Shown: piece after piece, positions 1 through 64,000 of the stretch
Position numbering within the stretch: position 1 is the stretch's first letter
Layout: the number at the start of each line of letters is the position of its first letter
Origin: Mobula hypostoma
Taxonomy: Eukaryota
Length of the DNA: 64,000 nucleotides
Reading direction: 5' to 3'
Assembly: GCF_963921235.1 (NCBI RefSeq)
Contig: NC_086107.1
Location: 105,526,001-105,590,000 of the forward strand
Translations under genes and position numbers: made by a program
Notes under the pieces: model-generated
What the model saw: only the letters and a program-made list of their open reading frames with translations
The model's database searches: none
Told to the model about the DNA's origin: nothing

Positions 1-589
1 ACACAGTGCAGACATTGTAATTTGATCGTAGCTCTGGGGGTTATTGACATCTTAACCAAAAATAAAAACATGCTGGTGATTTGTATATCGACCAAAACAT
101 TTCTCTTCCTGTAGAATCCAGAATTGGAGCTTACTGCATCATCTCAGTCCGTGAGTAGAATGGTTGTGGTGTGGTAATTAATGTTGCTTATTTTGTTAGG
201 TAATTTTCTAATTTTAATTCTTAACAGCCTCTGAACTGTTCCAGCAAACCACTCATTGAGGGGTGAGCAATACACTTCTATTTTGCCAATGATGCCTACC
301 ACCTGGGAATGTATATAGTTCATCCATCATTACCCTTCATCCGTTGGGCTCCTGAACCAGCATGGATGACGTCACTCACCTCAACTCTAAACTGATTCCA
401 CAACCTACACAACTAACTTTCAAGGACTCTGCAACACATTTTCTCAGTGTTGTTTTAGTGTATTTAAACAGTTTGTCTTTTGCACATCAATTGTTTGTCA
501 TAGTCATGATCATAGAACACTACAGCACATGCCCTGCAGCCCTTCTAGACCGTGCCGAGCTATTAATTTGCCTAGTTTCATTGACTTGC

Positions 590-1005
590 ATCTGAACCAT
601 AGTCCTCCATACCCCTCCCATCCATGTGACTATCCAAATTTATCTTAACTGTTGAAATCGAACCCGCATCCACCGCTTCCACTGGCAGCTCGTTCCAAGT
701 TCTCACCACCCTCTGAGTGAAGAAGTTCCCCCTCATGTTTCCCTTCGACATTTCACCTTTCACCCTTAACCCATGACCTCTAGTTCTAGTCTCACTCATT
801 CTCAGTAGAAAAAGCCTGCTTGCAAATACTCTATAAAGTCCCTCATAATTTGATATACCGCTAGCAAATCGCCCCCTCGTTCTCCAGTGCTCTAGGGAAT
901 GAAGTCCGAACCCACTCAATCTTTCCTGATAACAGGTTCTCAAATCCCGGCAACATCCTTGTAAATATTCTCTGCACTCTTTCAATCTTATTAATATCTT
1001 TCCTG
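590..1005 (-). mobile_element. CR1 LINE 3' fragment
   Basis: ORF 578..1189 contains TRTRGHGLRV...[17 protein letters not shown], the CR1 ORF2 C-terminus. Confidence 0.85.
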
Positions 1006-1544
1006 TTTTTGTTTTAGATGCTTTTGGAGTTAAGTTGCCCATTTTAGATAAAGACCGCAAACAATCTTTTTTAGTGATAGGAAATGTATTTATGTATCGA
1101 GGCAATGAGCCTGTGAGGAAAAACAACTGTGTGTGTTCTTTATTTTTCTGTGATGTCCCATGAGACTCAGGCTGATCTATATATACCATCAGAGGAGGCA
1201 GGATTGGTACACTGTGTGCTGTATGAGCAGGAATGGTTCAAACCTTGTTTATACGATTCATACTTGTGGCCGTGTAGAATGTTTTTAATTAAATCTCATC
1301 ACTGGCAAAATTAGTTCTTTAGAATGTTGTCAGAATCAATTGCTTTTCTGGGAATCATTTCCAAAGTTGATTCACATTTGGATACAGAGTGACAGTGAGT
1401 GGGCAGGGAGATGATTTATTTTCTTGCGTGGGACTGCTTGTTACCAGGATGCCTAACCGTCTGAATTTTACGATCCTGCCCTCCCTCCCCAACTCCCAAA
1501 GACCATGAGAGGGGCTTTTCAGGCTCAGTAAAAGGCTTTGCCAC

Positions 1545-2035
1545 AAGGTGTCACGGCAGCATAGCGGTTAGAGGGACGCATCGCGGCTTGGGGTGTCGGA
1601 GTTCAATCTCAATGTCCTCTGTAAGGAGTCTACGTCCTCCCTGTGGAATACGTGTGTTTTCTATGGGTGCTTCCGTTTCATCCCACATTCCAAAGACGTT
1701 TGGTCATTTTTACTGTTACTGCCATGTGTCGTGAAGTTTATTATCTTTGCTGCAGCCGTACAATACATTATATTAATGTTTTAATATTATATACATACTG
1801 TTATTCAGTTTTTTCCCTATTATGTATTGCATTGTACTGCTGCCTCAGAGGCAACAAATTCATGACATATGCTGGTGTTGATAAACCTGATTCTGTTAGT
1901 GGGTTAATTGGTCATTGTAAATTGTCCTGTGATTAGGCTAGGGTTAAATTGGAGGATTGCTGGCTGTGTGGCTTGAAGGGCCAAAAGGGCCTATTCCGTG
2001 CTGTATCTCAATAAAAAATAAATAAATAAAAATAA
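1545..2035 (+). mobile_element. Degenerate tRNA-derived SINE with a nested repeat
   Basis: Box A/B-like head (agcatagcggttag...ggagttcaat), 'ccacattccaaagacgt' core and AATAAA-rich tail; boundaries approximate. Confidence 0.6.
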
Positions 2036-2889
2036 GTACTGACAAATTGCACAGGGGGTTTGTCTCCTGTTACTTACTTGCTGCCCATTATACTGTTGCT
2101 GTTTAGGTCACCAATGAAGGTCCTCCATCTCTTTCTGCCTATACACACAGCTATGGAAGGATTCTTCATTGCTGTTTCCGTAACAGTTTTGTTTTACCAG
2201 GCAGGATTGTTGGCCTTGAGCTGAATCCCTCCCCAAACCTGGCCACTCTGAGTCTGGGCATGGGTGACTGTACCGAGAGCCAAAGCACAAAGCCCTGACT
2301 ACAGCCAACATTGCTGTCTGGGTCATTGAGGCACTCATCATCCATACCCCACGACAAAGTTGTGGTCCTCTTGGAGATGTCTCCTGCTTCTTACAGACAC
2401 TAACAGGAGTTTGGGAACAGTTGTTCTGCTTGCTCACTGAGAACAGGGCCGTCTTTCTGAGCATCAAATACAAATATACAAAAGGGCTCATTTGAATTCA
2501 ATTTGAGAGTGTGTGGTTTTTGTTTCCAAGGCAACCTCCTGCCCTTGTCCAAATTATACGCTAGGACCTCACTTGTACTAGACTTACCTAGGGAGAAGAA
2601 TGTGTTAATGGAATTGATGCTTAAACTCCAACCATCGTTTCCTTCCAACAGTCTACCCATTATAATCAATCTCCCCACCCTTTAGCTTCCTGCCTAATAT
2701 AATGTGGCTACTCTCCTTGCCCCCACACTCTGAAAATCAAAATTCAAAGTAAATTTATTATCAAATTATGTATATGTTACCATATACTACTCTGAGATTT
2801 ATTTTCTTCGCAGTTATTCACAGTAGAACCAAGAAATACAATAGAAACAATAAAAGACATACAAGTACAATACTAGATCTATTAGCGAA

Positions 2890-4430
2890 CGAGATGGCAG
2901 GTGGCAGAATTTTGTGTCGGGAAAGACTTTGCATCTAGTGATCATAATGTCATTTGGAAATAAATGGGTCTGTTCCTGGAACTGAGATTATAAATTGGAG
3001 AAAGCTTAATTTTGATGGTATCAGAAAAGATCTGGCAAGTGTAGGTTGGGACAGACTGTTTACTGGCAAATGTAAGTCGAAGGCCTTCAGAAGTGAAATT
3101 TTGAGAGTACAGGGTTTGCATGTTCCTGTCAGGATAAAAGGCAAGGATAAAAGGTTTTAGGGAATCTTGGTTTTTTGAGAGAAATTGAGGTCCTGGTTAA
3201 GAAAAGGAGGTGCATAACAGGTATAGGCAAGTAGGAACAAAAAAGTACTTAAGTACAAGAAATGCAAGAGAATACTTAAGGAAATCAGGAGGGTTAAAAG
3301 AAGGCATGAGGTTGCCCTAGCAGACAAGGTGAAGGAGACTCCTAATATATCTACAGATATATCAAGAGTAAAAGGATTGCAAGGGACAAAATTGGTCCTC
3401 TGGAAGACCAGAGTGGTAACCTGTGCATGGAACTGAAAGGGATGGGGAAGATCTTAAATGGATTTTTTGCATCTGTATTTATTCGGGAGGTGGACACAGA
3501 GGGTATAGTGAGGCAAAGCAGCAGCGAGGCCATGGACCCTAGATAGATTTCAAAGGAGGAGGTGTTTGCTGTCTTGAAGCAAATTAGGGTAGATAAATCC
3601 CCAGGGCTTGATAAGGTGTTCCCTCAGACCTTGTGGAAAGGTAGTGTAGAAATTGCATGGACCCTAACAGAGATATTTAAAACATTCTCAGCTACGGTGG
3701 AGGTGCCTGAGGAATAGAGGATAGTTAATGTTGTCCCGTGGTTTAAGAGATTCTCTAAGAATAAGCCAAGAAATTATAGGCTGATGAGCCTGACATCAGT
3801 AGTGAGAAGAATATTCAAAGGTATTCTAAGGGATTGTATATCTAAGTGTTTGGACAGACCAGGACCGATTAGGGATAGTCAACATGGCCTTGTGTGTGGT
3901 AAGCCAAGTCTAGTTTATTTTTTGAAGTTACCAGGAAAGCTGGTGAGGTCAAGGCAGTGGATGTTGACTACATGGACTATAGCAAGTCCTTGACAAGGTC
4001 CTGCATGGGAGGTTGGTTAAGAGCGCTCAGTTGCTTGGCATTCGAGATGAGGTGGTATAGTGGATTAGACATTGGCTTCTCAGGAGAAGACAGAGTGGTA
4101 GTAGATGGTTGCCAAATTGAGGGGGCTTTAATAGGGTAAATGTAAGCAGGCTTTTTCCACTGTGGTGAGTCCACAAGTAGATGTCCTGGGTTAAGGGTGA
4201 AAGGTGAAATGCTTAAGGAGGGGGTGGTGAGAGTGTGTAATGAACTGGCAGTGCAAGTGGTGAATACAGTTTTGATTTCAACACTTAAGAGAAACTTGGA
4301 TAGGTACATGGATGGGATGGCTATGGAGGGTGATGGTAACTGGTGAAGGTCAATGGAATTAGGGAGATTAATGATTCAGCATGGACTAGAAGGGCCGAAG
4401 GGTCTCTTTCTGTTTCTGCAGTGTTCTATG
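2890..4430 (+). mobile_element. Degenerate CR1 LINE fragment with internal deletions
   Basis: Frameshifted ORF2 pieces (DKSPG, NYR.MSLTSVV, SQHG, DVDYMDYSK) followed by a CR1 3' end. Confidence 0.85.
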
Positions 4431-5847
4431 AGTCTGTGATTCTGATTACGACAAAGACGGAGAAATGATCGATGTGCAAAAAAACGCAAACCGCATATAC
4501 ACAAACAAATAATAATACTGAGAACATGAGTTGTAGAGTCCTTGGAAAGTGAGTCCATAGATTGTGGAATCAGTTCAGAGTTGAGCTGAGGTGAGTGCAA
4601 TTATCCATGCTGGTCCAGGAGCCTGATGGTTCAATGGAAGTAACTGTTCCTGAGCCCAGTGGTATGGAATCTGAGGGCTCTGTACCACCTTCTCAATGGC
4701 AGCAGTGAGAAGAGTGCCTGGCCTGGATGGCGGGGGTCCAAAGGTCGGGAGGGAGGGGTGGGAGGAGAGGAGAGAGTGAGAGCTCAGGGCTCAGCTTGGA
4801 CTGTGGCACTGTCACAGCAATAACAATGAAACACTTGAATGCTCAGCTGGAGCCGTTAAGAGTCAAAATTAAAAATTATCTGACAAAATATCAGTATTAA
4901 TTATTGAGCTGTTCTGCAAGCAGACTGAAATGATGTCATAGCTCTGATTCTGGAGATTGCGGGAGTGAAGATGTGTTGGTTGATAAAGAATTCATCAGCA
5001 TGTTTTTCTGGTTAAGATATTAATAACCTGGTGCCAGAATCAGGTTACATAACGGATGCAGCAGTGAACGAAGGTTATAATGTTGTGGCTTGGCCTCGTT
5101 TGCTACCATAGAGAAACCTCTGGGCTGGGGAGGGCTGTGCGGGCACAGATGAGGAGACTGCCAGCTTCCATCGCATCCATCAGGGGGTGACTAAATTCTG
5201 TCATCCGGGCGGTCTGCCAGCTCGTGGAGCTGTCACTGATGGTCCCCGGCAATGGCTGCAGCTCAGCACTGCTCACCAGCCCTCGTAGGCAATCTCCGTG
5301 CCAGTGGAGAGCAGGTTCTGGCACAGCAAAACACACCTGTTTCCCCCCCCTTTCTGAAGTGGCCACTTGTCCCATATTAACTCTAGTGCAGGTCCCATTT
5401 TCATAAGACTATAAACACACAGGCCATTCAGCCCATTTATTTAGCTCCACCATTCGATCCTATCTCATTGATTTTTCCTCTCAGCCCCATTCTCCTGCCT
5501 TCTCCCCATAACCTTTGATACCCTTATTAATCAAGAAACGTTCATCCTCCTGTTTAAATATACCCAATGGCATGGCCACCACAGCTGTTTGTGGCAATGA
5601 ATTCCACAGATTTACCATCCTCTGCCTAAAGAAGTACCTCCTTATCTCTGTTCTAAAGAGATGTCCTTGTATTCTGAAACTCGTCCTTCTGGCCCTAGAC
5701 TCCCCCATTCTTATTTCCCTGTGCCCTTACAATTTATTCTTTCTCATATGCCCTTTAGTTCTCCAGAGATTCATGTTTTCGCCATTGAGGGGTAATTTGT
5801 AGCTAATCTCCCATGTGAGTGGAAATCAGCACTGTCATGGAGAAAGC

Positions 5848-6669
5848 TGTTACGTACCCCGTAACTGGGTTGCCAAACCAGCAGAAATGGAACGCTCGTT
5901 GGAGTCTGGATTACTAGGAACTAATAAAGTTTTATTAAAGACATAAGTAATACAGTACTCTAATCGTAAGGATATAAATGTAACAGGTTAGCAATGATAT
6001 TACACACATATACACAGAAATAGGGTAATAGGAATCAACCAAGCTCTATCGCATTCTAGGGGTAAAATGATCAGTCTTAAGTGAAGCAGAGTTCAGTTCA
6101 GTTTAGTGCAGTTCGCAGTAATCACTGTTGTGCCGTTGGAGAGAGAGAGAGGGATGCAATTTGGTTTAGGCAGACCTTTGATGTCTTCGCAGTTGGTTCC
6201 GGGCAGACCCTTTTATGTCTTCCAATCCCCGCTGTGGTCACTGACTGTGACCCCTCCGTTCTGGATACGATCGTTCTTCCGTGGTGAACCCGGCACCCAG
6301 GCAAGGGCGGACACACACCCCAGGTTCCCACTGATCGTACCTTTACACCCTGTGAGCCTCTGGTCGGTTCCCGCGAACCGGACCTCCAAACTCCCAGCAC
6401 TTGTGGGGGTACACTGCTCTTTCCAGGGTCTCATGGTGTGTTGCGTGCCTTAGCAAACCTGCTGTTTTTATCCCCCTGCTGGGGTATCACCTGTCCATCA
6501 AACTGCAAACAGTTCAGGTTCAAAGCAACCGGTCTGTCAAGATTCTGAATTGTGTTTCTTTTCTGTTAATGCCTCTCTTCTCTCTTATTAGCATTTTGAA
6601 TGTTTCTCCATTGTCTTTCTTATCTCTCTCATTAGCATCAATTGTCCGATAGCTTTGCTTCGCGTCACA
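5848..6669. mobile_element. Solo LTR (Gypsy-like), 822 bp
   Basis: Begins TGTTACG and ends CGTCACA (imperfect inverted termini). A 4-bp direct repeat AAGC lies on both sides, and the element interrupts a SINE fragment. Confidence 0.8.
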
Positions 6670-6721
6670 AAGCATATAAACTTTTCAGACAGCACCCGAG
6701 GTCAGGATTGAACCTATTCTC

Positions 6722-7181
6722 GAGAGGCCACTTTATTAGTTACAGGGGTGGGACCCAGTGTGCTCTTCTGCACACCACTGTTGTAACACATTTGAGTTAC
6801 TGTCACCTTCCTGTCAGCTTGATCCAGTCTGGCCATTCTCCTCTGATCTGTCTCATTAATGAGGCATTTTCGCCCACAGAGTTGCAGTTCACTGGATTTC
6901 TTTTTGCACCTTTCTCTGTAAGCTCTATGGACCGCTGTGCGTGAAAATCCCAGGAGATCGGCAGTTTCTGATACTCAAACCACTCTGGCTGTGACCAGCG
7001 ATCATTCCATGGTCAAAGTCATTTAGATCACATTTCCTCCCCCATCTGAAGCTTGGACTGAACAACAACTGAACCACTTGGCCATGACCACATGCTTTTA
7101 TGCGTAGAATTGCTGCCTCCTGATTGGCTGATTAAATATTTGCATTAATGCACAGTTGTACCTAATAAAGTGGCCACTGAT
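6722..7181. mobile_element. Non-autonomous DNA transposon (Tc1/mariner-like MITE)
   Basis: Inverted termini ggccactttattag...ctaataaagtggcc; a second partial copy lies at ~21280-21623. Confidence 0.7.
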
Positions 7182-7424
7182 TGGCAGCAGCACATCCTAT
7201 GTGCAGGTCTCGGACTCTTAGGACCGGTAACACTGAAACGATCTGGTGGTCTGTGGGGTACCAGTGTGTCCCAAGTGGCATCCATTTTGTCTCTCACTGA
7301 TCGAATAGTGGGTAGTATACAGGTTTCTCAGGGACTTCTGGCAATACTGTTTGATGTTGGGCTCACTGGTTGCATTAGTGACCAAGTGCCGTTATAACAG
7401 CGGATGTTAATGCTTTTTCTACAG

Positions 7425-7544
7425 GAGCTTAGAGAACGGGGGGATAAGAGGAAGCGGCCGCAGGAAGACGATGACGATACCGAACAGTCGCTCGGCATCA
7501 GGAGAAAAGTGGCAGGCAGCAAAGTGAGGAAAAAGCATCGCTGA
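7425..7544 (+). CDS. ddx47: Last coding exon of DEAD-box RNA helicase DDX47 (Rrp3)
   Basis: Acceptor tttttctacag, then ELRERGDKRKRPQEDDDDTEQSLGIRRKVAGSKVRKKHR-TGA. This resembles the vertebrate DDX47 C-terminus (ELREHGEKKKRSRED...DDTEGAIGVRNKVAGGK, recalled). No upstream DDX47 exon was recognised in 1-7424. Confidence 0.88.
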   Translation, partial: ELRERGDKRKRPQEDDDDTEQSLGIRRKVAGSKVRKKHR

Positions 7545-8094
7545 GTTTCCTCACCGTGGACAGTCTGCTGAAATAGCGAACAGATTGGTTGTGATATTTA
7601 TATGTTGTAAGCTGGCCATAGCTAGAATCAACCAGCGCTTGGTTCGATCTGTTCACTTGGATCTCCTGCGAAGACTTTACCGTTGCCAGATGAAGTCATA
7701 CCTTTTGCTGTCTTGCACAGCTGTTCCTGGCAAACCAGGCAATGTTCTGTCTCTCGCAGAAAAAAACCTTGTAAGGTTGTGTTTTTATTTCAAAGAGAAT
7801 TTCCACTTGTAAAGTATCACTTGAAACGTTCAAAGTAAATTTATTATCGAAGTACGTGCGTCATCATGTACAACCCTGAGATTTATTTTCTTGCGGGCAC
7901 AGTCAATAGATCCAATAACCATGATAGAATCAATGAAAGACCGCACCAACAGGGTACAAGAATTTACTAAATATTCTAAAGTGAAAGAAAATATTCCTAT
8001 TAGTGCCACTGGTTCTTTCAGTAGTTCTTACGGCTGGCATGTGCCAGATGTAATGGTTATCTGGGAGTGAAATAACGGTGTTGAAAATAACGCA

Positions 8095-8310
8095 AACACG
8101 AGGAAATCTGCAGATGCTGGAATTTGAAGCAACACACATAAAAGTTGCTGGTGAACGCAGCAGGCCAGGCAGCATCTCTAGGAAGAGGTACAGTCGACGT
8201 TTCGGGCTGAGACCCTTCGTCAGGACTAACTGAAAGAAGAGCCAGTAAGAGATTTGAAAGTGGGAGGGGAAGGGGGAGATCCAAAATGATAGGAGAAGAC
8301 AAGAGGGGAG
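8095..8310 (-). mobile_element. Penelope-like terminal repeat fragment with hammerhead motif
   Basis: Contains agtcCTGACGAagggtctcagcccGAAAcGTCgact (8192-8227, minus). The same family adjoins Penelope-type ORF ends at ~22140-22680 and ~36700-37220. Confidence 0.7.
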
Positions 8311-11300
8311 GGTGTGTGTTGCTTTGGTAGAGGTTCTTGGTGACTCCATTCTTCAAGCCTCTCGGCTACTCACCACCCCCACCCCATCAGAGGCTAGAGA
8401 ACAATACTGCTATCAATGGGCTTCCAGGGCCTCAGAATTTCTGGTTGCCTAGACTCACAGTCTCATCAGTGATCCAGTCTTTGCAATCTGATGGAAGAGG
8501 TTCGATCGGAGTTGATTCAGAAACTTATCTTCAGTGATGGTTGGTAAAATGATTTATTGTCACTGTGTTGGAAGTACAGTGGAAAACCTGGGTTGTTTTC
8601 TCTGGAGTGGCAGAGGCTGGGGAGAGACCTAGTGAAACTTTATAAAATTGAAAGGTGTAAGTAGGATAGAACAGAGAAATCTACAGCACATTACAGGCCC
8701 TTCGGCCCACAATGTCGTGCTATGTAGCCTACTCTAGAAACTGCCTAGCATTTCCCTAGCGCGTACCCTTTATTTTTCTGAGTAAAAAAAAACTTGTCTG
8801 TGACACTCCCCTTATACCTACTTCCAAGCACCTTAAAATTATGCTCCTTCCCCTTGTGCTAGCTATTTCAGCCCTGGAAAAAGCCTCTGGCTATCCACAC
8901 AATCAATGCCTCATCACATACACCTCTATCAGGTCACTTCTCATCCTCCGTCACTCCAAGGAGAAAATGCCAAGTTCACTCAACCTATTCTCGTAAGGTA
9001 CGCTCTCCAATCCGAGCAACGTCCTTGTAAATCTCCTCTGTAGTCTTTCTATAGTATCCACGTCCTTCTTGTAGAGAAGTGACCAGATGAATAGTCTGAA
9101 TCTTTTTCTCAAGGTTGAAAAGAACTAGAGAATATTCATCTAAGGAGGGAGAGACGAGGGGGAAAGTTTAAAGGTGCCGGGGTAAATTTTCTTTTAAACA
9201 GGGTGTTGTAGGTGCCTGATTGGGCTGCCAGGATGGTGGTGGAAACAAACACCATAGAGATGTTTGAAAGGCTTTTAGATAGGTACAAGAATACACAGGG
9301 ACTGGAGGGATTAGTTTAATTTTGGCATGACGTTTGGCACAGACATTGTGGGGCGAGGAACAACTCTGAAACCTGGGAACAGCTTGCTTTTATTTCTGGT
9401 GACTGAGCTGTTCTGTTCTCCCACTCTCCTCCATCAGCTGATCTATTTATTCCATTTACTTGTTTAACCACCCTCGTCCTTCTAAACTCCAGCATGTACA
9501 GGGCCCAGAGCCATCAAGTGTTCCCAGTAGTGAGTACTGGTAACCTCATCTCTAACCTTCCACCACCCTCCCTCTGACAGAACCATCTGTGACTCTCACA
9601 CAAAAATGGTTATCCTCAGACCTAACCTAACTCTCACCCCATCCGCTGGATAGGTGAATCCGATGAACCCTGTCCCCAACCACCAATAATTCCAGCTCCT
9701 GGGAATCTAAGGGGAAGTTTAAGGAAAACTTCTACTACTTGCCTCAACCACTGCTGTCGGGAATAATTCCCCACACTAACCACCCTGAATGAAGGTTGTT
9801 TTCTTGGTAAGTGATCATCTTGTATTTGTGTCTACTCTGTACCTGCATCTGAAAACTGTAGTTTAAAAGCCCTATCCCGTCACCCTTCAGCCTTCTGTTC
9901 CCCAAAGAACTCCAGCCTGTTGGGTGTTCCTTATTGGCTACCTTCTCAATGCTAAGATCCTCCTTGTAATAGTTCGAACACAAGAGATGTAAGAAGGGCG
10001 ATCTTCCATGAGGTACAACATGGAATATGGGGCCTTGAGGCCACGCCACCCAGCTATCACATAACAATTTACAACGACCAGTCAACTTACCAACCTGCGA
10101 CGGGAGTTCAACCCTGTGTCGCTGGTACTGTAAAGAGTGCCATGTTAAATGTAAAGTGGCTTTGACAGAGCATAGATGAGACGAATTCTTGTGGTACCAA
10201 CCACCGTTACTGAGACACAACTCAAACATGATTCGTTTTATTGTTATATTCATAAAATACAGACATCAAACTACAGGATTTCTGCTTAACTAAAGTAGGA
10301 AAATACAATGCAAAGAACGTAAGTGCATTATTTTCAGCTTGTGCAGTGATACTAGTTCTGAACATTATGAAATACCTAACCAAAGACACCACTGGTCTCC
10401 CCTAACCCCTGGGAACAGTTACCATGTTGTGAGGGTATGTTTTATCCCTCTGAGTATTGTTGGAATTTTTTTTTCCCAAATTAAGGAAGCTGTTTATCCT
10501 CTTTGTTTGTACAAATCTATTTCATCCTCTTAAAAACTGATGCAAACATTAGAAATCTGCGTCTACTCAGGGCAGACTCTACACAATACTAATCCCCTTG
10601 TTTTCTAGGATTCCTTACTCTCTAACAAATGAACTGATTGGGTGTCGCTTGTTGACCCTCAGGTCAGTTTTAATCCTGAGAGAGTAGCTCTGTAAACAAT
10701 TTTAATTCCTGCAAAACTTTTTACATTAGCACAGAAATAAAGAGCAACCAAAGAGCTTGTTTTAAAATAATGCTCCCATTCTTGTCCAATGCTGTTCCGC
10801 CCCACAGAGCCAATTTACAGCGTCAGTCTAAACAAATAATTTACAAAACTTAAACGCCTTAAGTTTCAACTATGTACAACTGTACAGTCAGTATTTGGGC
10901 TTGTTGGAGACAGGATGACCATGTGTCTTTTGATGTTTAAATTATAATACATTTGTGCCTTAAGACAGAAGTAAACATTGGTGCTTGAACTCTAAAAAGG
11001 ACACAGTAGGAGGCCCAGCTTACTCCATGCTGAAGAAAAGTACACTATTTCATTTAGTTTACACGATATTGCACATAACCTCAACCCTGGAAAATGTCGT
11101 GTGATGTTATTATACATAAACTTGGCATGCTAGTACTACACAGTTTGCTCGTATATAAATCATTTGGCTGCGATCGTGACAAGAGGTTATCTGGTTCCCT
11201 AGAAGCAGCCAAAATATGCTTATGTATGTATTTGGTCTAGTACTGTCAAGCAGCACTACATCAGGAGTGTTTGCCTCCCTTCAGGTCTGGCGTCCACTGG

Positions 11301-12385
11301 GTAACCCACTACCTCATCACATGCACAATTATATCACACAGAATGCAAACACACTGATTTAAATGTGCCGTGTTTTCAAGCACTTCATTTTTTTTCAGCC
11401 TTGTGTGTTGGTATGCAAGGATAGACCCTCACCTGCTCTTGGCTATTCAATCTCTTTACCGCTCGGTGTTTATGGCAAGCTTAATGTTAGCCGAACTGGA
11501 AATCGTTTTATTTTTTAAACTGAGTAAAGGATAGGAAAAAGTCAATAACCTGTCTGCTAGATTTGTTGAGGCGAAGGATATTTTAGTTGGCTGTGGAGCA
11601 ATCCTTCATCAGGCATTCGGTGTTGGCACCAGACACTTGCAGGTGCAACAGCGGTGAGCTCTACCCTCACGAGCACACATCCTTGTAAACCACAGGCACG
11701 TTTCCACCCCCAACGTCAACCGCACTGTGGCCTTGGTGAGGAAAAGGGCTAAATTCGGAACAATGAAAAGCCCATTTGCCGCCAGCAGCTAATTTGTCTG
11801 GGCAAATACTTTGCTCTGGCCAGCTTAGAACACCTTGGCGTTGGAAAAAGATTGAGTGCAATGCTCTTCTGGTATGCAGCCTTCTAGGTGTCTAATATTG
11901 AGGGATTGGGATGGTGATATTTCATGAAAGCCTTTCACAACACACTTATTTCAAAGGACAAAGGTGACATACATTCAGTAGAAATAGCAGCTTGTACATA
12001 TCTTATGGTAAAATTGGCAAAGGAATGGATGCGCTTGGGTGGCGTGGGGTGTGGAGAATACCATAATTTAGTCACCAGAGATTTGGAAAATCTGTTCAGT
12101 TTTAAGATTCAAAGCAGGCCATGAGTTGTAGTGTGGAAGATTGGATTGGGTTATTAGTAAGCAAAACATTATCTCATCCCAGTTCCAGACAGCAGTGAGG
12201 ACCCCTTAAGTCAAAGGTTCTTAACAGGCAAAAGCTGTGACCAGCAGAACTAGATTTAAATACTCTGATGGAAACTACACAAGTATTCGTTCAGCATTCC
12301 AATTAACACGGTCCAATCCATTGTATAAACATTATGTGTGATATAAAGTACTGTACTGTGATATTGCTGATGTTTGGGCTCGAGT

Positions 12386-12524
12386 TTATTTATAATAATT
12401 TCCGAAGTATTGTTGGTAGGCAGTTTGGAATCCAATCCTGTTGGCCAGGTAATCACAGGGATAGAAGGACTCACATAGTTCTCTACGATGCTCGTAAGGT
12501 GTCTTGTAGTAATACTCCCGGTGC
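12386..12524 (-). CDS. bglap: Terminal coding exon of the Gla-protein gene (Gla domain)
   Basis: Acceptor cttcattctag, phase 2. Reads (R)[48 protein letters not shown], with the ExxxExC carboxylation motif and two Cys five residues apart. Confidence 0.95.
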
Positions 12525-15500
12525 CTAGAATGAAGACATTAATGTTAAGAATGGTGCTGTATTTTGATTTGTTAAAACAACAGAGTGTGAGGAGTGGAAT
12601 GTTTTGGGGGTTAGGAAGGAAGGATTTTAGTTTGGAGACCGTGATGAAAAAGTTTGTTCACCTATACATCAGCCACGCTGTTGTAGACCTTGCTTCATTA
12701 TGTTAGAGAGGATTTTTAGAACATTTCTTTAAACTTCCACTTTGATTCCGAGGAGTTGTTGGTGGTTGGGAACAGGATTCATTGGATTTACCTGAACTTC
12801 TCACCCCTCACCCCCCTAGAGAGAGTGGAGAGTGCTGGGAGCACTGCCAGGAGTAGTGGTGGAGGCAGATACATTGGGGGTATTTAAGAAACTCTTCAAT
12901 AGGCACACAGATGATAGAAAAATGAAGAGCTTATGTAGAAGGGTTGGATTGATGTTAGTGTTGGTCAAATGGTTGCCACAACATTGTGGGCTGAATGGCC
13001 TGCACGCTGTAGTGTTCTACATTTAAATCCTCACCTAAGCTTCGCTTCAACCCACTGTATCCCTCAGGTACTCCTCAGCCCTAGACTATTCCCTTACATC
13101 TTACATTCTGGAATTCTTCACCCCCCCCCCCCCCCACCGGCACCCTGAAAGCCCCCGGACCTTTTGACCAAACACCAGCAGATAGTCAAACTCTGGTCAC
13201 CTCTACCAACCGACACTCAGCGGGGAAGCATATCCGAGAATCCCCCGGGGTTGGGTTTGTAGCATTAGCGCTGCAGCTGGTAGCAGATCTGCTGCTTTAC
13301 AGTTCCAGAAACCCAGGTTCAATTCTGACCTTCTGCACTGTCGGTGTGGAGTTTGCAGGCTCCCTCTTTGACTGCGTAGCTTCCACCAGGTGCTTCCGTT
13401 TTCTCCCATATCCGAGAGAAATGCAACACAGTAATAGGTCATTTCACCCAATGAACACATATGTCCTTGGAATGTGGGAGGAAACCAGAGCACCCGGAGG
13501 AAACCCACACACTCACAGAGAGAACGTACAAACTTCTTACAGACAGTGGCAGGAATTGAACCTGGGTCACTGGCACTGGAACACCGATATGCTAACCACT
13601 ATACTATTGTGCCAGTTGGTTAATTGGCCATTGAAAATTGCCCCTTCAGTGTAGGTGAGTGGTGGGATTAAGGTAAATGGATGGTAATTGGAATGAAGGG
13701 TCCTGTATCTCTCATGAATGTGGAGCAGCGAACCAGAACTGCTGAAGAAAGATCATTGAAAAAGAATATTAAATTCCATGTGTCTGACCTTTCATAATAT
13801 TCACGGATTGATCTTCTGGGCCTCTTCACAACAGAGTTGGCTTTCTGCTTCTCGAGGAAGGGACCTAGAACAATGAAGAATAATAATTGAGATGATAAGT
13901 CAATGTGATGGAGTATCAGGAAGTTGCTCTGATGAGGTTCATTGGGAAAACTCAAAAGTTTGAAACAAATTTACTATCAAAAGACAATGCTTTTAAGAAG
14001 TATTCACTGCCCTTTGGAAGTTTTCACATTTTATTGTTTTACAACATTGAAACAGTGGATTTAATTTGGATTTTTTTTGACACTGATCAACAAAAAAAGA
14101 CTGCGTCAGAGTGAAAACAGATCTCTACAAAGTGATCTAAATTAACTACAATTATAAAGCATAAAATAATTGTTTAAGTATTCATCCCTTTTATTATGAC
14201 ACACTGAATCATCAGTGGTGCAGCCAATTGGCTTTAGAAGTCACATAATTAGTTAAATGGAGATCACCTGTGTGCAGTCAAGGTGTTTCAATTGATTGTA
14301 GTAAAAATATACCTGTATCTGGAAGGTCCAATTGCTGGTGAGTCAGTATCCTGGCAAAAACTACACCATGAAGACAAAGCAACTCCGTGAAAAGGTTATT
14401 GAAAAGCACAAGTCAGGAGATGGATACAAGAAAATTTCCAAGTCACTAAAGTACAATTAAGTCAGTTATCAAGAAATGGAAAGAATATGGCACAGCTGTA
14501 AATCTGCCTAGAGCAGGCCATCCTCAAAAACTGAGTGACTGTGCAAGAAGGGGACTAGGGTTCTATGACATCTCTGGAGGAGTTACAAGCTTCATGGAAG
14601 AGACTGCGCATACAGCAACTGTTGTCCGGGTGGTTCACCAGTGGAAGGCTTGTGAAGGTAGAGGGTAAAATGAATGCAGCAAACTACAGGGAAATCCTGG
14701 AGGAAAACCTGATGCAGTCTGCAAGAGAAATGTGACTTGGGAGATTTGTTTTCCAGCAAACAATGACCCCAAGCATACAACCAAAGCTGCATGGGGGAAT
14801 GGTTTAGAAACAACAAAGTTAATACCCTGGATTGCCCAAGTTAGAGTCCAGACCTCAATCCAATTGAGAATTCGTGGCTGGACTTGAAAGGGGCTGCTCA
14901 CTCCTGATCCCCATGCAATCTGACAGAGCTTGAGCAGTTTTGTAAAGGAGAATGGGGGAAAATTGCAGTGTCCAGATGTGCAAAGCTGATAGAGACCTAT
15001 CCACACAGACTCAAGGCTGTAATTGCTACCAAAGGTGCATCTACTAAATACCGTCTTGAAGGGGGTTAGTAATTATGCAATCAATTATTTTGTTTAATAA
15101 TTGTAATAAATTTAGACCAATTTGAAGAAATTTGTTTTCAGTTTGACACAAAAGTCTTTCCTGTTGATCAGTGTCAAAAAAGCCACATTAAATCCACTGT
15201 GATTCAATGTTGTAAAACACAAAAACTTCCAAGGGGGTGAATACTTTTTACAGGTATTGTAAACATCACTGTTGGATTCCGATGTTCTTGATCCAAGGTT
15301 TTATCCATAGTCAGGAAAGAAGCAGAAAACTTGTTATTTCACGATTGTTTTGTTAAGAGTGGATAGGACAAAGGGAGGTTGAGCAAGCAGTGATAGAGGT
15401 TTACTAAGGGGGAGAGGGAGAGGGAGAACACCTAGCATAGAAAAACTATTTTTACACCCACAGAGATGAGGAAAATTCCATGCAAATTTTAAAATAAGAA

Positions 15501-18500
15501 TTAACCAATTAGAAAGCTGTTATTCAAATACTGCAGTGCCAGGTTAACCTATGAGAAAGCAATTATTCAAATAATGCGGAACAAAGAGGTTTATAGAGCT
15601 TCCCAAAATCATTCTTTGTGAATCCACTAGAGCAGGGGTTTCCAACCTCGGTTAATGGTAGGGGTTCTTGACATAAAACCCCCTGCACTAGAGCATATTA
15701 AACTGTTGTATGTTTATAAGAACTACTTAAAATACAAGCAGATAATTAATTGTTAAACTGCGAAGAAAATAACAATTAAATAGTCTAATCTAAGAATGAA
15801 ACAGTTGGATCCAGCATCACTATATACTACCCTGAGATTCATTTTCTTGCAGGCATTTACAGTCGAACAAAGAAATACAATAGAAACAATGAAAAGCTAA
15901 ACAGCAAGAAAGATTGACAATGTGCAAAAGAAGACACACTCTGCATATATTTAAAAAAGCAAAGAAAAAATAATATTGAGAACGAGTTGTACGGTTCTGG
16001 AAAGTGAGTTCAGACTGCAGGTTGTGGAATGAGTTCGGTGTTGAGTTGAGTGAAGTTATCCACACCGGTTCAGGAGCCTAATAGTTGAAGGGTACTAACT
16101 GTTCCTGAACTTGGTGGTGTGGGACCTAGGTTCCCAATGGCAGTAGCACAAAGAGAGCATGGTGTGGATGGTGGGGGCTCTTTGGTGATGGATGCTGCTT
16201 TCTGGCGGCAGTGCTCCTTACAGTTCTGCTCAATGGTGGTTAGGGATTTTTCTGTGATGGACTGGGCTTCCTTCCTCCTCTTGCTCGATCCCTTTGTGTT
16301 CTCTGTTTAGTAATAGGGAGCATTTTCTTCCGCTGTGATTTGAAAACACTTGGAACCTGATGTTTGTTTCACAAGTTGGATGCAGAGTTAGGCGACAGAT
16401 TGGGCTGTAGCCAGGTCATGTAGTTGGACCTGGACCTGGAGCTGGAAGTCATGGTTGGCCCAGTCTCCCCTCCTGGGACGGGGTACTCTGGTTACCAGCA
16501 CGGAGCGTGGCCAAGTGTCCACAACACCATCTGGCAGTGCATTTGTGATTGGGTGATCAGACAAGCACCCTCCTCTCTGTTCCCTTCCTTCTCAAGTTAC
16601 TGATCAAGGCTCCCCCTTTGTTGGCATTCCTTCTTCCAATGTTTTTGTGTCTTCAATGGCTGCCAAGACTCCAGCAGCTGGGAGCCAGATGCTAATACTC
16701 AGACCTGAACCTGACACTGTTTGAAGCCTGATCATGGACTTTGGACCTCAAATCTGCTTTAGTAATCCAGTGACTGAAGAGTGATTCTTCGGTCTTAAGG
16801 CGCCAGAACTCTGAGTGAAAATGTATGTCGTCCCAGCGTCTCGGTGCCCTGCCACACTCCACTCTAGCAGAACGGTTCAGTCTCCCAGCCTCTATTCCGG
16901 GTGCCTCAGTGCCTTTGCAAGATTTACGCTCAGCAATTTGTTTAGCTCAAAGCTTAAAATTAGCTTTTAAAAAACAAAATTTACATCCTGTTCATGTGGA
17001 AGGGGAGCTATTTCCTTTACATTTGATTGGCCATAAAGCCAATGAGAAAGTGATGTATCGGAACTTGTTTTTTGGATGTGTTTCATTCTAGCAGCTTAGC
17101 TGTTACATGCTGACTGTTAAAGAAACACGCCCGCTTGCTTTCAAGGTCTCCACAACTGTTGTTCTCAGAGGTTTTGATTAAAAAATCTATTTACCTATTT
17201 TTGTACTTGCACAGTTTGTCAGTCTTTGTGTGTACCTTTTCAGCAATTCTGGTACTACTTCTGCTGTGAATGTCTGCAAGAAAATGAACCCCAGTACTTA
17301 GTGATATATACATACTTTGAACTTTTGAACTACTTGAGTGGTAGAATCTTGGGCAAGTTGATAGAAATGTTAGAATCAGGTTTAATATCACCGGCAAATT
17401 TGTTAACTTTGTGGCAGCAGTACAATGCAATACATAATATAGAAACGAGTAAATCAATTACAGTAAGCATATTAGAGGAAGGTTTTTTACTCAGAGAGTG
17501 GTTGGTGGAATACACTGCCTGAGTCAGTGGTGGAGGCAGATACACTAGTGAAGTTTAAGAGACTACTAGACAGGTATATGGAGGAATTTAAGGTGGGGGC
17601 TTATATGGGAGGCAGGGTTTGAGGGTCGGCACAACATTGTGGGCCGAAGGGCCTGTAATGTGCTGTAATATTCTATGTTCTATATACTGTATGTATATTA
17701 AATAGTTAAGTTAAAAATAGTGCAAAATCAGAAAAAATAAAAATAGTGAGGTAGTGTTCATGGGTTCAATGTCCATTTAGAAATCGGATGGTAGAAGGGA
17801 AGAAGCTGTTCCTGAATCACTGAGTGTGTGCCTTCAGGCTTCTGTACCTCCTCCCTGACACTAACAATGAGAGGTGGGCATGAACTGGGTGAGGGGCGTC
17901 CGTAATAACGGACGCCACCTTTCTGAGTCACCGATCATTGACAATGTCTTGGATACTACCAAGACCAGTACCCATGATGGAGCTGACAAATTTTACAGCT
18001 TTCTGTAGCTTCTTTTGATCCTGTGCAGAAATGTGCGGAAAATTAAAATAAAAAATAGGATCAGTGTAAGTCAGAGATTCCCAACCTGGGATCCGTGGAT
18101 CCCTCAGTTAGGGGCCCTTGGCGTTAAAAAGGCTGGGAACCCCTGGTTGTAATTGGATGCCCGATGGATGGTGTGGAAATAGTGGGACATGGGGCCTGTT
18201 TCTGTGGTGATCCGTTCTCTGACTATTTTCCCCATTTTTGTTTGCCAATTATTTTCAGAAAGAAAGTGACTATTACCTCCACCTGCAGCCTGACTCACTT
18301 TCTCAGCAGAATCTGGAATAGAGAAAAAAAAAATAGAATTTTGATTAATGAAGCCTTTCATCAGAACGGATTTTAGACCCTCCCTCACATTTAATGACAT
18401 TTCACTCTGTCCCGGTATTGTTCACTACCTTTAGCATCCGGCCCACTTGCATTCTCACCAGAGTCTGAATCATAAGGAGGAGGATTTCAATTTCCCAGCC

Positions 18501-21500
18501 ATTTATCAGAATGACTTTTCTCTCCTCGTGAAATCACCAACACAACTGGACTGAAGCCACCAACAGCATGATTTCAGGCCTTCAAAGGCAAGGATTTTGT
18601 TGATCTGAGGAATTTCTCTTTTCATTTGACGGCGGGGGGATTTTCACAGGGTTCTTCAGGCAGTTTATCTGGCCTTTCTCCATCAATAAACAGAACCTCG
18701 ACTCCATTTAGTCCAATTGCTTCCAACCTACATCTGTGTGACAGTTGACGTGCTCTTGCTCTTTCCAACCACCTTCAGTTCCCTGGCTCCGATCGCCTCA
18801 TTTTCACTATGGACGTCCAGTCCCTACACACTTCTATCCCCCATCAGGAAGGCCTCAAAGCTCTCCGTTTCTTTCTGGACAACAGACCTAACTAGTTCCC
18901 CTCCACCATCACCCTCCCCTACCTAGCAGAATTGGTCCTCAAACTCATCAAGTCATGATGAAAGGCCTGAAATGTCAACTGTTTACTTCTCTCCACAGAT
19001 GCTGCCTGACCTGTTGAGTTCCTTCAGAATTTTTGTGTGTCCGTGTCCATGTCCAGCCTGGTTTTGGACTGACATCAGCAAAATCCTCTGATCTTTACGC
19101 ACAAAGAGCACAGAGCAACAATTCCCATGTTTAATGATCTGGAATAAATCCTGGAGTTGTTTTGTCAGCATGCTTTACCAAGTTCCCTCTCCCAGGTTTA
19201 GAGGGGGATGCAAATATTCTGCTGAACTTCAGAAAGTAGAGATTTGTAGCACTGTTCCCAGCTTTAGGATATGTCGAATGAAACTCGTTTGGTGTCATCA
19301 CTGGGACACATCCCATAGTGGTGGATTTGGACCAGCCTTGTCATTCATATCCTACAGCACTTCAGGAGGCCACATCCTAGTTAGGAAAATAACTCCACTT
19401 AGGAGGCATCCCTGCTGAAACCCTAAAGCTCGGCAGAGGGAGCTGTTGCCTGATTGCTCATGTTGGAGAAGAGAAGGATGTTCCATGGGGCCTCAGAGAC
19501 ACCACAGTCTTCAAGAAAATGAATGAGAAAGTGGTTTACCACAGTTAGCGTGCCCAATGGTGGTTCAGGTTTCAGGGTTACACAATCAACAGGATCATAG
19601 CCACCCCCTCGTAGAACCATCTCACCCCCTTCCCCTGTAAACCCCATACAGACAGATTCACAAACCATCATCTCTTCCAAGTCCAATACTTTTGCCTTTG
19701 AAGCTTTCTTTAGAATCTGAAACAGAAACCATTTTTTAAAATTAGAAGATGGAAGTTGACTGTGAAGATTCACAATGTCAGTGTTGCTCTTCGCTGGATG
19801 GGCCTCAGCGCCTCCCTTGCTATAAGATGCAGGACAGGCAGTAAGCAGCAGGGGACCAGAGACTCTACAGTGACATTATCCCTAATCTCCACTGTCTGTC
19901 CCCCCCCCCCCCAGAGAAGGAGCACAGTCTAGGGCCCTGTCACTACTGGTCACTGAGGGACTGAGCCTTTCAAACGCTTCAGGGCTGCACTGTCTAAAGG
20001 AGGATACATGAGTGATGTCAGGGAATATCCTGGATTGTAGATATAGTTAACACAGGGAAAGGCACAACCAGATTTTATTTACTGTGTCCAGTAAAACTCT
20101 GATAATTGTAACTAATGTAAAGAAACTCACATTGTGACTGTTATGTACTGTGAACAGAAAAACCCAGATAATCCTTTGAGATTTCAATGATTCCGGGTTG
20201 CCAGATTTTACAAACTGGAATGTTATTCATATATGCTGAAGGGTTTTGGCCTGAAACGCCGACTGTTTACACTTCTGGACAGGTGCTGCCTGGCCTGCTG
20301 AGTTCCTCCAGCATTTTGTGTGTGTTGCTCTGATTTCCAGCATCTGCAGATTTTCTCTTATTCGTGATGTTATTTACATTAATCACTCAACACACCTTTT
20401 AATTTGTTTTGCTTTGAAGATGTTACACCTTGTTATAATAAATTCTCCATGGAAACTGGTAAGTCTGAGGGACCGTGGAAACCAGGAGCCCAGAAAGCTT
20501 CAGGAGGGGCTGAAACAGGTGGGTTTCAGATGAGTACTGCAATCGTTGCCCAGCGAGACCATCGGAATGCAATTGCAGTTTTACTGAATATTATGAATAA
20601 AGTATAGTTTGGGGGGGGGGGGAAAGTGTTCTCACAAAGCCCAGCAAAGGCCAATCAATACAAATTACTTTCTGGATCTATTACTGCAGCCGACAATGAA
20701 TGTTGAACGGTTGTGGTACAAAAAGATGTCGGCCATTCGGCCCGTTGTATCAGTGTTGGGCACTATTACAGCTCGGGAAGTTCTTCTAACCACTGAAATA
20801 TCTTTTAAAGTTCTTTTTTTAAACAATCTAACAATAGATCTAAACCTTCTTCATGCAACTTGTTCCAGATCACAGCCATCTGCTACCACATTCCCTCGGA
20901 TTCTTCTGCCAAATGGTTTCAATCTGTGTGCCCCGGTGAGGAATTTTACAAACAGGGATATTTTAATATGAAAATCTTAGTATCTCGAGCTGCAGAGTGA
21001 CTCTCTCTCTCTGCAGAATCTAGAATTTACAAAAAAGAGCAGAATTACTGTTCAATTCAAAACCTCTGCATCCCATTACCAGAATAATTCTCAACTTGCC
21101 TTTCTGTTTTAATAGGACTTTGCCCTATATATGTCACATTCTTTACAGATCAAGAGAGCTACCTTTAGTATCTGGACCACTCTCGTTCTCAGCAGAGTCT
21201 AAAATACGAGAATTGGAGTCTTAATTTCTGTTACACCAATAGTTTTCAAAGATTCTCATATCACTTACAAACACCTGCACACTCAAGTTTTTGGCCACAG
21301 AATTGCCACTTACTAGATTTTTTTTTCCTGTTTTTCACACCATTCTCTGTAAACTTTAGAGACTGTTGTGTGTGAAAATCCCAGGAGATCAGCAGTTTTA
21401 TGTGATACTCAAACCACCCTGTCTGGCACCGACGATCATTCCACAGCCAAAGTCACCTAGAATAAGTTTCCTCTATATTCTGATGTTTGGTCTGAACAAC

Positions 21501-24500
21501 AACTGAACCTCTTGACCATGTCGTCATGCTTTTATGCATTGAGTTGCTGCAATGTGATTGGCTGGTTTGATGTTTGTATTAACGAGCAGATGTTCAGGTG
21601 TACCTAATAAAGTGGCCACTCAGTTATAGAGTTGGTTATACTCACAACACGCTGGAGGAGCTCAGCAGGTCGGGCAGCATCTGTGGAAAAGATCTGTCGA
21701 CGTCGACAGATCTTTTCCACGGATGCTGCCCGACCTGCTGGGCTCCTCCAGCATGTTGTATTGCTTTGACCCCAGCCTCTGCAGGTTATTTTGTGTTTAC
21801 GATAGAGTTGGTTAACCTGCGAAATTTCTGAGAAAGGTATAGAGTTTTTCAGCATTTGCTTCGAACAGATTAGCTGGTCTCTTGCCATAAAGAGGCATGT
21901 ATATGGAAAAACAGAATCTTTTTTCTTCATAGAAATATCAGATACTACAGGACATTCATTTAAAGTGAAACGGAATAATCTAAAAGGAGATGTGTGGGTA
22001 AGTCTTTTTTACACTGAGAGTTGTAGGTGCTTGGAAAGGGCTGCTAGAGAGAGCTGCAATAGCATTAACAACAAGGCACATGAATTTGCAGGGAATGGCG
22101 GATATGGATGACGTGAAGGCAAGACAGAGGTTTAATTGGGCGCAAACACAGGAGATTTTGCAGATGCTGGAAATCCAGAGCAACACACACAAAATGTTGG
22201 AGGAACTCAGCAGGTCAGGCAGCATCTATGGAGGGGGAATAAACAGTCAACGTTTCGGGCTGAGATCCTTCATCGGGACTGGAAAGGAAAGAGGGACAGA
22301 GCCAGAACAAGAGGGTCCGGGAAGGCAAGGAGTACAGTTTAGAAGGAGATGGGTGAAGTCAAATGGGTGGGGGTAGGGGGTTGAAGTAAGAAGCTGGGTG
22401 GCGTGAGGTGGAAAAGGTAAAAGGCAGGAGGAGGAGGAATCTGAGAGGAAAGGAGACAGGGAAGGAGGAGGGGCACCAGGGGGAGGTGATGGGCGGAAGA
22501 GGAAAGAGGGGTGCCAGAGTGGGGAATTGAAGAATGGTGAAGGGAGGAGGGGAATTACCGGAAGTTGGAGAAATCGATATTTATGCCATCAGGTTGGAAA
22601 CCACCCAGACGGAATATGAGGTGTTGCTCCTCCAGCCTGAGGGTGGCAGTAGAGGCGGCCGTGGACCAACATGTCGAGATGGGCCCGAAAAGTTAACTGT
22701 TTATTCCCCTCCATATTTTAATTTGGCACCGATTTCAGCACAGACATCTTGGGTTGCGGTGTCCGTTCCTGTGCTGTACTCCCCTATGTTCTGGAGTCTG
22801 GCGGGGCCTCAAATCCAACAGAACCCCTTAATGTCATTCACAAAGTGTAAAAACAAAACACTCTATGCAAGGATCAGGAATAAATACCCGAGGTGTTTCC
22901 ATTCTGTTTGTAGCCATACTGCACCTATTCAATAGGGTGTGCCATACGCTCGGGCAGGTCAGTTTAACAAAGGCAATGGTACAGTAGTTTTGTATAAGAG
23001 CCCTTGGAGAGCAAGGCTTTGAGGGATAAGGGTTGAAAGCAGGAAATTGGGACCAGCTGGTTGGGTGCCATGGTCTCCTTGGACTAGTTGGGCTGAAGGG
23101 CCTGTATCTGGGCTATATTGCTCTATGACTATGGGCCAAAGACAGAAATATGGGACTACTTCAGGTAGACAATTGGTCAGCAAGTCTGGAAATGCCTGCT
23201 CCCAAGCTGCACGTATGGTATCTGTGACTCTAAGCGGCACATCTTTGTCATCATCAGAATGTTCCAAAATGCTTTACAGCCAATAATGTTATCCCTGTGA
23301 TATAGGGAAAATAGCAGCCACAAATAGAGCACAGAAATAAGAATATTGTAAGATAGTTGGTGGAGATAAACATACAATATTGCACCTAAATATTGCAAGC
23401 CACTGAGAGGGTGCAGAGGGCCAATCACGGAGCATGTTTCAGAACTGGTCACCAAGAGGGCGCAGACAGCCAATCACAGCTTGGGTGTCAGAGTCAGTCA
23501 CCGAGAGGGTGTAGAGAGCCAATCACAGTTTGGGTGTCAGAGTTGGTCACCGAGAGGGTGCAGAGAGCCAATCACAGTGTGTGTTTCAGAGTACATCACT
23601 CAAAAGGGTGCAGAAGGCCAATTTCAGTACGGAGTTTGGTGTAAGCCTCTCGGAGGGCACAGACAACCAATCACAGAACATATTTCAGCATAAGCCACCC
23701 ACAGGGTGCAGCGGACCAATCAAAGCACAGGTTTTGGAGTAACCCACTGGGGGGGGGGGGCGGTGGGAGAGGGTAGGTGTAATTAAAACTTTTTAACATG
23801 GAAAATGAATCTATAAGTTTGAACCCAAGTGTGGTTGCATGTTGCTGTCACTGGAGCACTGAATAGGCTTCCCCCACCTCTCTACACAACCTGACCTGGA
23901 AATCAGGGTCAGGGGTGAAAGTTCCTAACCTGCACCATCTCCTTGCTCTTTGGTTACGGGAGCCATGACGGGAGCTCTAGTTCAAGGCTCACAGTAATGG
24001 GTTTTCAGCTGATGGCAATGCACCAGATGGGTCATTTGCCAGACTTTTTAAATAAATCTTCTTAGTTTTGAACATTAGGAACAGTCATCATCATTATGTG
24101 CCCTGTTGTATGACGTGGGCAATCATGGTCCCACGACCATGATTGTTCTTGGCAAATTTTTCTACAGAAGTGGTTTGCCATTGCCTTCTTCTGGGCAGTG
24201 TCTTTACAAGGTTGGTGACCCCAGCCATTATCAATACTCTACAGAGATTGTTTGCCTGGCGTCGATGGTCTTGTGATACGAACCAGCTGCTCATACGACC
24301 ATCCACCACCAGTTCCCATGGCGGACTGGGGTGTGGGTTAAGCAGGCACTACACCTCGCTCAAGGATGGCCTGCAGGATAGCGGAGGGAAGGAGTGCCTT
24401 CATCTCTTTGGTAGAGACGCGTCTCCACCCCGCCACCCAATTAGGAACAGTAATAATTTTAACAATATGTTGATACCTCGAGCTACAGAGTTACTCCCTG

Positions 24501-27500
24501 TTTCTGTAGAATCTGGAATAAAAAAAACTGGTTTAGTTCACCAATCACAGGAAATCCTGTTATCAGAGTAGAATCAAACCTCTCCCTCTCATTTTAAAGA
24601 CATTTTAAAATGAGAAATAGAAGCAGGAGTCGGCCATCTGGCCCATCGAGCCTGTTCTACTATTCAATAAGATCATGGCTGATCTGGCCATGGACTCAAC
24701 TCCACCTACCTGCCTTTCCTCCCTTAATCCTTAATTCCCCTGCTGTGCAAAAATCTATCAAACTATGACTTAAAATATATTTAATGAGGTAGCTTCTACC
24801 CCTTCCCAGGACAGAGGATTCCATAGATTCACTATTCTCTGGGAAAAGCAGTCTCTCTTCATCTCTGTCCTAAATGTATTCCCCAGAATATTGAGGCTAT
24901 GTCCCCGAGTTCTCGTGTCACTTCCAAGTTCAAAGTAAATCTATTATCAAAGTGCATATATGTCCTACTCTGGACATTCTCCACACATCTTTCTTTATAT
25001 ACGGGGCCCAAAACTGCGCACAACATTCTGACCAATGCCTTATAATAGCTCAGCATTCTTGGTTCTACATTCTAGTCCTCTGAAAATGTATACCAACAGA
25101 CTTGCCACAGTTAGTGAGCTAACGCTGAGGCCAACCAGAGTGTAGTTTTCAGAATGAGACAGCAGGGGGCAGTACTCTCACACCCGCAAATGGACCCAAA
25201 TCTGACATGCAGTCATTAGTCCCCAGACAGCATCATTCACAAACTATGATCTTCTCTGGACCCAATCACTTGGATTTTCCTTTCAACACTCTTGTCTTCT
25301 TGCTGCTGCCATCAGGAAGAAGGCACAGGAGCCTTAAGACCTGCACCACCAGGTTTGGGAACATTTATTACTCCTCAACCATCAGGCTCTTGAACCAGAG
25401 GGGATAACTTCACTCCATCCATCACTGAACTGTCCCACAACCTACGGATTCACTTTCAAGGACTCTTCATCTCATGTTCTTGATATTTATTGCTTATTTA
25501 TTTACTATCATTATTTTTTTTATTTTCTCTCCTTTTCGTATTTACACAGTTTGTTGTACTTTTTTACACACTGGTTGTTATCAGTCCTGTTGGTTGTGGT
25601 CTTACATTGATTCTACTGGGACAATTTACAACGACCAATTAACCTACCTGGTACATCTTTGAACTGTGGGAGGACACCCAGGACCTGGAGGAAACCCATG
25701 CATTCCATTGGGGAGGTGTATAGAAACTCCTTACAGAGGATGCCGGAATTGAACTCGGCACTCCAGGATGCCCCGAGCTGCAATAGCGTGCGAACGCACA
25801 ATCATAGTGTGCGAACCACTACACTACCCTGCGTCCATTCTTTGTCCTCGTGGTTTTTTGAGGGACAGGAACACTGGTTCTGGGCACAGGTAGAGCAGCG
25901 GCTAAGAGACTTTCCTCCATAACAAGTCAAGTCACTTTTTATTGTCATTTTGACCATAACTGCTGGTACAGTACACAGTAAAAACAAGACATTTTTCAGG
26001 ACCATGGTGCTACATGAACAATACAAAAACTACACTGAACTATGTGAAAAAAACACTAGATTACAGACCTAGTCAGGACTGCATAAAGTGCACAAAACAG
26101 TGCAGGCATTACAATAAATAATATGCACAGTAGAGGGCAGTAGGTTGGTGCCTGCAGAAACATATAAAACCAGAGGAATTATGTTTAAGGTGAGGAGGTA
26201 GAGAGGATCCAAGGTCATGTTTATCATCCAGAGGGTGGTTACACTTTAGAACACACGGTCTGAGAAAATGGTGGAGGAAGATACTCTTGCAAGAATGAAA
26301 AAAATTGACCCTTCTAGGTGTAGAAGTCCTTAGGCTAAGTCTTGGTAAAAGGGGGTTACTAGACATGGACTCAAATTTGAGGGGCAACCCTTAAGAACAG
26401 GAATAAGGAGGAATTTTTTTTAGCCAGATAGTAGTAAATCTGTGGAATACTCTGCCACAGACTGTGGTAGAGGCCAAGTCCATGCATATATTTAAGGCGG
26501 ATGTTGGTCGTTTCCTGATCGATCAGAGCATCAAAGGATATGGCGAGAAGGTAGGTGTATGGGGTTGAGTGGGATCTGGGAGCAGCCACGATGGAATGGC
26601 AGACTCGATGGGCTGAATGGCCTAATTCTGCTCCTATGTCTTATGGTCTTGTGGTCTTATAGCCTGGAAACAGTCCATCCCGCCCACCAAACTAGACCCA
26701 TTTGCTCGTATTTGGTCCACATCCCTCTAAACCCCTGCTATCTGTATATATCCAAATGGATTTTGGATGCTGTTATTGTTACTACTTCAACCACCTGCTC
26801 CAGCAGCTCAGTCGCTGTGGGAAGAAGTTGCCCCTCAGGTCCCTTGTAAGTTTTTACCCTCTCAACCTTGCACCTATGCCCTCTAGTTTTTAGTTTGCCT
26901 TTGCTGGGAAAAAGGCTGTGTGCATTTACCCCCACCTATGCTCCTTCATGATTTTATACACCTCTGTAAGGTCACCCCTTAGTCTCCTTTGTTCAAGGAA
27001 TAAAGTCCTAACCTGCCCAACCTCTCCCTATAACTCAGTCCTGGCAGCATCCTTGAAAATCTCCATTCTTTTTCCAGACTAGTGACGTCTGTCCTAGAAC
27101 AGGACGACCAAAATTGTGTGTGATGAAGGTCACCTTGGATATGGTAGGCCAAGGGACCTGCTACCATGTTGAATGCCTCTTTCCGTGTTGTATGAATCCG
27201 AATCAGGTCTACTCAGAAGTGGTATGATTCTTTGACCATGAATCTATGGCACTATTAATCCCCACTGTAACTTATTATCACTTATCATTTCCTTCAACTG
27301 CCATTCCTGGATACAGAAGCCTTTCATCTCCTTTATGGTTTCTGCCCAAGGCTTTGGCACCCATTGGCTTCCCCACAGTTAGGACAACTGCCAATAGATA
27401 GATTACACAAGATATAAACTTCATAAATAGTTACCCCAAGTTGCAGAGTGCCTCTCCTTTTCAGCCGAATCTGGAAAAGAAGGGGAAGAATTTCAGTTCA

Positions 27501-30500
27501 TCGGTCACAGGATGTACTCTTTTAGATCAGTTCTATAATGCTCCCTCACTCTATCTAGGGGATGTACTGTTCACAGATCAGGAGAAGTACCTTTAGTATC
27601 TGGTCCACTCTCGTTCTCTGCTGAGTCTAGAACAAAAGGAAGAGAATTTCAGTTTCAACATTCAGTTCTGGGTGAGTCCAGAACTAGAGGGCAATACTAT
27701 AAAAAAAAAACACAGAAGAAATTCCTCCTCATGTCCAGTTGAATGAGTGACTCCTTATTCTAAAACTAGGCCCCATAATTTGACATTCTCCATGAGGGGA
27801 AGTAACCTCATCACCCTCCCTGTTGAACCCCCTCAGAATCTGGTATGATTCAACCATTTTCAATTCCCATTGAACAGATAAACGAGAACAATGCCAGTAA
27901 TAACACAAACCATCATCTCCTCTGGATCCAATCAATTTGATTTTCCTTTCAACACTTTCGTCAGAATCTGGAATGAAAACGATAAGATGGAAAATCAATG
28001 GGAGAAATTCACAGATACAAAGTGCGTCCACCAGATATGGGAGCGGAAGTAGGCCATTTGACCCATCGAGTTTGCTTCACCATTTCATCATGGTTGATCT
28101 ATTTCCCGTCTCAGCCCCAATCTCCTGCCGTTTCTCCATATTCCTTCATGCCCTGACTAAACAAGACTCTACGAACCTCTGCCTTAAATATTCCCAATGA
28201 CCTGGCTTCCACAACCGCCTGTGGTAACAAATTCCAGTGTCTACAAATCTCTTGTGTCAACACCATTCTGAGAGAGTCTGGCACAGAGACCCAGCAGGCA
28301 GACTGGCTCTGGCCCTACGCACGACTTCAATAAAACTCTAAATCGTTCACTCACTGGAATTGTTGTTCTCGTTCTTCTCTCCATTCTCATCCGAATCTGT
28401 ATCAGAAACAAGAAAGCAACCTCTGATCACGAATGTCATTTTGAACTCTCAACGTGTCAGAATATTTCGTTAGGAATTTGAGGAGATTTGTAAGGTTAGC
28501 AAAGACTCTTGCAAATTTCTATACATGTACCATGCAGAACATTCTAACTGGTTGCATCACTGTCTGATATGGAGGGGCCAGTGTGCAGGATCAGAAGATA
28601 TCTGTGGAGGTCTGTAAACTCAGCCAGCTCCTTCACGGGCATTAGCTTTCACAGCATCGAGGACATCTTCAAAAGGTGATCCATCAAATGGTGGCATCTA
28701 TCACTGAGGAGCCCCATTACCCAAGCAATTATTACTACCATCAGAGAGGAGGTACAGGAGCCTGAAGACACACACTCAATGACTCAGGAACAGCTTCTTC
28801 CCCTCTCCCGATTTCCGAATGGACCATAAACCCGTGAACACTATCTCAGCATTTTGCTCTCTAATTTTTTAAAAAAATAATACATTATATATATTTGTTG
28901 TACTTTATAGTATATTTTACGTATTGAATTGCTGCCACAGAATAATAAATTTCACTACACATGCCAGTGATAATAAACCTGATTTTGGTTCTCAGGATCG
29001 CTCAGTTCCCTGGGTTTTTGTGAAGCCAGTAAATGCAGGCGGTGAGGATAGGACTCGTGGTTTGCATGCAACCCCAGTGCTCTCCCAAATCTCAGGAAGT
29101 GTTTGGGACACTACTCAGCTTGTGTTTCATTGTCTCTACGAGATCACCACTGGAGCAGAATTAGGCTATTTGGCCCATCAAGACTGTTCCACTATTCGAT
29201 TATGGGTCATTTATTACCCCTCTCAACCTTATTCTCCTGCCTTGTCCTCAAGGCCTTTGGTGCCCTTACTAATCAAAAACCTATCCACATCCACTTCAAA
29301 TGTATCTGATGACTTGGTCTCCACAGTTGTCTGTGGCAACTAATTCCACAGATTCACCACCCTCTGACTAAAGAAATTCCTCCTCATCTCTGTTCTAAAG
29401 GGATGGCCTTGTATTCTGAGGCTGGGCCCTCTGGTCCTAGACTCTCCCACTAGAAACATCCTCTCCATGTCCACTCCATCTAGACCAGGGCTTCCCAACC
29501 TTTATTATGCCATGGACCATTACCATTAGCCAAGGGATCTGTGGACCCCAGGTTGGGAACCCCTGATCTAGGCCTTTCGACGTTCAATAGGTTTCAATTA
29601 AATTCTCCCTCATTCTTCTAAACATCAACGAGTACAGGCCTAGAGCCATCAAATGCTCCCCATACATGAACCATTCCATTCCTGAGATAACTCTCGTGTA
29701 TGTCTTCTGGATGTTCTCCAATACCAACTTAGATACGGGCCCAAAAGTGCCCACAGTATCTAAACACCATCTGACCAGTGCCTTCTAAAGTCTTGGCATC
29801 ACATCCTTGCTTTGATCAACAAGCAACTCAGCTAATGGAGGACCCTGGACTCAGGGTGACTCTTCAGTTCTGCACTGAGCGGACTGGATCAAGGGACAGA
29901 TATTCTGAAGCCACTGCGACCACTGATGTGATTTCTGGTTAAAACCGAGCATTTACATGGAATAAATTATGAACGACTTTTAGAGAAAGGTGGATTTAAG
30001 GGCAGGTGGCTTCTGGCAGATGTTTGAACTCCACAAGATGTTTGAGAGGCGGGACTGCATTTTTGTGTCTACGTAATGGTTAGCGAGACTTTGGACAAAG
30101 TCCCAGATGCGAAACAGATTAGAAAACTAACAGCCCACAAGGAAGGTCAATCCCAAATTGTTTTAGTGTCAGGACGCAAAAGGTAATGATGGCCCCAAGT
30201 CGAAGTGATGGCGCGGTAGCAACGCGATTAGCATAGCACTTTACAACGCCAGCGATAGCGGTTCAATTTCTGCCGCTGTCAGGAGTTTGTACGCACTCCC
30301 TGTGACCGCTTGGCTTTCCCCCCTCATCCAGAGATGTACGGGTCAAGGTTAGTAAGTTATAGGAATGCCAGGTTGGTGCCAAAAACCTGGCAACACTTGT
30401 GGGCTGCTTCCAGCACATCCTCAGACTGCGTCGGTCATTGACGCAAACAATGGATTTCACTGTATGTTTCGATGTCCATGTGACAAATAAAGCTAACCTT

Positions 30501-33500
30501 TGAAATTTATAAGTGACAGGATAGTTACCTATGCTGAGCAGATGAAAGTCTGAGCTACCCTGGTGTATCGCAAGGTTCACTGATCCATTCCTTACATTCT
30601 TGGACGCAGGCCAGCAAGCTGCGTTTCAAGGACTGCACAGTTAAGCAGGTTGTGACTGAGTCAAGTGCTCGCAAGTTTGGCTGACAGCAAGGACGGAGGT
30701 TGCCCAGGAAGGAGTAATGGTCAGGTGGTCAGATTAGTTCTAAATGGAATTTGATCCACGCAGCACAGTTGGAAAACGCAGTGAGGAAAGGGAATACCTA
30801 ACGGCAAGAAGCTGTGTGGAGTGTGGGAACAGAGGGATCTCACAGATCCCAGAACGCAGCAGGATATGTAGAAAAGATGGCATACAGACGGCTCTGCGGC
30901 TAACTGATCTATCTTCCCAGCTTTGGTGTGAACCTTATTCCTGCCTCTGAGATAGGCCCACGTGGGTCAGATCTGTATTCTGCCTGCATGTACAGGCCTC
31001 ATCCCCATTAAAGTGTGCCAAGGCCTGGTGTCTGGGGGTGAGATCTTCCTCGCTTCACCTCCCACCCCAGCTCTCCAGGTGCACAGAAGTTGTGACTCCA
31101 GAATCTCGACTTTGCACTTCTTCACAAGAACAATGAATTAACACTGCTTCCCACAGTCACAACCCTGTAGAATATAGAACATTACGGCACAGTACAGGCC
31201 CTTCGGCCCTTCATGTTGTGCTGATCTCTCAGTCTACTTTGAGATCAATCTAACCTTTCCCTCCTCATAGCCCCCCATTTTTCTATTATCCATGTGCCTA
31301 CCTAAGGTTTCTTAAAAGACCCTAATCTATCTGGCTCTACCAATCACCCCTGACAGGGCCTTCCACACACCAACAACTCTCTGTGTAAAGAACTTACCTC
31401 TGACGTTCTCCCTATCCTTTCCTCTAAAAACCTTCAAATTATGCCCCCCTTATATTAGCCATTTCCACCCAGGGAAAAAGTCTGTGGCTGCCCACTCTTG
31501 TACACCTCGATCCCAATCACCTCTCATCCTTCTTTGCTCCAAAGAGAAAATTCAACCTATCCTCAAATATATGAGGCCTTACGTCGAAGCTTTTCAACTG
31601 ATCTCAGATCGTTAATCAAGTGTCAGATAAATAACATTTGATATTAAAAGCATAAATATCCATACCTCGAGCTGCAGAGTGACTCTCTCTCTTTGCAGAA
31701 TCTGGAAAAGAAAGAACTGAAGTTCAGCTCACCAATGGATGAAGTTCTTTAGGGCCCATTATCAGAATAATGTTAAATTCTCGATTGCGTTTTTGAGTGA
31801 CATAGTTAATTCAGAAACAAAGGTTCTGAACTTAAAGAGGGGTAACTTTGAAGGTATGAGACGTGAATTAGCTAAGATAGACTGGCAAATGACACTTCAA
31901 GGATTGACGGTGGATATGCAATGGCAGGCATTTAAAGGTTGCATGGATGAACTACAACAATTGTTCATCCCAGTTTGGCAAAAGAATAAATCAAGGAAGG
32001 TAGTGCACCCGTGGCTGACAAGAGAAATTAGGGATAGTATCAATTCCAAAGAAGTAGCATACAAATTAGCCAGAGAAAGTGGCTCACCTGAGGACTGGGA
32101 GAAATTCAGAGTTCAGCAGAGGAGGACAAAGGGCTTAATTAGGAAGGGGAAAAAAGATTATGAGAGAAAACTGGCAGAGAACATAAAAACGGACTGTAAA
32201 AGCTTTTATAGATATGTAAAAAGGAAAAGACTGATAAAGACAAATGTAGGTCCCCTGCAAACAGAAACAGGTGAATTGATTATGGGGAGCAAGGACATGG
32301 CAGACCAATTGAATAATTACTTTGGTTCTGTCTTCACTAAGGAGGACATAAATAATCTTCCAGAAATAGTAAGGGACAGAGGGTCCAGTGAGATGGAGGA
32401 ACTGAGCGAAATACATGTTAGTAGGGAAGTGGTGTTAGGTAAATTGAAGGGATTGAAGGCAGATAAATCCCCAGGGCCAGATGGTCTGCATCCCAGAGTG
32501 CTTAAGGAAGTGGCCCAAGAAATAGTGGATGCATTAGTGATAATTTTTCAAAACTCATTAGATTCTGGACTAGTTCCTGAGGATTGGAGGGTGGCTAATG
32601 TAACCCCACTTTTTAAAAAAGGAGGGAGAGAGAAACCGGGGAATTATAGGCCGGTTAGCCTAACGTCGGTGGTGGGGAAACTGCTGGAGTCAGTTATCAA
32701 GGATGTGATAACAGCACATTTGGAAAGCGGTGAAATGATCGGACAAAGTCAGCATGGATTTGTGAAAGGAAAATCATGTCTGACGAATCTCATAGAATTT
32801 TTTGAGGATGTAACTAGTAGAGTGGATAGGGGAGAACCAGTGGATGTGGTGTATTTGGATTTTCAAAAGGCTTTTGACAAGGTCCCACACAGGAGATTAG
32901 TGTGCAAACTTAAAGCACACGGTATTGGGGGTAAGGTATTGGTGTGGGTGGAGAATTGGTTAGCAGACAGGAAGCAAAGAGTGGGAATAAACGGGACCTT
33001 TTCAGAATGGCAGGCGGTGACTAGTGGGGTACCGCAAGGCTCAGTGCTGGGACCCCAGTTGTTTACAATATATATTAATGACTTGGATGAGGGAATTAAA
33101 TGCAGCATCTCCAAGTTTGCGGATGACACGAAGCTGGGTGGCAGTGTTAGCAGTGAGGAGGATGCTAAGAGGATGCAGGGTGACTTGGATAGGTTGGGTG
33201 AGTGGGCAAACTCATGGCAGATGCAATTTAATGTGGATAAATGTGAAGTTATCCACTTTGGTGGCAAAAATAGGAAAACAGATTATTATCTGAATGGTGG
33301 CCGATTAGGAAAAGGGGAGGTGCAACGAGACCTGGGTGTCATTATACACCAGTCATTGAAAGTGGGCATGCAGGTACAGCAGGCGGTGAAAAAGGCGAAC
33401 GGTATGCTGGCATTTATAGCAAGAGGATTCGAGTACAGGAGCAGGGAGGTACTACTGCAGTTGTACAAGGCCTTGGTGAGACCACACCTGGAGTATTGTG

Positions 33501-36500
33501 TGCAGTTTTGGTCCCCTAATCTGAGGAAAGACATCTTTGCCATAGAGGGAGTACAAAGAAGGTTCACCAGATTGATTCCTGGGATGGCAGGTCTTTCATA
33601 TGAAGAAAGACTGGATGAACTGGGCTTGTACTCGTTGGAATTTAGAAGATTGAGGGGGGATCTGATTGAAACGTATAAGATCCTAAAGGGATTGGACAGG
33701 CTAGATGCGGGAAGATTGTTCCCGATGTTGGGGAGGTCTGGAACGAGGGGTCACAGTTTGAGGATAGAGGGGAAGCCTTTTAGGACCGAGGTTAGGAAAA
33801 ACTTCTTCACACAGAGAGTGGTGAATCTGTGGAATTCTCTGCCACAGCAAACTGTTGAGGCCAGTTCATTAGCTATGTTTAAAAGGAAGTTAGATATGGC
33901 CCTTGTGGCTACAGGGGTCAGGGGGTATGGAGGGAAGGCTGGGTTCTGAGTTGGATGATCAGCCATGATCATAATAAATGGCGGTGCAGGCTCGAAGGGC
34001 CGAATGGCCTACTCCTGCACCTATTTTCTATGTTTCTATGTTTCTATGTTTTAATGTTTTTTTGCTCTGTCCCAATGGGACAGTGTTCACAGGCCCGGAG
34101 AGTTACCTTTGGTTTTCGGCCCACTCTCATTCTCGGCAGAGTCTGAAACATAAGAAGTCTATTTCAGTTACCCGAGCACACACTTGATTGTCTGAGGTAA
34201 CTTTCCCCCGCCAGCAAACAGTGAAACACCCACACCAGGGCCATGATGTCAGGCAGATCCTTTATGTGGCAGTGTGATGAACTTTTGGTGCAAACTCAGT
34301 CCATTCAACCCAAAGTCCATGTTGGCATCTCCAACTTAAACCCAGGACATGTTCTCTTCTCATTGCTTCTCAACAAGGGGGAGGTACAGGAGCCTGAAGA
34401 CTCAATGTTTTAGGAACAACTGTACCCAACGACAGCATGCGCAGCCACTTCGGTGATGAATATCTGTTATTTGTCAAGTAGGGGACCGTGCACAATCCTG
34501 ATTTGATGGAGACAGACGTGAGAGCACAGCAGAACATCTGGAAAACTTCTGAAATGTCTGCTTTGCTGCCACTGCTACTGAGTGGTAACCGGAATCTCCG
34601 GAGCTGAAGTCCCCGAAATCCTCGGCTTTGCGTGTTTCAGCGGCCGGGAAGAGGTCGAAGGCGCTTGGCAGAGGATGGCGCTCGGGAGGCTGTATCGGAG
34701 AGGCTGCTCGCAAGCTCAGAGTTTTTGGACGGATGGACTCAGTGTCGGCTGGGGTCGGCTGCTTCCAAGATATCGGCAAGTTGACGGTGCCTGGAGGTTT
34801 ATGGCAGGGAGTTTCTCCCTTTTGCTGCCTGCTATCGGGGACTTGGGAGTCGATCGACTTGGGACTTTGAAACTTTTTTTTCACCATGCCTGTGGTCTGT
34901 TCTTTATCAAATTCTGGTATTGCTTTGCACTGCTGTAACTATATGTTATAATTATGTGGTTCTGTCAGCGTTAGTCTTTGGTCTGTCTTGTTTTCTGCGA
35001 TATCACTCTGGAGAAACATTGTACCATTTCTTAATGCATGTATGCATTTCTAAATGACAATAAAAGAGGACTGAGTGTTCTCATAATCTAATCTAATCCC
35101 CTCCAACATCAGATTTCAGAATAAACCATGAATCCCAGGAACACTACCTCACTTTTTGCATCACCTCACTAGTTATATATTTCTTATTGTAACTTATAGT
35201 AATATTTTATGTATTGCTCTGTACTGCTGCAAAATGAAAAAAAAAATTACAACATACAGCACCGTGCAAAAGTCTTAGGCACTCTCTAGATTTTTCTTTT
35301 AAACAGGGTTTCAGATGGTATGGCCTTCACAGAGCCCTGATCTTAACGTCACTGAGTCTGTCTGGGACGACCTGGAGAGACAGAAGCAAGCAAGACAGCC
35401 AAGGTCTGCAGAAGAACTGTGGCAAGTTCTCCAAGATTCTTGGAACAAGCTACCAGCCGATTTTCTTATAAAACTGCACAACAGTGTACCGAGGAGAATT
35501 GATGCAGTTTTAAAGGCAAAGTGTGGTCACACCAAATATTGATTTGATTTAGTTTTACACTGCTTACTTCTCTTTATAGTAATTGTTTTGATATTTAGAA
35601 ACTTTTCATTTCATTATTTTTTAAAGTATCTGCTTTACAGAATTTTTCTGTACTCATGTCTAAAACTTTTGCACAGTACAGTATATCAGTGGTAGTAAGC
35701 CTGGTTCTGGTGTTGATTCTGCACTTTAACCCACATTCATCCGAAGTAATTCAATTTTGACCCTGACTGCTGGTGCTGTCTGAGTGGAGTTTGCACGTTC
35801 CTTCTGTGACTTTGTTGGTTTTTCTCAGACGACCCCAGTTTCCACTCACATCCCAATGACATGTGAGCTGCAATGTTATTCTCTACGTGAGATTCACCTG
35901 CACATCCTGACGTGTTCCGTATTTTCATTTCACAGCCAGGGTAATGAACGTTAGAACATAGACATCCAACAGTACAGCACAGGAACAGGCCCTTCAGCCC
36001 ACAGTGTTATGCCAAACTTAGTCATAGAGTTGTAGAACAGTACAGCACAGAAACAAGCCCTTCGGCCCATTGAGTCCATGCCAAAACCATTTAAGCTGCC
36101 TACTCCCATTGACCACAGCCCTCCATACCCCTACCATCCATGTACCTATCCAAACTTCTCTTAAACATTGAAATCGAGCTTCACATATGCCAGTTCATTC
36201 CACACTCTCATGACCTTCTGAGCAAAGAAGTTTCTCCTTATGTTCCCCTTAAACTTTTCACCTTTCACCCTTAACCCTTGACCTGTGGTTGTAGTCCAAT
36301 CCAACCTCAGCAGAAAAAGCCTGCTTACGTTTACCCTGACTACACCCCTCATAGTTTTGTATACCTCTATCAAATCTCCTCTCAGTCTGCTACGTTCTAA
36401 GTAATAAGGTCCCAACCTATTCAATCTTTCCTTGTAACTCAGGTCCTCTAGTCCCAGCAACATCCTTGTAAATTATCTCTGCACTCTTTCAACCTTATTT

Positions 36501-39500
36501 TCATCTTTCCTGTAGGTAGGTGACCAAAACTGCACACAATACTCCAAACTTAACCTCACCAGCGTCTTATACAACTTCAACATAACACGAGAAAACCTGC
36601 AGATGCTGGAAATGTGTGTATTGTGTGTGTTACTTCAAGATAAGAACCCATCTCCTGCACTCAATACTTATTAGTCAAGTAATTAAACACCTGACTACAC
36701 TGAGCAACACACACAAAATGCTGGAGGAACTCAGCATCTATGGAAAAGAGTATAGTCGACGTTTTGGGCCGAGGTCCTTCATCAGGACTGGGAAAACAGA
36801 TCAGCAGTCAGAATAAGGAGGTGGGGTAAGGGAGGGAGAAACGCAAGACAATAGGTGAAACCGGGAGGGGGGAGGCGTGAAGTAAAGTGCTGGGAAGTTG
36901 ATTGGTGAAAGGGATACAGGCCCAGGGAAGGGGGAATCTGATAGGAGAGGACCGGAGGCCATGGAAGGAAGAAAAAGGGTAAAGGGAGGTGATGGGCAAG
37001 TAAGGAGGTAAGGTGAGAGAGGGAAATGGGAATGGGGAATGGTGAAGGAGTCGGGGGGGGGGGGCGCGCGCAGGCATTACCGGAAGTTTGAGAAATCGAT
37101 GTTCATGCCATCAGGTTGGAGGCTACCCAGGTGTTGTTCCTCCAACCTGAGTGTGGCCTCATCGTGACAGTAGAGGAGGCCATGGACTGACGGGTTGGAA
37201 TGGGAAGTGGATTTAAAATGGGGGAGAACATTCTGCCTACATAATATCCATGCCCCTCCGTATTTCAAAGGCTCTAAACGCCTCTGGTACATTTGCCTCC
37301 ACCACCATCCCCAACCGTGCTTTCCAGACGCTCACCAATGTCTACGTAAAAAAACTTACTCTGCACATATCCCTTGTACTTGCCTTAATTACATGCCCTG
37401 TAATATTAGAGATCATGACCCTGGGAAATAGATACTGATTATGATACCTCTCATAATCTTTCAGTTCTGTCAGGTCTCTACTGTTCCAATGAACCTCTGT
37501 ATCGTCTACAAACCGAGGAACTCACCCACTGACATTTTCGTCCAGGCCCTTTCTCTCTATCATAAGTTGATGTTTGTGATTTGTGGCAGTTTCTTCAATA
37601 TTGACCCATCTGACCTCCCCTGGAATAAATACCTGTTTTGAATGCAGTCTGCTCCCCATTCTACCTGGATTTGACATCAGATAAATTAACAGTGAGCTAA
37701 TCCTCACAGACCCATATCCTGTATATTAGCTCATTCAACAATCCCTACTTAATGGAGTCCACGAACCGTCATCTTCTCGGTATCCAATTACTTTGATTTT
37801 CCTTTCTCCACTTTCTTTGGAATCTGGAAAGAGAAACAGTGTTTAATTGGAAAATTGAAGGTGAACGTGGAAGGTTCCGTTTCAAGGTCCAACGTGTTCA
37901 CACACACACACTGCACCACCACTGATCTTGGTAGCTCCCCCTGCCACCATTTTCCCAAAGCCCCGGATGAAGTTGGGATTATATGAGACTTTTCCCCGGG
38001 ACACTGCAGCCCAAATTCAGAGCCTCCAGAATGAGTGAGTCCTTCCCCCTGGCAATGAGACAGGTGACCCCCCCACCCCCCCAACATCTGCCACCTTCTA
38101 CCATTCAGAGCCACACATACGTCCCCTGTTCCTAGGGGTTGGTGTCCGGTGATGAGCACATCCTTCTCCCACACACTCCACCCTCCCGGCTCAGGGAGCC
38201 CAGCACTGTCTCTGGGCTCACGGTGTTGGGTTCCCAACCAAAGCCAGTGGATCCCAGCAGATTCCCAGGATCATTCCCAGTCCCATGTGGGAGTGGCTAA
38301 CTGAGCAGCGTGAGAATACTGTAACAATATTAATGACCACAACAATAAGTACAATCAATGGATTATTCACCAGAGAGTGAAGACGTTAAAATCATAAATA
38401 TTGATACCTCGAGCTGCGGAGTGACTCTCTTTCTCTACAGAATCTGTGAATGAAGGAAAAGAATTTCAGTTCACCAGTCATAGGACATTTTCAGTGGAAT
38501 CAATAAAAAAAACTCTCCATCCTGTCTTAATAACATTTCACTCTGTCCAGGTGACGGCATAACTAAAGACCCTCCCACCCCGGGCATCCTCTCATCGGGC
38601 AGAAGATACAAAAGCTTCCAAGAACACGAACCGCCAGGTTCGAGGACAGACTCTTCAATGGATCTCTTATACACTAAAGATGGACTCGTGACCCCACAAT
38701 CTACCTCATTATGACCTTGTACCTTACGGTCTACCTGCTCTGCACTTTCTCTGTAACACTATATTCTGTGTTCGGTTATTGTGTACTGCCTCATCGTATT
38801 TGTGCTTTTAAATGATCTGTATGGATGCTCTGCAGAGCAAAGTTTTTCAGTGTATCTCAGTCTATGCGATAATGACGAGCCAATATGACTGCAGATCTGG
38901 AGACCTACCTTTAGCGTCCGGTCCACTCTCGTTCTCAATAGAGTCTGAAACATAGAGGAAGAGAATTTCAGTTTCTGACCTTGCAATCAACTACACAAGC
39001 ACTTTTCGGAGACCTCTCTGTCTCCAGACACTGACACATCCACACCTGGGGCATGTTGTCAGCCAGATTACACTGGAGAACAAAGATTTTGCTTCCTGAA
39101 TACTTTTGGGCATATCTTACGGATTTTGGGCTGCTGATCATGAAAATCACCATGAAATTTCCCTATCATGCACCATTTTTTAAAATCACCATTATTTGTT
39201 ATTTCAATTCATAATTCATAACTGATGCCAAGACTAAGGAAGGCATTTTTATTGGTCCACAAATCAAACAGGCAATTCGAAGAACTTCTAGTGGGACCAG
39301 AGAAAATCACATGGAAGGCATTCAAGGATGTCGCCAAAAAATTCTTGGCAACTACAGAGCACGTACAGCTGGGTTGACAACACGCTCCAAGCATACAAAA
39401 CCATGAAGTGTAACAAGTCACTAAAGATTCATTTTCTGCATTCCCATTTAGACTACTTCTCTGCAAATCTTGGCACTGTCAGTGGGGAGCATGGTGAAAG

Positions 39501-42500
39501 GTTTCACCAGGACATTGCACTCAGGACAACTGGAATCCATCAATGCTGGGTGATTATTGTTGGACACTTAAGGGAGAAGCCTCAGACATTGAGCACAAAT
39601 GAAAATCATCAACAAAACATTCTTAGCTTAGTTGAACTATTGCAAAGCGTCAGCACTGTTATACTATTAAATGCATTATATTCAATAAAAATTAATTTCT
39701 TTTTTTTCTCCAAATTCCTATGTGATACAAATAGCCTGAAATTACATTTGCGTTTGGCTTCAAGCGGTCTATCATAAGCAAAAAAAAATTCTGAGGAAGC
39801 AACACTAAAAAAAATTGTCATCTAGTGTTATTAATGTAGTGGTGTATTGAATTTTTGGCACAGACTCAGGCCACTCACCCAATGTCTTTGTTGATGTTTA
39901 CCTCCCCACAGATTCCACATTCTGTGACCCTGGTTTGATCCTGACCTCGGGTGCTGTCTACATGGAGTTTGCACATTCTCCCTGTGAGCACACGGGTTTC
40001 CCCCACACATCCCAACGACATGCAAGTCGGAAGAGCAGCTGGGCACTGCAAACTGTCCCTAGCGTGTAGGCGAGTGCTGGAATCTAGGGAGAACTGTTGG
40101 GAATTTGGGGAGAATAAAATGGGGTTGGTGTGGGATTGATGTGCATGGGTGATTTTGGGTCAAGGTGGATCCCATGGAGAGTGAAACATGATCTGCAGGA
40201 GGATCTCAATAGGTCAGACAGTAACCATGGAGTCAGAGACAGTAACTATGGACACTTGGGTCAAGACTTTCCACTGGACTAGATTCCATAGATTTGTTTC
40301 CACTTAATTACTTAACTAGGATGATAGATCTTAAAATCATGTAGTTATACAGTGGAGAGGATGGTGAAGAAAGCTTTTGGTATGCTGGCCTTTATTAATC
40401 AGAGCATGGAGTATAGGAGTTGGGATGTAATGTTGAAATTGTATAAGGCATTGGTAAGGCCAAATTTGGAGTATTGTGTACAGTTCTGGTCACCGAATTA
40501 TAGGAAAGATGTCAATAAAATTGAGAGAGTACAGAAGAGATTTACTAAAATGTTGCCTGGGTTTCATCTCCTAAATTACAGAGAAAGGTTGAACAAGTTA
40601 GGTCTTTATTCTTTGGAGCGTAGAAGGTTGAGCGGGGACTTGATAGAGGTCTTTAAAATTATGAAGGGGATTGAGAGAGGACGTGGATAGGCTTTTTCCA
40701 CTGAGAATGGGGGAGATTCAAACAAGAGGACATGAGTTGAGAGTTAAAGGGCAAAAGTTTAGGGGTAACATGAGGGGGAACTTCTTTACTCAGAGAGTGG
40801 TAGCTGTGTGGAACGAGCTTCCAGCAGAAGTGGTTGAGGTTCGATGTTGTCGTTTGAAGTTAAGTTGGATAGGTATATGGACAGGAAAGGAATGGAGGGT
40901 TATGGGCTGAGTGCAGGTCAGTGGGACTAGGATAGGGTAAGAGTTCGGCACGGACTAGAAGGGCCGAGATGGCCTGTTTCTGTGCTGTAATTGTTATATG
41001 GTTATACAGTGCAGAAAGAGGCCCTTAGATCCAACTGGTCCATGACAACCAAGGATTATGAGCCTATCAACAGTCTCTTAAATCTATAATAATTAAATCC
41101 TTCAGTTAGTCCTGACGAAGGGTCTCGGCCTGAAACGTCGACTGCGCCTCTTCCTATAGATGCTGCCTGGCCTGCTGCGTTCACCAGCAACTTTGATGTA
41201 TGTTTCTTAAATCTCCTGTCTCTACCACCACTCCTGACAGCATGTTCCCTGCACCTACCACCCTCTGTATAACAAAGCTTGCCTCAGACATCCCCCCTGT
41301 ACTTTTAAAGTTAGGCCTCCTCGTATTAGCCAGTTCTGCCCCGGGAAGAAGTCTCTGGCTGTCTACTCAATCTACACCTCTTATCATCTTGTACATCTCT
41401 ATCATGTCGCCTCTCATCCTCCTCCTCTTCAAAGAGAAAAGTCCCAGCTTGTGCAACCTATCCTTATCAGGCAGACTCTCTAATCCAGGCAGCACCCTGG
41501 TAAATCTCCTCTGTATCCTCTCTAAAGCTTACACATCCTTCCTATAATGAGGTGACCAGAACCGAACACAATACTCCAAATCTGGTCTAGCCAGGGTTTT
41601 ATAGAGCTGCAACATTATCTTGTCGCTCTTGAAGTCAGTCTCCCGACAAATGAAGGCTAACATGGCACGCACTTTCTTAACTACCCTATCAACTTGCATT
41701 GCAACTTTGAGAGATCAATGGACTTGGACCGCAAGATCTCTCTGTTCCACCACACTGCTAAGAATCCTGCCATTAACCCTGTATTCTGCCTTCAAGTTTG
41801 ACTTTCCAAAATGAATCACTTCACAATTCTCCAAATTGAGCTCCATCTGCCACTTAGCCCCGTTCTGCATCCTATCAATGTCCTGTTGCAACCTGCAACA
41901 ACCTTCTACACTATCAACAACACCTCCAATCAATATTGCTCTGTCTGCCCCCCCAGAATAAATGCTTCTGCTTTGTATCCAATCTGTCAAATAAGTAACA
42001 AGCAAACTAATTTTCTCAGACCGAGATGCAGTCAACAATCTCTGTATAGAAGGAAATCCACAAACCATCAGCTTCTCGGGATCCAATTACTTTGATTTTC
42101 CTTTCTCCACTTTCTTTGGAATCTGAAAGTAAAAAGTGTTTGATGATAAAATAGTAGTTGAGTGTGGAAAGTCTCCCAACTTCAAAGTGCATCCATATAA
42201 CACACAAGCACCCGCCACTGATCTGGTTTCCTCTCCATGAGCTGCTCCCCTATTGCCCAAAGCCTCAGATGAGGTTGGGATTAGATCCAACTTTCTCCCA
42301 GGACGCTGTGGCCCAAACCTGGTCTCTCCTGGGTGAGTGAGGGCCTTTGCTCTAGAGGTCAAACACGTGCCTAAGGGTCCAGGTTGGTGTCCACACCGAT
42401 CAGCTTCAACACAACTGAGCTTCCCATACCAAGGATGGGAGGGATGAAGATGTCCCTCTCCCCCACACTCTGCCCTCCTGGCTCATCAGATACAGGAACA

Positions 42501-45500
42501 GAGAGCCCAGCACTGACTCTGGTCTCACAGCCAATGCCAGTGGATCCCAACAGATTCCCAGAGTCATTAGTGCAATCGTCAATGGATTATTCACCAGTGA
42601 ATGTTACAGCAAGAGATTGAAATCATAAATATCGATACCTCGAGCTTCAGAGTGACTATTTCTTTCTGTAGAATCTGGGAAAGAAGGAAAAGAATTTCAG
42701 TTCACCAATCCCAGGGCGTTCTCTATGGTCATCATCAGTTCAGTTCTCAAATTCTCCCCCCATTTTAATGACACTTCACTGTAAGCTGGTGATGTATAGT
42801 TGACAGATCACAGAACATAGAAAAGTACAGCACAGTCCAGGCCCTTCAGCCCACAATGTTGTGCTAACCCTTCAACCTACCCCAAGATCAATCTTATCCT
42901 TTCCTCTCACATAGTCCTTCATTTGTCTTTCAACTATGTGCCTCAGAGTCTCTTAAATATCCCTAATATATCTCCAACTACCATCAATCCTGGCAGAGCA
43001 TTCCACGCAATTTCCACTCTCTGTGTATAAAAAACAACCTCTGACAATCCCCTGTACTTCCCCACAAACATGGGAGATCTGTTCCGTCCTGTATCCATTT
43101 TCAGCTTGGGAAATTATCTCCGGCTGTCCACTCTATCTATGCCTTCGGTGTACACCTCTATCACACCACCTTTAATCTCCTTCTTGTAGTTGGACCTCAC
43201 TTGAAGTATTGTGTTCAGTTCTGGTCACTTTATTATTGGAAGGATGAGGAAGCTTTAGAGAGGGTCCAGAGAAGATTTACCAGAATACTGGCTGGATTAG
43301 ACAGCATGTCTTATGAAGATATATTTTTCAAGCGAAGGCTTTTATTTAAGGAGCGAAGAGACATCTGGGTAGGATCCCTGTAAATCAACTCTGCACTCTC
43401 TCTAAAGCTTCTACATCCTTCCTATAAAGAAGTGAACAGAAATCAACACAATACTCTAAGTGTGGTCTAACCTGAGTTTTATAAGCTGCAACATTACCTT
43501 GTGGCTCCTGAATTGATCCCCCGACTAATTCTGCCTTCAAGTTTGACCTTCCAAAGTGAATAATTCACACTTTTCTGAGTTGAACTCCGTCTGCCATTTC
43601 TCAGCCTCTCCCGGAATAAATGCTTCTGCAACGTATCCAGTCTGTTCCCCATTCTATCTGATTCCTTGTGGATTCTGATGTCAAGTAACTAACCAGTGAA
43701 CTACTCCTCTCAGACCCAGGTTAGCTCAGTCAACAATCTCTGTATAGAAAGAAATCCACGAACCATCATCTTCTCGGTATCCAATCACTTTGATTTTCCT
43801 TTCTCCACTTTCTTTGGAATCTGAAAGTAAGAAGTGTTTGATTATAAAATGGAAGGTGAGTGTGGAAAGTCTCTCAGCTTCAAAGTGTATCCCTGTAACG
43901 TGTAACTATCTGTTTACACTCACACACGGCACTGCCACTGATCTGAGTACCTCCCCATAAGCTGCTCACCCATTGCCCAACGCCCCACCTGAGTTGGGAT
44001 TGGATCCAACTTTTTCCCAGGACACAGCGACCCGAATATCATCTCTCTGTGGCGAGTGAGAGTTTTCCCCTGGAGGTGAGACAGGTGTCTATGGGTCCCG
44101 GTTGGTGTCCACCCAAACTTGTCAGCTTCAACTCAGTTGAGTCTCCCAGACCAAGGAACCTTTGTCGGGGATGATGTTGTCCCTCTCTCACACACTCCAC
44201 CCTCCTGTCTGCTCAGATTCAGGAACAGGGCTCACAGTGTTGGGGTTTCCAGCCAAGGCCAATGGTTACCCACAGATTCCCAGGGTCATTAGTACAATCG
44301 TCAATGGATTGTTCACCAGAGAATGTGACAGCAAGAGATTGAAATCATAAATGTTGATACCTCGAGCTTCAGAGTGACTATTTCTTTCTGTAGAATCCGG
44401 AAAAGAAGGGAAAGAATTTCAGTTCACCAATGACAGGGCATTCTCTATGTCCAATGTCAGTTCAGTTCTCAAACTCTCACTCTCATTTTAATGACTTTTC
44501 ACTTTAAGCTGGTGATGAATTGTTCACAGATCATTGAACATATAACAGTCCAGTACAGTCCAGGAGCTTCAGCCCATAATGTTGTGCTAACCCTTTAACC
44601 TTCTCCAAAGTCAATCTTACCCTTTCTTCTCACATAGTCCTTCATTTCTTTCATCCATGTGCCTTAGAGTCTCTTAAATGTCTCTCTAACATTACCCCTA
44701 GCAGCGCATTCCACACTATTACCACTCTCTGTGTATGAAAACGAATCTCAGACATAATACACTCAATTTCGTTTCTAAAAGGGTTTATCTAACAAACTTA
44801 ATATTAAACACACAGCACATATTTTCCTTGCATGAATATAGCGATAAGTCAATTATCGGGGAAGACAGGGGAGCTTGAAGTAAGTGTTGAACGAACTTCC
44901 AGTAGAACTGATAGAGGCAGGTTCGTTATTATCATTTAAAGAAAAATTGGATAAGTATATGGACAGGAAAGGAATGGATGGTTATGGGCTGATTGCAGGT
45001 CAGTGGGACTAGATGAGAGTAGCGTTCGGCACGGACTAGAAGGGCCGAGATGGCCTGTTTCCGTGCTGTAATTGTTATCTGGTTATATGGTTATCCCCTT
45101 GTAGTTCCCCTCAAACACGTGAGTTTTGCTCCCTGAATTTTCCATTTCCACCTTGGGAAAATATCCTTGGCTGTCTACTCTATCTACACCTTTACTGTAC
45201 ACTTTGATCATAGCACCTCTTATCCTCATTCTTGTGGTTAGACAGCATTTGGAATATTGTGTTCAGTTCTGGGCACTTCATTGTTGGAAGGATGAGGAAG
45301 CTTTAGAGAGGGTGCAGAGAAGATTTACCAGGACGCTGGCTGGATTAGAGAGCATGTCTTATGAAGATATATTGATCAAGCGAATGCTTTTATCTAAGGA
45401 GCAAAGACATTTGGTACCATCCTTGTAAATCTTCTCTGCACTCCCTCTAAAGCTTCTACATCCTTCCTATAAAGAGGAGAACAGAAATCAACACAATACT

Positions 45501-48500
45501 CTAAGTGTGGTCTAACCAGAGGTTTTGTAGAGCTGCAACATTACCTTGTGGTTCTTGAACTCGATCCCCCGACTAATTCTGCCTTCAGGTTTGACTTTCC
45601 AAACTAAATCACTCCACACTTTTCTGAGTTGAACTCCATCTGCCATTTCTCAGCCTCTCCTGGAATAAATGCTTTTGCTTTGTATCCAGTCTGTTCCCCA
45701 TTCTACCTGATTCCTTGTGGATTCTGATGTCAAATAATTAACCAGTGAACTAGTCCTCTCAGACCCAGATTAGCTCAGTCAACAATCTCCGTATAGAAAG
45801 AAATTCACGAACCATCATCTTCTCGGTATCCAATCACATTGATTCTCCTTTCTCCAATTTCTTTGGAATCTGAAAGTAAAAAGTGTTTGATTATAAAATG
45901 GAAGGTGAGTGTGGAACGTCTCCCAGCATCAAAGTGTATCCCTGTAACGTGGAAATATCTGTTCACACTCACACACGCCATTGCCACTGATTTGAGTACC
46001 TCCCCATGATCTGCTCATCCGTTGCCCAACACCTCCGAGGTTGGGATTGGATCCAACTTTTTGCCAGGACACAGCGACCCAAATATGGTCTCTCTGGGGT
46101 GAGTGAGAGTCTTCCCCTGAAGGTGAGACAGGTGTCTATCTGTCCAGGTTGGTGTCCACCCAAACCCGTCAGCTTCAACTCAGCTGAGCCTCCCAGAGCA
46201 AGGAACCTTTGTCGGGGATGCTGTTGTCTCTCTCTCACACACTCCACCCTCCTGTCTGCTCAGATTCAGGAACAGGGCTCACAGTGTTGGGGTTTCCAGC
46301 CAAGGCCAATGGTTACCCACGGATTACCAGGGTCATTACTACAATTGTCAATGGATTGTTTACCAGAGAATGTTACAGCAAGAGATTGAAATCATAAATG
46401 TCGATACCTCGAGCTTCAGAGTGACTATTTCTTTCTGTAGAATCTGGAAAAGAAGGGAAAGAATTTCAGTTCACCAATGACGGGAAATTCTCTATGGCCA
46501 TTATCAGTTCAGTTCTCAAACATTCGCTCTCATTTTAATGACACTTCACTGTAAGTCGGTGACGTATAGTTGACAGATCACAGAACACAGAAAAGTACAG
46601 CACGGTTCAGGCCCTTCAGTCCACAATGTTGTGCTAACCCTTTCACCTACTCTAAGATCAATCTTACCCTTTCCTCTCGCAAAGTCCTTCATTTGTCTTT
46701 CAACTATGTGCCTCAGAGTCTCTTAAATATCGCTAATATATCGCCAACTACCATCAATCCTGGCAGAGCATTCCACGCAATTTCCACTCTCTGTGTATAA
46801 AAACCAACCTCTGACAATCCCCTGTACTTCCCCACAAACATGGGAGATCTGTTCCGTCCTGTACCCATTTTCAGCTTGGGAAATTATCTCCGGCTGTCCA
46901 CTCTATCTCTGGCTTCGGTGTACACCTCTATCACACCACCTTTAATCTCCTTCTTGCAGTTAGACCACACTTGGAGTATTGTGTTCAGTTCTGGTCACTT
47001 TATTACTGGAAGATTGAGGAAGCTTTAGAGAGGGTGCAGAGAAGATTTACCCAGATGCTGGCTGGATTAGAGAGCATGTCTTATGAAGATATATTGATCA
47101 AGCAAATGCTTTTATCTAAGGAGCAAAGACATCTGGGTAGCATCCTTGTAAGTTTTCTCTGCACTCTCTCTAAAGCTTCTACATCCTTCCTATAAAGAAG
47201 TGAACAGAAATCAACACAATACTCTAAGTGTGGTCTAACCTGTGTTTTATAAGCTGCAACATTACCTTGTGGTTCTTGAACTCGATCCCCCGACTAATTC
47301 TGCCTTCAGGTTTGACTTTCCAAAGTGAATAATTCACACTTTTCTGAGTTGAACTCCATCTGCCATTTCTCAGCCTCTCCTGGAATAAATGCTTCTGCAA
47401 TGCATCCAGTCTGTTCCCCATTCTGTCTGATTCCTTGTGGATTCTGATGTCAAGTAACTAACCAGTGAACTACTCCTCTCAGACCCAGATTAGCTCAGTG
47501 AACAATCTCTGTACAGAAAGAAATCCACGAACCATGATCTTCTTGGGATCCAATCACTTTGATTCTCCTTTCTCCACTTTCTTTGGAATCTGAAAGTAAA
47601 AAGTGTTTGATTATAAAATGGAAGGTGAGTGTGGAAAGTATCCCTGCTTCAAAGTGTATCCCTGTAATGTGTAACTATCTGTTCACACTCACACACGGCA
47701 CTGCCACTGATCTGAGTACCTCCCCATGAGCTGCTCACCCATTGCCCAACCACCTCCCTGAGGGTGGGATTGGATCCAACTTTTTCCCAGGACACAGCGA
47801 CCCGAATATGGTCTCTCTGTGGCGAGTGAGAGTTTTCCCTTGGAGGTGAGACAAGTGTCTATGGGTCCGGGTTGGTGTCCACCCAAACTTGTCAGCTTCA
47901 ACTCATCTGAGACTCCCAGACCAAGGAACCTTTGTCGGCGATGATGTTGTCCCTCTCTCACACACTGCACCCTCCTGTCTCCTCAGACTCAGGAACAGGG
48001 CTCACAGTGTTGGGGTTTCCAGCCAAGGCCAATGGTTACCCACGGATTCCCAGGGTCATTAGTACAATCGTCAATGGATTGTTCACCAGAGAATGTTACA
48101 GCAAGAGATTGAAATCATAAATATTGATACCTCGAGCTTCAGAGTGACTATTTCTTTCTGTAGAATCTGGAAAAGAAGGGAAAGGATTTCAGTTCACCAA
48201 TGACAGGGCATTCTCTATGTCCAATGTCAGTTCAGTTCTCAAACTCTCACTCTCATTTTTATGACTTTTCACTTTAAGCTGGTGATGAATTGTTCACAGA
48301 TCATTGAACATATAACAGTCCAGTACAGTCCAGGAGCTTCGCCCATAATGTTGTGCTAACCCTTTAACCTTCTCCAATGTCAATCTTACCCTTTCTTCTC
48401 ACATAGTCCTTCATTTCTTTCATCCATATGCCTTAGAGTCTCTTAAATGTCTCTCTAACATTACCCCTAGCAGCGTATTCCACACAATTACCAATCTCTG

Positions 48501-51500
48501 TGTATAAAAACGAATCTCAGACATAATACACTCAAAAAAGTTGCTGGTGAACGCAACAGGCCAGGCAGCATCTCTAGGAAGAGGTGCAGTCGACGTTTCA
48601 GGCCGAGACCCTTCGTCAGGACCCCTAGCAAAGAATTCCACACAATTACCACTCTCTGTGTATAAAAACTAATCTCAGACATCCCCCTGTACTTCCCCTC
48701 AAACACGCAAGGTTTGCTCCCTCAATTTTCCATCTCCAGCTTGGGAAAATATCCCTGGCTGTCCACTCTCTCTACACCTTTACTGTACACTTTGAGCATA
48801 CCACCTCTTATCCTCATTCTTGTGGTTAGACTGCACTTGGAATATTGTGTTCAGTTCTGGTCACTTCATTGTTGGAAGGATGAGGAAGCTTTAGAGAGGG
48901 TGCAGAGAAGATTTACCAGGACGCTGGCTGGATTAGAGAGCATGTCTTATGAAGATATATTGATCAAGCGAATGCTTTTATCTAAGGAGCAAAGACATTT
49001 GGTACCATCCTTGTAAATCTTCTCTGCACTCCCTCTAAAGCTTCTACATCCTTCCTATAAAGAAGTGAACAGAAATCAACACAATACTCTAAGTGTGGTC
49101 TAACCTGTGTTTTATAAGCTGCAACATTACCTTGTGGTTCTTGAACTTGATCCTGCGACTAATTCTGCCTTCAGGTTTGACTTTCCAAAGTGAATAATTC
49201 ACACTTTTCTGAGTTGAACTCCGTCTGCCATTTCTCAGCCTCCCCTGGAATAAATGCTTCTGCAATGTATCCAGTCTGTTCCCCATTCTACCTGATTCCT
49301 TGTGGATTCTGATGTCAAATAATTAACCAGTGAACTAATTCTCTCAGAACCAGATTAGCTCAGTCAACAATCTCCGTATAGAAACAAATCCACGAACCAT
49401 GATCTTCTTGGGATCCAATCACTTTGATTATCCTTTCTCCACTTTCTTTGGAATCTGAAAGTAAAAAGTGTTTGATTATAAAATGGAAGGTGAGTGTGGA
49501 ACGTCTCCCGGCTTCAAAGTGTATCCCTGTAATGTGGAACTATCTGTTTACACTCACACACGTCATTGCCACAGATCTGAGTACCTCCCCATGAGCTGCT
49601 AACCCATTGCCCAACACCCCACCTGAGGTTGGGATTGGATCCAACATTTTCCAAAGACACAGCTACCCGAAGATGGTCTCTCTGCGGTGAGTGAGAGTTT
49701 TCCCCTGGAGGTGAGACAGGTGTCTATGGATCCAGGTTGGTGTCCACCCAAACTTGTCAGCTTCAGCTCATCTGAGCCTCCCATACCAAGGAACCTTTGT
49801 CGGGGATGATGCTGTCCCTCTCTCACACACTCCACCCTCCTGTCTGCTCAGATTCGGGAACAGGGCTCACAGTTTTGGGGTTTCCAGCCAAGGCCAATGG
49901 TTACCCATGGATTACCAGGGTCATTAGTACAATTGTCAATGGATTGTTCACCAGAGAATGTTACAGCATGAGATTGAAATCATAAATGTCGATACCTCGA
50001 GCTTCAGAGTGACTATTTCTTTCTGTAGAATCTGGAAAAGAAGGGAAAGAATTTCAGTTCACCAATGACGGGACATTGTCTATGGTCATTATCAGTTCAG
50101 TTCTCAAACATTCGCTCTCATTTTAATGACACTTCACTGTAAGCTGGTGATGTATAGTTGACAGATCACAGAACATAGAAAAGTACAGCACGGCTCAGGC
50201 CCTTCAGTCCACAATGTTGTGCTAACCCTTTCACCTACTCTAAGATCAATCTTACCCTTTCCTCTCACATAGTCCTTCATTTGTCTTTCAACTATGTGCC
50301 TCAGAGTCTCTTAAATATCGCTAATATATCGCCAACTAGCATCAATCCTGGCAGAGCATTCCATGCAATTTCCACTCTCTGTGTATAAAAACCAACCTCT
50401 GACAATCCCCTGTACTTCCCCACAAACATGGGAGATCTGTTCCGTCCTGTACCCATTTTCAGCTTGGGAAATTATCTCCGGCTGTCCACTCTCTCTACAA
50501 CTTTACTGTACACTTTGATCATACCACCTCTTATCCTCATTCTTGTGGTTAGACCGCACTTGGAATATTGTGTTCAGTTCTGGTCACTTCTTTGTTGGAA
50601 GGATGAGGAAGCTTTAGAGAGGGTGCAGAGAAGATTTACCAGGACGCTGGCTGGATTAGAGAGCATGTCTTATGAAGATATATTGATCAAGCGAATGCTT
50701 TTATCTAAGGAGCAAAGACATTTGGTACCATCCTTGTAAATCTTCTCTGCACTCCCTCTAAAGCTTCTACATCCTTCCTATAAAGAAGTGAACAGAAATC
50801 AACACAATACTCTAAGTGTGGTCTAACCTGTGTTTTATAAGCTGCAACATTACCTTGTGGTTCTTGAACTCGATCCCCCGACTAATTCTGCCTTCAGGTT
50901 TGACTTTCCAAAGTGAATAATTCACACTTTTCTGAGTTGAACTCCATCTGCCATTTCTCAGCCTCTCCTGGAATAAATGCTTCTGCAATGCATCCAGTCT
51001 GTTCCCCATTCTGTCTGATTCCTTGTGGATTCTGATGTCAAGTAACTAACCAGTGAACTACTCCTCTCAGACCCAGATTAGCTCAGTGAACAATCTCTGT
51101 ACAGAAAGAAATCCACGAACCATGATCTTCTTGGGATCCAATCACTTTGATTCTCCTTTCTCCACTTTCTTTGGAATCTGAAAGTAAAAAGTGTTTGATT
51201 ATAAAATGGAAGGTGAGTGTGGAAAGTATCCCGGCTTCAAAGTGTATCCCTGTAATGTGTAACTATCTGTTCACACTCACACACGGCACTGCCACTGATC
51301 TGAGTACCTCCCCATGAGCTGCTCACCCATTGCCCAACCACCTCCCTGAGGGTGGGATTGGATCCAACTTTTTCCCAGGACACAGCGACCCGAATATGGT
51401 CTCTCTGTGGCGAGTGAGAGTTTTCCCTTGGAGGTGAGACAAGTGTCTATGGGTCCGGGTTGGTGTCCACCCAAACTTGTCAGCTTCAACTCATCTGAGA

Positions 51501-54500
51501 CTCCCAGACCAAGGAACCTTTGTCGGCGATGATGTTGTCCCTCTCTTACACACTGCACCCTCCTGTCTGCTCAGATTCGGGAACAGGGCTCACAGTGTTG
51601 GGGTTTCCAGCCAAGGCCAATGGTTACCCACGGATTCCCAGGGTCATTAGTACAATCGTCAATGGATTGTTCACCAGAGAATGTTACAGCAAGAGATTGA
51701 AATCATAAATATTGATACCTCGAGCTTCAGAGTGACTATTTCTTTCTGTAGAATCTGGAAAAGAAGGGAAAGGATTTCAGTTCACCAATGACAGGGCATT
51801 CTCTATGTCCAATGTCAGTTCAGTTCTCAAACTCTCACTCTCATTTTTATGACTTTTCACTTTAAGCTGGTGATGAATTGTTCACAGATCATTGAACATA
51901 TAACAGTCCAGTACAGTCCAGGAGCTTCGCCCATAATGTTGTGCTAACCCTTTAACCTTCTCCAATGTCAATCTTACCCTTTCTTCTCACATAGTCCTTC
52001 ATTTCTTTCATCCATATGCCTTAGAGTCTCTTAAATGTCTCTCTAACATTACCCCTAGCAGCGTATTCCACACAATTACCAATCTCTGTGTATAAAAACG
52101 AATCTCAGACATAATACACTCAAAAAAGTTGCTGGTGAACGCAGCAGGCCAGGCAGCATCTCTAGGAAGAGGTGCAGTCGACGTTTCAGGCCGAGACCCT
52201 TCGTCAGGACCCCTAGCAAAGAATTCCACACAATTACCACTCTCTGTGTATAAAAACTAATCTCAGACATCCCCCTGTACTTCCCCTCAAACACGCAAGG
52301 TTTGCTCCCTCAATTTTCCATCTCCAGCTTGGGAAAATATCCCTGGCTGTCCACTCTCTCTACACCTTTACTGTACACTTTGATCATACCACCTCTTATC
52401 CTCATTCTTGTGGTTAGACTGCACTTGGAATATTGTGTTCAGTTCTGGTCACTTCATTGTTGGAAGGATGAGGAAGCTTTAGAGAGGGTGCAGAGAAGAT
52501 TTACCAGGACGCTGGCTGGATTAGAGAGCATGTCTTATGAAGATATATTGATCAAGCGAATGCTTTTATCTAAGGAGCAAAGACATTTGGTACCATCCTT
52601 GTAAATCTTCTCTGCACTCCCTCTAAAGCTTCTACATCCTTCCTATAAAGAAGTGAACAGAAATCAACACAATACTCTAAGTGTGGTCTAACCTGTGTTT
52701 TATAAGCTGCAACATTACCTTGTGGTTCTTGAACTTGATCCTGTGACTAATTCTGCCTTCAGGTTTGACTTTCCAAAGTGAATAATTCACACTTTTCTGA
52801 GTTGAACTCCGTCTGCCATTTCTCAGCCTTCCCTGGAATAAATGCTTCTGCAATGTATCGAGTCTGTTCCCCATTCTACCTGATTCCTTGTGGATTCTGA
52901 TGTCAAATAATTAACCAGTGAACTAATTCTCTCAGAACCAGATTAGCTCAGTCAACAATCTCCGTATAGAAAGAAATCCACGAACCATGATCTTCTTGGG
53001 ATCCAATCACTTTGATTCTCCTTTCTCCACTTTCTTTGGAATCTGAAAGTAAAAAGTGTTTGATTATAAAATGGAAGGTGAGTGTGGAAAGTCTCCTAGC
53101 ATCAAAGTGTATCCCTGTAATGTGGAACTATCTGTTTACACTCACACACGTCATTGCCACAGATCTGAGTACCTCCCCATGAGCTGCTAACCCATTGCCC
53201 AACACCCCACCTGAGGTTGGGATTGGATCCAACATTTTCCCAAGACACAGCGACCCGAAGATGGTCTCTCTGTGGTGAGTGAGAGTTTTCCCCTGGAGGT
53301 GAGACAGGTGTCTATGGATACAGGTTGGTGTCCACCCAAACTTGTCAGCTTCAGCTCATCTGAGCCTCCCATACCAAGGAACCTTTGTCGGGGATGATGT
53401 TGTCCCTCTCTCACACACTCCACCCTCCTGTCTGCTCAGATTCGGGAACAGGGCTCACAGTTTTGGGGTTTCCAGCCAAGGCCAATGGTTACCCACGGAT
53501 TCCCAGGGTCATTAGTACAATCGTCAATGGATTGTTCACCAGAGAATGTTACAGCAAGAGATTGAAATCATAAATGTCAATACCTCGAGCTTCAGAGTGA
53601 CTATTTCTTTCTGTAGAATCTGGAAAAGAAGGGAAAGAATTTCAGTTCACCAATGACGGGACATTCTCTACGGCCATTATCAGTTCAGTTCTCAAACATT
53701 CGCTCTCATTTTAATGACACTTCACTGTAAGCTGGTGATGTATAGTTGACAGATCACAGAACATAGAAAAGTACAGCACGGCTCAGGCCCTTCAGTCCAC
53801 AATGTTGTGCTAACCCTTTCACCTACTCTAAGATCAATCTTACCCTTTCCTCTCACATCGTCCTTCATTTGTCTTTCAACTACGTGCCTCATAGTCTCTT
53901 AAATATCGCTAATATATCGCCAACTAGCATCAATCCTGGCAGAGCATTCCACGCAATTTCCACTCTCTGTGTATAAAAACCAACCTCTGACAATCCCCTG
54001 TACTTCCCCACAAACATGGGAGATCTGTCCGTCCTGTACCTATTTTCAGCTTGGGAAATTATCTCCGGCTGTCCACTCTATCTCTGGCTTCGGTGTACAC
54101 CTCTATCCACCACCTTTAATCTCCTTCTTGCAGTTAGACCACCCTTGGAGTATTGTGTTCAGTTCTGGTCACTTTATTACTGGAAGGATGAGGAAGCTTT
54201 AGAGAGGGTGCAGAGAAGATTTACCAGGATGCTGGCTGGATTAGAGAGCATGTCTTATGAAGATATATTGATCAAGCGAATGCTTTTATCTAAGGAGCAA
54301 AGACATCTGAGTAGCATCCTTGTAAGTCTTCTCTGCACTCTCTCTAAAGCTTCTACATCCTTCCTATAAAGAAGTGAACAGAAATCAACACAATACTCTA
54401 AGTGTGGTGTAACCAGAGTTTTATAGGGCTGCAACATTACCTTGTGGTTCTTGAACTCGATCCCCCGACTAATTCTGCCTTCAGGTTTGACTTTTCAAAG

Positions 54501-57500
54501 TGAATAATTCACACTTTTCTGAGTTGAACTCCATCTGCCATTTCTCAGCCTCTCCTGGAATAAATGCTTCTGCAATGCATCCAGTCTGTTCCCCATTCTG
54601 TCTGATTCCTTGTGGATTCTGATGTCAAGTAACTAACCAGTGAACTACTCCTCTCAGACCCAGATTAGCTCAGTGAACAATCTCTGTACAGAAAGAAATC
54701 CACGAACCATGATCTTCTTGGGATCCAATCACTTTGATTCTCCTTTCTCCACTTTCTTTGGAATCTGAAAGTAAAAAGTGTTTGATTATAAAATGGAAGG
54801 TGAGTGTGGAAAGTATCCCGGCTTCAAAGTGTATCCCTGTAATGTGTAACTATCTGTTCACACTCATACACGGCACTGCCACTGATCTGAGTACCTCCCC
54901 ATGAGCTGCTCACCCATTGCCCAACACCTCCCTGAGGGTGGGATTGGATCCAACTCTTTCCCAGGACACAGCGACCCGAATATGGTCTCTCTGTGGCGAG
55001 TGAGAGTTTTCCCTTGGAGGTGAAACAGGTGTCTATGGGATCGGGTTGGTGTCCACCCAAACTTGTCAGCTTCAACTCATCTGAGCCTCCCATACCAAGG
55101 AACCTTTGTCGGCGATGATGTTGTCCCTCTCTCACACACTGCACCCTCCTGTCTCCTCAGACTCAGGAACAGGGCTCACAGTGTTGGGGTTTCCAGCCAA
55201 GGCCAATGGTTACCCACGGATTCCCAGGGTCATTAGTACAATCGTCAATGGATTGTTCACCAGAGAATGTTACAGCAAGAGATTGAAATCATAAATGTTG
55301 ATACCTCGAGCTTCAGAGTGACTGCTTCTTTCTGTAGAATCTGGAAAAGAAGGGAAAGAATTTCAGTTCACCAATGACGGGACATTCTCTATGGCCATTA
55401 TCAGTTCAGTTCTCAAACCTTCGCTCTCATTTTAATGACACTTCACTGTAAGCTGGTGATGTATAGTTGACAGATCACAGAACATAGAAAAGTACAGCAC
55501 GGCTCAGGCCCTTCAGTCCACAATGTTGTGCTAACCCTTTCACCTACTCTAAGATCAATCTTACCCTTTCCTCTCACATAGTCCTTCATTTGTCTTTCAA
55601 CTATGTGCCTCAGTGTCTCTTAAATATCGTTAATATATCGCCAACTAGCATCAATCCTGGCAGAGCATTCCACGCAATTTCCACTCTCTGTGTATAAAAA
55701 CCAACCTCTGACAATCCCCTGTACTTCCCCACAAACATGGGAGATCTGTTCCGTCCTGTACCCATTTTCAGCTTGGGAAATTATCTCCGGCTGTCCACTC
55801 TCTCTACACCTTTACTGTACACTTTGATCATACCACCTCTTATCCTAATTCTTGTGGTTAGACCGCACTTGGAATATTGTGTTCAGTTCTGGTCACTTCA
55901 TTGTTGGAAGGATGAGGAAGCTTTAGAGAGGGTGCAGAGAAGATTTACCAGGACGCTGGCTGGATTAGAGAGCATGTCTTATGAAGATATATTGATCAAG
56001 CGAATGCTTTTATCTAAGGAGCAAAGACATTTGGTACCATCCTTGTAAATCTTCTCTGCACTCCCTCTAAAGCTTTTACATCCTTCCTATAAAGAAGTGA
56101 ACAGAAATCAACACAATACTCTAAGTGTGGTCTAACCTGTGTTTTATAAGCTGCAACATTACCTTGTGGTTCTTGAACTCGATCCTGCGACTAATTCTGC
56201 CTTCAGGTTTGACTTTCCAAAGTGAATAATTCACACTTTTCTGAGTTGAACTCCGTCTGCCATTTCTCAGCCTCCCCTGGAATAAATGCTTCTGCAATGT
56301 ATCGAGTCTGTTCCCCATTCTACCTGATTCCTTGTGGATTCTGATGTCAAATAATTAACCAGTGAACTAATTCTCTCTGAACCAGATTAGCTCAGTCAAC
56401 AATCTCCGTATAGAAACAAATCCACGAACCATGATCTTCTTGGGATCCAATCACTTTGATTCTCCTTTCTTCACTTTCTTTAGAATCTGAAAGTAAAAAG
56501 TGTTTGATTATAAAATGGAAGGTGAGTGTGGAAAGTATCCCGGCTTCAAAGTGTATCCCTGTAATGTGTAACTATCTTTTCACACTCACACACGGCACTG
56601 CCACTGATCTGAGTACCTCCCCATGAGCTGCTCACCCATTGCCCAACACCTCCCTGAGGGTGGGATTGGATCCAACTTTTTCCCAGGACACAGCGACCCA
56701 AATATGGTCTCTCTGTGGCGAGTGAGAGTTTTCCCTTGGAGGTGAAACAGGTGTCTATGGGTCCGGGTTGGTGTCCACCCAAACTTGTCAGCTTCAACTC
56801 ATCTGAGCCTCCCATACCAAGAAACCTTTGTCGGCGATGACGTTGTCCCTCTCTTACACACTCCACCCTCCTGTCTCCTCAGATTCAGGAACAGGGCTCA
56901 CAGTGTTGGGGTTTCCAGCCAAGGCCAATGGTTACCTACGGATTCCCAGGGTCATTAGTACAATCGTCAATGGATTGTTCACCAGAGAATGTTACAGCAA
57001 GAGATTGAAATCATAAATATTGATACCTCGAGCTTCAGAGTGACTGCTTCTTTCTGTAGAATCTGGAAAAGAAGGGAAAGAATTTCAGTTCACCAATGAC
57101 AGGGCATTGTCTATGGCCATCGTCAGTCCAGTTCTCAAACTCTCGCTCTCATTTTTATGACTTTTCACTTTAAGCTGGTGATGAATTGTTCACAGATCAT
57201 TGAACATAGAACAGTCCAGTACAGTCCAGGAGCTTCGCCCATAATGTTGTGCTAACCCTTTAATCTTCTCCAATGTCAATCTTACCCTTTCTTCTCACAT
57301 AGTCCTTCATTTCTTTCATCCATGTGCCTTAGAGTCTCTTAAATGTCACTCTAACATTACCCCTAGCAGCGCATTCCACACAATTACCAATCTCCGTGTA
57401 TAAAAACGAATCTCATACATAATACACTCAAAAAAGTTGCTGGTGAACGCAGCAGGCCAGGCAGCATCTCTAGGAAGAGGTGCAGTCGACGTTTCAGGCC

Positions 57501-60500
57501 GAGACCCTTCGTCAGGACCCCTAGCAAAGCATTCCACACAATTACCACTCTCTGTGTATAAAAACTAATCTCAGACATCCCCCTGTACTTCCCCTCAAAC
57601 ACGCAAGGTTTGCTCCCTCAATTTTCCATCTCCAGCTTGGGAAAATATCCCTGGCTGTCCACTCTCTCTACACCTTTACTATACACTTTGATCATACCAC
57701 CTCTTATCCTCATTCTTGTGGTTAGACCGCACTTGGAATATTGTGTTCAGTTCTGGTCACTTCATTGTTGGAAGGATGAGGAAGCTTTAGAGAGGGTGCA
57801 GAGAAGATTTACCAGGACGCTGGCTGGATTAGAGAGCATGTCTTATGAAGATATATTGATCAAGTGAATGCTTTTATCTAAGGAGCAAAGACATTTGGTA
57901 CCATCCTTGTAAATCTTCTCTGCACTCCCTCTAAAGCTTCTACATCCTTCCTATAAAGAAGTGAACAGAAATCAACACAATACTCTAAGTGTGGTCTAAC
58001 CTGTGTTTTATAAGCTGCAACATTACCTTGTGGTTCTTGAACTCGATCCTGCGACTAATTCTGCCTTCAGGTTTGACTTTCCAAAGTGAATAATTCACAC
58101 TTTTCTGAGTTGAACTCCGTCTGCCATTTCTCAGCCTCCCCTGGAATAAATGCTTCTGCAATGTATCGAGTCTGTTCCCCATTCTACCTGATTCCTTGTG
58201 GATTCTGATGTCAAATAATTAACCAGTGAACTAATTCTCTCAGAACCAGATTAGCTCAGTCAACAATCTCCGTATAGAAACAAATCCACGAACCATGATC
58301 TTCTTGGGATCCAATCACTTTGATTCTCCTTTCTCCACTTTCTTTGGAATCTGAAAGTAAAAAGTGTTTGATTATAAAATGGAAGGTGAGTGTGGAAAGT
58401 CTCCTAACATCAAAGTGTATCCCTGTAATGTGGAACTATCTGTTTACACTCACACACGTCATTGCCACAGATCTGAGTACCTCCCCATGAGCTGCTAACC
58501 CATTGCCCAACACCCCACCTGAGGTTGGGATTGGATCCAACATTTTCCCAAGACACAGCGACCCGAAGATGGTGTCTCTGTGGTGAGTGAGAGTTTTCCC
58601 CTGGAGGTGAGACAAGTGTCTATGGGTCCAGGTTGGTGTCCACCCAAACTTGTCAGCTTCAACCCATCTGAGCCTCCCATACCAAGGAACCTTTGTCGGG
58701 GATGATGTTGTCCCTCTCTCACACACTCCACCCTCCTGTCTGCTCAGATTCAGGAACAGGGCTCACAGTTTTGGGGTTTCCAGCCAAGGCCAATGGTTAC
58801 CCACGGATTCCCAGGGTCATTAGTTCAATCATCAATGGATTGTTCACCAGAGAATGTTACAGCAAGAGATTGAAATCATAAATGTCGATACCTCGAGCTT
58901 CAGAGTGACTATTTCTTTCTGTAGAATCTGGAAAAGAAGGGAAAGAATTTCAGTTCACCAATGACGGGACATTCTCTATGGCCATTATCAGTTCAGTTCT
59001 CAAACATTCGCTCTCATTTTAATGACACTTCACTGTAAGCCGGTGATGTATAGTTGACAGATCACAGAACATAGAAAAGTACAGCACGGTTCAGGCCCTT
59101 CAGTCCACAATGTTGTGCTAACCCTTTCACCTACTCTAAGATCAATCTTACCCTTTCCTCTCACATAGTACTTCATTTGTCTTTCAACTATGTGCCTCAT
59201 AGTCTCTTAAATATCGCTAATATATCGCCAACTACCATCAATCCTGGCAGAGCATTCCACGCAATTTCCACTCTCTGTGTATAAAAACCAACCTCTGACA
59301 ATCCCCTGTACTTCCCCACAAACATAGGAGATCTGTCCGTCCTGTACCCATTTTCAGCTTGGGAAATTATCTCCGGCTGTCCACTCTATCTCTGGCTTCG
59401 GTGTACACCTCTATCCACCACCTTTAATCTCCTTCTTGCAGTTAGACCACCCTTGGAGTATTGTGTTCAGTTCTGGTCACTTTATTACTGGAAGGATGAG
59501 GAAGCTTTAGAGAGGGTGCAGAGAAGATTTACCAGGATGCTGGCTGGATTAGAGAGCATGTCTTATGAAGATATATTGATCAAGCGAATGCTTTTATCTA
59601 AGGAGCAAAGACATCTGGGTAGCATCCTTGTAAGTCTTCTCTGCACTCTCTCTAAAGCTTCTACATCCTTCCTATAAAGAAGTGAACAGAAATCAACACA
59701 ATACTCTAAGTGTGGTGTAACCAGAGTTTTATAGGGCTGCAACATTACCTTGTGGTTCTTGAACTCGATCCCCCGACTAATTCTGCCTTCAGGTTTGACT
59801 TTCCAAAGTGAATAATTCACACTTTTCTGAGTTGAACTCCATCTGCCATTTCTCAGCCTCTCCTGGAATAAATGCTTCTGCAATGCATCCAGTCTGTTCC
59901 CCATTCTGTCTGATTCCTTGTGGATTCTGATGTCAAGTAACTAACCAGTGAACTACTCCTCTCAGACACAGATTAGCGCAGTGAACAATCTCTGTACAGA
60001 AAGAAATCCACGAACCATGATCTTCTTGGGATCCAATCACTTTGATTCTCCTTTCTCCACTTTCTTTGGAATCTGAAAGTAAAAAGTGTTTGATTATAAA
60101 ATGGAAGGTGAGTGTGGAAAGTATCCCGGCTTCAAAGTGTATCCCTGTAATATTTAACTATCTTTTCACACTCACACACGGCACTGCCACTGATCTGAGT
60201 ACCTCCCCATGAGCTGCTCACCCATTGCCCAACACCTCCCTGAGGGTGGTATTGGATCCAACTTTTCCCCAGGAAACAGACACCCGAATATGGTCTCTCT
60301 GTGGCGAATGAGAGTTTTCCCTTGGAGGTGAAACAGGTGCCTATGGGTCCGGGTTGGTGTCCACCCAAACTTGTCAGCTTCAACTCATCTGAGCCTCTCA
60401 TACCAAGGAACCTTTGTCGGCGATGATGTTGTCCCTCTCTCACACACTGCACCCTCCTGTCTCCTCAGACTCAGGAACAGGGCTCACAGTGTTGGGGTTT

Positions 60501-63500
60501 CCAGCCAAGGCCAATGGTTACCCACGGATTCCCAGGGTCATTAGTACAATCGTCAATGGATTGTTCACCAGAGAATGTTACAGCAAGAGATTGAAATCAT
60601 AAATATTGATACCTCGAGCTTCAGAGTGACTGCTTCTTTCTGTAGAATCTGGAAAAGAAGGGAAGAATTTCAGTTCACCAATCACAGGGCATTGTCTATG
60701 GCCATCGTCAGTCCAGTTCTCAAACTCTCGCTCTCATTTTTATGACTTTTCACTTTAAGCTGGTGATGAATTGTTCACAGATCATTGAACACAGAACAGT
60801 CCAGAACAGTCCAGGAGCTTCAGCCCATAATGATGTGCTAACACTTTACCCTTCTCCAATGTCAATCTTACCCTTTCTTCTCAAATAGTCCTTCATTTCT
60901 TTCATCCATGTGCCTTAGACTCTCTTAAATGTCGGTCTAACATTACCCCTAGCAGCGCATTCCACACTATTACCACTCTGTGTATAAAAACGAATCTCAG
61001 ACATCCCCCTGTACTTCCCCTCAAATACGCGAGGTTTGCTCCCTCAATTTTCCATTTCCAGCTTGGGAAAATATCCCTGGCTGTCCACTCTATCTACATC
61101 TTTACTGTACACTTTGATCATACCACCTCTTATCCTCATTCTTGTGGTTAGACCGCACTTGGAATATTGTGTTCAGTTCTGGTCACTTCATTGTTGGAAG
61201 GATGAGGAAGCTTTAGAGAGGGTGCGGAGAAGATTTACCAGGACGCTGGCTGGATTAGAGAGCATGTCTTATGAAGATATATTGATCAAGCGAATGCTTT
61301 TATCTAAGGAGCAAAGACATTTGGTACCATCCTTGTAAATCTTCTCTGCACTCCCTCTAAAGCTTCTACATCCTTCCTATAAAGAAGTGAACAGAAATCA
61401 ACACAATACTCTAAGTGTGGTCTGACCTGAGTTTTATAAGCTGCAACATTACCTTGTGGTTCTTGAACTCGATCCTGCGACTAATTCTGCCTTCAGGTTT
61501 GACTTTCCAAGGTGAATAATTCACACTTTTCTGAGTTGAACTCCGTCTGCCATTTCTCAGCCTCCCCTGGAATAAATGCTTCTGCAATGTATCCAGTCTG
61601 TTCCCCATTCTATCTGATTCCTTGTGGATTCTGATGTCAAGTAACTAACCAGTGAACTACTCCTCTCAGACCCAGATTAGCTCAGTCAACAATCTCTGTA
61701 TAGAAAGAAATCCACGAACCATCATCTTCTCGGTATCCAATCACTTTGATTCTCCTTTCTCCACTTTCTTTGGAATCTGAAAGTAAAAAGTGTTTGATTA
61801 TAAAATGGAAGGTGAGAAAGTATCCCGGCTTCAAAGTGTATCCCTGTAACGTGTAACTATCTGTTTACACTCACACACGGCACTGCCACTGATCTGAGTA
61901 CCTCCCCATAAGCTGCTCACCCATTGCCCAACACACCCGAGGTTGGGATTAGATCCAACTTTTTCCCAGGACACAGCGACCCGGATATCGTCACTCTGCG
62001 GCGAGTGAGAGTTTTCCCCTGGAGGTGAGACAGGTGTCTATGGATCCAGGTTGGTGTCCACCCAAACTTGTCAGCTTCAACTCAGCTGAGCCTCCCACAC
62101 CAAGGAACCTTTGTCGGGGATGATGTTGTCCCTCTCTCACACACTCCACTCTCCTGTCTGCTCAGATTCAGGAACAAGGCTCAGAGTGTTGGGGTTTCCA
62201 GCTAAGGCCAATGGTTACCCACGGATTCCCAGGGTCATTAGTACAATCGTCAATGGATTGTTCACCAGAGAATGTTACAGCAAGAGATTGAAATCATAAA
62301 TGTTGATACCTCGAGCTTCAGAGTGACTATTTCTTTCTGTAGAATCTGGAAAAGAAGGGAAAGAATTTCAGTTCACCAATCACAGGGCATTCTCTATGGA
62401 CATTATCAGTTCAGCTCCAAAACATTCGGTCGCATTTTAATGACACTTCACTGTAAGCTGGTGATGTATAGTTGACAGATGACAGAACATAGAAAAGTAC
62501 AGCACGGTCCAGGCCCTTCAGTCCACAATGTTGTGCTAACCCTTTCACCTACTCTAAGATCAATCTTACCCTTTCTACTACCATCAATCCTGCCAGAGCA
62601 TTCCACGCAATTTCCACTCTCTGTGTATAAAAACCAACCTCTGACAATCCCCTGTACTTTCCCACAAACATGGGAGATCTGTTCCGTCCTGTATCCATTT
62701 TCAGCTTGGGAAATTATCTCCGGCTGTCCACTCAATCTATGCCTTTGGTGTACACCTCTATCACACCACCTCTTATCCTCATTCTTGTGGTTAGACCACG
62801 CTTGGAATATTGTGTTCAGTTCTGGTCACTTCATTGTTGGAAGGATGAGGAAGCTTTAGAGAGGGTGCAGAGAAGATTTACCCAGACGCTGGTTGGATTA
62901 GAGAGCATGTCTTATGAAGAGATATTGTTCAAGCGAATGCTTTTATCTAAGGAGCAAAGACATCTGGGTAGCATCCTTGTAAATCTTCTCTGCACTCCCT
63001 CTAAAGCTTCTACATCCTTCCTATAAAGAAGTGAACAGAAATCATACAATACTCTAAGTGTGGTCTAACCAGAGTTTTATAGAGCTGCATCATTAACTTG
63101 TGGTTCTTGAACTCGATCCTGCGACTAATTCTGCCTTCGGGTTTGACTTTCCAAAGTGAATAATTTACACTTTTCTAAGTTGAACTCCATCTGCCATTTC
63201 TCAGCCTCTCCTGGAATAAATGCTTCTGCAATGCATCCAGTCTGCTCCCCATTCTATCTGATTCCTTGTGGATTCTGATGTCAAGTAACTAACCAGTGAA
63301 CTACACCTCTCAGACACAGATTATCTCAGTCAATAATCTCTGTATAGAAAGAAATCCACGAACCATCATCTTCTCGGGAACCAATCACTTTGATTCTCCT
63401 TTCTCCACTTTCTTTGGAAGCTGGAAGTTAAAAGTGTTTGATTATAAAATGGAAGGTGAGTGTGGAAACTCTCCCATCTTCAAAATGTATCCCTGTAACG

Positions 63501-63997
63501 TGCAGCTATCTGTTCACACTCACACACGTCACTGCCACTGATCTGAGTACCTCCCCATGATCTGCTCACCCATTGCCCAACACCGCACCTGAGGCTGGGA
63601 TTAGATCCAACTTTCTCCCGGGACACAGCGACCTGAATATGATCTCCCTGTGGTGAGTGAGAGTTTTCCCCTGGAGGTGAGACAAGTGTCTATGGGTCCA
63701 GGTTGGTGTCCAACCAAACTCGTCAGCTTCAGCTCATCTGAGCCTTCCATACCAAGGAACCTTTGTCGGGGATGATGTTGTCCCTCTCTCACACACTCCA
63801 CCCTCCTGTCTGCTCAGATTCAGGAACAGGGCTCACAGTGTTGGGGTTTCCAGCCAAGGCCAATGGTTACCCACGGATTCCCAGTGTCATTAGTACAATT
63901 GTCAATAGATTGTTCACCAGAGAGTGTGACAGCAAGAGATTGAAATCATAAATATTGTTACCTCGAGCTTCAGAGTGACTATTTCTTTCTGTAGAAT
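12386..63997 (-). CDS. bglap: Osteocalcin/bone Gla protein-like gene (MGP/BGP family) with a massively exon-amplified S-x-E prodomain; 5' end (signal peptide exon) outside the window
   Basis: Manual splicing on the minus strand: ~42 phase-1/phase-1 micro-exons, then a 76-bp exon and a 139-bp terminal coding exon. The C-terminus reads [78 protein letters not shown], ExxRExCE and CDxLAxxIGFQxAY match osteocalcin; PF...AN and the 76-bp exon size are MGP-like. The family assignment is secure; bglap versus mgp paralog is less so. Confidence 0.88.
13789..13864 (-). CDS. bglap: Propeptide exon (gamma-carboxylase recognition site plus furin site)
   Basis: 76 bp, attgttctag|...GAAAG|gtcaga, phase 1 to phase 2. 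Encodes (G)[24 protein letters not shown](R) and joins the terminal exon in frame. Confidence 0.95.
13985..15259 (+). mobile_element. Defective Tc1-like DNA transposon in the intron upstream of the propeptide exon
   Basis: ~200-bp terminal inverted repeats. Decayed transposase: [27 protein letters not shown]...[18 protein letters not shown]...PDLNPIEN...KGASTKY. Confidence 0.9.
17472..17683 (+). mobile_element. Short CR1 3' end inserted into an older repeat
   Basis: ttttttactcagagagtggttgg... ending in a ttctatgttctat tail. Confidence 0.7.
18277..18312 (-). CDS. Micro-exon type [13 protein letters not shown]
   Basis: 36 bp, ttccag/gtaata, phase 1-1. Confidence 0.8.
18429..18464 (-). CDS. 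Micro-exon type [13 protein letters not shown]
   Basis: 36 bp, attcag/gtagtg, phase 1-1. Confidence 0.8.
18700..19040 (+). mobile_element. Penelope-like retroelement RT fragment plus terminal repeat
   Basis: Frame reads [30 protein letters not shown] (Penelope RT motif DVxSLxTxIP), followed by a degenerate hammerhead-bearing repeat. Confidence 0.75.
19666..19716 (-). CDS. Micro-exon type C (short), [17 protein letters not shown]
   Basis: 51 bp, tttcag/gtttgt, phase 1-1. Confidence 0.78.
20984..21019 (-). pseudogene. Type A micro-exon [12 protein letters not shown] with mutated donor (GT>AT)
   Basis: Clear homolog of the other A exons, followed by 'atacta' instead of 'gta..'. Confidence 0.7.
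21163..21198 (-). CDS. Micro-exon type [13 protein letters not shown]
   Basis: 36 bp, ttttag/gtagct. Confidence 0.8.
21645..21758. repeat. 114-bp spacerless palindrome derived from the Penelope-associated repeat
   Basis: 57-bp arms with 3 mismatches, centred on gtcgac|gtcgac. Confidence 0.9.
23397..23742. repeat. 49-bp minisatellite, 7 copies, each with a CCAAT box
   Basis: CCAAT starts at 23421, 23470, 23519, 23568, 23618, 23667, 23716. Confidence 0.9.
24477..24512 (-). CDS. Micro-exon type [13 protein letters not shown]
   Basis: 36 bp, ttccag/gtatca. Confidence 0.8.
25245..25296 (-). pseudogene. 5'-truncated type C micro-exon ([17 protein letters not shown]); acceptor replaced by repeat DNA
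   Basis: Homologous to 27911-27967 with the gtttgt donor kept, but the first codons and the polypyrimidine acceptor are missing. Confidence 0.65.
27435..27470 (-). CDS. Micro-exon type [13 protein letters not shown]
   Basis: 36 bp, ttccag/gtaact. Confidence 0.8.
27591..27626 (-). CDS. Micro-exon type [13 protein letters not shown]
   Basis: 36 bp, ttctag/gtactt. Confidence 0.8.
27911..27967 (-). CDS. Micro-exon type [20 protein letters not shown]
   Basis: 57 bp, ttccag/gtttgt. Confidence 0.8.
28355..28396 (-). CDS. Micro-exon type D (unique), [14 protein letters not shown]
   Basis: 42 bp, atacag/gtgagt, phase 1-1, same D-S-x-E start. Confidence 0.75.
31666..31701 (-). CDS. Micro-exon type [13 protein letters not shown]
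   Basis: 36 bp, ttccag/gtatgg. Confidence 0.8.
31775..34051 (+). mobile_element. Young 5'-truncated CR1 LINE with uninterrupted RT frame
   Basis: The 736-aa ORF has [35 protein letters not shown] and FADD but no endonuclease domain. It ends in a (TTCTATGT)3 tail with candidate TSD TAATGTT at 31768-31774 and 34052-34058. Confidence 0.95.
34107..34142 (-). CDS. Micro-exon type [13 protein letters not shown]
   Basis: 36 bp, tttcag/gtaact. Confidence 0.8.
34420..35098 (+). mobile_element. Unclassified, apparently young retroposon 3' portion
   Basis: CpG-rich body, AATAAA and a (TAATC)3 tail; interrupts an older repeat; family not identified. Confidence 0.5.
35257..35681 (+). mobile_element. 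Internally deleted Tc1 element
   Basis: TA-flanked inverted termini (cagcaccgtgcaaaagt...acttttgcacagtacag). [18 protein letters not shown]...KAKCGHTKY is the Tc1 transposase C-terminus. Confidence 0.88.
36040..36590 (-). mobile_element. CR1 LINE 3' fragment
   Basis: ORF 36161..36463: [11 protein letters not shown]...[10 protein letters not shown]...RNFFAQKV. Confidence 0.85.
37767..37823 (-). CDS. Micro-exon type [20 protein letters not shown]
   Basis: 57 bp, ttccag/gttcgt. Confidence 0.8.
38408..38443 (-). CDS. Micro-exon type [13 protein letters not shown]
   Basis: 36 bp, tcacag/gtatca. Confidence 0.8.
38909..38944 (-). CDS. Micro-exon type [13 protein letters not shown]
   Basis: 36 bp, tttcag/gtaggt. 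Confidence 0.8.
39071..39827 (+). mobile_element. Chapaev3-type DNA transposon, deletion derivative
   Basis: CACT...AGTG termini flanked by TTA on both sides. Transposase motif [30 protein letters not shown]. Confidence 0.8.
40350..41006 (+). mobile_element. CR1 LINE 3' fragment
   Basis: ORFs 40352 and 40671 form a frameshifted CR1 ORF2 C-terminus; gttatatggttata tail. Confidence 0.88.
41108..41143 (+). ncRNA. Minimal type I hammerhead ribozyme motif (Penelope-associated)
   Basis: agtc-CTGACGA-agggtctcggcct-GAAA-cGTC-gact: conserved core, stem I agtc/gact, short stem II, palindromic ACGT stem III. Confidence 0.6.
41200..41925 (-). mobile_element. Degenerate CR1 fragment at the left edge of the tandem array
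   Basis: ORF 41715..42086: [11 protein letters not shown]...[19 protein letters not shown]. Confidence 0.8.
42066..63420 (-). CDS. 13 type C micro-exons (57 bp; consensus [19 protein letters not shown] or ...GYREDD), one per tandem unit
   Basis: Coordinates 42066-42122, 43764-43820, 45813-45869, 47533-47589, 49398-49454, 51121-51177, 52986-53042, 54708-54764, 56430-56486, 58294-58350, 60016-60072, 61720-61776, 63364-63420. All have a cag acceptor and a gttcgt/gtttgt donor and are open in phase 1. Confidence 0.78.
42639..63997 (-). CDS. 13 type A micro-exons (36 bp; [12 protein letters not shown] or [12 protein letters not shown]), one per tandem unit; two have a GG acceptor
   Basis: Coordinates 42639-42674, 44361-44396 (acceptor AG>GG), 46408-46443, 48131-48166, 49996-50031, 51719-51754, 53584-53619, 55305-55340, 57027-57062, 58892-58927, 60613-60648, 62310-62345, 63962-63997 (acceptor AG>GG). 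Confidence 0.78.
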
Positions 63998-64000
63998 CCG

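Follow-up and report, generated by a model that had tools for sequence, protein, structure and literature searches.

In other vertebrates, osteocalcin (Bgp) measures about 100 residues, and a locus of the ray Mobula hypostoma in which dozens of micro-exons lie upstream of a Gla exon raises the question of whether these micro-exons belong to the Gla gene and how large a precursor they would then encode. The stretch analysed comprises 64,000 nt of contig NC_086107.1 (assembly GCF_963921235.1, positions 105,526,001 to 105,590,000) and is referred to below as the window; coordinates are those of the window unless they exceed its length. The original prediction had proposed an osteocalcin/MGP-family gene in which exon 2 had been multiplied dozens of times.

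The locus is a single Bgp gene, the chondrichthyan orthologue of osteocalcin, read from the minus strand; similarity searches thus bear out the proposed family and narrow it to Bgp. Its last coding exon (12386..12524, minus strand) encodes the Gla domain and the stop codon and is connected to the preceding exon by the joint 12523/13788 in the contigs of 4/4 runs (see below). The translation contains the core motif ExxxExC, as that definition is applied in the available text of PMC8006282; a second Cys follows within a few residues. The mature Gla peptide has 53 residues and two Cys. The propeptide exon (13789..13864, minus strand), which has joints with CT..AC ends on both sides, encodes a carboxylase docking-type motif, followed by a predicted furin-type site, RPRR (KRPRR), directly before the mature peptide; the positional rule for such motifs is F-16, A-10 and V/L-6, and the propeptide and cleavage region aligns with human FVSKQEGSEVVKRPRR. 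Both exons are intact and lie downstream of the micro-exons, as had been predicted.

The Gla exon is 81–83% identical to shark proteins annotated as 'osteocalcin-like' or hypothetical (E values of 3e-17 and 1e-15). Searched against 1.84 billion representative proteins, it yielded 31 matches, all of 40–252 aa, the best being a protein of Chiloscyllium punctatum (P0002) and the Bgp of the elephant shark (P0003). Published Bgp fragments of Pristis pectinata match in 44/47 residues, and their propeptide part in 18/19. The whole 3.48-Gb genome contains one Gla exon, and no second one was found within the 164 kb around the locus. To judge by sequence comparison, the closest relatives are Bgp rather than Mgp proteins: the docking motif A-N-S-V is followed by K-R-P-R-R, whereas Mgp carries ANxF inside the mature protein and has no furin-released propeptide and one S-x-E exon. 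The gene departs from the compact four-exon organization and the precursor of about 100 aa found in bony vertebrates, with at least 11 coding exons in one RNA contig; because the catshark orthologue departs from it likewise, the four-exon feature is no criterion for the chondrichthyan branch.

Neither the Gla exon nor the propeptide exon nor the proteins P0001 (of Heptranchias perlo), P0003 and P0004 had a match in Pfam; P0001 and P0002 carry the precomputed Pfam tag PF25890. When the Ddx47/Erp27/Mgp neighbourhood was sought with Pfam in the six-frame ORFs of window positions 1–12300, 104 of 105 ORFs showed no domain, and neither Rfam nor ARAGORN produced a match in the window.

Upstream of these two exons, scans of the minus strand reveal 38 micro-exons in the window that have AG/GT borders, are open in phase 1-1 and measure 36, 42, 51 or 57 nt, with a sum of 1704 nt, which reproduces the predicted number and sum exactly. 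The 'about 42' micro-exons of the original prediction consist of these 38, a 39th candidate at 25245–25295 (51 nt) with a poor acceptor in a purine-rich region, and three more copies in which a splice site is mutated (GG as acceptor at 63997 and 44396, GA as donor at 21019). As anticipated for nearly all of them, 36/38 start with D-S-x-E, the exceptions being 63420 (A-S-K-E) and 31701 (D-S-A-K). Matches to the motif AG/ATTCNNNNGA in the window number 36, a count that none of 100 shuffles reached and that compares with an expectation of 3.3; 33 of the 36 are located on the minus strand at 18.3–62.3 kb. At least four types can be distinguished: A (36 nt), B (42/45 nt), C (57 nt) and D (36 nt). 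By nhmmer, 76 homologous copies were detected, 71 of them canonical and in frame. Between copies, exon positions vary 2–4 times less than the flanking introns, a conservation that is in part an ascertainment effect, the copies having been chosen for open frames; within the codons of the C and D exons, variation is highest at the third position. The young copies have not had the time to decay, and many of the micro-exon donors depart strongly from the consensus (GTTCGT, GTTTGT, GTATCA).

Contigs from four public runs (X1–X4, whose label as RNA is a guess), which drop rare isoforms and were aligned over 12301–32300 only, join the Gla exon, the propeptide exon and nine consecutive micro-exons at GT..AG borders and in frame. 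The joints 12523/13788, 13864/18277, 18312/19666, 19716/27435, 27470/27591, 27626/27911, 27967/28355 and 28396/31666 have CT..AC ends and each appear in 4/4 runs, at contig depths of 8 to 1244, depending on the sample. The two junctions that had been predicted, 13789>12524 and 18277>13864, are both among them, and the micro-exons were rightly assigned to the Gla gene, nine being spliced to it in frame. All on the minus strand, the included exons are a type A exon (18277..18312), a C-like exon of 51 nt (19666..19716), a type A exon (27435..27470), a type D exon (27591..27626; 11/12 residues identical to the D segment of P0001), a type C exon (27911..27967; 12/19 identical to the C segment of P0001), a type B exon of 42 nt (28355..28396) and a type A exon (31666..31701). 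Upstream of the latter, the contigs continue into a type D exon (34107..34142), which lies outside the aligned stretch and whose positions 34109–34142 account for 34/36 unaligned contig letters, and then into a C exon. The remaining two letters (CG) fit the 3' end of the type C exon 37767..37823; we infer that the 3' 53–54 nt of this exon form the contig 5' end, a piece that had been aligned to the paralogue at 27913.

Four of the 13 candidate exons in the contig-covered stretch of 18–38 kb are skipped: two of type D (18429..18464, canonical and in frame and bypassed by the joint 18312/19666, and 21163..21198), one of type A (24477..24512) and the doubtful C-like candidate with the purine-rich acceptor region (25245..25295). 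This skipping concerns the dominant contig only and says nothing about the use of these exons elsewhere. The scans further found a decayed type A copy with donor GA instead of GT (20984..21019) and, farther upstream, a type A (38408..38443) and a type D candidate (38909..38944), all on the minus strand. We regard the gene identity and the multi-exon prodomain, taken jointly, as close to certain.

At the other end, the 3' UTR of the transcript measures about 2.2 kb (10219..12385, minus strand; ~2.17 kb) and is delimited by the contigs and an AATAAA at 10237–10242, its colinearity below 12301 being presumed. Record 1 of X1 (2765 nt) places its positions 461–683 on 12301–12523 of the minus strand and continues for 2082 nt below 12301; the X4 contig continues for 2058 nt and that of X3 for 1379 nt, and the contig 3' ends lie 18–23 nt past the AATAAA, 2.2 kb downstream. 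A reading of the 2765-nt contig as some 2,000 nt of micro-exons is ruled out by its minus-strand orientation, which makes the 2082 nt 3' UTR and leaves only 459–460 nt 5' of the Gla exon; the match between the 2084 distinct 31-mers of a model with all exons and these 2082 nt is a coincidence. In runs of other organisms (X5–X20), 23–47% of 17 query words were present.

From 42066 to 64000 (minus strand), the window contains its part of a young tandem array, which extends over 42–71 kb and is built of units of ~1.7–2.05 kb with one C exon (57 nt) and one A exon (36 nt) each. The units are 83–99.4% identical, have lengths of 1644–2055 bp and fall into two interleaved subfamilies. By the scans, the C exons are located at 42066–42122, 43764–43820, 45813–45869, 47533–47589, 49398–49454, 51121–51177, 52986–53042, 54708–54764, 56430–56486, 58294–58350, 60016–60072, 61720–61776 and 63364–63420, and the A exons at 42639–42674, 46408–46443, 48131–48166, 49996–50031, 51719–51754, 53584–53619, 55305–55340, 57027–57062, 58892–58927, 60613–60648 and 62310–62345; two further A copies, 44361–44396 and 63962–63997, have the acceptor GG. 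All lie on the minus strand.

Within the aligned stretch of 12301–32300, neither reads nor contigs displayed an exon above 37823, exon 1 or an A>C or C>A junction. Whether this array enters the mRNA can be approached through the point at which the contigs break. The 5' end of the X1 and X4 contigs lies 459 nt ahead of the Gla exon, and the 31-mer at the break occurs genome-wide only in exons 37823, 42122 and 43820. A k=31 graph simulation returned exactly 459 when exon 43820 was among the reads and 42122 was absent; the alternatives gave 451 with all exons and 621, a run-through to exon 1, with the proximal exons only. Under this simulation, the position of the break indicates that the RNA includes one array exon or more and would speak for exon 43820 and against 42122. 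Since the break suggests the absence of exon 42122, skipping within the array is likely, and because 4/13 candidates are skipped in the proximal stretch, a model in which all exons are included is unsafe; the skipped exon 24477–24512 has the donor GTATCA, as do many of the array A exons. We slightly favour the view that the main mRNA takes in a large share of the young array (at least 20 additional exons).

The window covers only about half of the array of micro-exons. The next 100 kb contain 33 more canonical micro-exons, which, together with the 39 of the window, makes a total of 72 canonical in-frame candidate copies over ~105 kb. The signal-peptide exon, which the original prediction expected beyond 64000, has a candidate at 105650993–105651050, 61 kb beyond the window and ~112.5 kb upstream of the Gla exon; it encodes MRSLLLFALLGLVVHTYCG, has a phase-1 GT donor, and this putative N-terminus resembles those of the catshark and elephant shark Bgp proteins. 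There is no N in the 164 kb of sequence, and the contig measures 117 Mb. A maximal gene model spans ~115 kb and comprises up to 70–71 exons encoding 1128–1142 aa with 117 S-x-E motifs; for a model of 1103 aa, the pI is ~5.1 and D+E+S make up ~43%. The RNA-supported ORF comprises only 199 residues with 10 S-x-E motifs. Given the 199 supported residues and the skipping of 4/13 proximal candidates, the precursor of at least 640 aa stays a prediction, which supposes the inclusion of all exons. By its sequence, the protein shows the S-x-E clusters in an acidic, presumably secreted context that characterize Fam20C-type substrates, which form a functional class and no homology family; a giant protein and its phosphorylation are what we infer from these features.

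The closest precedent is the Bgp of Scyliorhinus canicula (small-spotted catshark), for which Leurs et al. (2021; PMC8006282) describe 13 exons with repeated extra exons, in an orthologous order of signal peptide, extra small repeated exons, docking exon and Gla exon, as far as the available text goes. The RNA-seq-derived catshark protein has a segment of type C as well as one of type D, DSVENESEADTK, immediately ahead of GPFL (PMC8006282, available text). The same multi-exon feature of elasmobranch Bgp, extra repeated small exons that precede the docking exon in the mRNA, is found here, with nine micro-exons in 4/4 runs. The catshark differs in having ~10 extra exons and ~190 aa, as opposed to 72 candidate micro-exons and up to ~1,140 aa in Mobula; in that its repeated pair is SDESLGDDK... 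/ ...GFSSH, whereas Mobula amplifies the A-C pair and C alone; and in that its KKSKR was not predicted as a furin site, in contrast to KRPRR in Mobula (PMC8006282, in the passages at hand). In the same passages, its authors report that no functional domain was found in the repeat region and consider that the repeats might be specific to catshark (PMC8006282). We found no other description of repeated Bgp exons in the literature; PMC13188829, as far as its text is available, deals with catshark bgp expression only.

Other cartilaginous fishes have shorter versions of this arrangement. The 'osteocalcin-like' protein of Heptranchias perlo (P0001, 167 aa) has the order A-C-A-C-D, GPFL docking and Gla, and the partial protein of Chiloscyllium punctatum (P0002, 92 aa) has D-A, docking and Gla; they differ from Mobula in having only 2–5 micro-exon equivalents, although both are gene models or partial sequences in which arrays may be under-annotated. 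Across annotated or RNA-derived shark Bgp proteins, 5–11 micro-exon equivalents are present. The Bgp of the elephant shark (Callorhinchus milii; P0003, 124 aa) shares the signal peptide, three short D-S-x-E segments, GPFLEK docking, a furin-type site and Gla but differs in having neither a C-type exon nor amplification, and is probably the starting state. A search of the protein collection for proteins of 78–2000 aa returned only 2 proteins, with the known catshark Bgp absent; because annotated fish proteins are poorly covered there, the lack of a giant Bgp in it is weak evidence. Comparison of these sequences suggests that the exon types A, C and D predate the Mobula lineage and that the scale, with its A-C pairs and C-only units, is new. 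Dozens of multiplications did thus apparently occur, by tandem amplification, but involved at least four exon types, three of which (A, C, D) are already present in shark Bgp, and not a single exon 2.

More distant parallels exist in other proteins of the mineralised skeleton. The prodomain of teleost osteocalcin 2 is several-fold larger than that of OC1, under tenfold and not known to be made of dozens of micro-exons. OC2 (bgp1b), reportedly described by Laize et al. (2006), resembles the Mobula protein in its enlarged acidic, Ser-rich propeptide, thought to be phosphorylated and calcium-binding (PMC3517302, available text). It differs in representing another paralogue and another lineage. 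A D/E-S-x-E-S motif is visible in teleost mgp sequences too, and Price et al. reportedly described N-terminal Ser-X-Glu phosphoserines in MGP in 1994. Matrix Gla protein, the sister gene of Bgp, likewise has a short phase-1 exon with S-x-E sites after the signal peptide (PMC8006282, available text). It differs in having one S-x-E exon, no furin-released propeptide and a docking site within the mature protein. SCPP genes derive from SPARC-like genes and have phase-0 exons. The SCPP/SIBLING proteins that are substrates of Fam20C are alike in working mode, being secreted, acidic and S-x-E-rich, with many small, symmetric, easily duplicated exons (for elasmobranch scpp, PMC9122587, as far as the text available goes). 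Their origin is unrelated, and no membership is claimed for the Bgp array.

An amplified multi-exon Bgp precursor offers the best overall explanation of these observations and is, in our judgement, probable. The A, C and D exons would be old, being common to sharks, and the array would have arisen by tandem amplification through repeated unequal crossing-over between introns, acting on A-C pairs (units of 1.7–1.9 kb forming a higher-order repeat) and on C-only units (1.55 kb). Because every copy is in phase 1-1, any copy number keeps the reading frame. If most exons are used, a precursor of ~1,100 residues with a pI of ~5 and ~117 S-x-E motifs would enter the secretory pathway, where a Fam20C-type Golgi kinase would phosphorylate the S-x-E serines; γ-carboxylation via the docking motif and cleavage at RPRR would then yield a normal small osteocalcin and a very long polyanionic calcium-binding phosphopeptide that could act in or against mineralisation. 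That the prodomain is phosphorylated and has a function of its own is quite conceivable, though we lean against it. The fullest form of this explanation, a giant polyprotein of ~70 exons and ~1,100 residues, with a ~1,000-residue prodomain carrying >100 phosphoserine sites that is released by furin as a second product with an SCPP/SIBLING-like role (in tesseral, dental or denticle mineralisation), and with an exon number tuned by unequal crossing-over and varying between batoids, we put forward as a speculation that is unlikely to hold in every part.

The array might, alternatively, be mostly silent, exon 1 or another 5' exon being spliced to the proximal nine or ten micro-exons to give a precursor of ~220–300 aa, with the copies at 42–107 kb skipped or confined to rare isoforms. 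Such a precursor would agree with the 5–11 such exons of shark Bgp proteins and with a protein search in which 0/31 relatives exceed 252 aa, and the contigs document proximal exons only (aligned stretch 12301–32300), 4/13 of whose candidates are left out, one of them an A exon whose donor, GTATCA, is of the array type; the contig break, too, fits an absent exon 42122. However, a proximal-only mRNA predicts the 621-nt run-through to exon 1, whereas X1 and X4 break at 459, a point that requires a branch to a second expressed C exon, and low-depth pre-mRNA left the contigs unbroken at exon-intron borders. Splice sites and frame are moreover kept in 71/76 copies, the exons are better conserved than the introns even in old copies, and the used exon 37823 shares the donor GTTCGT and a similar acceptor with the array C exons. 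We regard a mostly silent array as possible but rather doubtful. It is also possible that the exons are used and the expansion is neutral, the prodomain being a disposable spacer that is removed by furin, drifts in length via unequal crossing-over and has no mineral function of its own. Prodomain length and repeats indeed differ widely among catshark, sevengill, bamboo and elephant shark next to a conserved Gla peptide, unit identities of up to 99.4% indicate recent turnover, and a functional domain was not found in the catshark region (PMC8006282, available text). On the other hand, the third codon positions vary most in the C and D exons, D-S-x-E is retained in 36/38 window exons, the C (12/19) and D (11/12) peptides are conserved relative to the sevengill shark, and a tenfold longer secreted precursor would be costly; we consider neutrality somewhat unlikely.

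Two further readings concern the sequence itself. An assembly artefact, in which near-identical units inflated a shorter array, appears very improbable: some units are 98–99.4% identical and thus hard to assemble, but most differ by 4–17%, with private substitutions and indels and lengths of 1644–2055 bp, the older copies at 18–38 kb and 72–110 kb are all distinct, and the 164 kb contain no N within a contig of 117 Mb. That the micro-exons are part of another gene, or open frames that arose by chance, is practically out of the question, given 36 motif matches against 3.3 expected and no other Gla exon in 164 kb; for the nine proximal micro-exons, which share a contig with the propeptide and Gla exons, a different gene is refuted.

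We thus return to the amplified multi-exon precursor: Mobula Bgp is a far larger variant of the known catshark-type multi-exon Bgp. The scale of the expansion is new, but the multi-exon prodomain is older and has its printed precedent in the 13-exon catshark gene (PMC8006282, available text). The extra exons of catshark Bgp would accordingly be no quirk of a single species but an old elasmobranch feature able to expand dramatically, and a gene of this kind will probably be overlooked or cut short by standard gene prediction. Few small proteins of the vertebrate skeleton have been studied as much as osteocalcin, and to our knowledge its precursor has ~100–200 residues in every species examined so far. 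If expressed at ~115 kb, with ~70 exons and >100 potential phosphoserine sites, the Mobula gene would far exceed every other member of the Mgp/Bgp family in size and present a clear natural case in which symmetric micro-exons underwent runaway amplification. Cartilaginous fishes are, as far as we know, largely without the SCPP genes that control calcium phosphate in bony vertebrates, and for this reason the expanded acidic prodomain of Bgp is a testable candidate for mineral handling in the tesserae, teeth and denticles of rays.

The locus is the chondrichthyan Bgp (osteocalcin) gene, carried on the minus strand. Its propeptide exon (13789-13864) encodes a docking-type propeptide and a furin-type RPRR site, and its Gla exon (12386-12524) encodes an ExxxExC core with two cysteines and ends in a stop codon; on translation, 53 residues follow RPRR. 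These hallmarks and the match to chondrichthyan Bgp bear out the assignment to the osteocalcin/MGP family made in the original prediction. Identity amounts to 81-83% with osteocalcin-like proteins from Heptranchias perlo and a protein from Chiloscyllium punctatum, and a search of 1.84 billion library representatives gave 31 matches, of which elephant shark Bgp was the second-best. In the supplement to Leurs et al. 2021 (PMC8006282), fragments of Pristis pectinata Bgp match by reading at 44 of 47 positions and are closer than the Amblyraja fragments. The Gla exon is single-copy in the 3.48-Gb assembly, and no second Gla exon was found within 164 kb.

Upstream of the propeptide exon lies an array of micro-exons, i.e. 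tiny phase 1-1 coding exons that are acidic and rich in serine. In the window, whose GC content of 38-49% is ordinary for a vertebrate, the minus-strand motif AG/ATTCNNNNGA occurs 36 times versus 3.3 expected, a number reached in 0 of 100 shuffles. Scripted scans for canonical copies, defined by AG, a phase 1-1 frame without stop, a length divisible by three and GT, recovered four kinds: types A (36 nt) and C (57 nt, one copy 51 nt), both with several peptide variants, and types B (42 nt) and D (36 nt). Together with the exon at 18277-18312, the scans yield 38 canonical copies in the window summing to 1704 nt, exactly the two figures put forward originally, and 36 of the 38 start with D-S-x-E, in keeping with the claim that nearly all do. 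There is also a doubtful extra copy of 51 nt at 25245-25295, and three copies have mutated splice sites (acceptor GG at 63997 and 44396, donor GA at 21019). The proposal that one small exon had been multiplied holds for the amplification, but its exon types were incomplete, type D not having been told apart from type A.

Contigs from four public sequencing runs of one study (X1-X4), whose kind was guessed as RNA, were aligned to 12301-32300. X1-X4 contain each of the 17 words sampled from the Gla exon, and the contigs of each run join, on the minus strand, 12523 to 13788, 13864 to 18277, 18312 to 19666, 19716 to 27435, 27470 to 27591, 27626 to 27911, 27967 to 28355, and 28396 to 31666. The joints have CT..AC ends, corresponding to GT..AG on the minus strand, and include the two junctions that had been predicted, 18277>13864 and 13789>12524. 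Past the joint from 28396 to 31666 come 36 letters, 34 of which equal exon 34109-34142, followed by a C exon at the 5' end of the contig, which the aligner could place only on a paralogue at 27913. Exon 37767-37823, the next one upstream, would account for this C exon, fitting both its start at 27913 and two surplus letters (CG). One type of RNA molecule thus has nine micro-exons, in genomic order, spliced in frame to the propeptide and Gla exons, giving 199 codons without a stop. Four candidates within the contig-covered stretch are skipped (18429-18464, 21163-21198, 24477-24512 and 25245-25295).

Given the minus-strand orientation of the contig, its other 2082 nt (X1) constitute a long 3' UTR, and the X1 contig has its 3' end at about 10219, 18-23 nt past an AATAAA at 10242. 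Contig depth varies from 8.45 to 1244 across samples, being highest in X2, and no processed Bgp copy was found in the genome. Three features speak against DNA and in favour of spliced, polyadenylated RNA as the source of the contigs: this 150-fold difference in depth, the lack of introns and contig ends that fall at a poly(A) signal. A second AATAAA at 12390 (minus strand) overlaps the Bgp stop codon; the contigs continue for 2.1 kb through to the AATAAA at 10242, and a short-UTR isoform using the signal at 12390 might possibly be made as well.

Contigs built at k=31 are unable to span the near-identical A-C units at 42-71 kb, hereafter called the young array. Those of X1 and X4 extend upstream of the Gla exon by 459 nt and begin in exon 37767-37823, 53-54 nt before its 3' end; the 31-mer at this break occurs at three sites genome-wide, namely in exons 37767-37823, 42066-42122 and 43764-43820 only. 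We simulated the k=31 graph under several models of exon usage and read out how far the unitig reaches upstream of the Gla exon. Its reach is 451 nt if all exons are used, 459 nt if all but 42066-42122 are used, 469 nt if neither 42066-42122 nor 43764-43820 is used, and 621 nt, continuing into exon 1, if only the proximal exons are used. When unspliced pre-mRNA was added to the simulation, the unitig was broken at every exon border; the real contigs have no such breaks, so that low-depth branches were evidently removed by the assembler. The simplest reading, which depends on assembler behaviour, hints that exon 43764-43820 is in the RNA at appreciable depth and that exon 42066-42122 is absent. 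Such a difference between the two exons would hint either at selective skipping inside the array, 42066-42122 being canonical-looking, or at a sequence difference between individuals.

In the next 100 kb of the same contig (positions counted from the window start), further A-C units extend up to about 71 kb; beyond these lie older, mixed copies of types A, B, C and D, the final clear ones at 107.5 and 110.6 kb. At 90235-97876 (NC_086107.1:105616235-105623876), six C exons with identical peptides follow one another without an A exon between, at a spacing of 1373-1559 bp (period 1.55 kb, at 90-98 kb). This C-only sub-array is a second, independent amplification inside the Bgp gene. A profile search blind to frame and splice sites found 76 homologous copies, without exception on the minus strand; 71 of them are canonical with an intact frame, and the other 5 are broken. 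The canonical candidates add up to 72, of which the window contains 39 and the DNA beyond it 33; the array extent originally described was incomplete, the micro-exons running beyond 64000.

A candidate exon 1 encoding the signal peptide is found at NC_086107.1:105650993-105651050 on the minus strand, about 125,050 from the window start and 112.5 kb upstream of the Gla exon. This ATG exon (G at -3, A at +4) encodes MRSLLLFALLGLVVHTYCG, which is similar to the signal peptides of catshark and elephant shark Bgp, and has a phase-1 donor. A maximal model, comprising all candidates minus the four skipped ones, would join 70-71 exons into an open frame 1128-1142 codons long with 117 S-x-E motifs; for an earlier model of 1103 aa we calculate a pI of 5.1 and a mass of ~123 kDa, with 17% Ser, 15% Glu and 11% Asp.

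The Bgp introns hold further features. Between exons 31666-31701 and 34107-34142, a plus-strand open frame of 742 codons (31721-33949) contains a reverse-transcriptase domain (RVT_1, E 6.5e-34), identifying it as a retrotransposon copy antisense to Bgp; the strongest GC skew of the window (0.36) is found here. At 23401-23622, a 49- or 98-bp sequence is repeated 4.5 times in tandem with 80% matches. At 12968-13634 and in many other intronic bins, contig depth climbs into the thousands or tens of thousands, and thousands of contigs fit in part; such bins are dispersed repeats, either expressed or present across the genome. A stretch within the intron that separates the propeptide exon from the Gla exon resembles by eye a tRNA-derived SINE; ARAGORN found no tRNA in it.

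The mean difference between micro-exon copies is 0.08-0.34 at exon positions versus 0.31-0.56 in introns beyond 20 nt, and variation within C and D exons is greatest at third codon positions. Although the copies were picked for open frames, this pattern points to constraint on the micro-exon peptides. Identity among the 16 units at 42-71 kb ranges from 83 to 99.4%, and the units form two interleaved subfamilies of ~1722 and ~1865 bp, with identities of about 88-90% between and up to 99.4% within subfamilies. Such a structure is the hallmark of a higher-order repeat and indicates that the array grew over a long period by repeated unequal crossing-over rather than in one burst. The peptides of the C and D exons are identical to Heptranchias at 12 of 19 and 11 of 12 positions, respectively, and that of the A exon to Chiloscyllium at 8 of 12; the exon types also occur in the catshark Bgp protein derived from RNA-seq. 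The multi-exon prodomain is thus an ancient feature of elasmobranchs. Elephant shark Bgp contains just three short D-S-x-E segments.

Among known cases, catshark Bgp comes closest: PMC8006282 describes 13 exons with imperfect repeats between exons 3 and 12, a feature its authors suspected to be catshark-specific. In teleost OC2 the prodomain is large, acidic and rich in serine (PMC3517302). None of the 31 relatives exceeds 252 aa, the longest evidently being mispredictions, and our literature searches, which covered open-access papers and preprints only, turned up no account of an expansion of comparable size. Both the gene family and the idea of additional, repeated exons in Bgp are already known; new relative to that literature are the 72-copy array, its higher-order structure, its division into four exon types and a precursor that could reach 1,100 residues. 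The original interpretation was accurate on family, junctions and amplification, but incomplete on exon types, array extent and the precedent in catshark Bgp; the protein size and phosphorylation it proposed are still predictions.

Processing steps known from osteocalcin and MGP include signal-peptide cleavage, docking-directed carboxylation, furin cleavage and S-x-E phosphorylation. Part of this is also described in PMC8006282. By the same route, the signal peptide of the Mobula precursor would be cleaved off, the docking motif would direct carboxylation, furin would cut at RPRR to free a Gla peptide of normal size, and a Fam20C-type kinase would phosphorylate the S-x-E serines, the end products being a small osteocalcin and a long polyanionic phosphopeptide. 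In the catshark, PMC8006282 and PMC13188829 place Bgp expression in connective tissues, in scale-bud and tooth mesenchyme, and around mineralising cartilage. Such a phosphopeptide may have a role of its own, in calcium binding or mineral modulation, or may be a tolerated spacer.

Follow-up and report, generated by a model that had tools for sequence, protein, structure and literature searches.

The exons of elastin and of the titin PEVK region are many and short, split a codon at one and the same place, and can be duplicated or skipped in frame. Host arrays for snoRNAs, such as SNORD116, consist of tandem kilobase units with small, non-coding exons that are spliced together, and their introns hold the product. 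Exons can also occur within macrosatellite units, and PMC4063668 gives LPA as an intragenic coding repeat. From this source we took the definition of the tandem array in an intragenic coding macrosatellite, with LPA KIV-2, a multi-exon VNTR, as type example: one gene contains head-to-tail units that measure at least 100 bp. Further marks of this kind of repeat are whole frame-keeping exons in every unit, splicing of these exons into RNA and a copy number that differs between individuals. In elephant shark, the acidic N-terminus of Sparc-L contains a 24-residue motif repeated 11 times and reaches an S-x-E density of 5.1 per 100 residues, more than any other protein in the study, according to PMC9122587, which also describes the reading-frame introns of SCPP genes as mostly phase 0.

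Here we analyse a locus of Mobula hypostoma in which an earlier note had described a coding tandem repeat. The window, the whole stretch of DNA that was analysed, is 64,000 nt long. When array, gene, history and product are considered jointly, the repeat is probably a real intragenic coding macrosatellite on the minus strand of a single-copy, unannotated vertebrate gene.

Structure and history of the array

A repeat search of the window found 12 in-register copies at a spacing of 1652-2047 nt. Unit number was established by exon scans and by a BLAST search in which a single unit was compared with the window and a further 60 kb, and this identified a tandem minus-strand array of 13 units of 1,652-2,047 nt in the window (U01-U13, 41985..64000). 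The array passes position 64000 and includes four further units, to position 71167 in extended coordinates. In the assembly it comprises 17 head-to-tail units inside one gene, over ~29 kb, with unit lengths of 1652-2056 nt. The 13 units of the earlier note were therefore correct for the window, but the array runs on beyond it.

Each unit contains an A exon of 36 nt and a B exon of 57 nt, both phase 1-1, and contributes 31 codons in frame. The window holds 13 of each, all on the minus strand, and the true exon limits are the codon limits shifted by one base (G|AT...G|gt). Exons A and B lie at 42639..42674 and 42066..42122 in the oldest unit, U01, which is partial and ~76-80% like the other units (~76% in its introns). 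They are followed by 44361..44396 and 43764..43820 (U02), 46408..46443 and 45813..45869 (U03), 48131..48166 and 47533..47589 (U04), 49996..50031 and 49398..49454 (U05), 51719..51754 and 51121..51177 (U06), 53584..53619 and 52986..53042 (U07), 55305..55340 and 54708..54764 (U08), 57027..57062 and 56430..56486 (U09), 58892..58927 and 58294..58350 (U10), 60613..60648 and 60016..60072 (U11), 62310..62345 and 61720..61776 (U12), and 63962..63997 and 63364..63420 (U13). Exon A is an S variant in U08 and U09, and exon B of U12 ends in YREDD. All 34 exons of the 17-unit array are open and keep phase 1-1. Exon scans, phases and frames thus agree with the tandem two-exon units of 31 codons originally described. 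The same two peptides had also been assigned to every unit. Ten of the 13 window units encode the 12-residue A peptide exactly, the other three A exons being variants, while the 19-residue B peptide is exact in six of 13 B exons and not in the rest; both are exact together in 4/13 units.

GT donors are present at 26 of 26 exons in the window and 34 of 34 over the 17 units. AG acceptors precede every B exon (13/13 in the window, 17/17 overall) and most A exons (11/13 and 15/17); GG replaces AG at exon A of U02 (44396) and U13 (63997).

The description of the units as nearly identical was overstated: the youngest blocks are ~2% apart, but introns are 86-99% alike among U02-U17 and the unit tree has three clades ~10-13% apart. 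Exon pairs differ between units at 0-12 of 93 nt. The youngest events are two- and three-unit block copies, now ~98% alike (97.8-98.3%), and the most similar blocks have 72-77 differing sites per 3.6 kb, with a longest exact run of 564 nt. A rough k-mer estimate puts the difference between the source species and its sister species at ~2%, about equal to that of the youngest blocks. A derived ending of exon B, SQEDH, is common to units of both clades.

Transposable-element debris is present in each unit, as had been proposed, and includes a LINE 3'-end sequence resembling the one in the RT-bearing, CR1-like element at 31721-34059. The young unit has no exon C and carries a CR1-like LINE tail in its place; in U10 this 3'-end fragment, sense to the gene, lies at 57230..57560 on the minus strand, and homology to the old units resumes after it, just past the old exon-C donor. 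Local alignment of the LINE tail with the 3' end of the 31721-34059 element scored 29, compared with 11.6 +/- 1.7 (maximum 18.5) for 200 shuffles and 10 for the reverse complement. The RT open reading frame of this element matches RVT_1 only, and an 8-nt tail repeat, (CTATGTTT)5, lies at 34021-34059. CR1 elements end in octamer repeats. A LINE insertion begins 18-20 nt upstream of the acceptor of the old exon A at 31666..31701. Intron 2 of every unit also contains a palindromic, dispersed MITE-like element with two inverted arms (57719..58059 in U10), and a very high-copy short element (57410..57539) occurs only in the 1865-nt units U05, U07 and U10.

We infer the following order of events. 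The tail of a CR1-like LINE would have come to occupy the place of exon C in one module, giving rise to a 1.7-kb A-B unit. This unit would then have been duplicated into the three types that are now ~10-13% apart. Blocks of two or three units may subsequently have been copied through unequal crossing-over, a mechanism which fits the dimer and trimer block structure, and the shared SQEDH ending suggests some exchange between units. The outcome would be the present 17 units (13 in the window), together adding up to 527 very hydrophilic residues. The loss of an exon at a LINE insertion, the split into unit types and the copying of two- and three-unit blocks would thus all still be readable at this locus.

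The host gene and splicing of its exons

The array sits within one minus-strand gene of at least 92 kb. In coordinates counted from the window start, this gene covers no less than 18.3-110.6 kb, and a candidate signal-peptide exon near 125 kb is its probable start. It consists almost entirely of diverged copies of a C-A-B module, in which exons C and A are 36 nt long and exon B is 57 nt long. Since exons C, A and B are all phase 1-1, any copy number keeps the reading frame. There is another young array 26 kb beyond the first. Genome-wide, 26 of 27 matches to the exon-B pattern fall in C45:105551260-105628681 on the minus strand; the 27th is a chance match.

The diverged, progenitor-like copy reported near 37600-38500 was recovered at 37.7-38.9 kb as exons C (38909..38944), A (38408..38443) and B (37767..37823). 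Exon scans located further old exons on the same strand: A at 31666..31701, 27435..27470 and 24477..24512, B at 27911..27967, C at 27591..27626 and 21163..21198, and an A copy with a broken donor (AT) at 20984..21019. A short B-like exon (..IGLGRDD) with the same G|gtttgt donor is located at 19666..19707. The last recognisable exon C is at 18429..18464 and the last recognisable A-like exon at 18277..18312. No homologue was found among 1.84 billion protein representatives. The window also contains no DEAD-box motifs and no Pfam match that would indicate ddx47; a Helicase_C exon lies on the plus strand 16 kb before the window start.

Splicing was investigated with Logan contigs aligned at 88% likeness, which yield no copy number and in which runs X9-X12 are labelled RNA-like by an automatic guess. 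Contigs with a joint from 58350 to 58892 skip 541 nt, with plus-strand ends CT..AC that correspond to GT..AG on the minus strand. This coincides exactly with the predicted A-B intron, intron 1 of U10 (58351..58891), and uses the exon A donor at 58892|58891. The joint was found in one contig of X9, two of X10 and four of X12, covering two species and two studies, and in no contig of the DNA run X5. With an exon A of 36 nt, each side of the joint is limited to 21-30 nt, and at an alignment likeness of 88% the splice may belong to any of several units. One X12 contig reads from B through an A variant to B, matching old exons near 99-102 kb. Within the young array, the basis for a B-to-A join is a single 13-letter loose end in X12, at 57063, which corresponds to the end of a REDD-type exon B ahead of exon A. 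Low-depth retention of introns was also observed in the RNA-like runs. The earlier note had made its coding claim depend on transcripts that include array exons, and in view of the A-B junction contigs it is not refuted on this point. The gene is without detectable relatives, yet spliced in RNA-like contigs of two species.

Selection and alternative explanations

The old exon copies are under purifying selection (pN/pS 0.14-0.62), with pN/pS of 0.25 for paralogous B exons (pS 0.54), 0.14 for C exons (pS 0.55) and 0.62 for A exons. The young array has a pN/pS of 1.01, indicating no codon-level constraint. A comparison of exon and intron rates, suggested in the earlier note, showed that exons vary less (variable columns 19/93 versus 497/1608, Fisher p 0.036; mean pairwise difference between units 0.047 versus 0.100). 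However, intron 1 is as uniform as the exons over its first 150 nt (pi 0.036), and low exon divergence need not therefore be due to selection.

These results would also be expected if the gene were real but its young units were mostly neutral passengers, that is, weak and largely skipped cassette exons from a recent, unselected expansion with little change to the protein. The pN/pS of 1.01 and exons that are no more uniform than the adjacent intron agree with this, as do the dead acceptors in 2/17 A exons, the donors short of consensus (G|gtatc, G|gttcgt) and the very short exons. However, the selected old exons carry equally weak donors, and all 34 frames are open. The A-B joint contigs, moreover, align across the 5' portion of exon B, which distinguishes the young from the old type, whereas an old-type contig was clipped there (X10 loose end at 58330). 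We therefore consider passenger status for the young units unlikely.

It is very unlikely that the assembly over-expanded or mis-joined the array and that the true copy number is much lower. The 29-kb array does exceed a typical accurate long read. However, all units and blocks differ from one another, the closest blocks being 97.8-98.3% alike, the unit tree is structured and accompanied by unit-specific insertions, and DNA contigs from a second species cover 30/30 bins of the unit. Finally, a host transcript that does not code for protein and whose exons serve only as spacers, like those of intronic snoRNA or miRNA host arrays, would account for the low-depth intron retention in RNA-like runs and for the good conservation of intron 1 between units, but is extremely improbable given the single phase and frame across all exons, the synonymous bias of old exon copies (pN/pS 0.14-0.25 at pS ~0.55) and the lack of any Rfam family at gathering score in 17000-64000. 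A coding macrosatellite in a protein-coding gene is the explanation we retain.

The predicted product and comparison with known systems

The gene is predicted to encode a very acidic, serine-rich repeat protein. The 527-residue array segment is very hydrophilic (GRAVY -1.82), rich in Ser, Glu, Arg and Asp, and has a pI of 5.3 and 62 S-x-E sites (11.8 per 100 residues). The candidate first exon (L015:993-1050), with the sequence MRSLLLFALLGLVVHTYCG, has a phase-1 donor (G|gt), the hydrophobic core typical of a signal peptide and a TATA-like box ~75 nt upstream; between it and the repeats there are only TE open reading frames. Judged by its motifs, the product may be a secreted, disordered phosphoprotein modified by a Golgi kinase at Fam20C-type S-x-E sites. 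The length of the predicted product, and so its charge or ion-binding capacity, would scale with unit number.

A broader and doubtful possibility is that this orphan gene is restricted to one lineage and encodes a secreted acidic protein that can be hyper-phosphorylated, and that the gene arose de novo out of a single 43-residue module of three exons and is still growing by macrosatellite amplification in two separate young arrays. Its product might then be an independently evolved matrix or secretion protein that binds ions in an SCPP/SIBLING-like manner, encoded away from the sparc-L locus, with a length and charge that are copy-number polymorphic within and between close species. If the product is secreted and phosphorylated, the gene would show how acidic proteins of matrix or secretion can emerge away from the SCPP cluster, and would offer a natural length-variant series for testing how repeat number tunes function.

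Among the known systems, SNORD116 differs in that the old Mobula exons show coding constraint and no Rfam family reaches its gathering score in 17000-64000. The symmetrical mini-exons resemble those of elastin and titin PEVK, but the composition of these proteins is unrelated to that of the Mobula gene, and we know of no young kilobase-unit array with TE-filled introns in either.

The predicted product would resemble the acidic secretory calcium-binding phosphoproteins (SCPP/SIBLING) and Sparc-L in being acidic, disordered and rich in S-x-E, in its candidate signal peptide and in the raising of acidity by amplification of a short motif. The S-x-E density of the predicted array segment (11.8 per 100) is more than twice that of elephant-shark Sparc-L (5.1), the richest protein of the SCPP comparison in PMC9122587. 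However, the predicted Mobula protein has no sequence similarity to this group and no P/Q- or Y-rich region, each of its repeats is its own exon pair, and its C, A and B exons are all phase 1-1 rather than bounded by phase-0 introns. None of the 11 genome matches to SPARC_Ca_bdg is on contig C45, so the gene is not located beside sparc-L/SPARCL1.

LPA KIV-2 likewise has a kilobase intragenic tandem unit with whole frame-keeping exons, and its protein length follows unit number. The Mobula unit is 1.65-2.06 kb long with two exons of only 36 and 57 nt, and encodes 31 residues predicted to be disordered, in contrast to the folded kringle of LPA. Its units are also much more diverged (86-99%), with a dimer and trimer higher order. 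The Mobula array would thus provide a clean non-human case of a protein lengthened by the copying of kilobase units with whole exons.

Coding units of the young array

A repeat search of the window, C45:105526001-105590000, found 12 in-register copies with a start-to-start spacing of 1652-2047 nt, and a scan with the exon sequences placed 13 copies of exon A (36 nt) and 13 of exon B (57 nt) at 42066-63997, every one of them on the minus strand. Chance cannot account for this array, which is real; units of this length escape Tandem Repeats Finder, whose longest period is 500. Splice limits are shifted one base past the codon limits at both exon ends (cag/ATTC...GAG/gtat and cag/ATTCC...ATG/gttcgt), so that both exons are symmetrical (phase 1-1) with lengths divisible by three, and each unit therefore adds 31 codons. 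This agreed with the earlier note, which had described a tandem array of two-exon units of that coding length. The unit peptides it gave were exact only in part: the 12-residue exon A peptide in 10 of the 13 A exons in the window and the 19-residue exon B peptide in six of 13, with variants in the remainder. Units differ by N or S in exon A and by SQEDH, YREDD or SREDD in exon B. Donors were GT at all 26 exons in the window, and acceptors were AG at 13/13 B exons and 11/13 A exons, with GG instead in exon A of units U02 (44396) and U13 (63997). The count of 13 units held within the window, but the array continues past it. In the 60 kb of flank covered past the window end, from an assembly of 3.48 Gb, four further units extend to 71167 in window-based coordinates, giving a total of 17 units (U01-U17) over about 29 kb.

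The unit at 57020-58960 was aligned at 88% likeness to assembled contigs of sequencing runs X9 and X10 (organism A) and X12 and X5 (organism B; X5 is DNA). None of the runs is recorded as RNA; X9-X12 are presumed RNA by a computational guess, which extends to four small runs under one organism label and a single run under another, closely related one. A joint from 58350 to 58892 omits 541 nt with GT..AG ends on the minus strand, exactly the predicted A-B intron, and was present in one contig of X9, two of X10 and four of X12, and in none of the DNA run X5. The RNA-like contigs agree with the earlier reading of the units as carrying exons of a spliced transcript. With an exon A of 36 nt, each side of the joint spans only 21-30 nt; the contigs do not separate the units or count units per transcript. 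One X12 contig reads B, then 38 letters as an A-type exon like that at 99103, then B, an order in which the old, diverged exons also stand in the genome. A loose end of 13 letters at 57063, also in X12, reads as the last part of a REDD-type exon B ahead of exon A. In X10 a contig of the old B type is clipped at 58330, the point of difference between young and old types; contigs extending to the joint are therefore young-type in that part. In X9, X10 and X12 contig word depth was far higher in exon than in intron bins, and X5 showed a flat profile; this contrast was given no weight as evidence, as contig depth cannot rank parts of a gene.

Old modules, transposons and the surrounding gene

Outside the array, diverged copies of exons A and B that share its phase and splice pattern occur on both sides, from ~18.3 kb to 110.6 kb. 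In seven old modules a third exon, C (36 nt, DSxENESGPDxK), lies 116-465 nt upstream of exon A, so the ancestral module was C-A-B, of 12+12+19 residues. The array therefore belongs to a larger gene, 92 kb or more in length. The exon B core pattern, with at most two mismatches, matched the genome 27 times, 26 of them at this locus on the minus strand; the 27th, without exon features, was set aside as chance. Among the old paralogous exons, pN/pS was 0.25 for B (pS 0.54), 0.14 for C (pS 0.55) and 0.62 for A. Changes are thus mostly synonymous, so the module codes for protein and is constrained. Two copies of exon A have decayed, at window-based 80008-79973 (flanking stretch L010) and at window 21019-20984. 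One of them has lost its acceptor and carries an in-frame stop and the other has a broken donor, so modules have also been shed in the old part of the gene. Candidate terminal exons were listed for the 3' end, none of them convincing.

A second young array, also on the minus strand, lies at C45:105616235-105623877 (window-based 90235-97877; stretches L011-L012) and holds five B exons at 1550-1559-nt spacing. Its four full 1.55-kb units are 97.7-98.2% alike, and B, with its 19-residue peptide, is the only recognisable exon in them. The unit of a sixth B exon, at 90291, is only ~66% like the others. This array is a macrosatellite in the same gene as the first.

Units of the first array run in the order exon A, an intron of 533-542 nt, exon B and a second intron of 1018-1421 nt. 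Among the dispersed repeats in intron 2 is a palindromic element, at 57719-58059 in U10. It occupies the same place in every unit, with two inverted arms of ~100-170 nt, and looks MITE-like because its copies in the genome align to both arms, in opposite orientation. A fragment of intron 2 resembles the 3' end of an RT-bearing LINE at window 31721-34059 (plus strand; 742-residue open frame with an RVT_1 domain; 8-nt tail repeat (CTATGTTT)5), with a local alignment score of 29 against 11.6 +/- 1.7 in 200 shuffles, and this fits the CR1 debris that the earlier note saw in the units. Their LINE tail ends at the expected exon C site, and homology to the old modules restarts a few bases past the old exon-C donor; the young unit is therefore a module without C. 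An RT domain was looked for in a dispersed copy of the transposon part of the unit (stretch L002), and none was found. The LINE at 31721-34059 is antisense to the gene and starts at most ~20 nt from the acceptor of an old exon A at 31701, which the insertion may cripple. A very high-copy short element, with contig word depth in the millions in a DNA run, lies at 57410-57539 and at 8132-8226, 20238-20325, 22203-22279, 36732-36788 and 41109-41194. Within the array it is limited to U05, U07 and U10, and so marks the youngest block duplications.

Neither DEAD-box motifs nor a Pfam match placed ddx47 in the window, and a Pfam search found no helicase in 59 window frames with a length of 100 aa or more or in 148 shorter ones (48-99 aa) at 1-19 kb. 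The only matches were the LINE RT, the remnant of a Tc1/Sleeping-Beauty HTH domain and two chance hits below threshold. The remnant, of a transposase, lies at 14305-14457 on the plus strand (Pfam HTH_SB, E 1e-8, under the curated cut-off). A Helicase_C exon at C45:105509620-105509781, 16 kb before the window start, probably belongs to the helicase gene called ddx47 in the earlier note, with its core outside the window. As this exon is on the plus strand, the helicase gene and the repeat gene would be convergent.

Divergence and history of the units

The units had been described as nearly identical, which went too far: introns are only 86-99% identical among U02-U17, U01 is ~76% like the rest, and the tree holds three clades. 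These comprise U03, U05, U07, U10, U12 and U16; U02, U04, U06, U08, U09, U11, U13 and U17; and U14 and U15. The first two clades alternate for most of the array length. Closest relatives form blocks, with the dimer U04-U05 97.9% like U06-U07 (72 mismatches in 3588 nt) and the trimer U06-U08 98.0% like U09-U11. No two blocks match throughout, exact runs being 564 nt at most, which speaks against duplication by the assembly. SQEDH, a derived exon B ending, is common to mid-array units of both main clades, which points to some exchange between units. The units would have diverged early into types, and blocks of two and three units would then have been copied, as unequal crossing-over would do.

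Within the young array pN/pS was 1.01. In the comparison of exons with introns that the earlier note proposed, exons vary less (mean pairwise difference 0.047 vs 0.100; variable columns 19/93 vs 497/1608, p 0.036), but the first 150 nt of intron 1 equal the exons in uniformity, so this contrast alone is no proof of selection on the young exons.

Predicted product and known systems

A candidate first coding exon lies upstream of the repeats on the minus strand at L015:993-1050 (window-based 125050-124993), an ATG exon reading MRSLLLFALLGLVVHTYCG. It ends G/gtaggc in phase 1, with a codon split identical to that of all repeat exons, and a TATA-like box ~75 nt before the ATG and a CpG-richer stretch accompany it. 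Its predicted peptide has a textbook signal-peptide shape; the remaining exons that the signal-peptide scan brought up were rejected for poor donors or a poor hydrophobic core. Between this exon and the repeats there are only LINE and Penelope-like open frames. One frame in the long first intron (L014:62-664, minus strand) has a GIY-YIG domain (E 9e-5) and is a putative Penelope-like element. Together the 17 units could add 527 residues, of which Ser makes up 19%, Glu 16%, Arg 14% and Asp 11%, with a GRAVY of -1.82, a pI of 5.3 and 62 S-x-E sites (11.8 per 100 residues). Judged from these motifs, the product would be secreted, disordered and open to Golgi-kinase phosphorylation, with a charge that would rise with unit number.

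Pfam, Rfam and profile searches found no homologue or known RNA family of the gene. For frames in and around the repeats Pfam returned no domains other than those of transposons, and Rfam gave no family at threshold for 17000-64000. Among proteins of 127-2000 residues, a profile of frames around exon B had no match; against 1.84 billion representatives it gave four weak matches (E 4e-7 to 5e-4). The three examined are unrelated Ig/FN3-like repeat proteins, and the fourth has 4975 residues. The Pfam and homology queries were stop-to-stop frames, and the spliced protein, with its exons joined, may yet belong to a known repeat family. A literature search with four repeat peptide strings returned no paper.

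An SCPP gene is ruled out by structure and place. SCPP reading-frame introns are mostly phase 0 (PMC9122587), whereas those here are phase 1, and of the 11 SPARC_Ca_bdg matches genome-wide none is on contig C45, which carries this gene. Among known kinds, intragenic coding macrosatellites come closest; their type example is LPA KIV-2, whose units measure 5.6 kb and number 1-40 per allele (PMC11462820; PMC4063668). Three of the four defining features of this kind are found here, the fourth being variation between individuals. New are the gene itself and its mini-exon module, the transposon-linked loss of an exon prior to amplification, and the presence of two separate young arrays within one gene.
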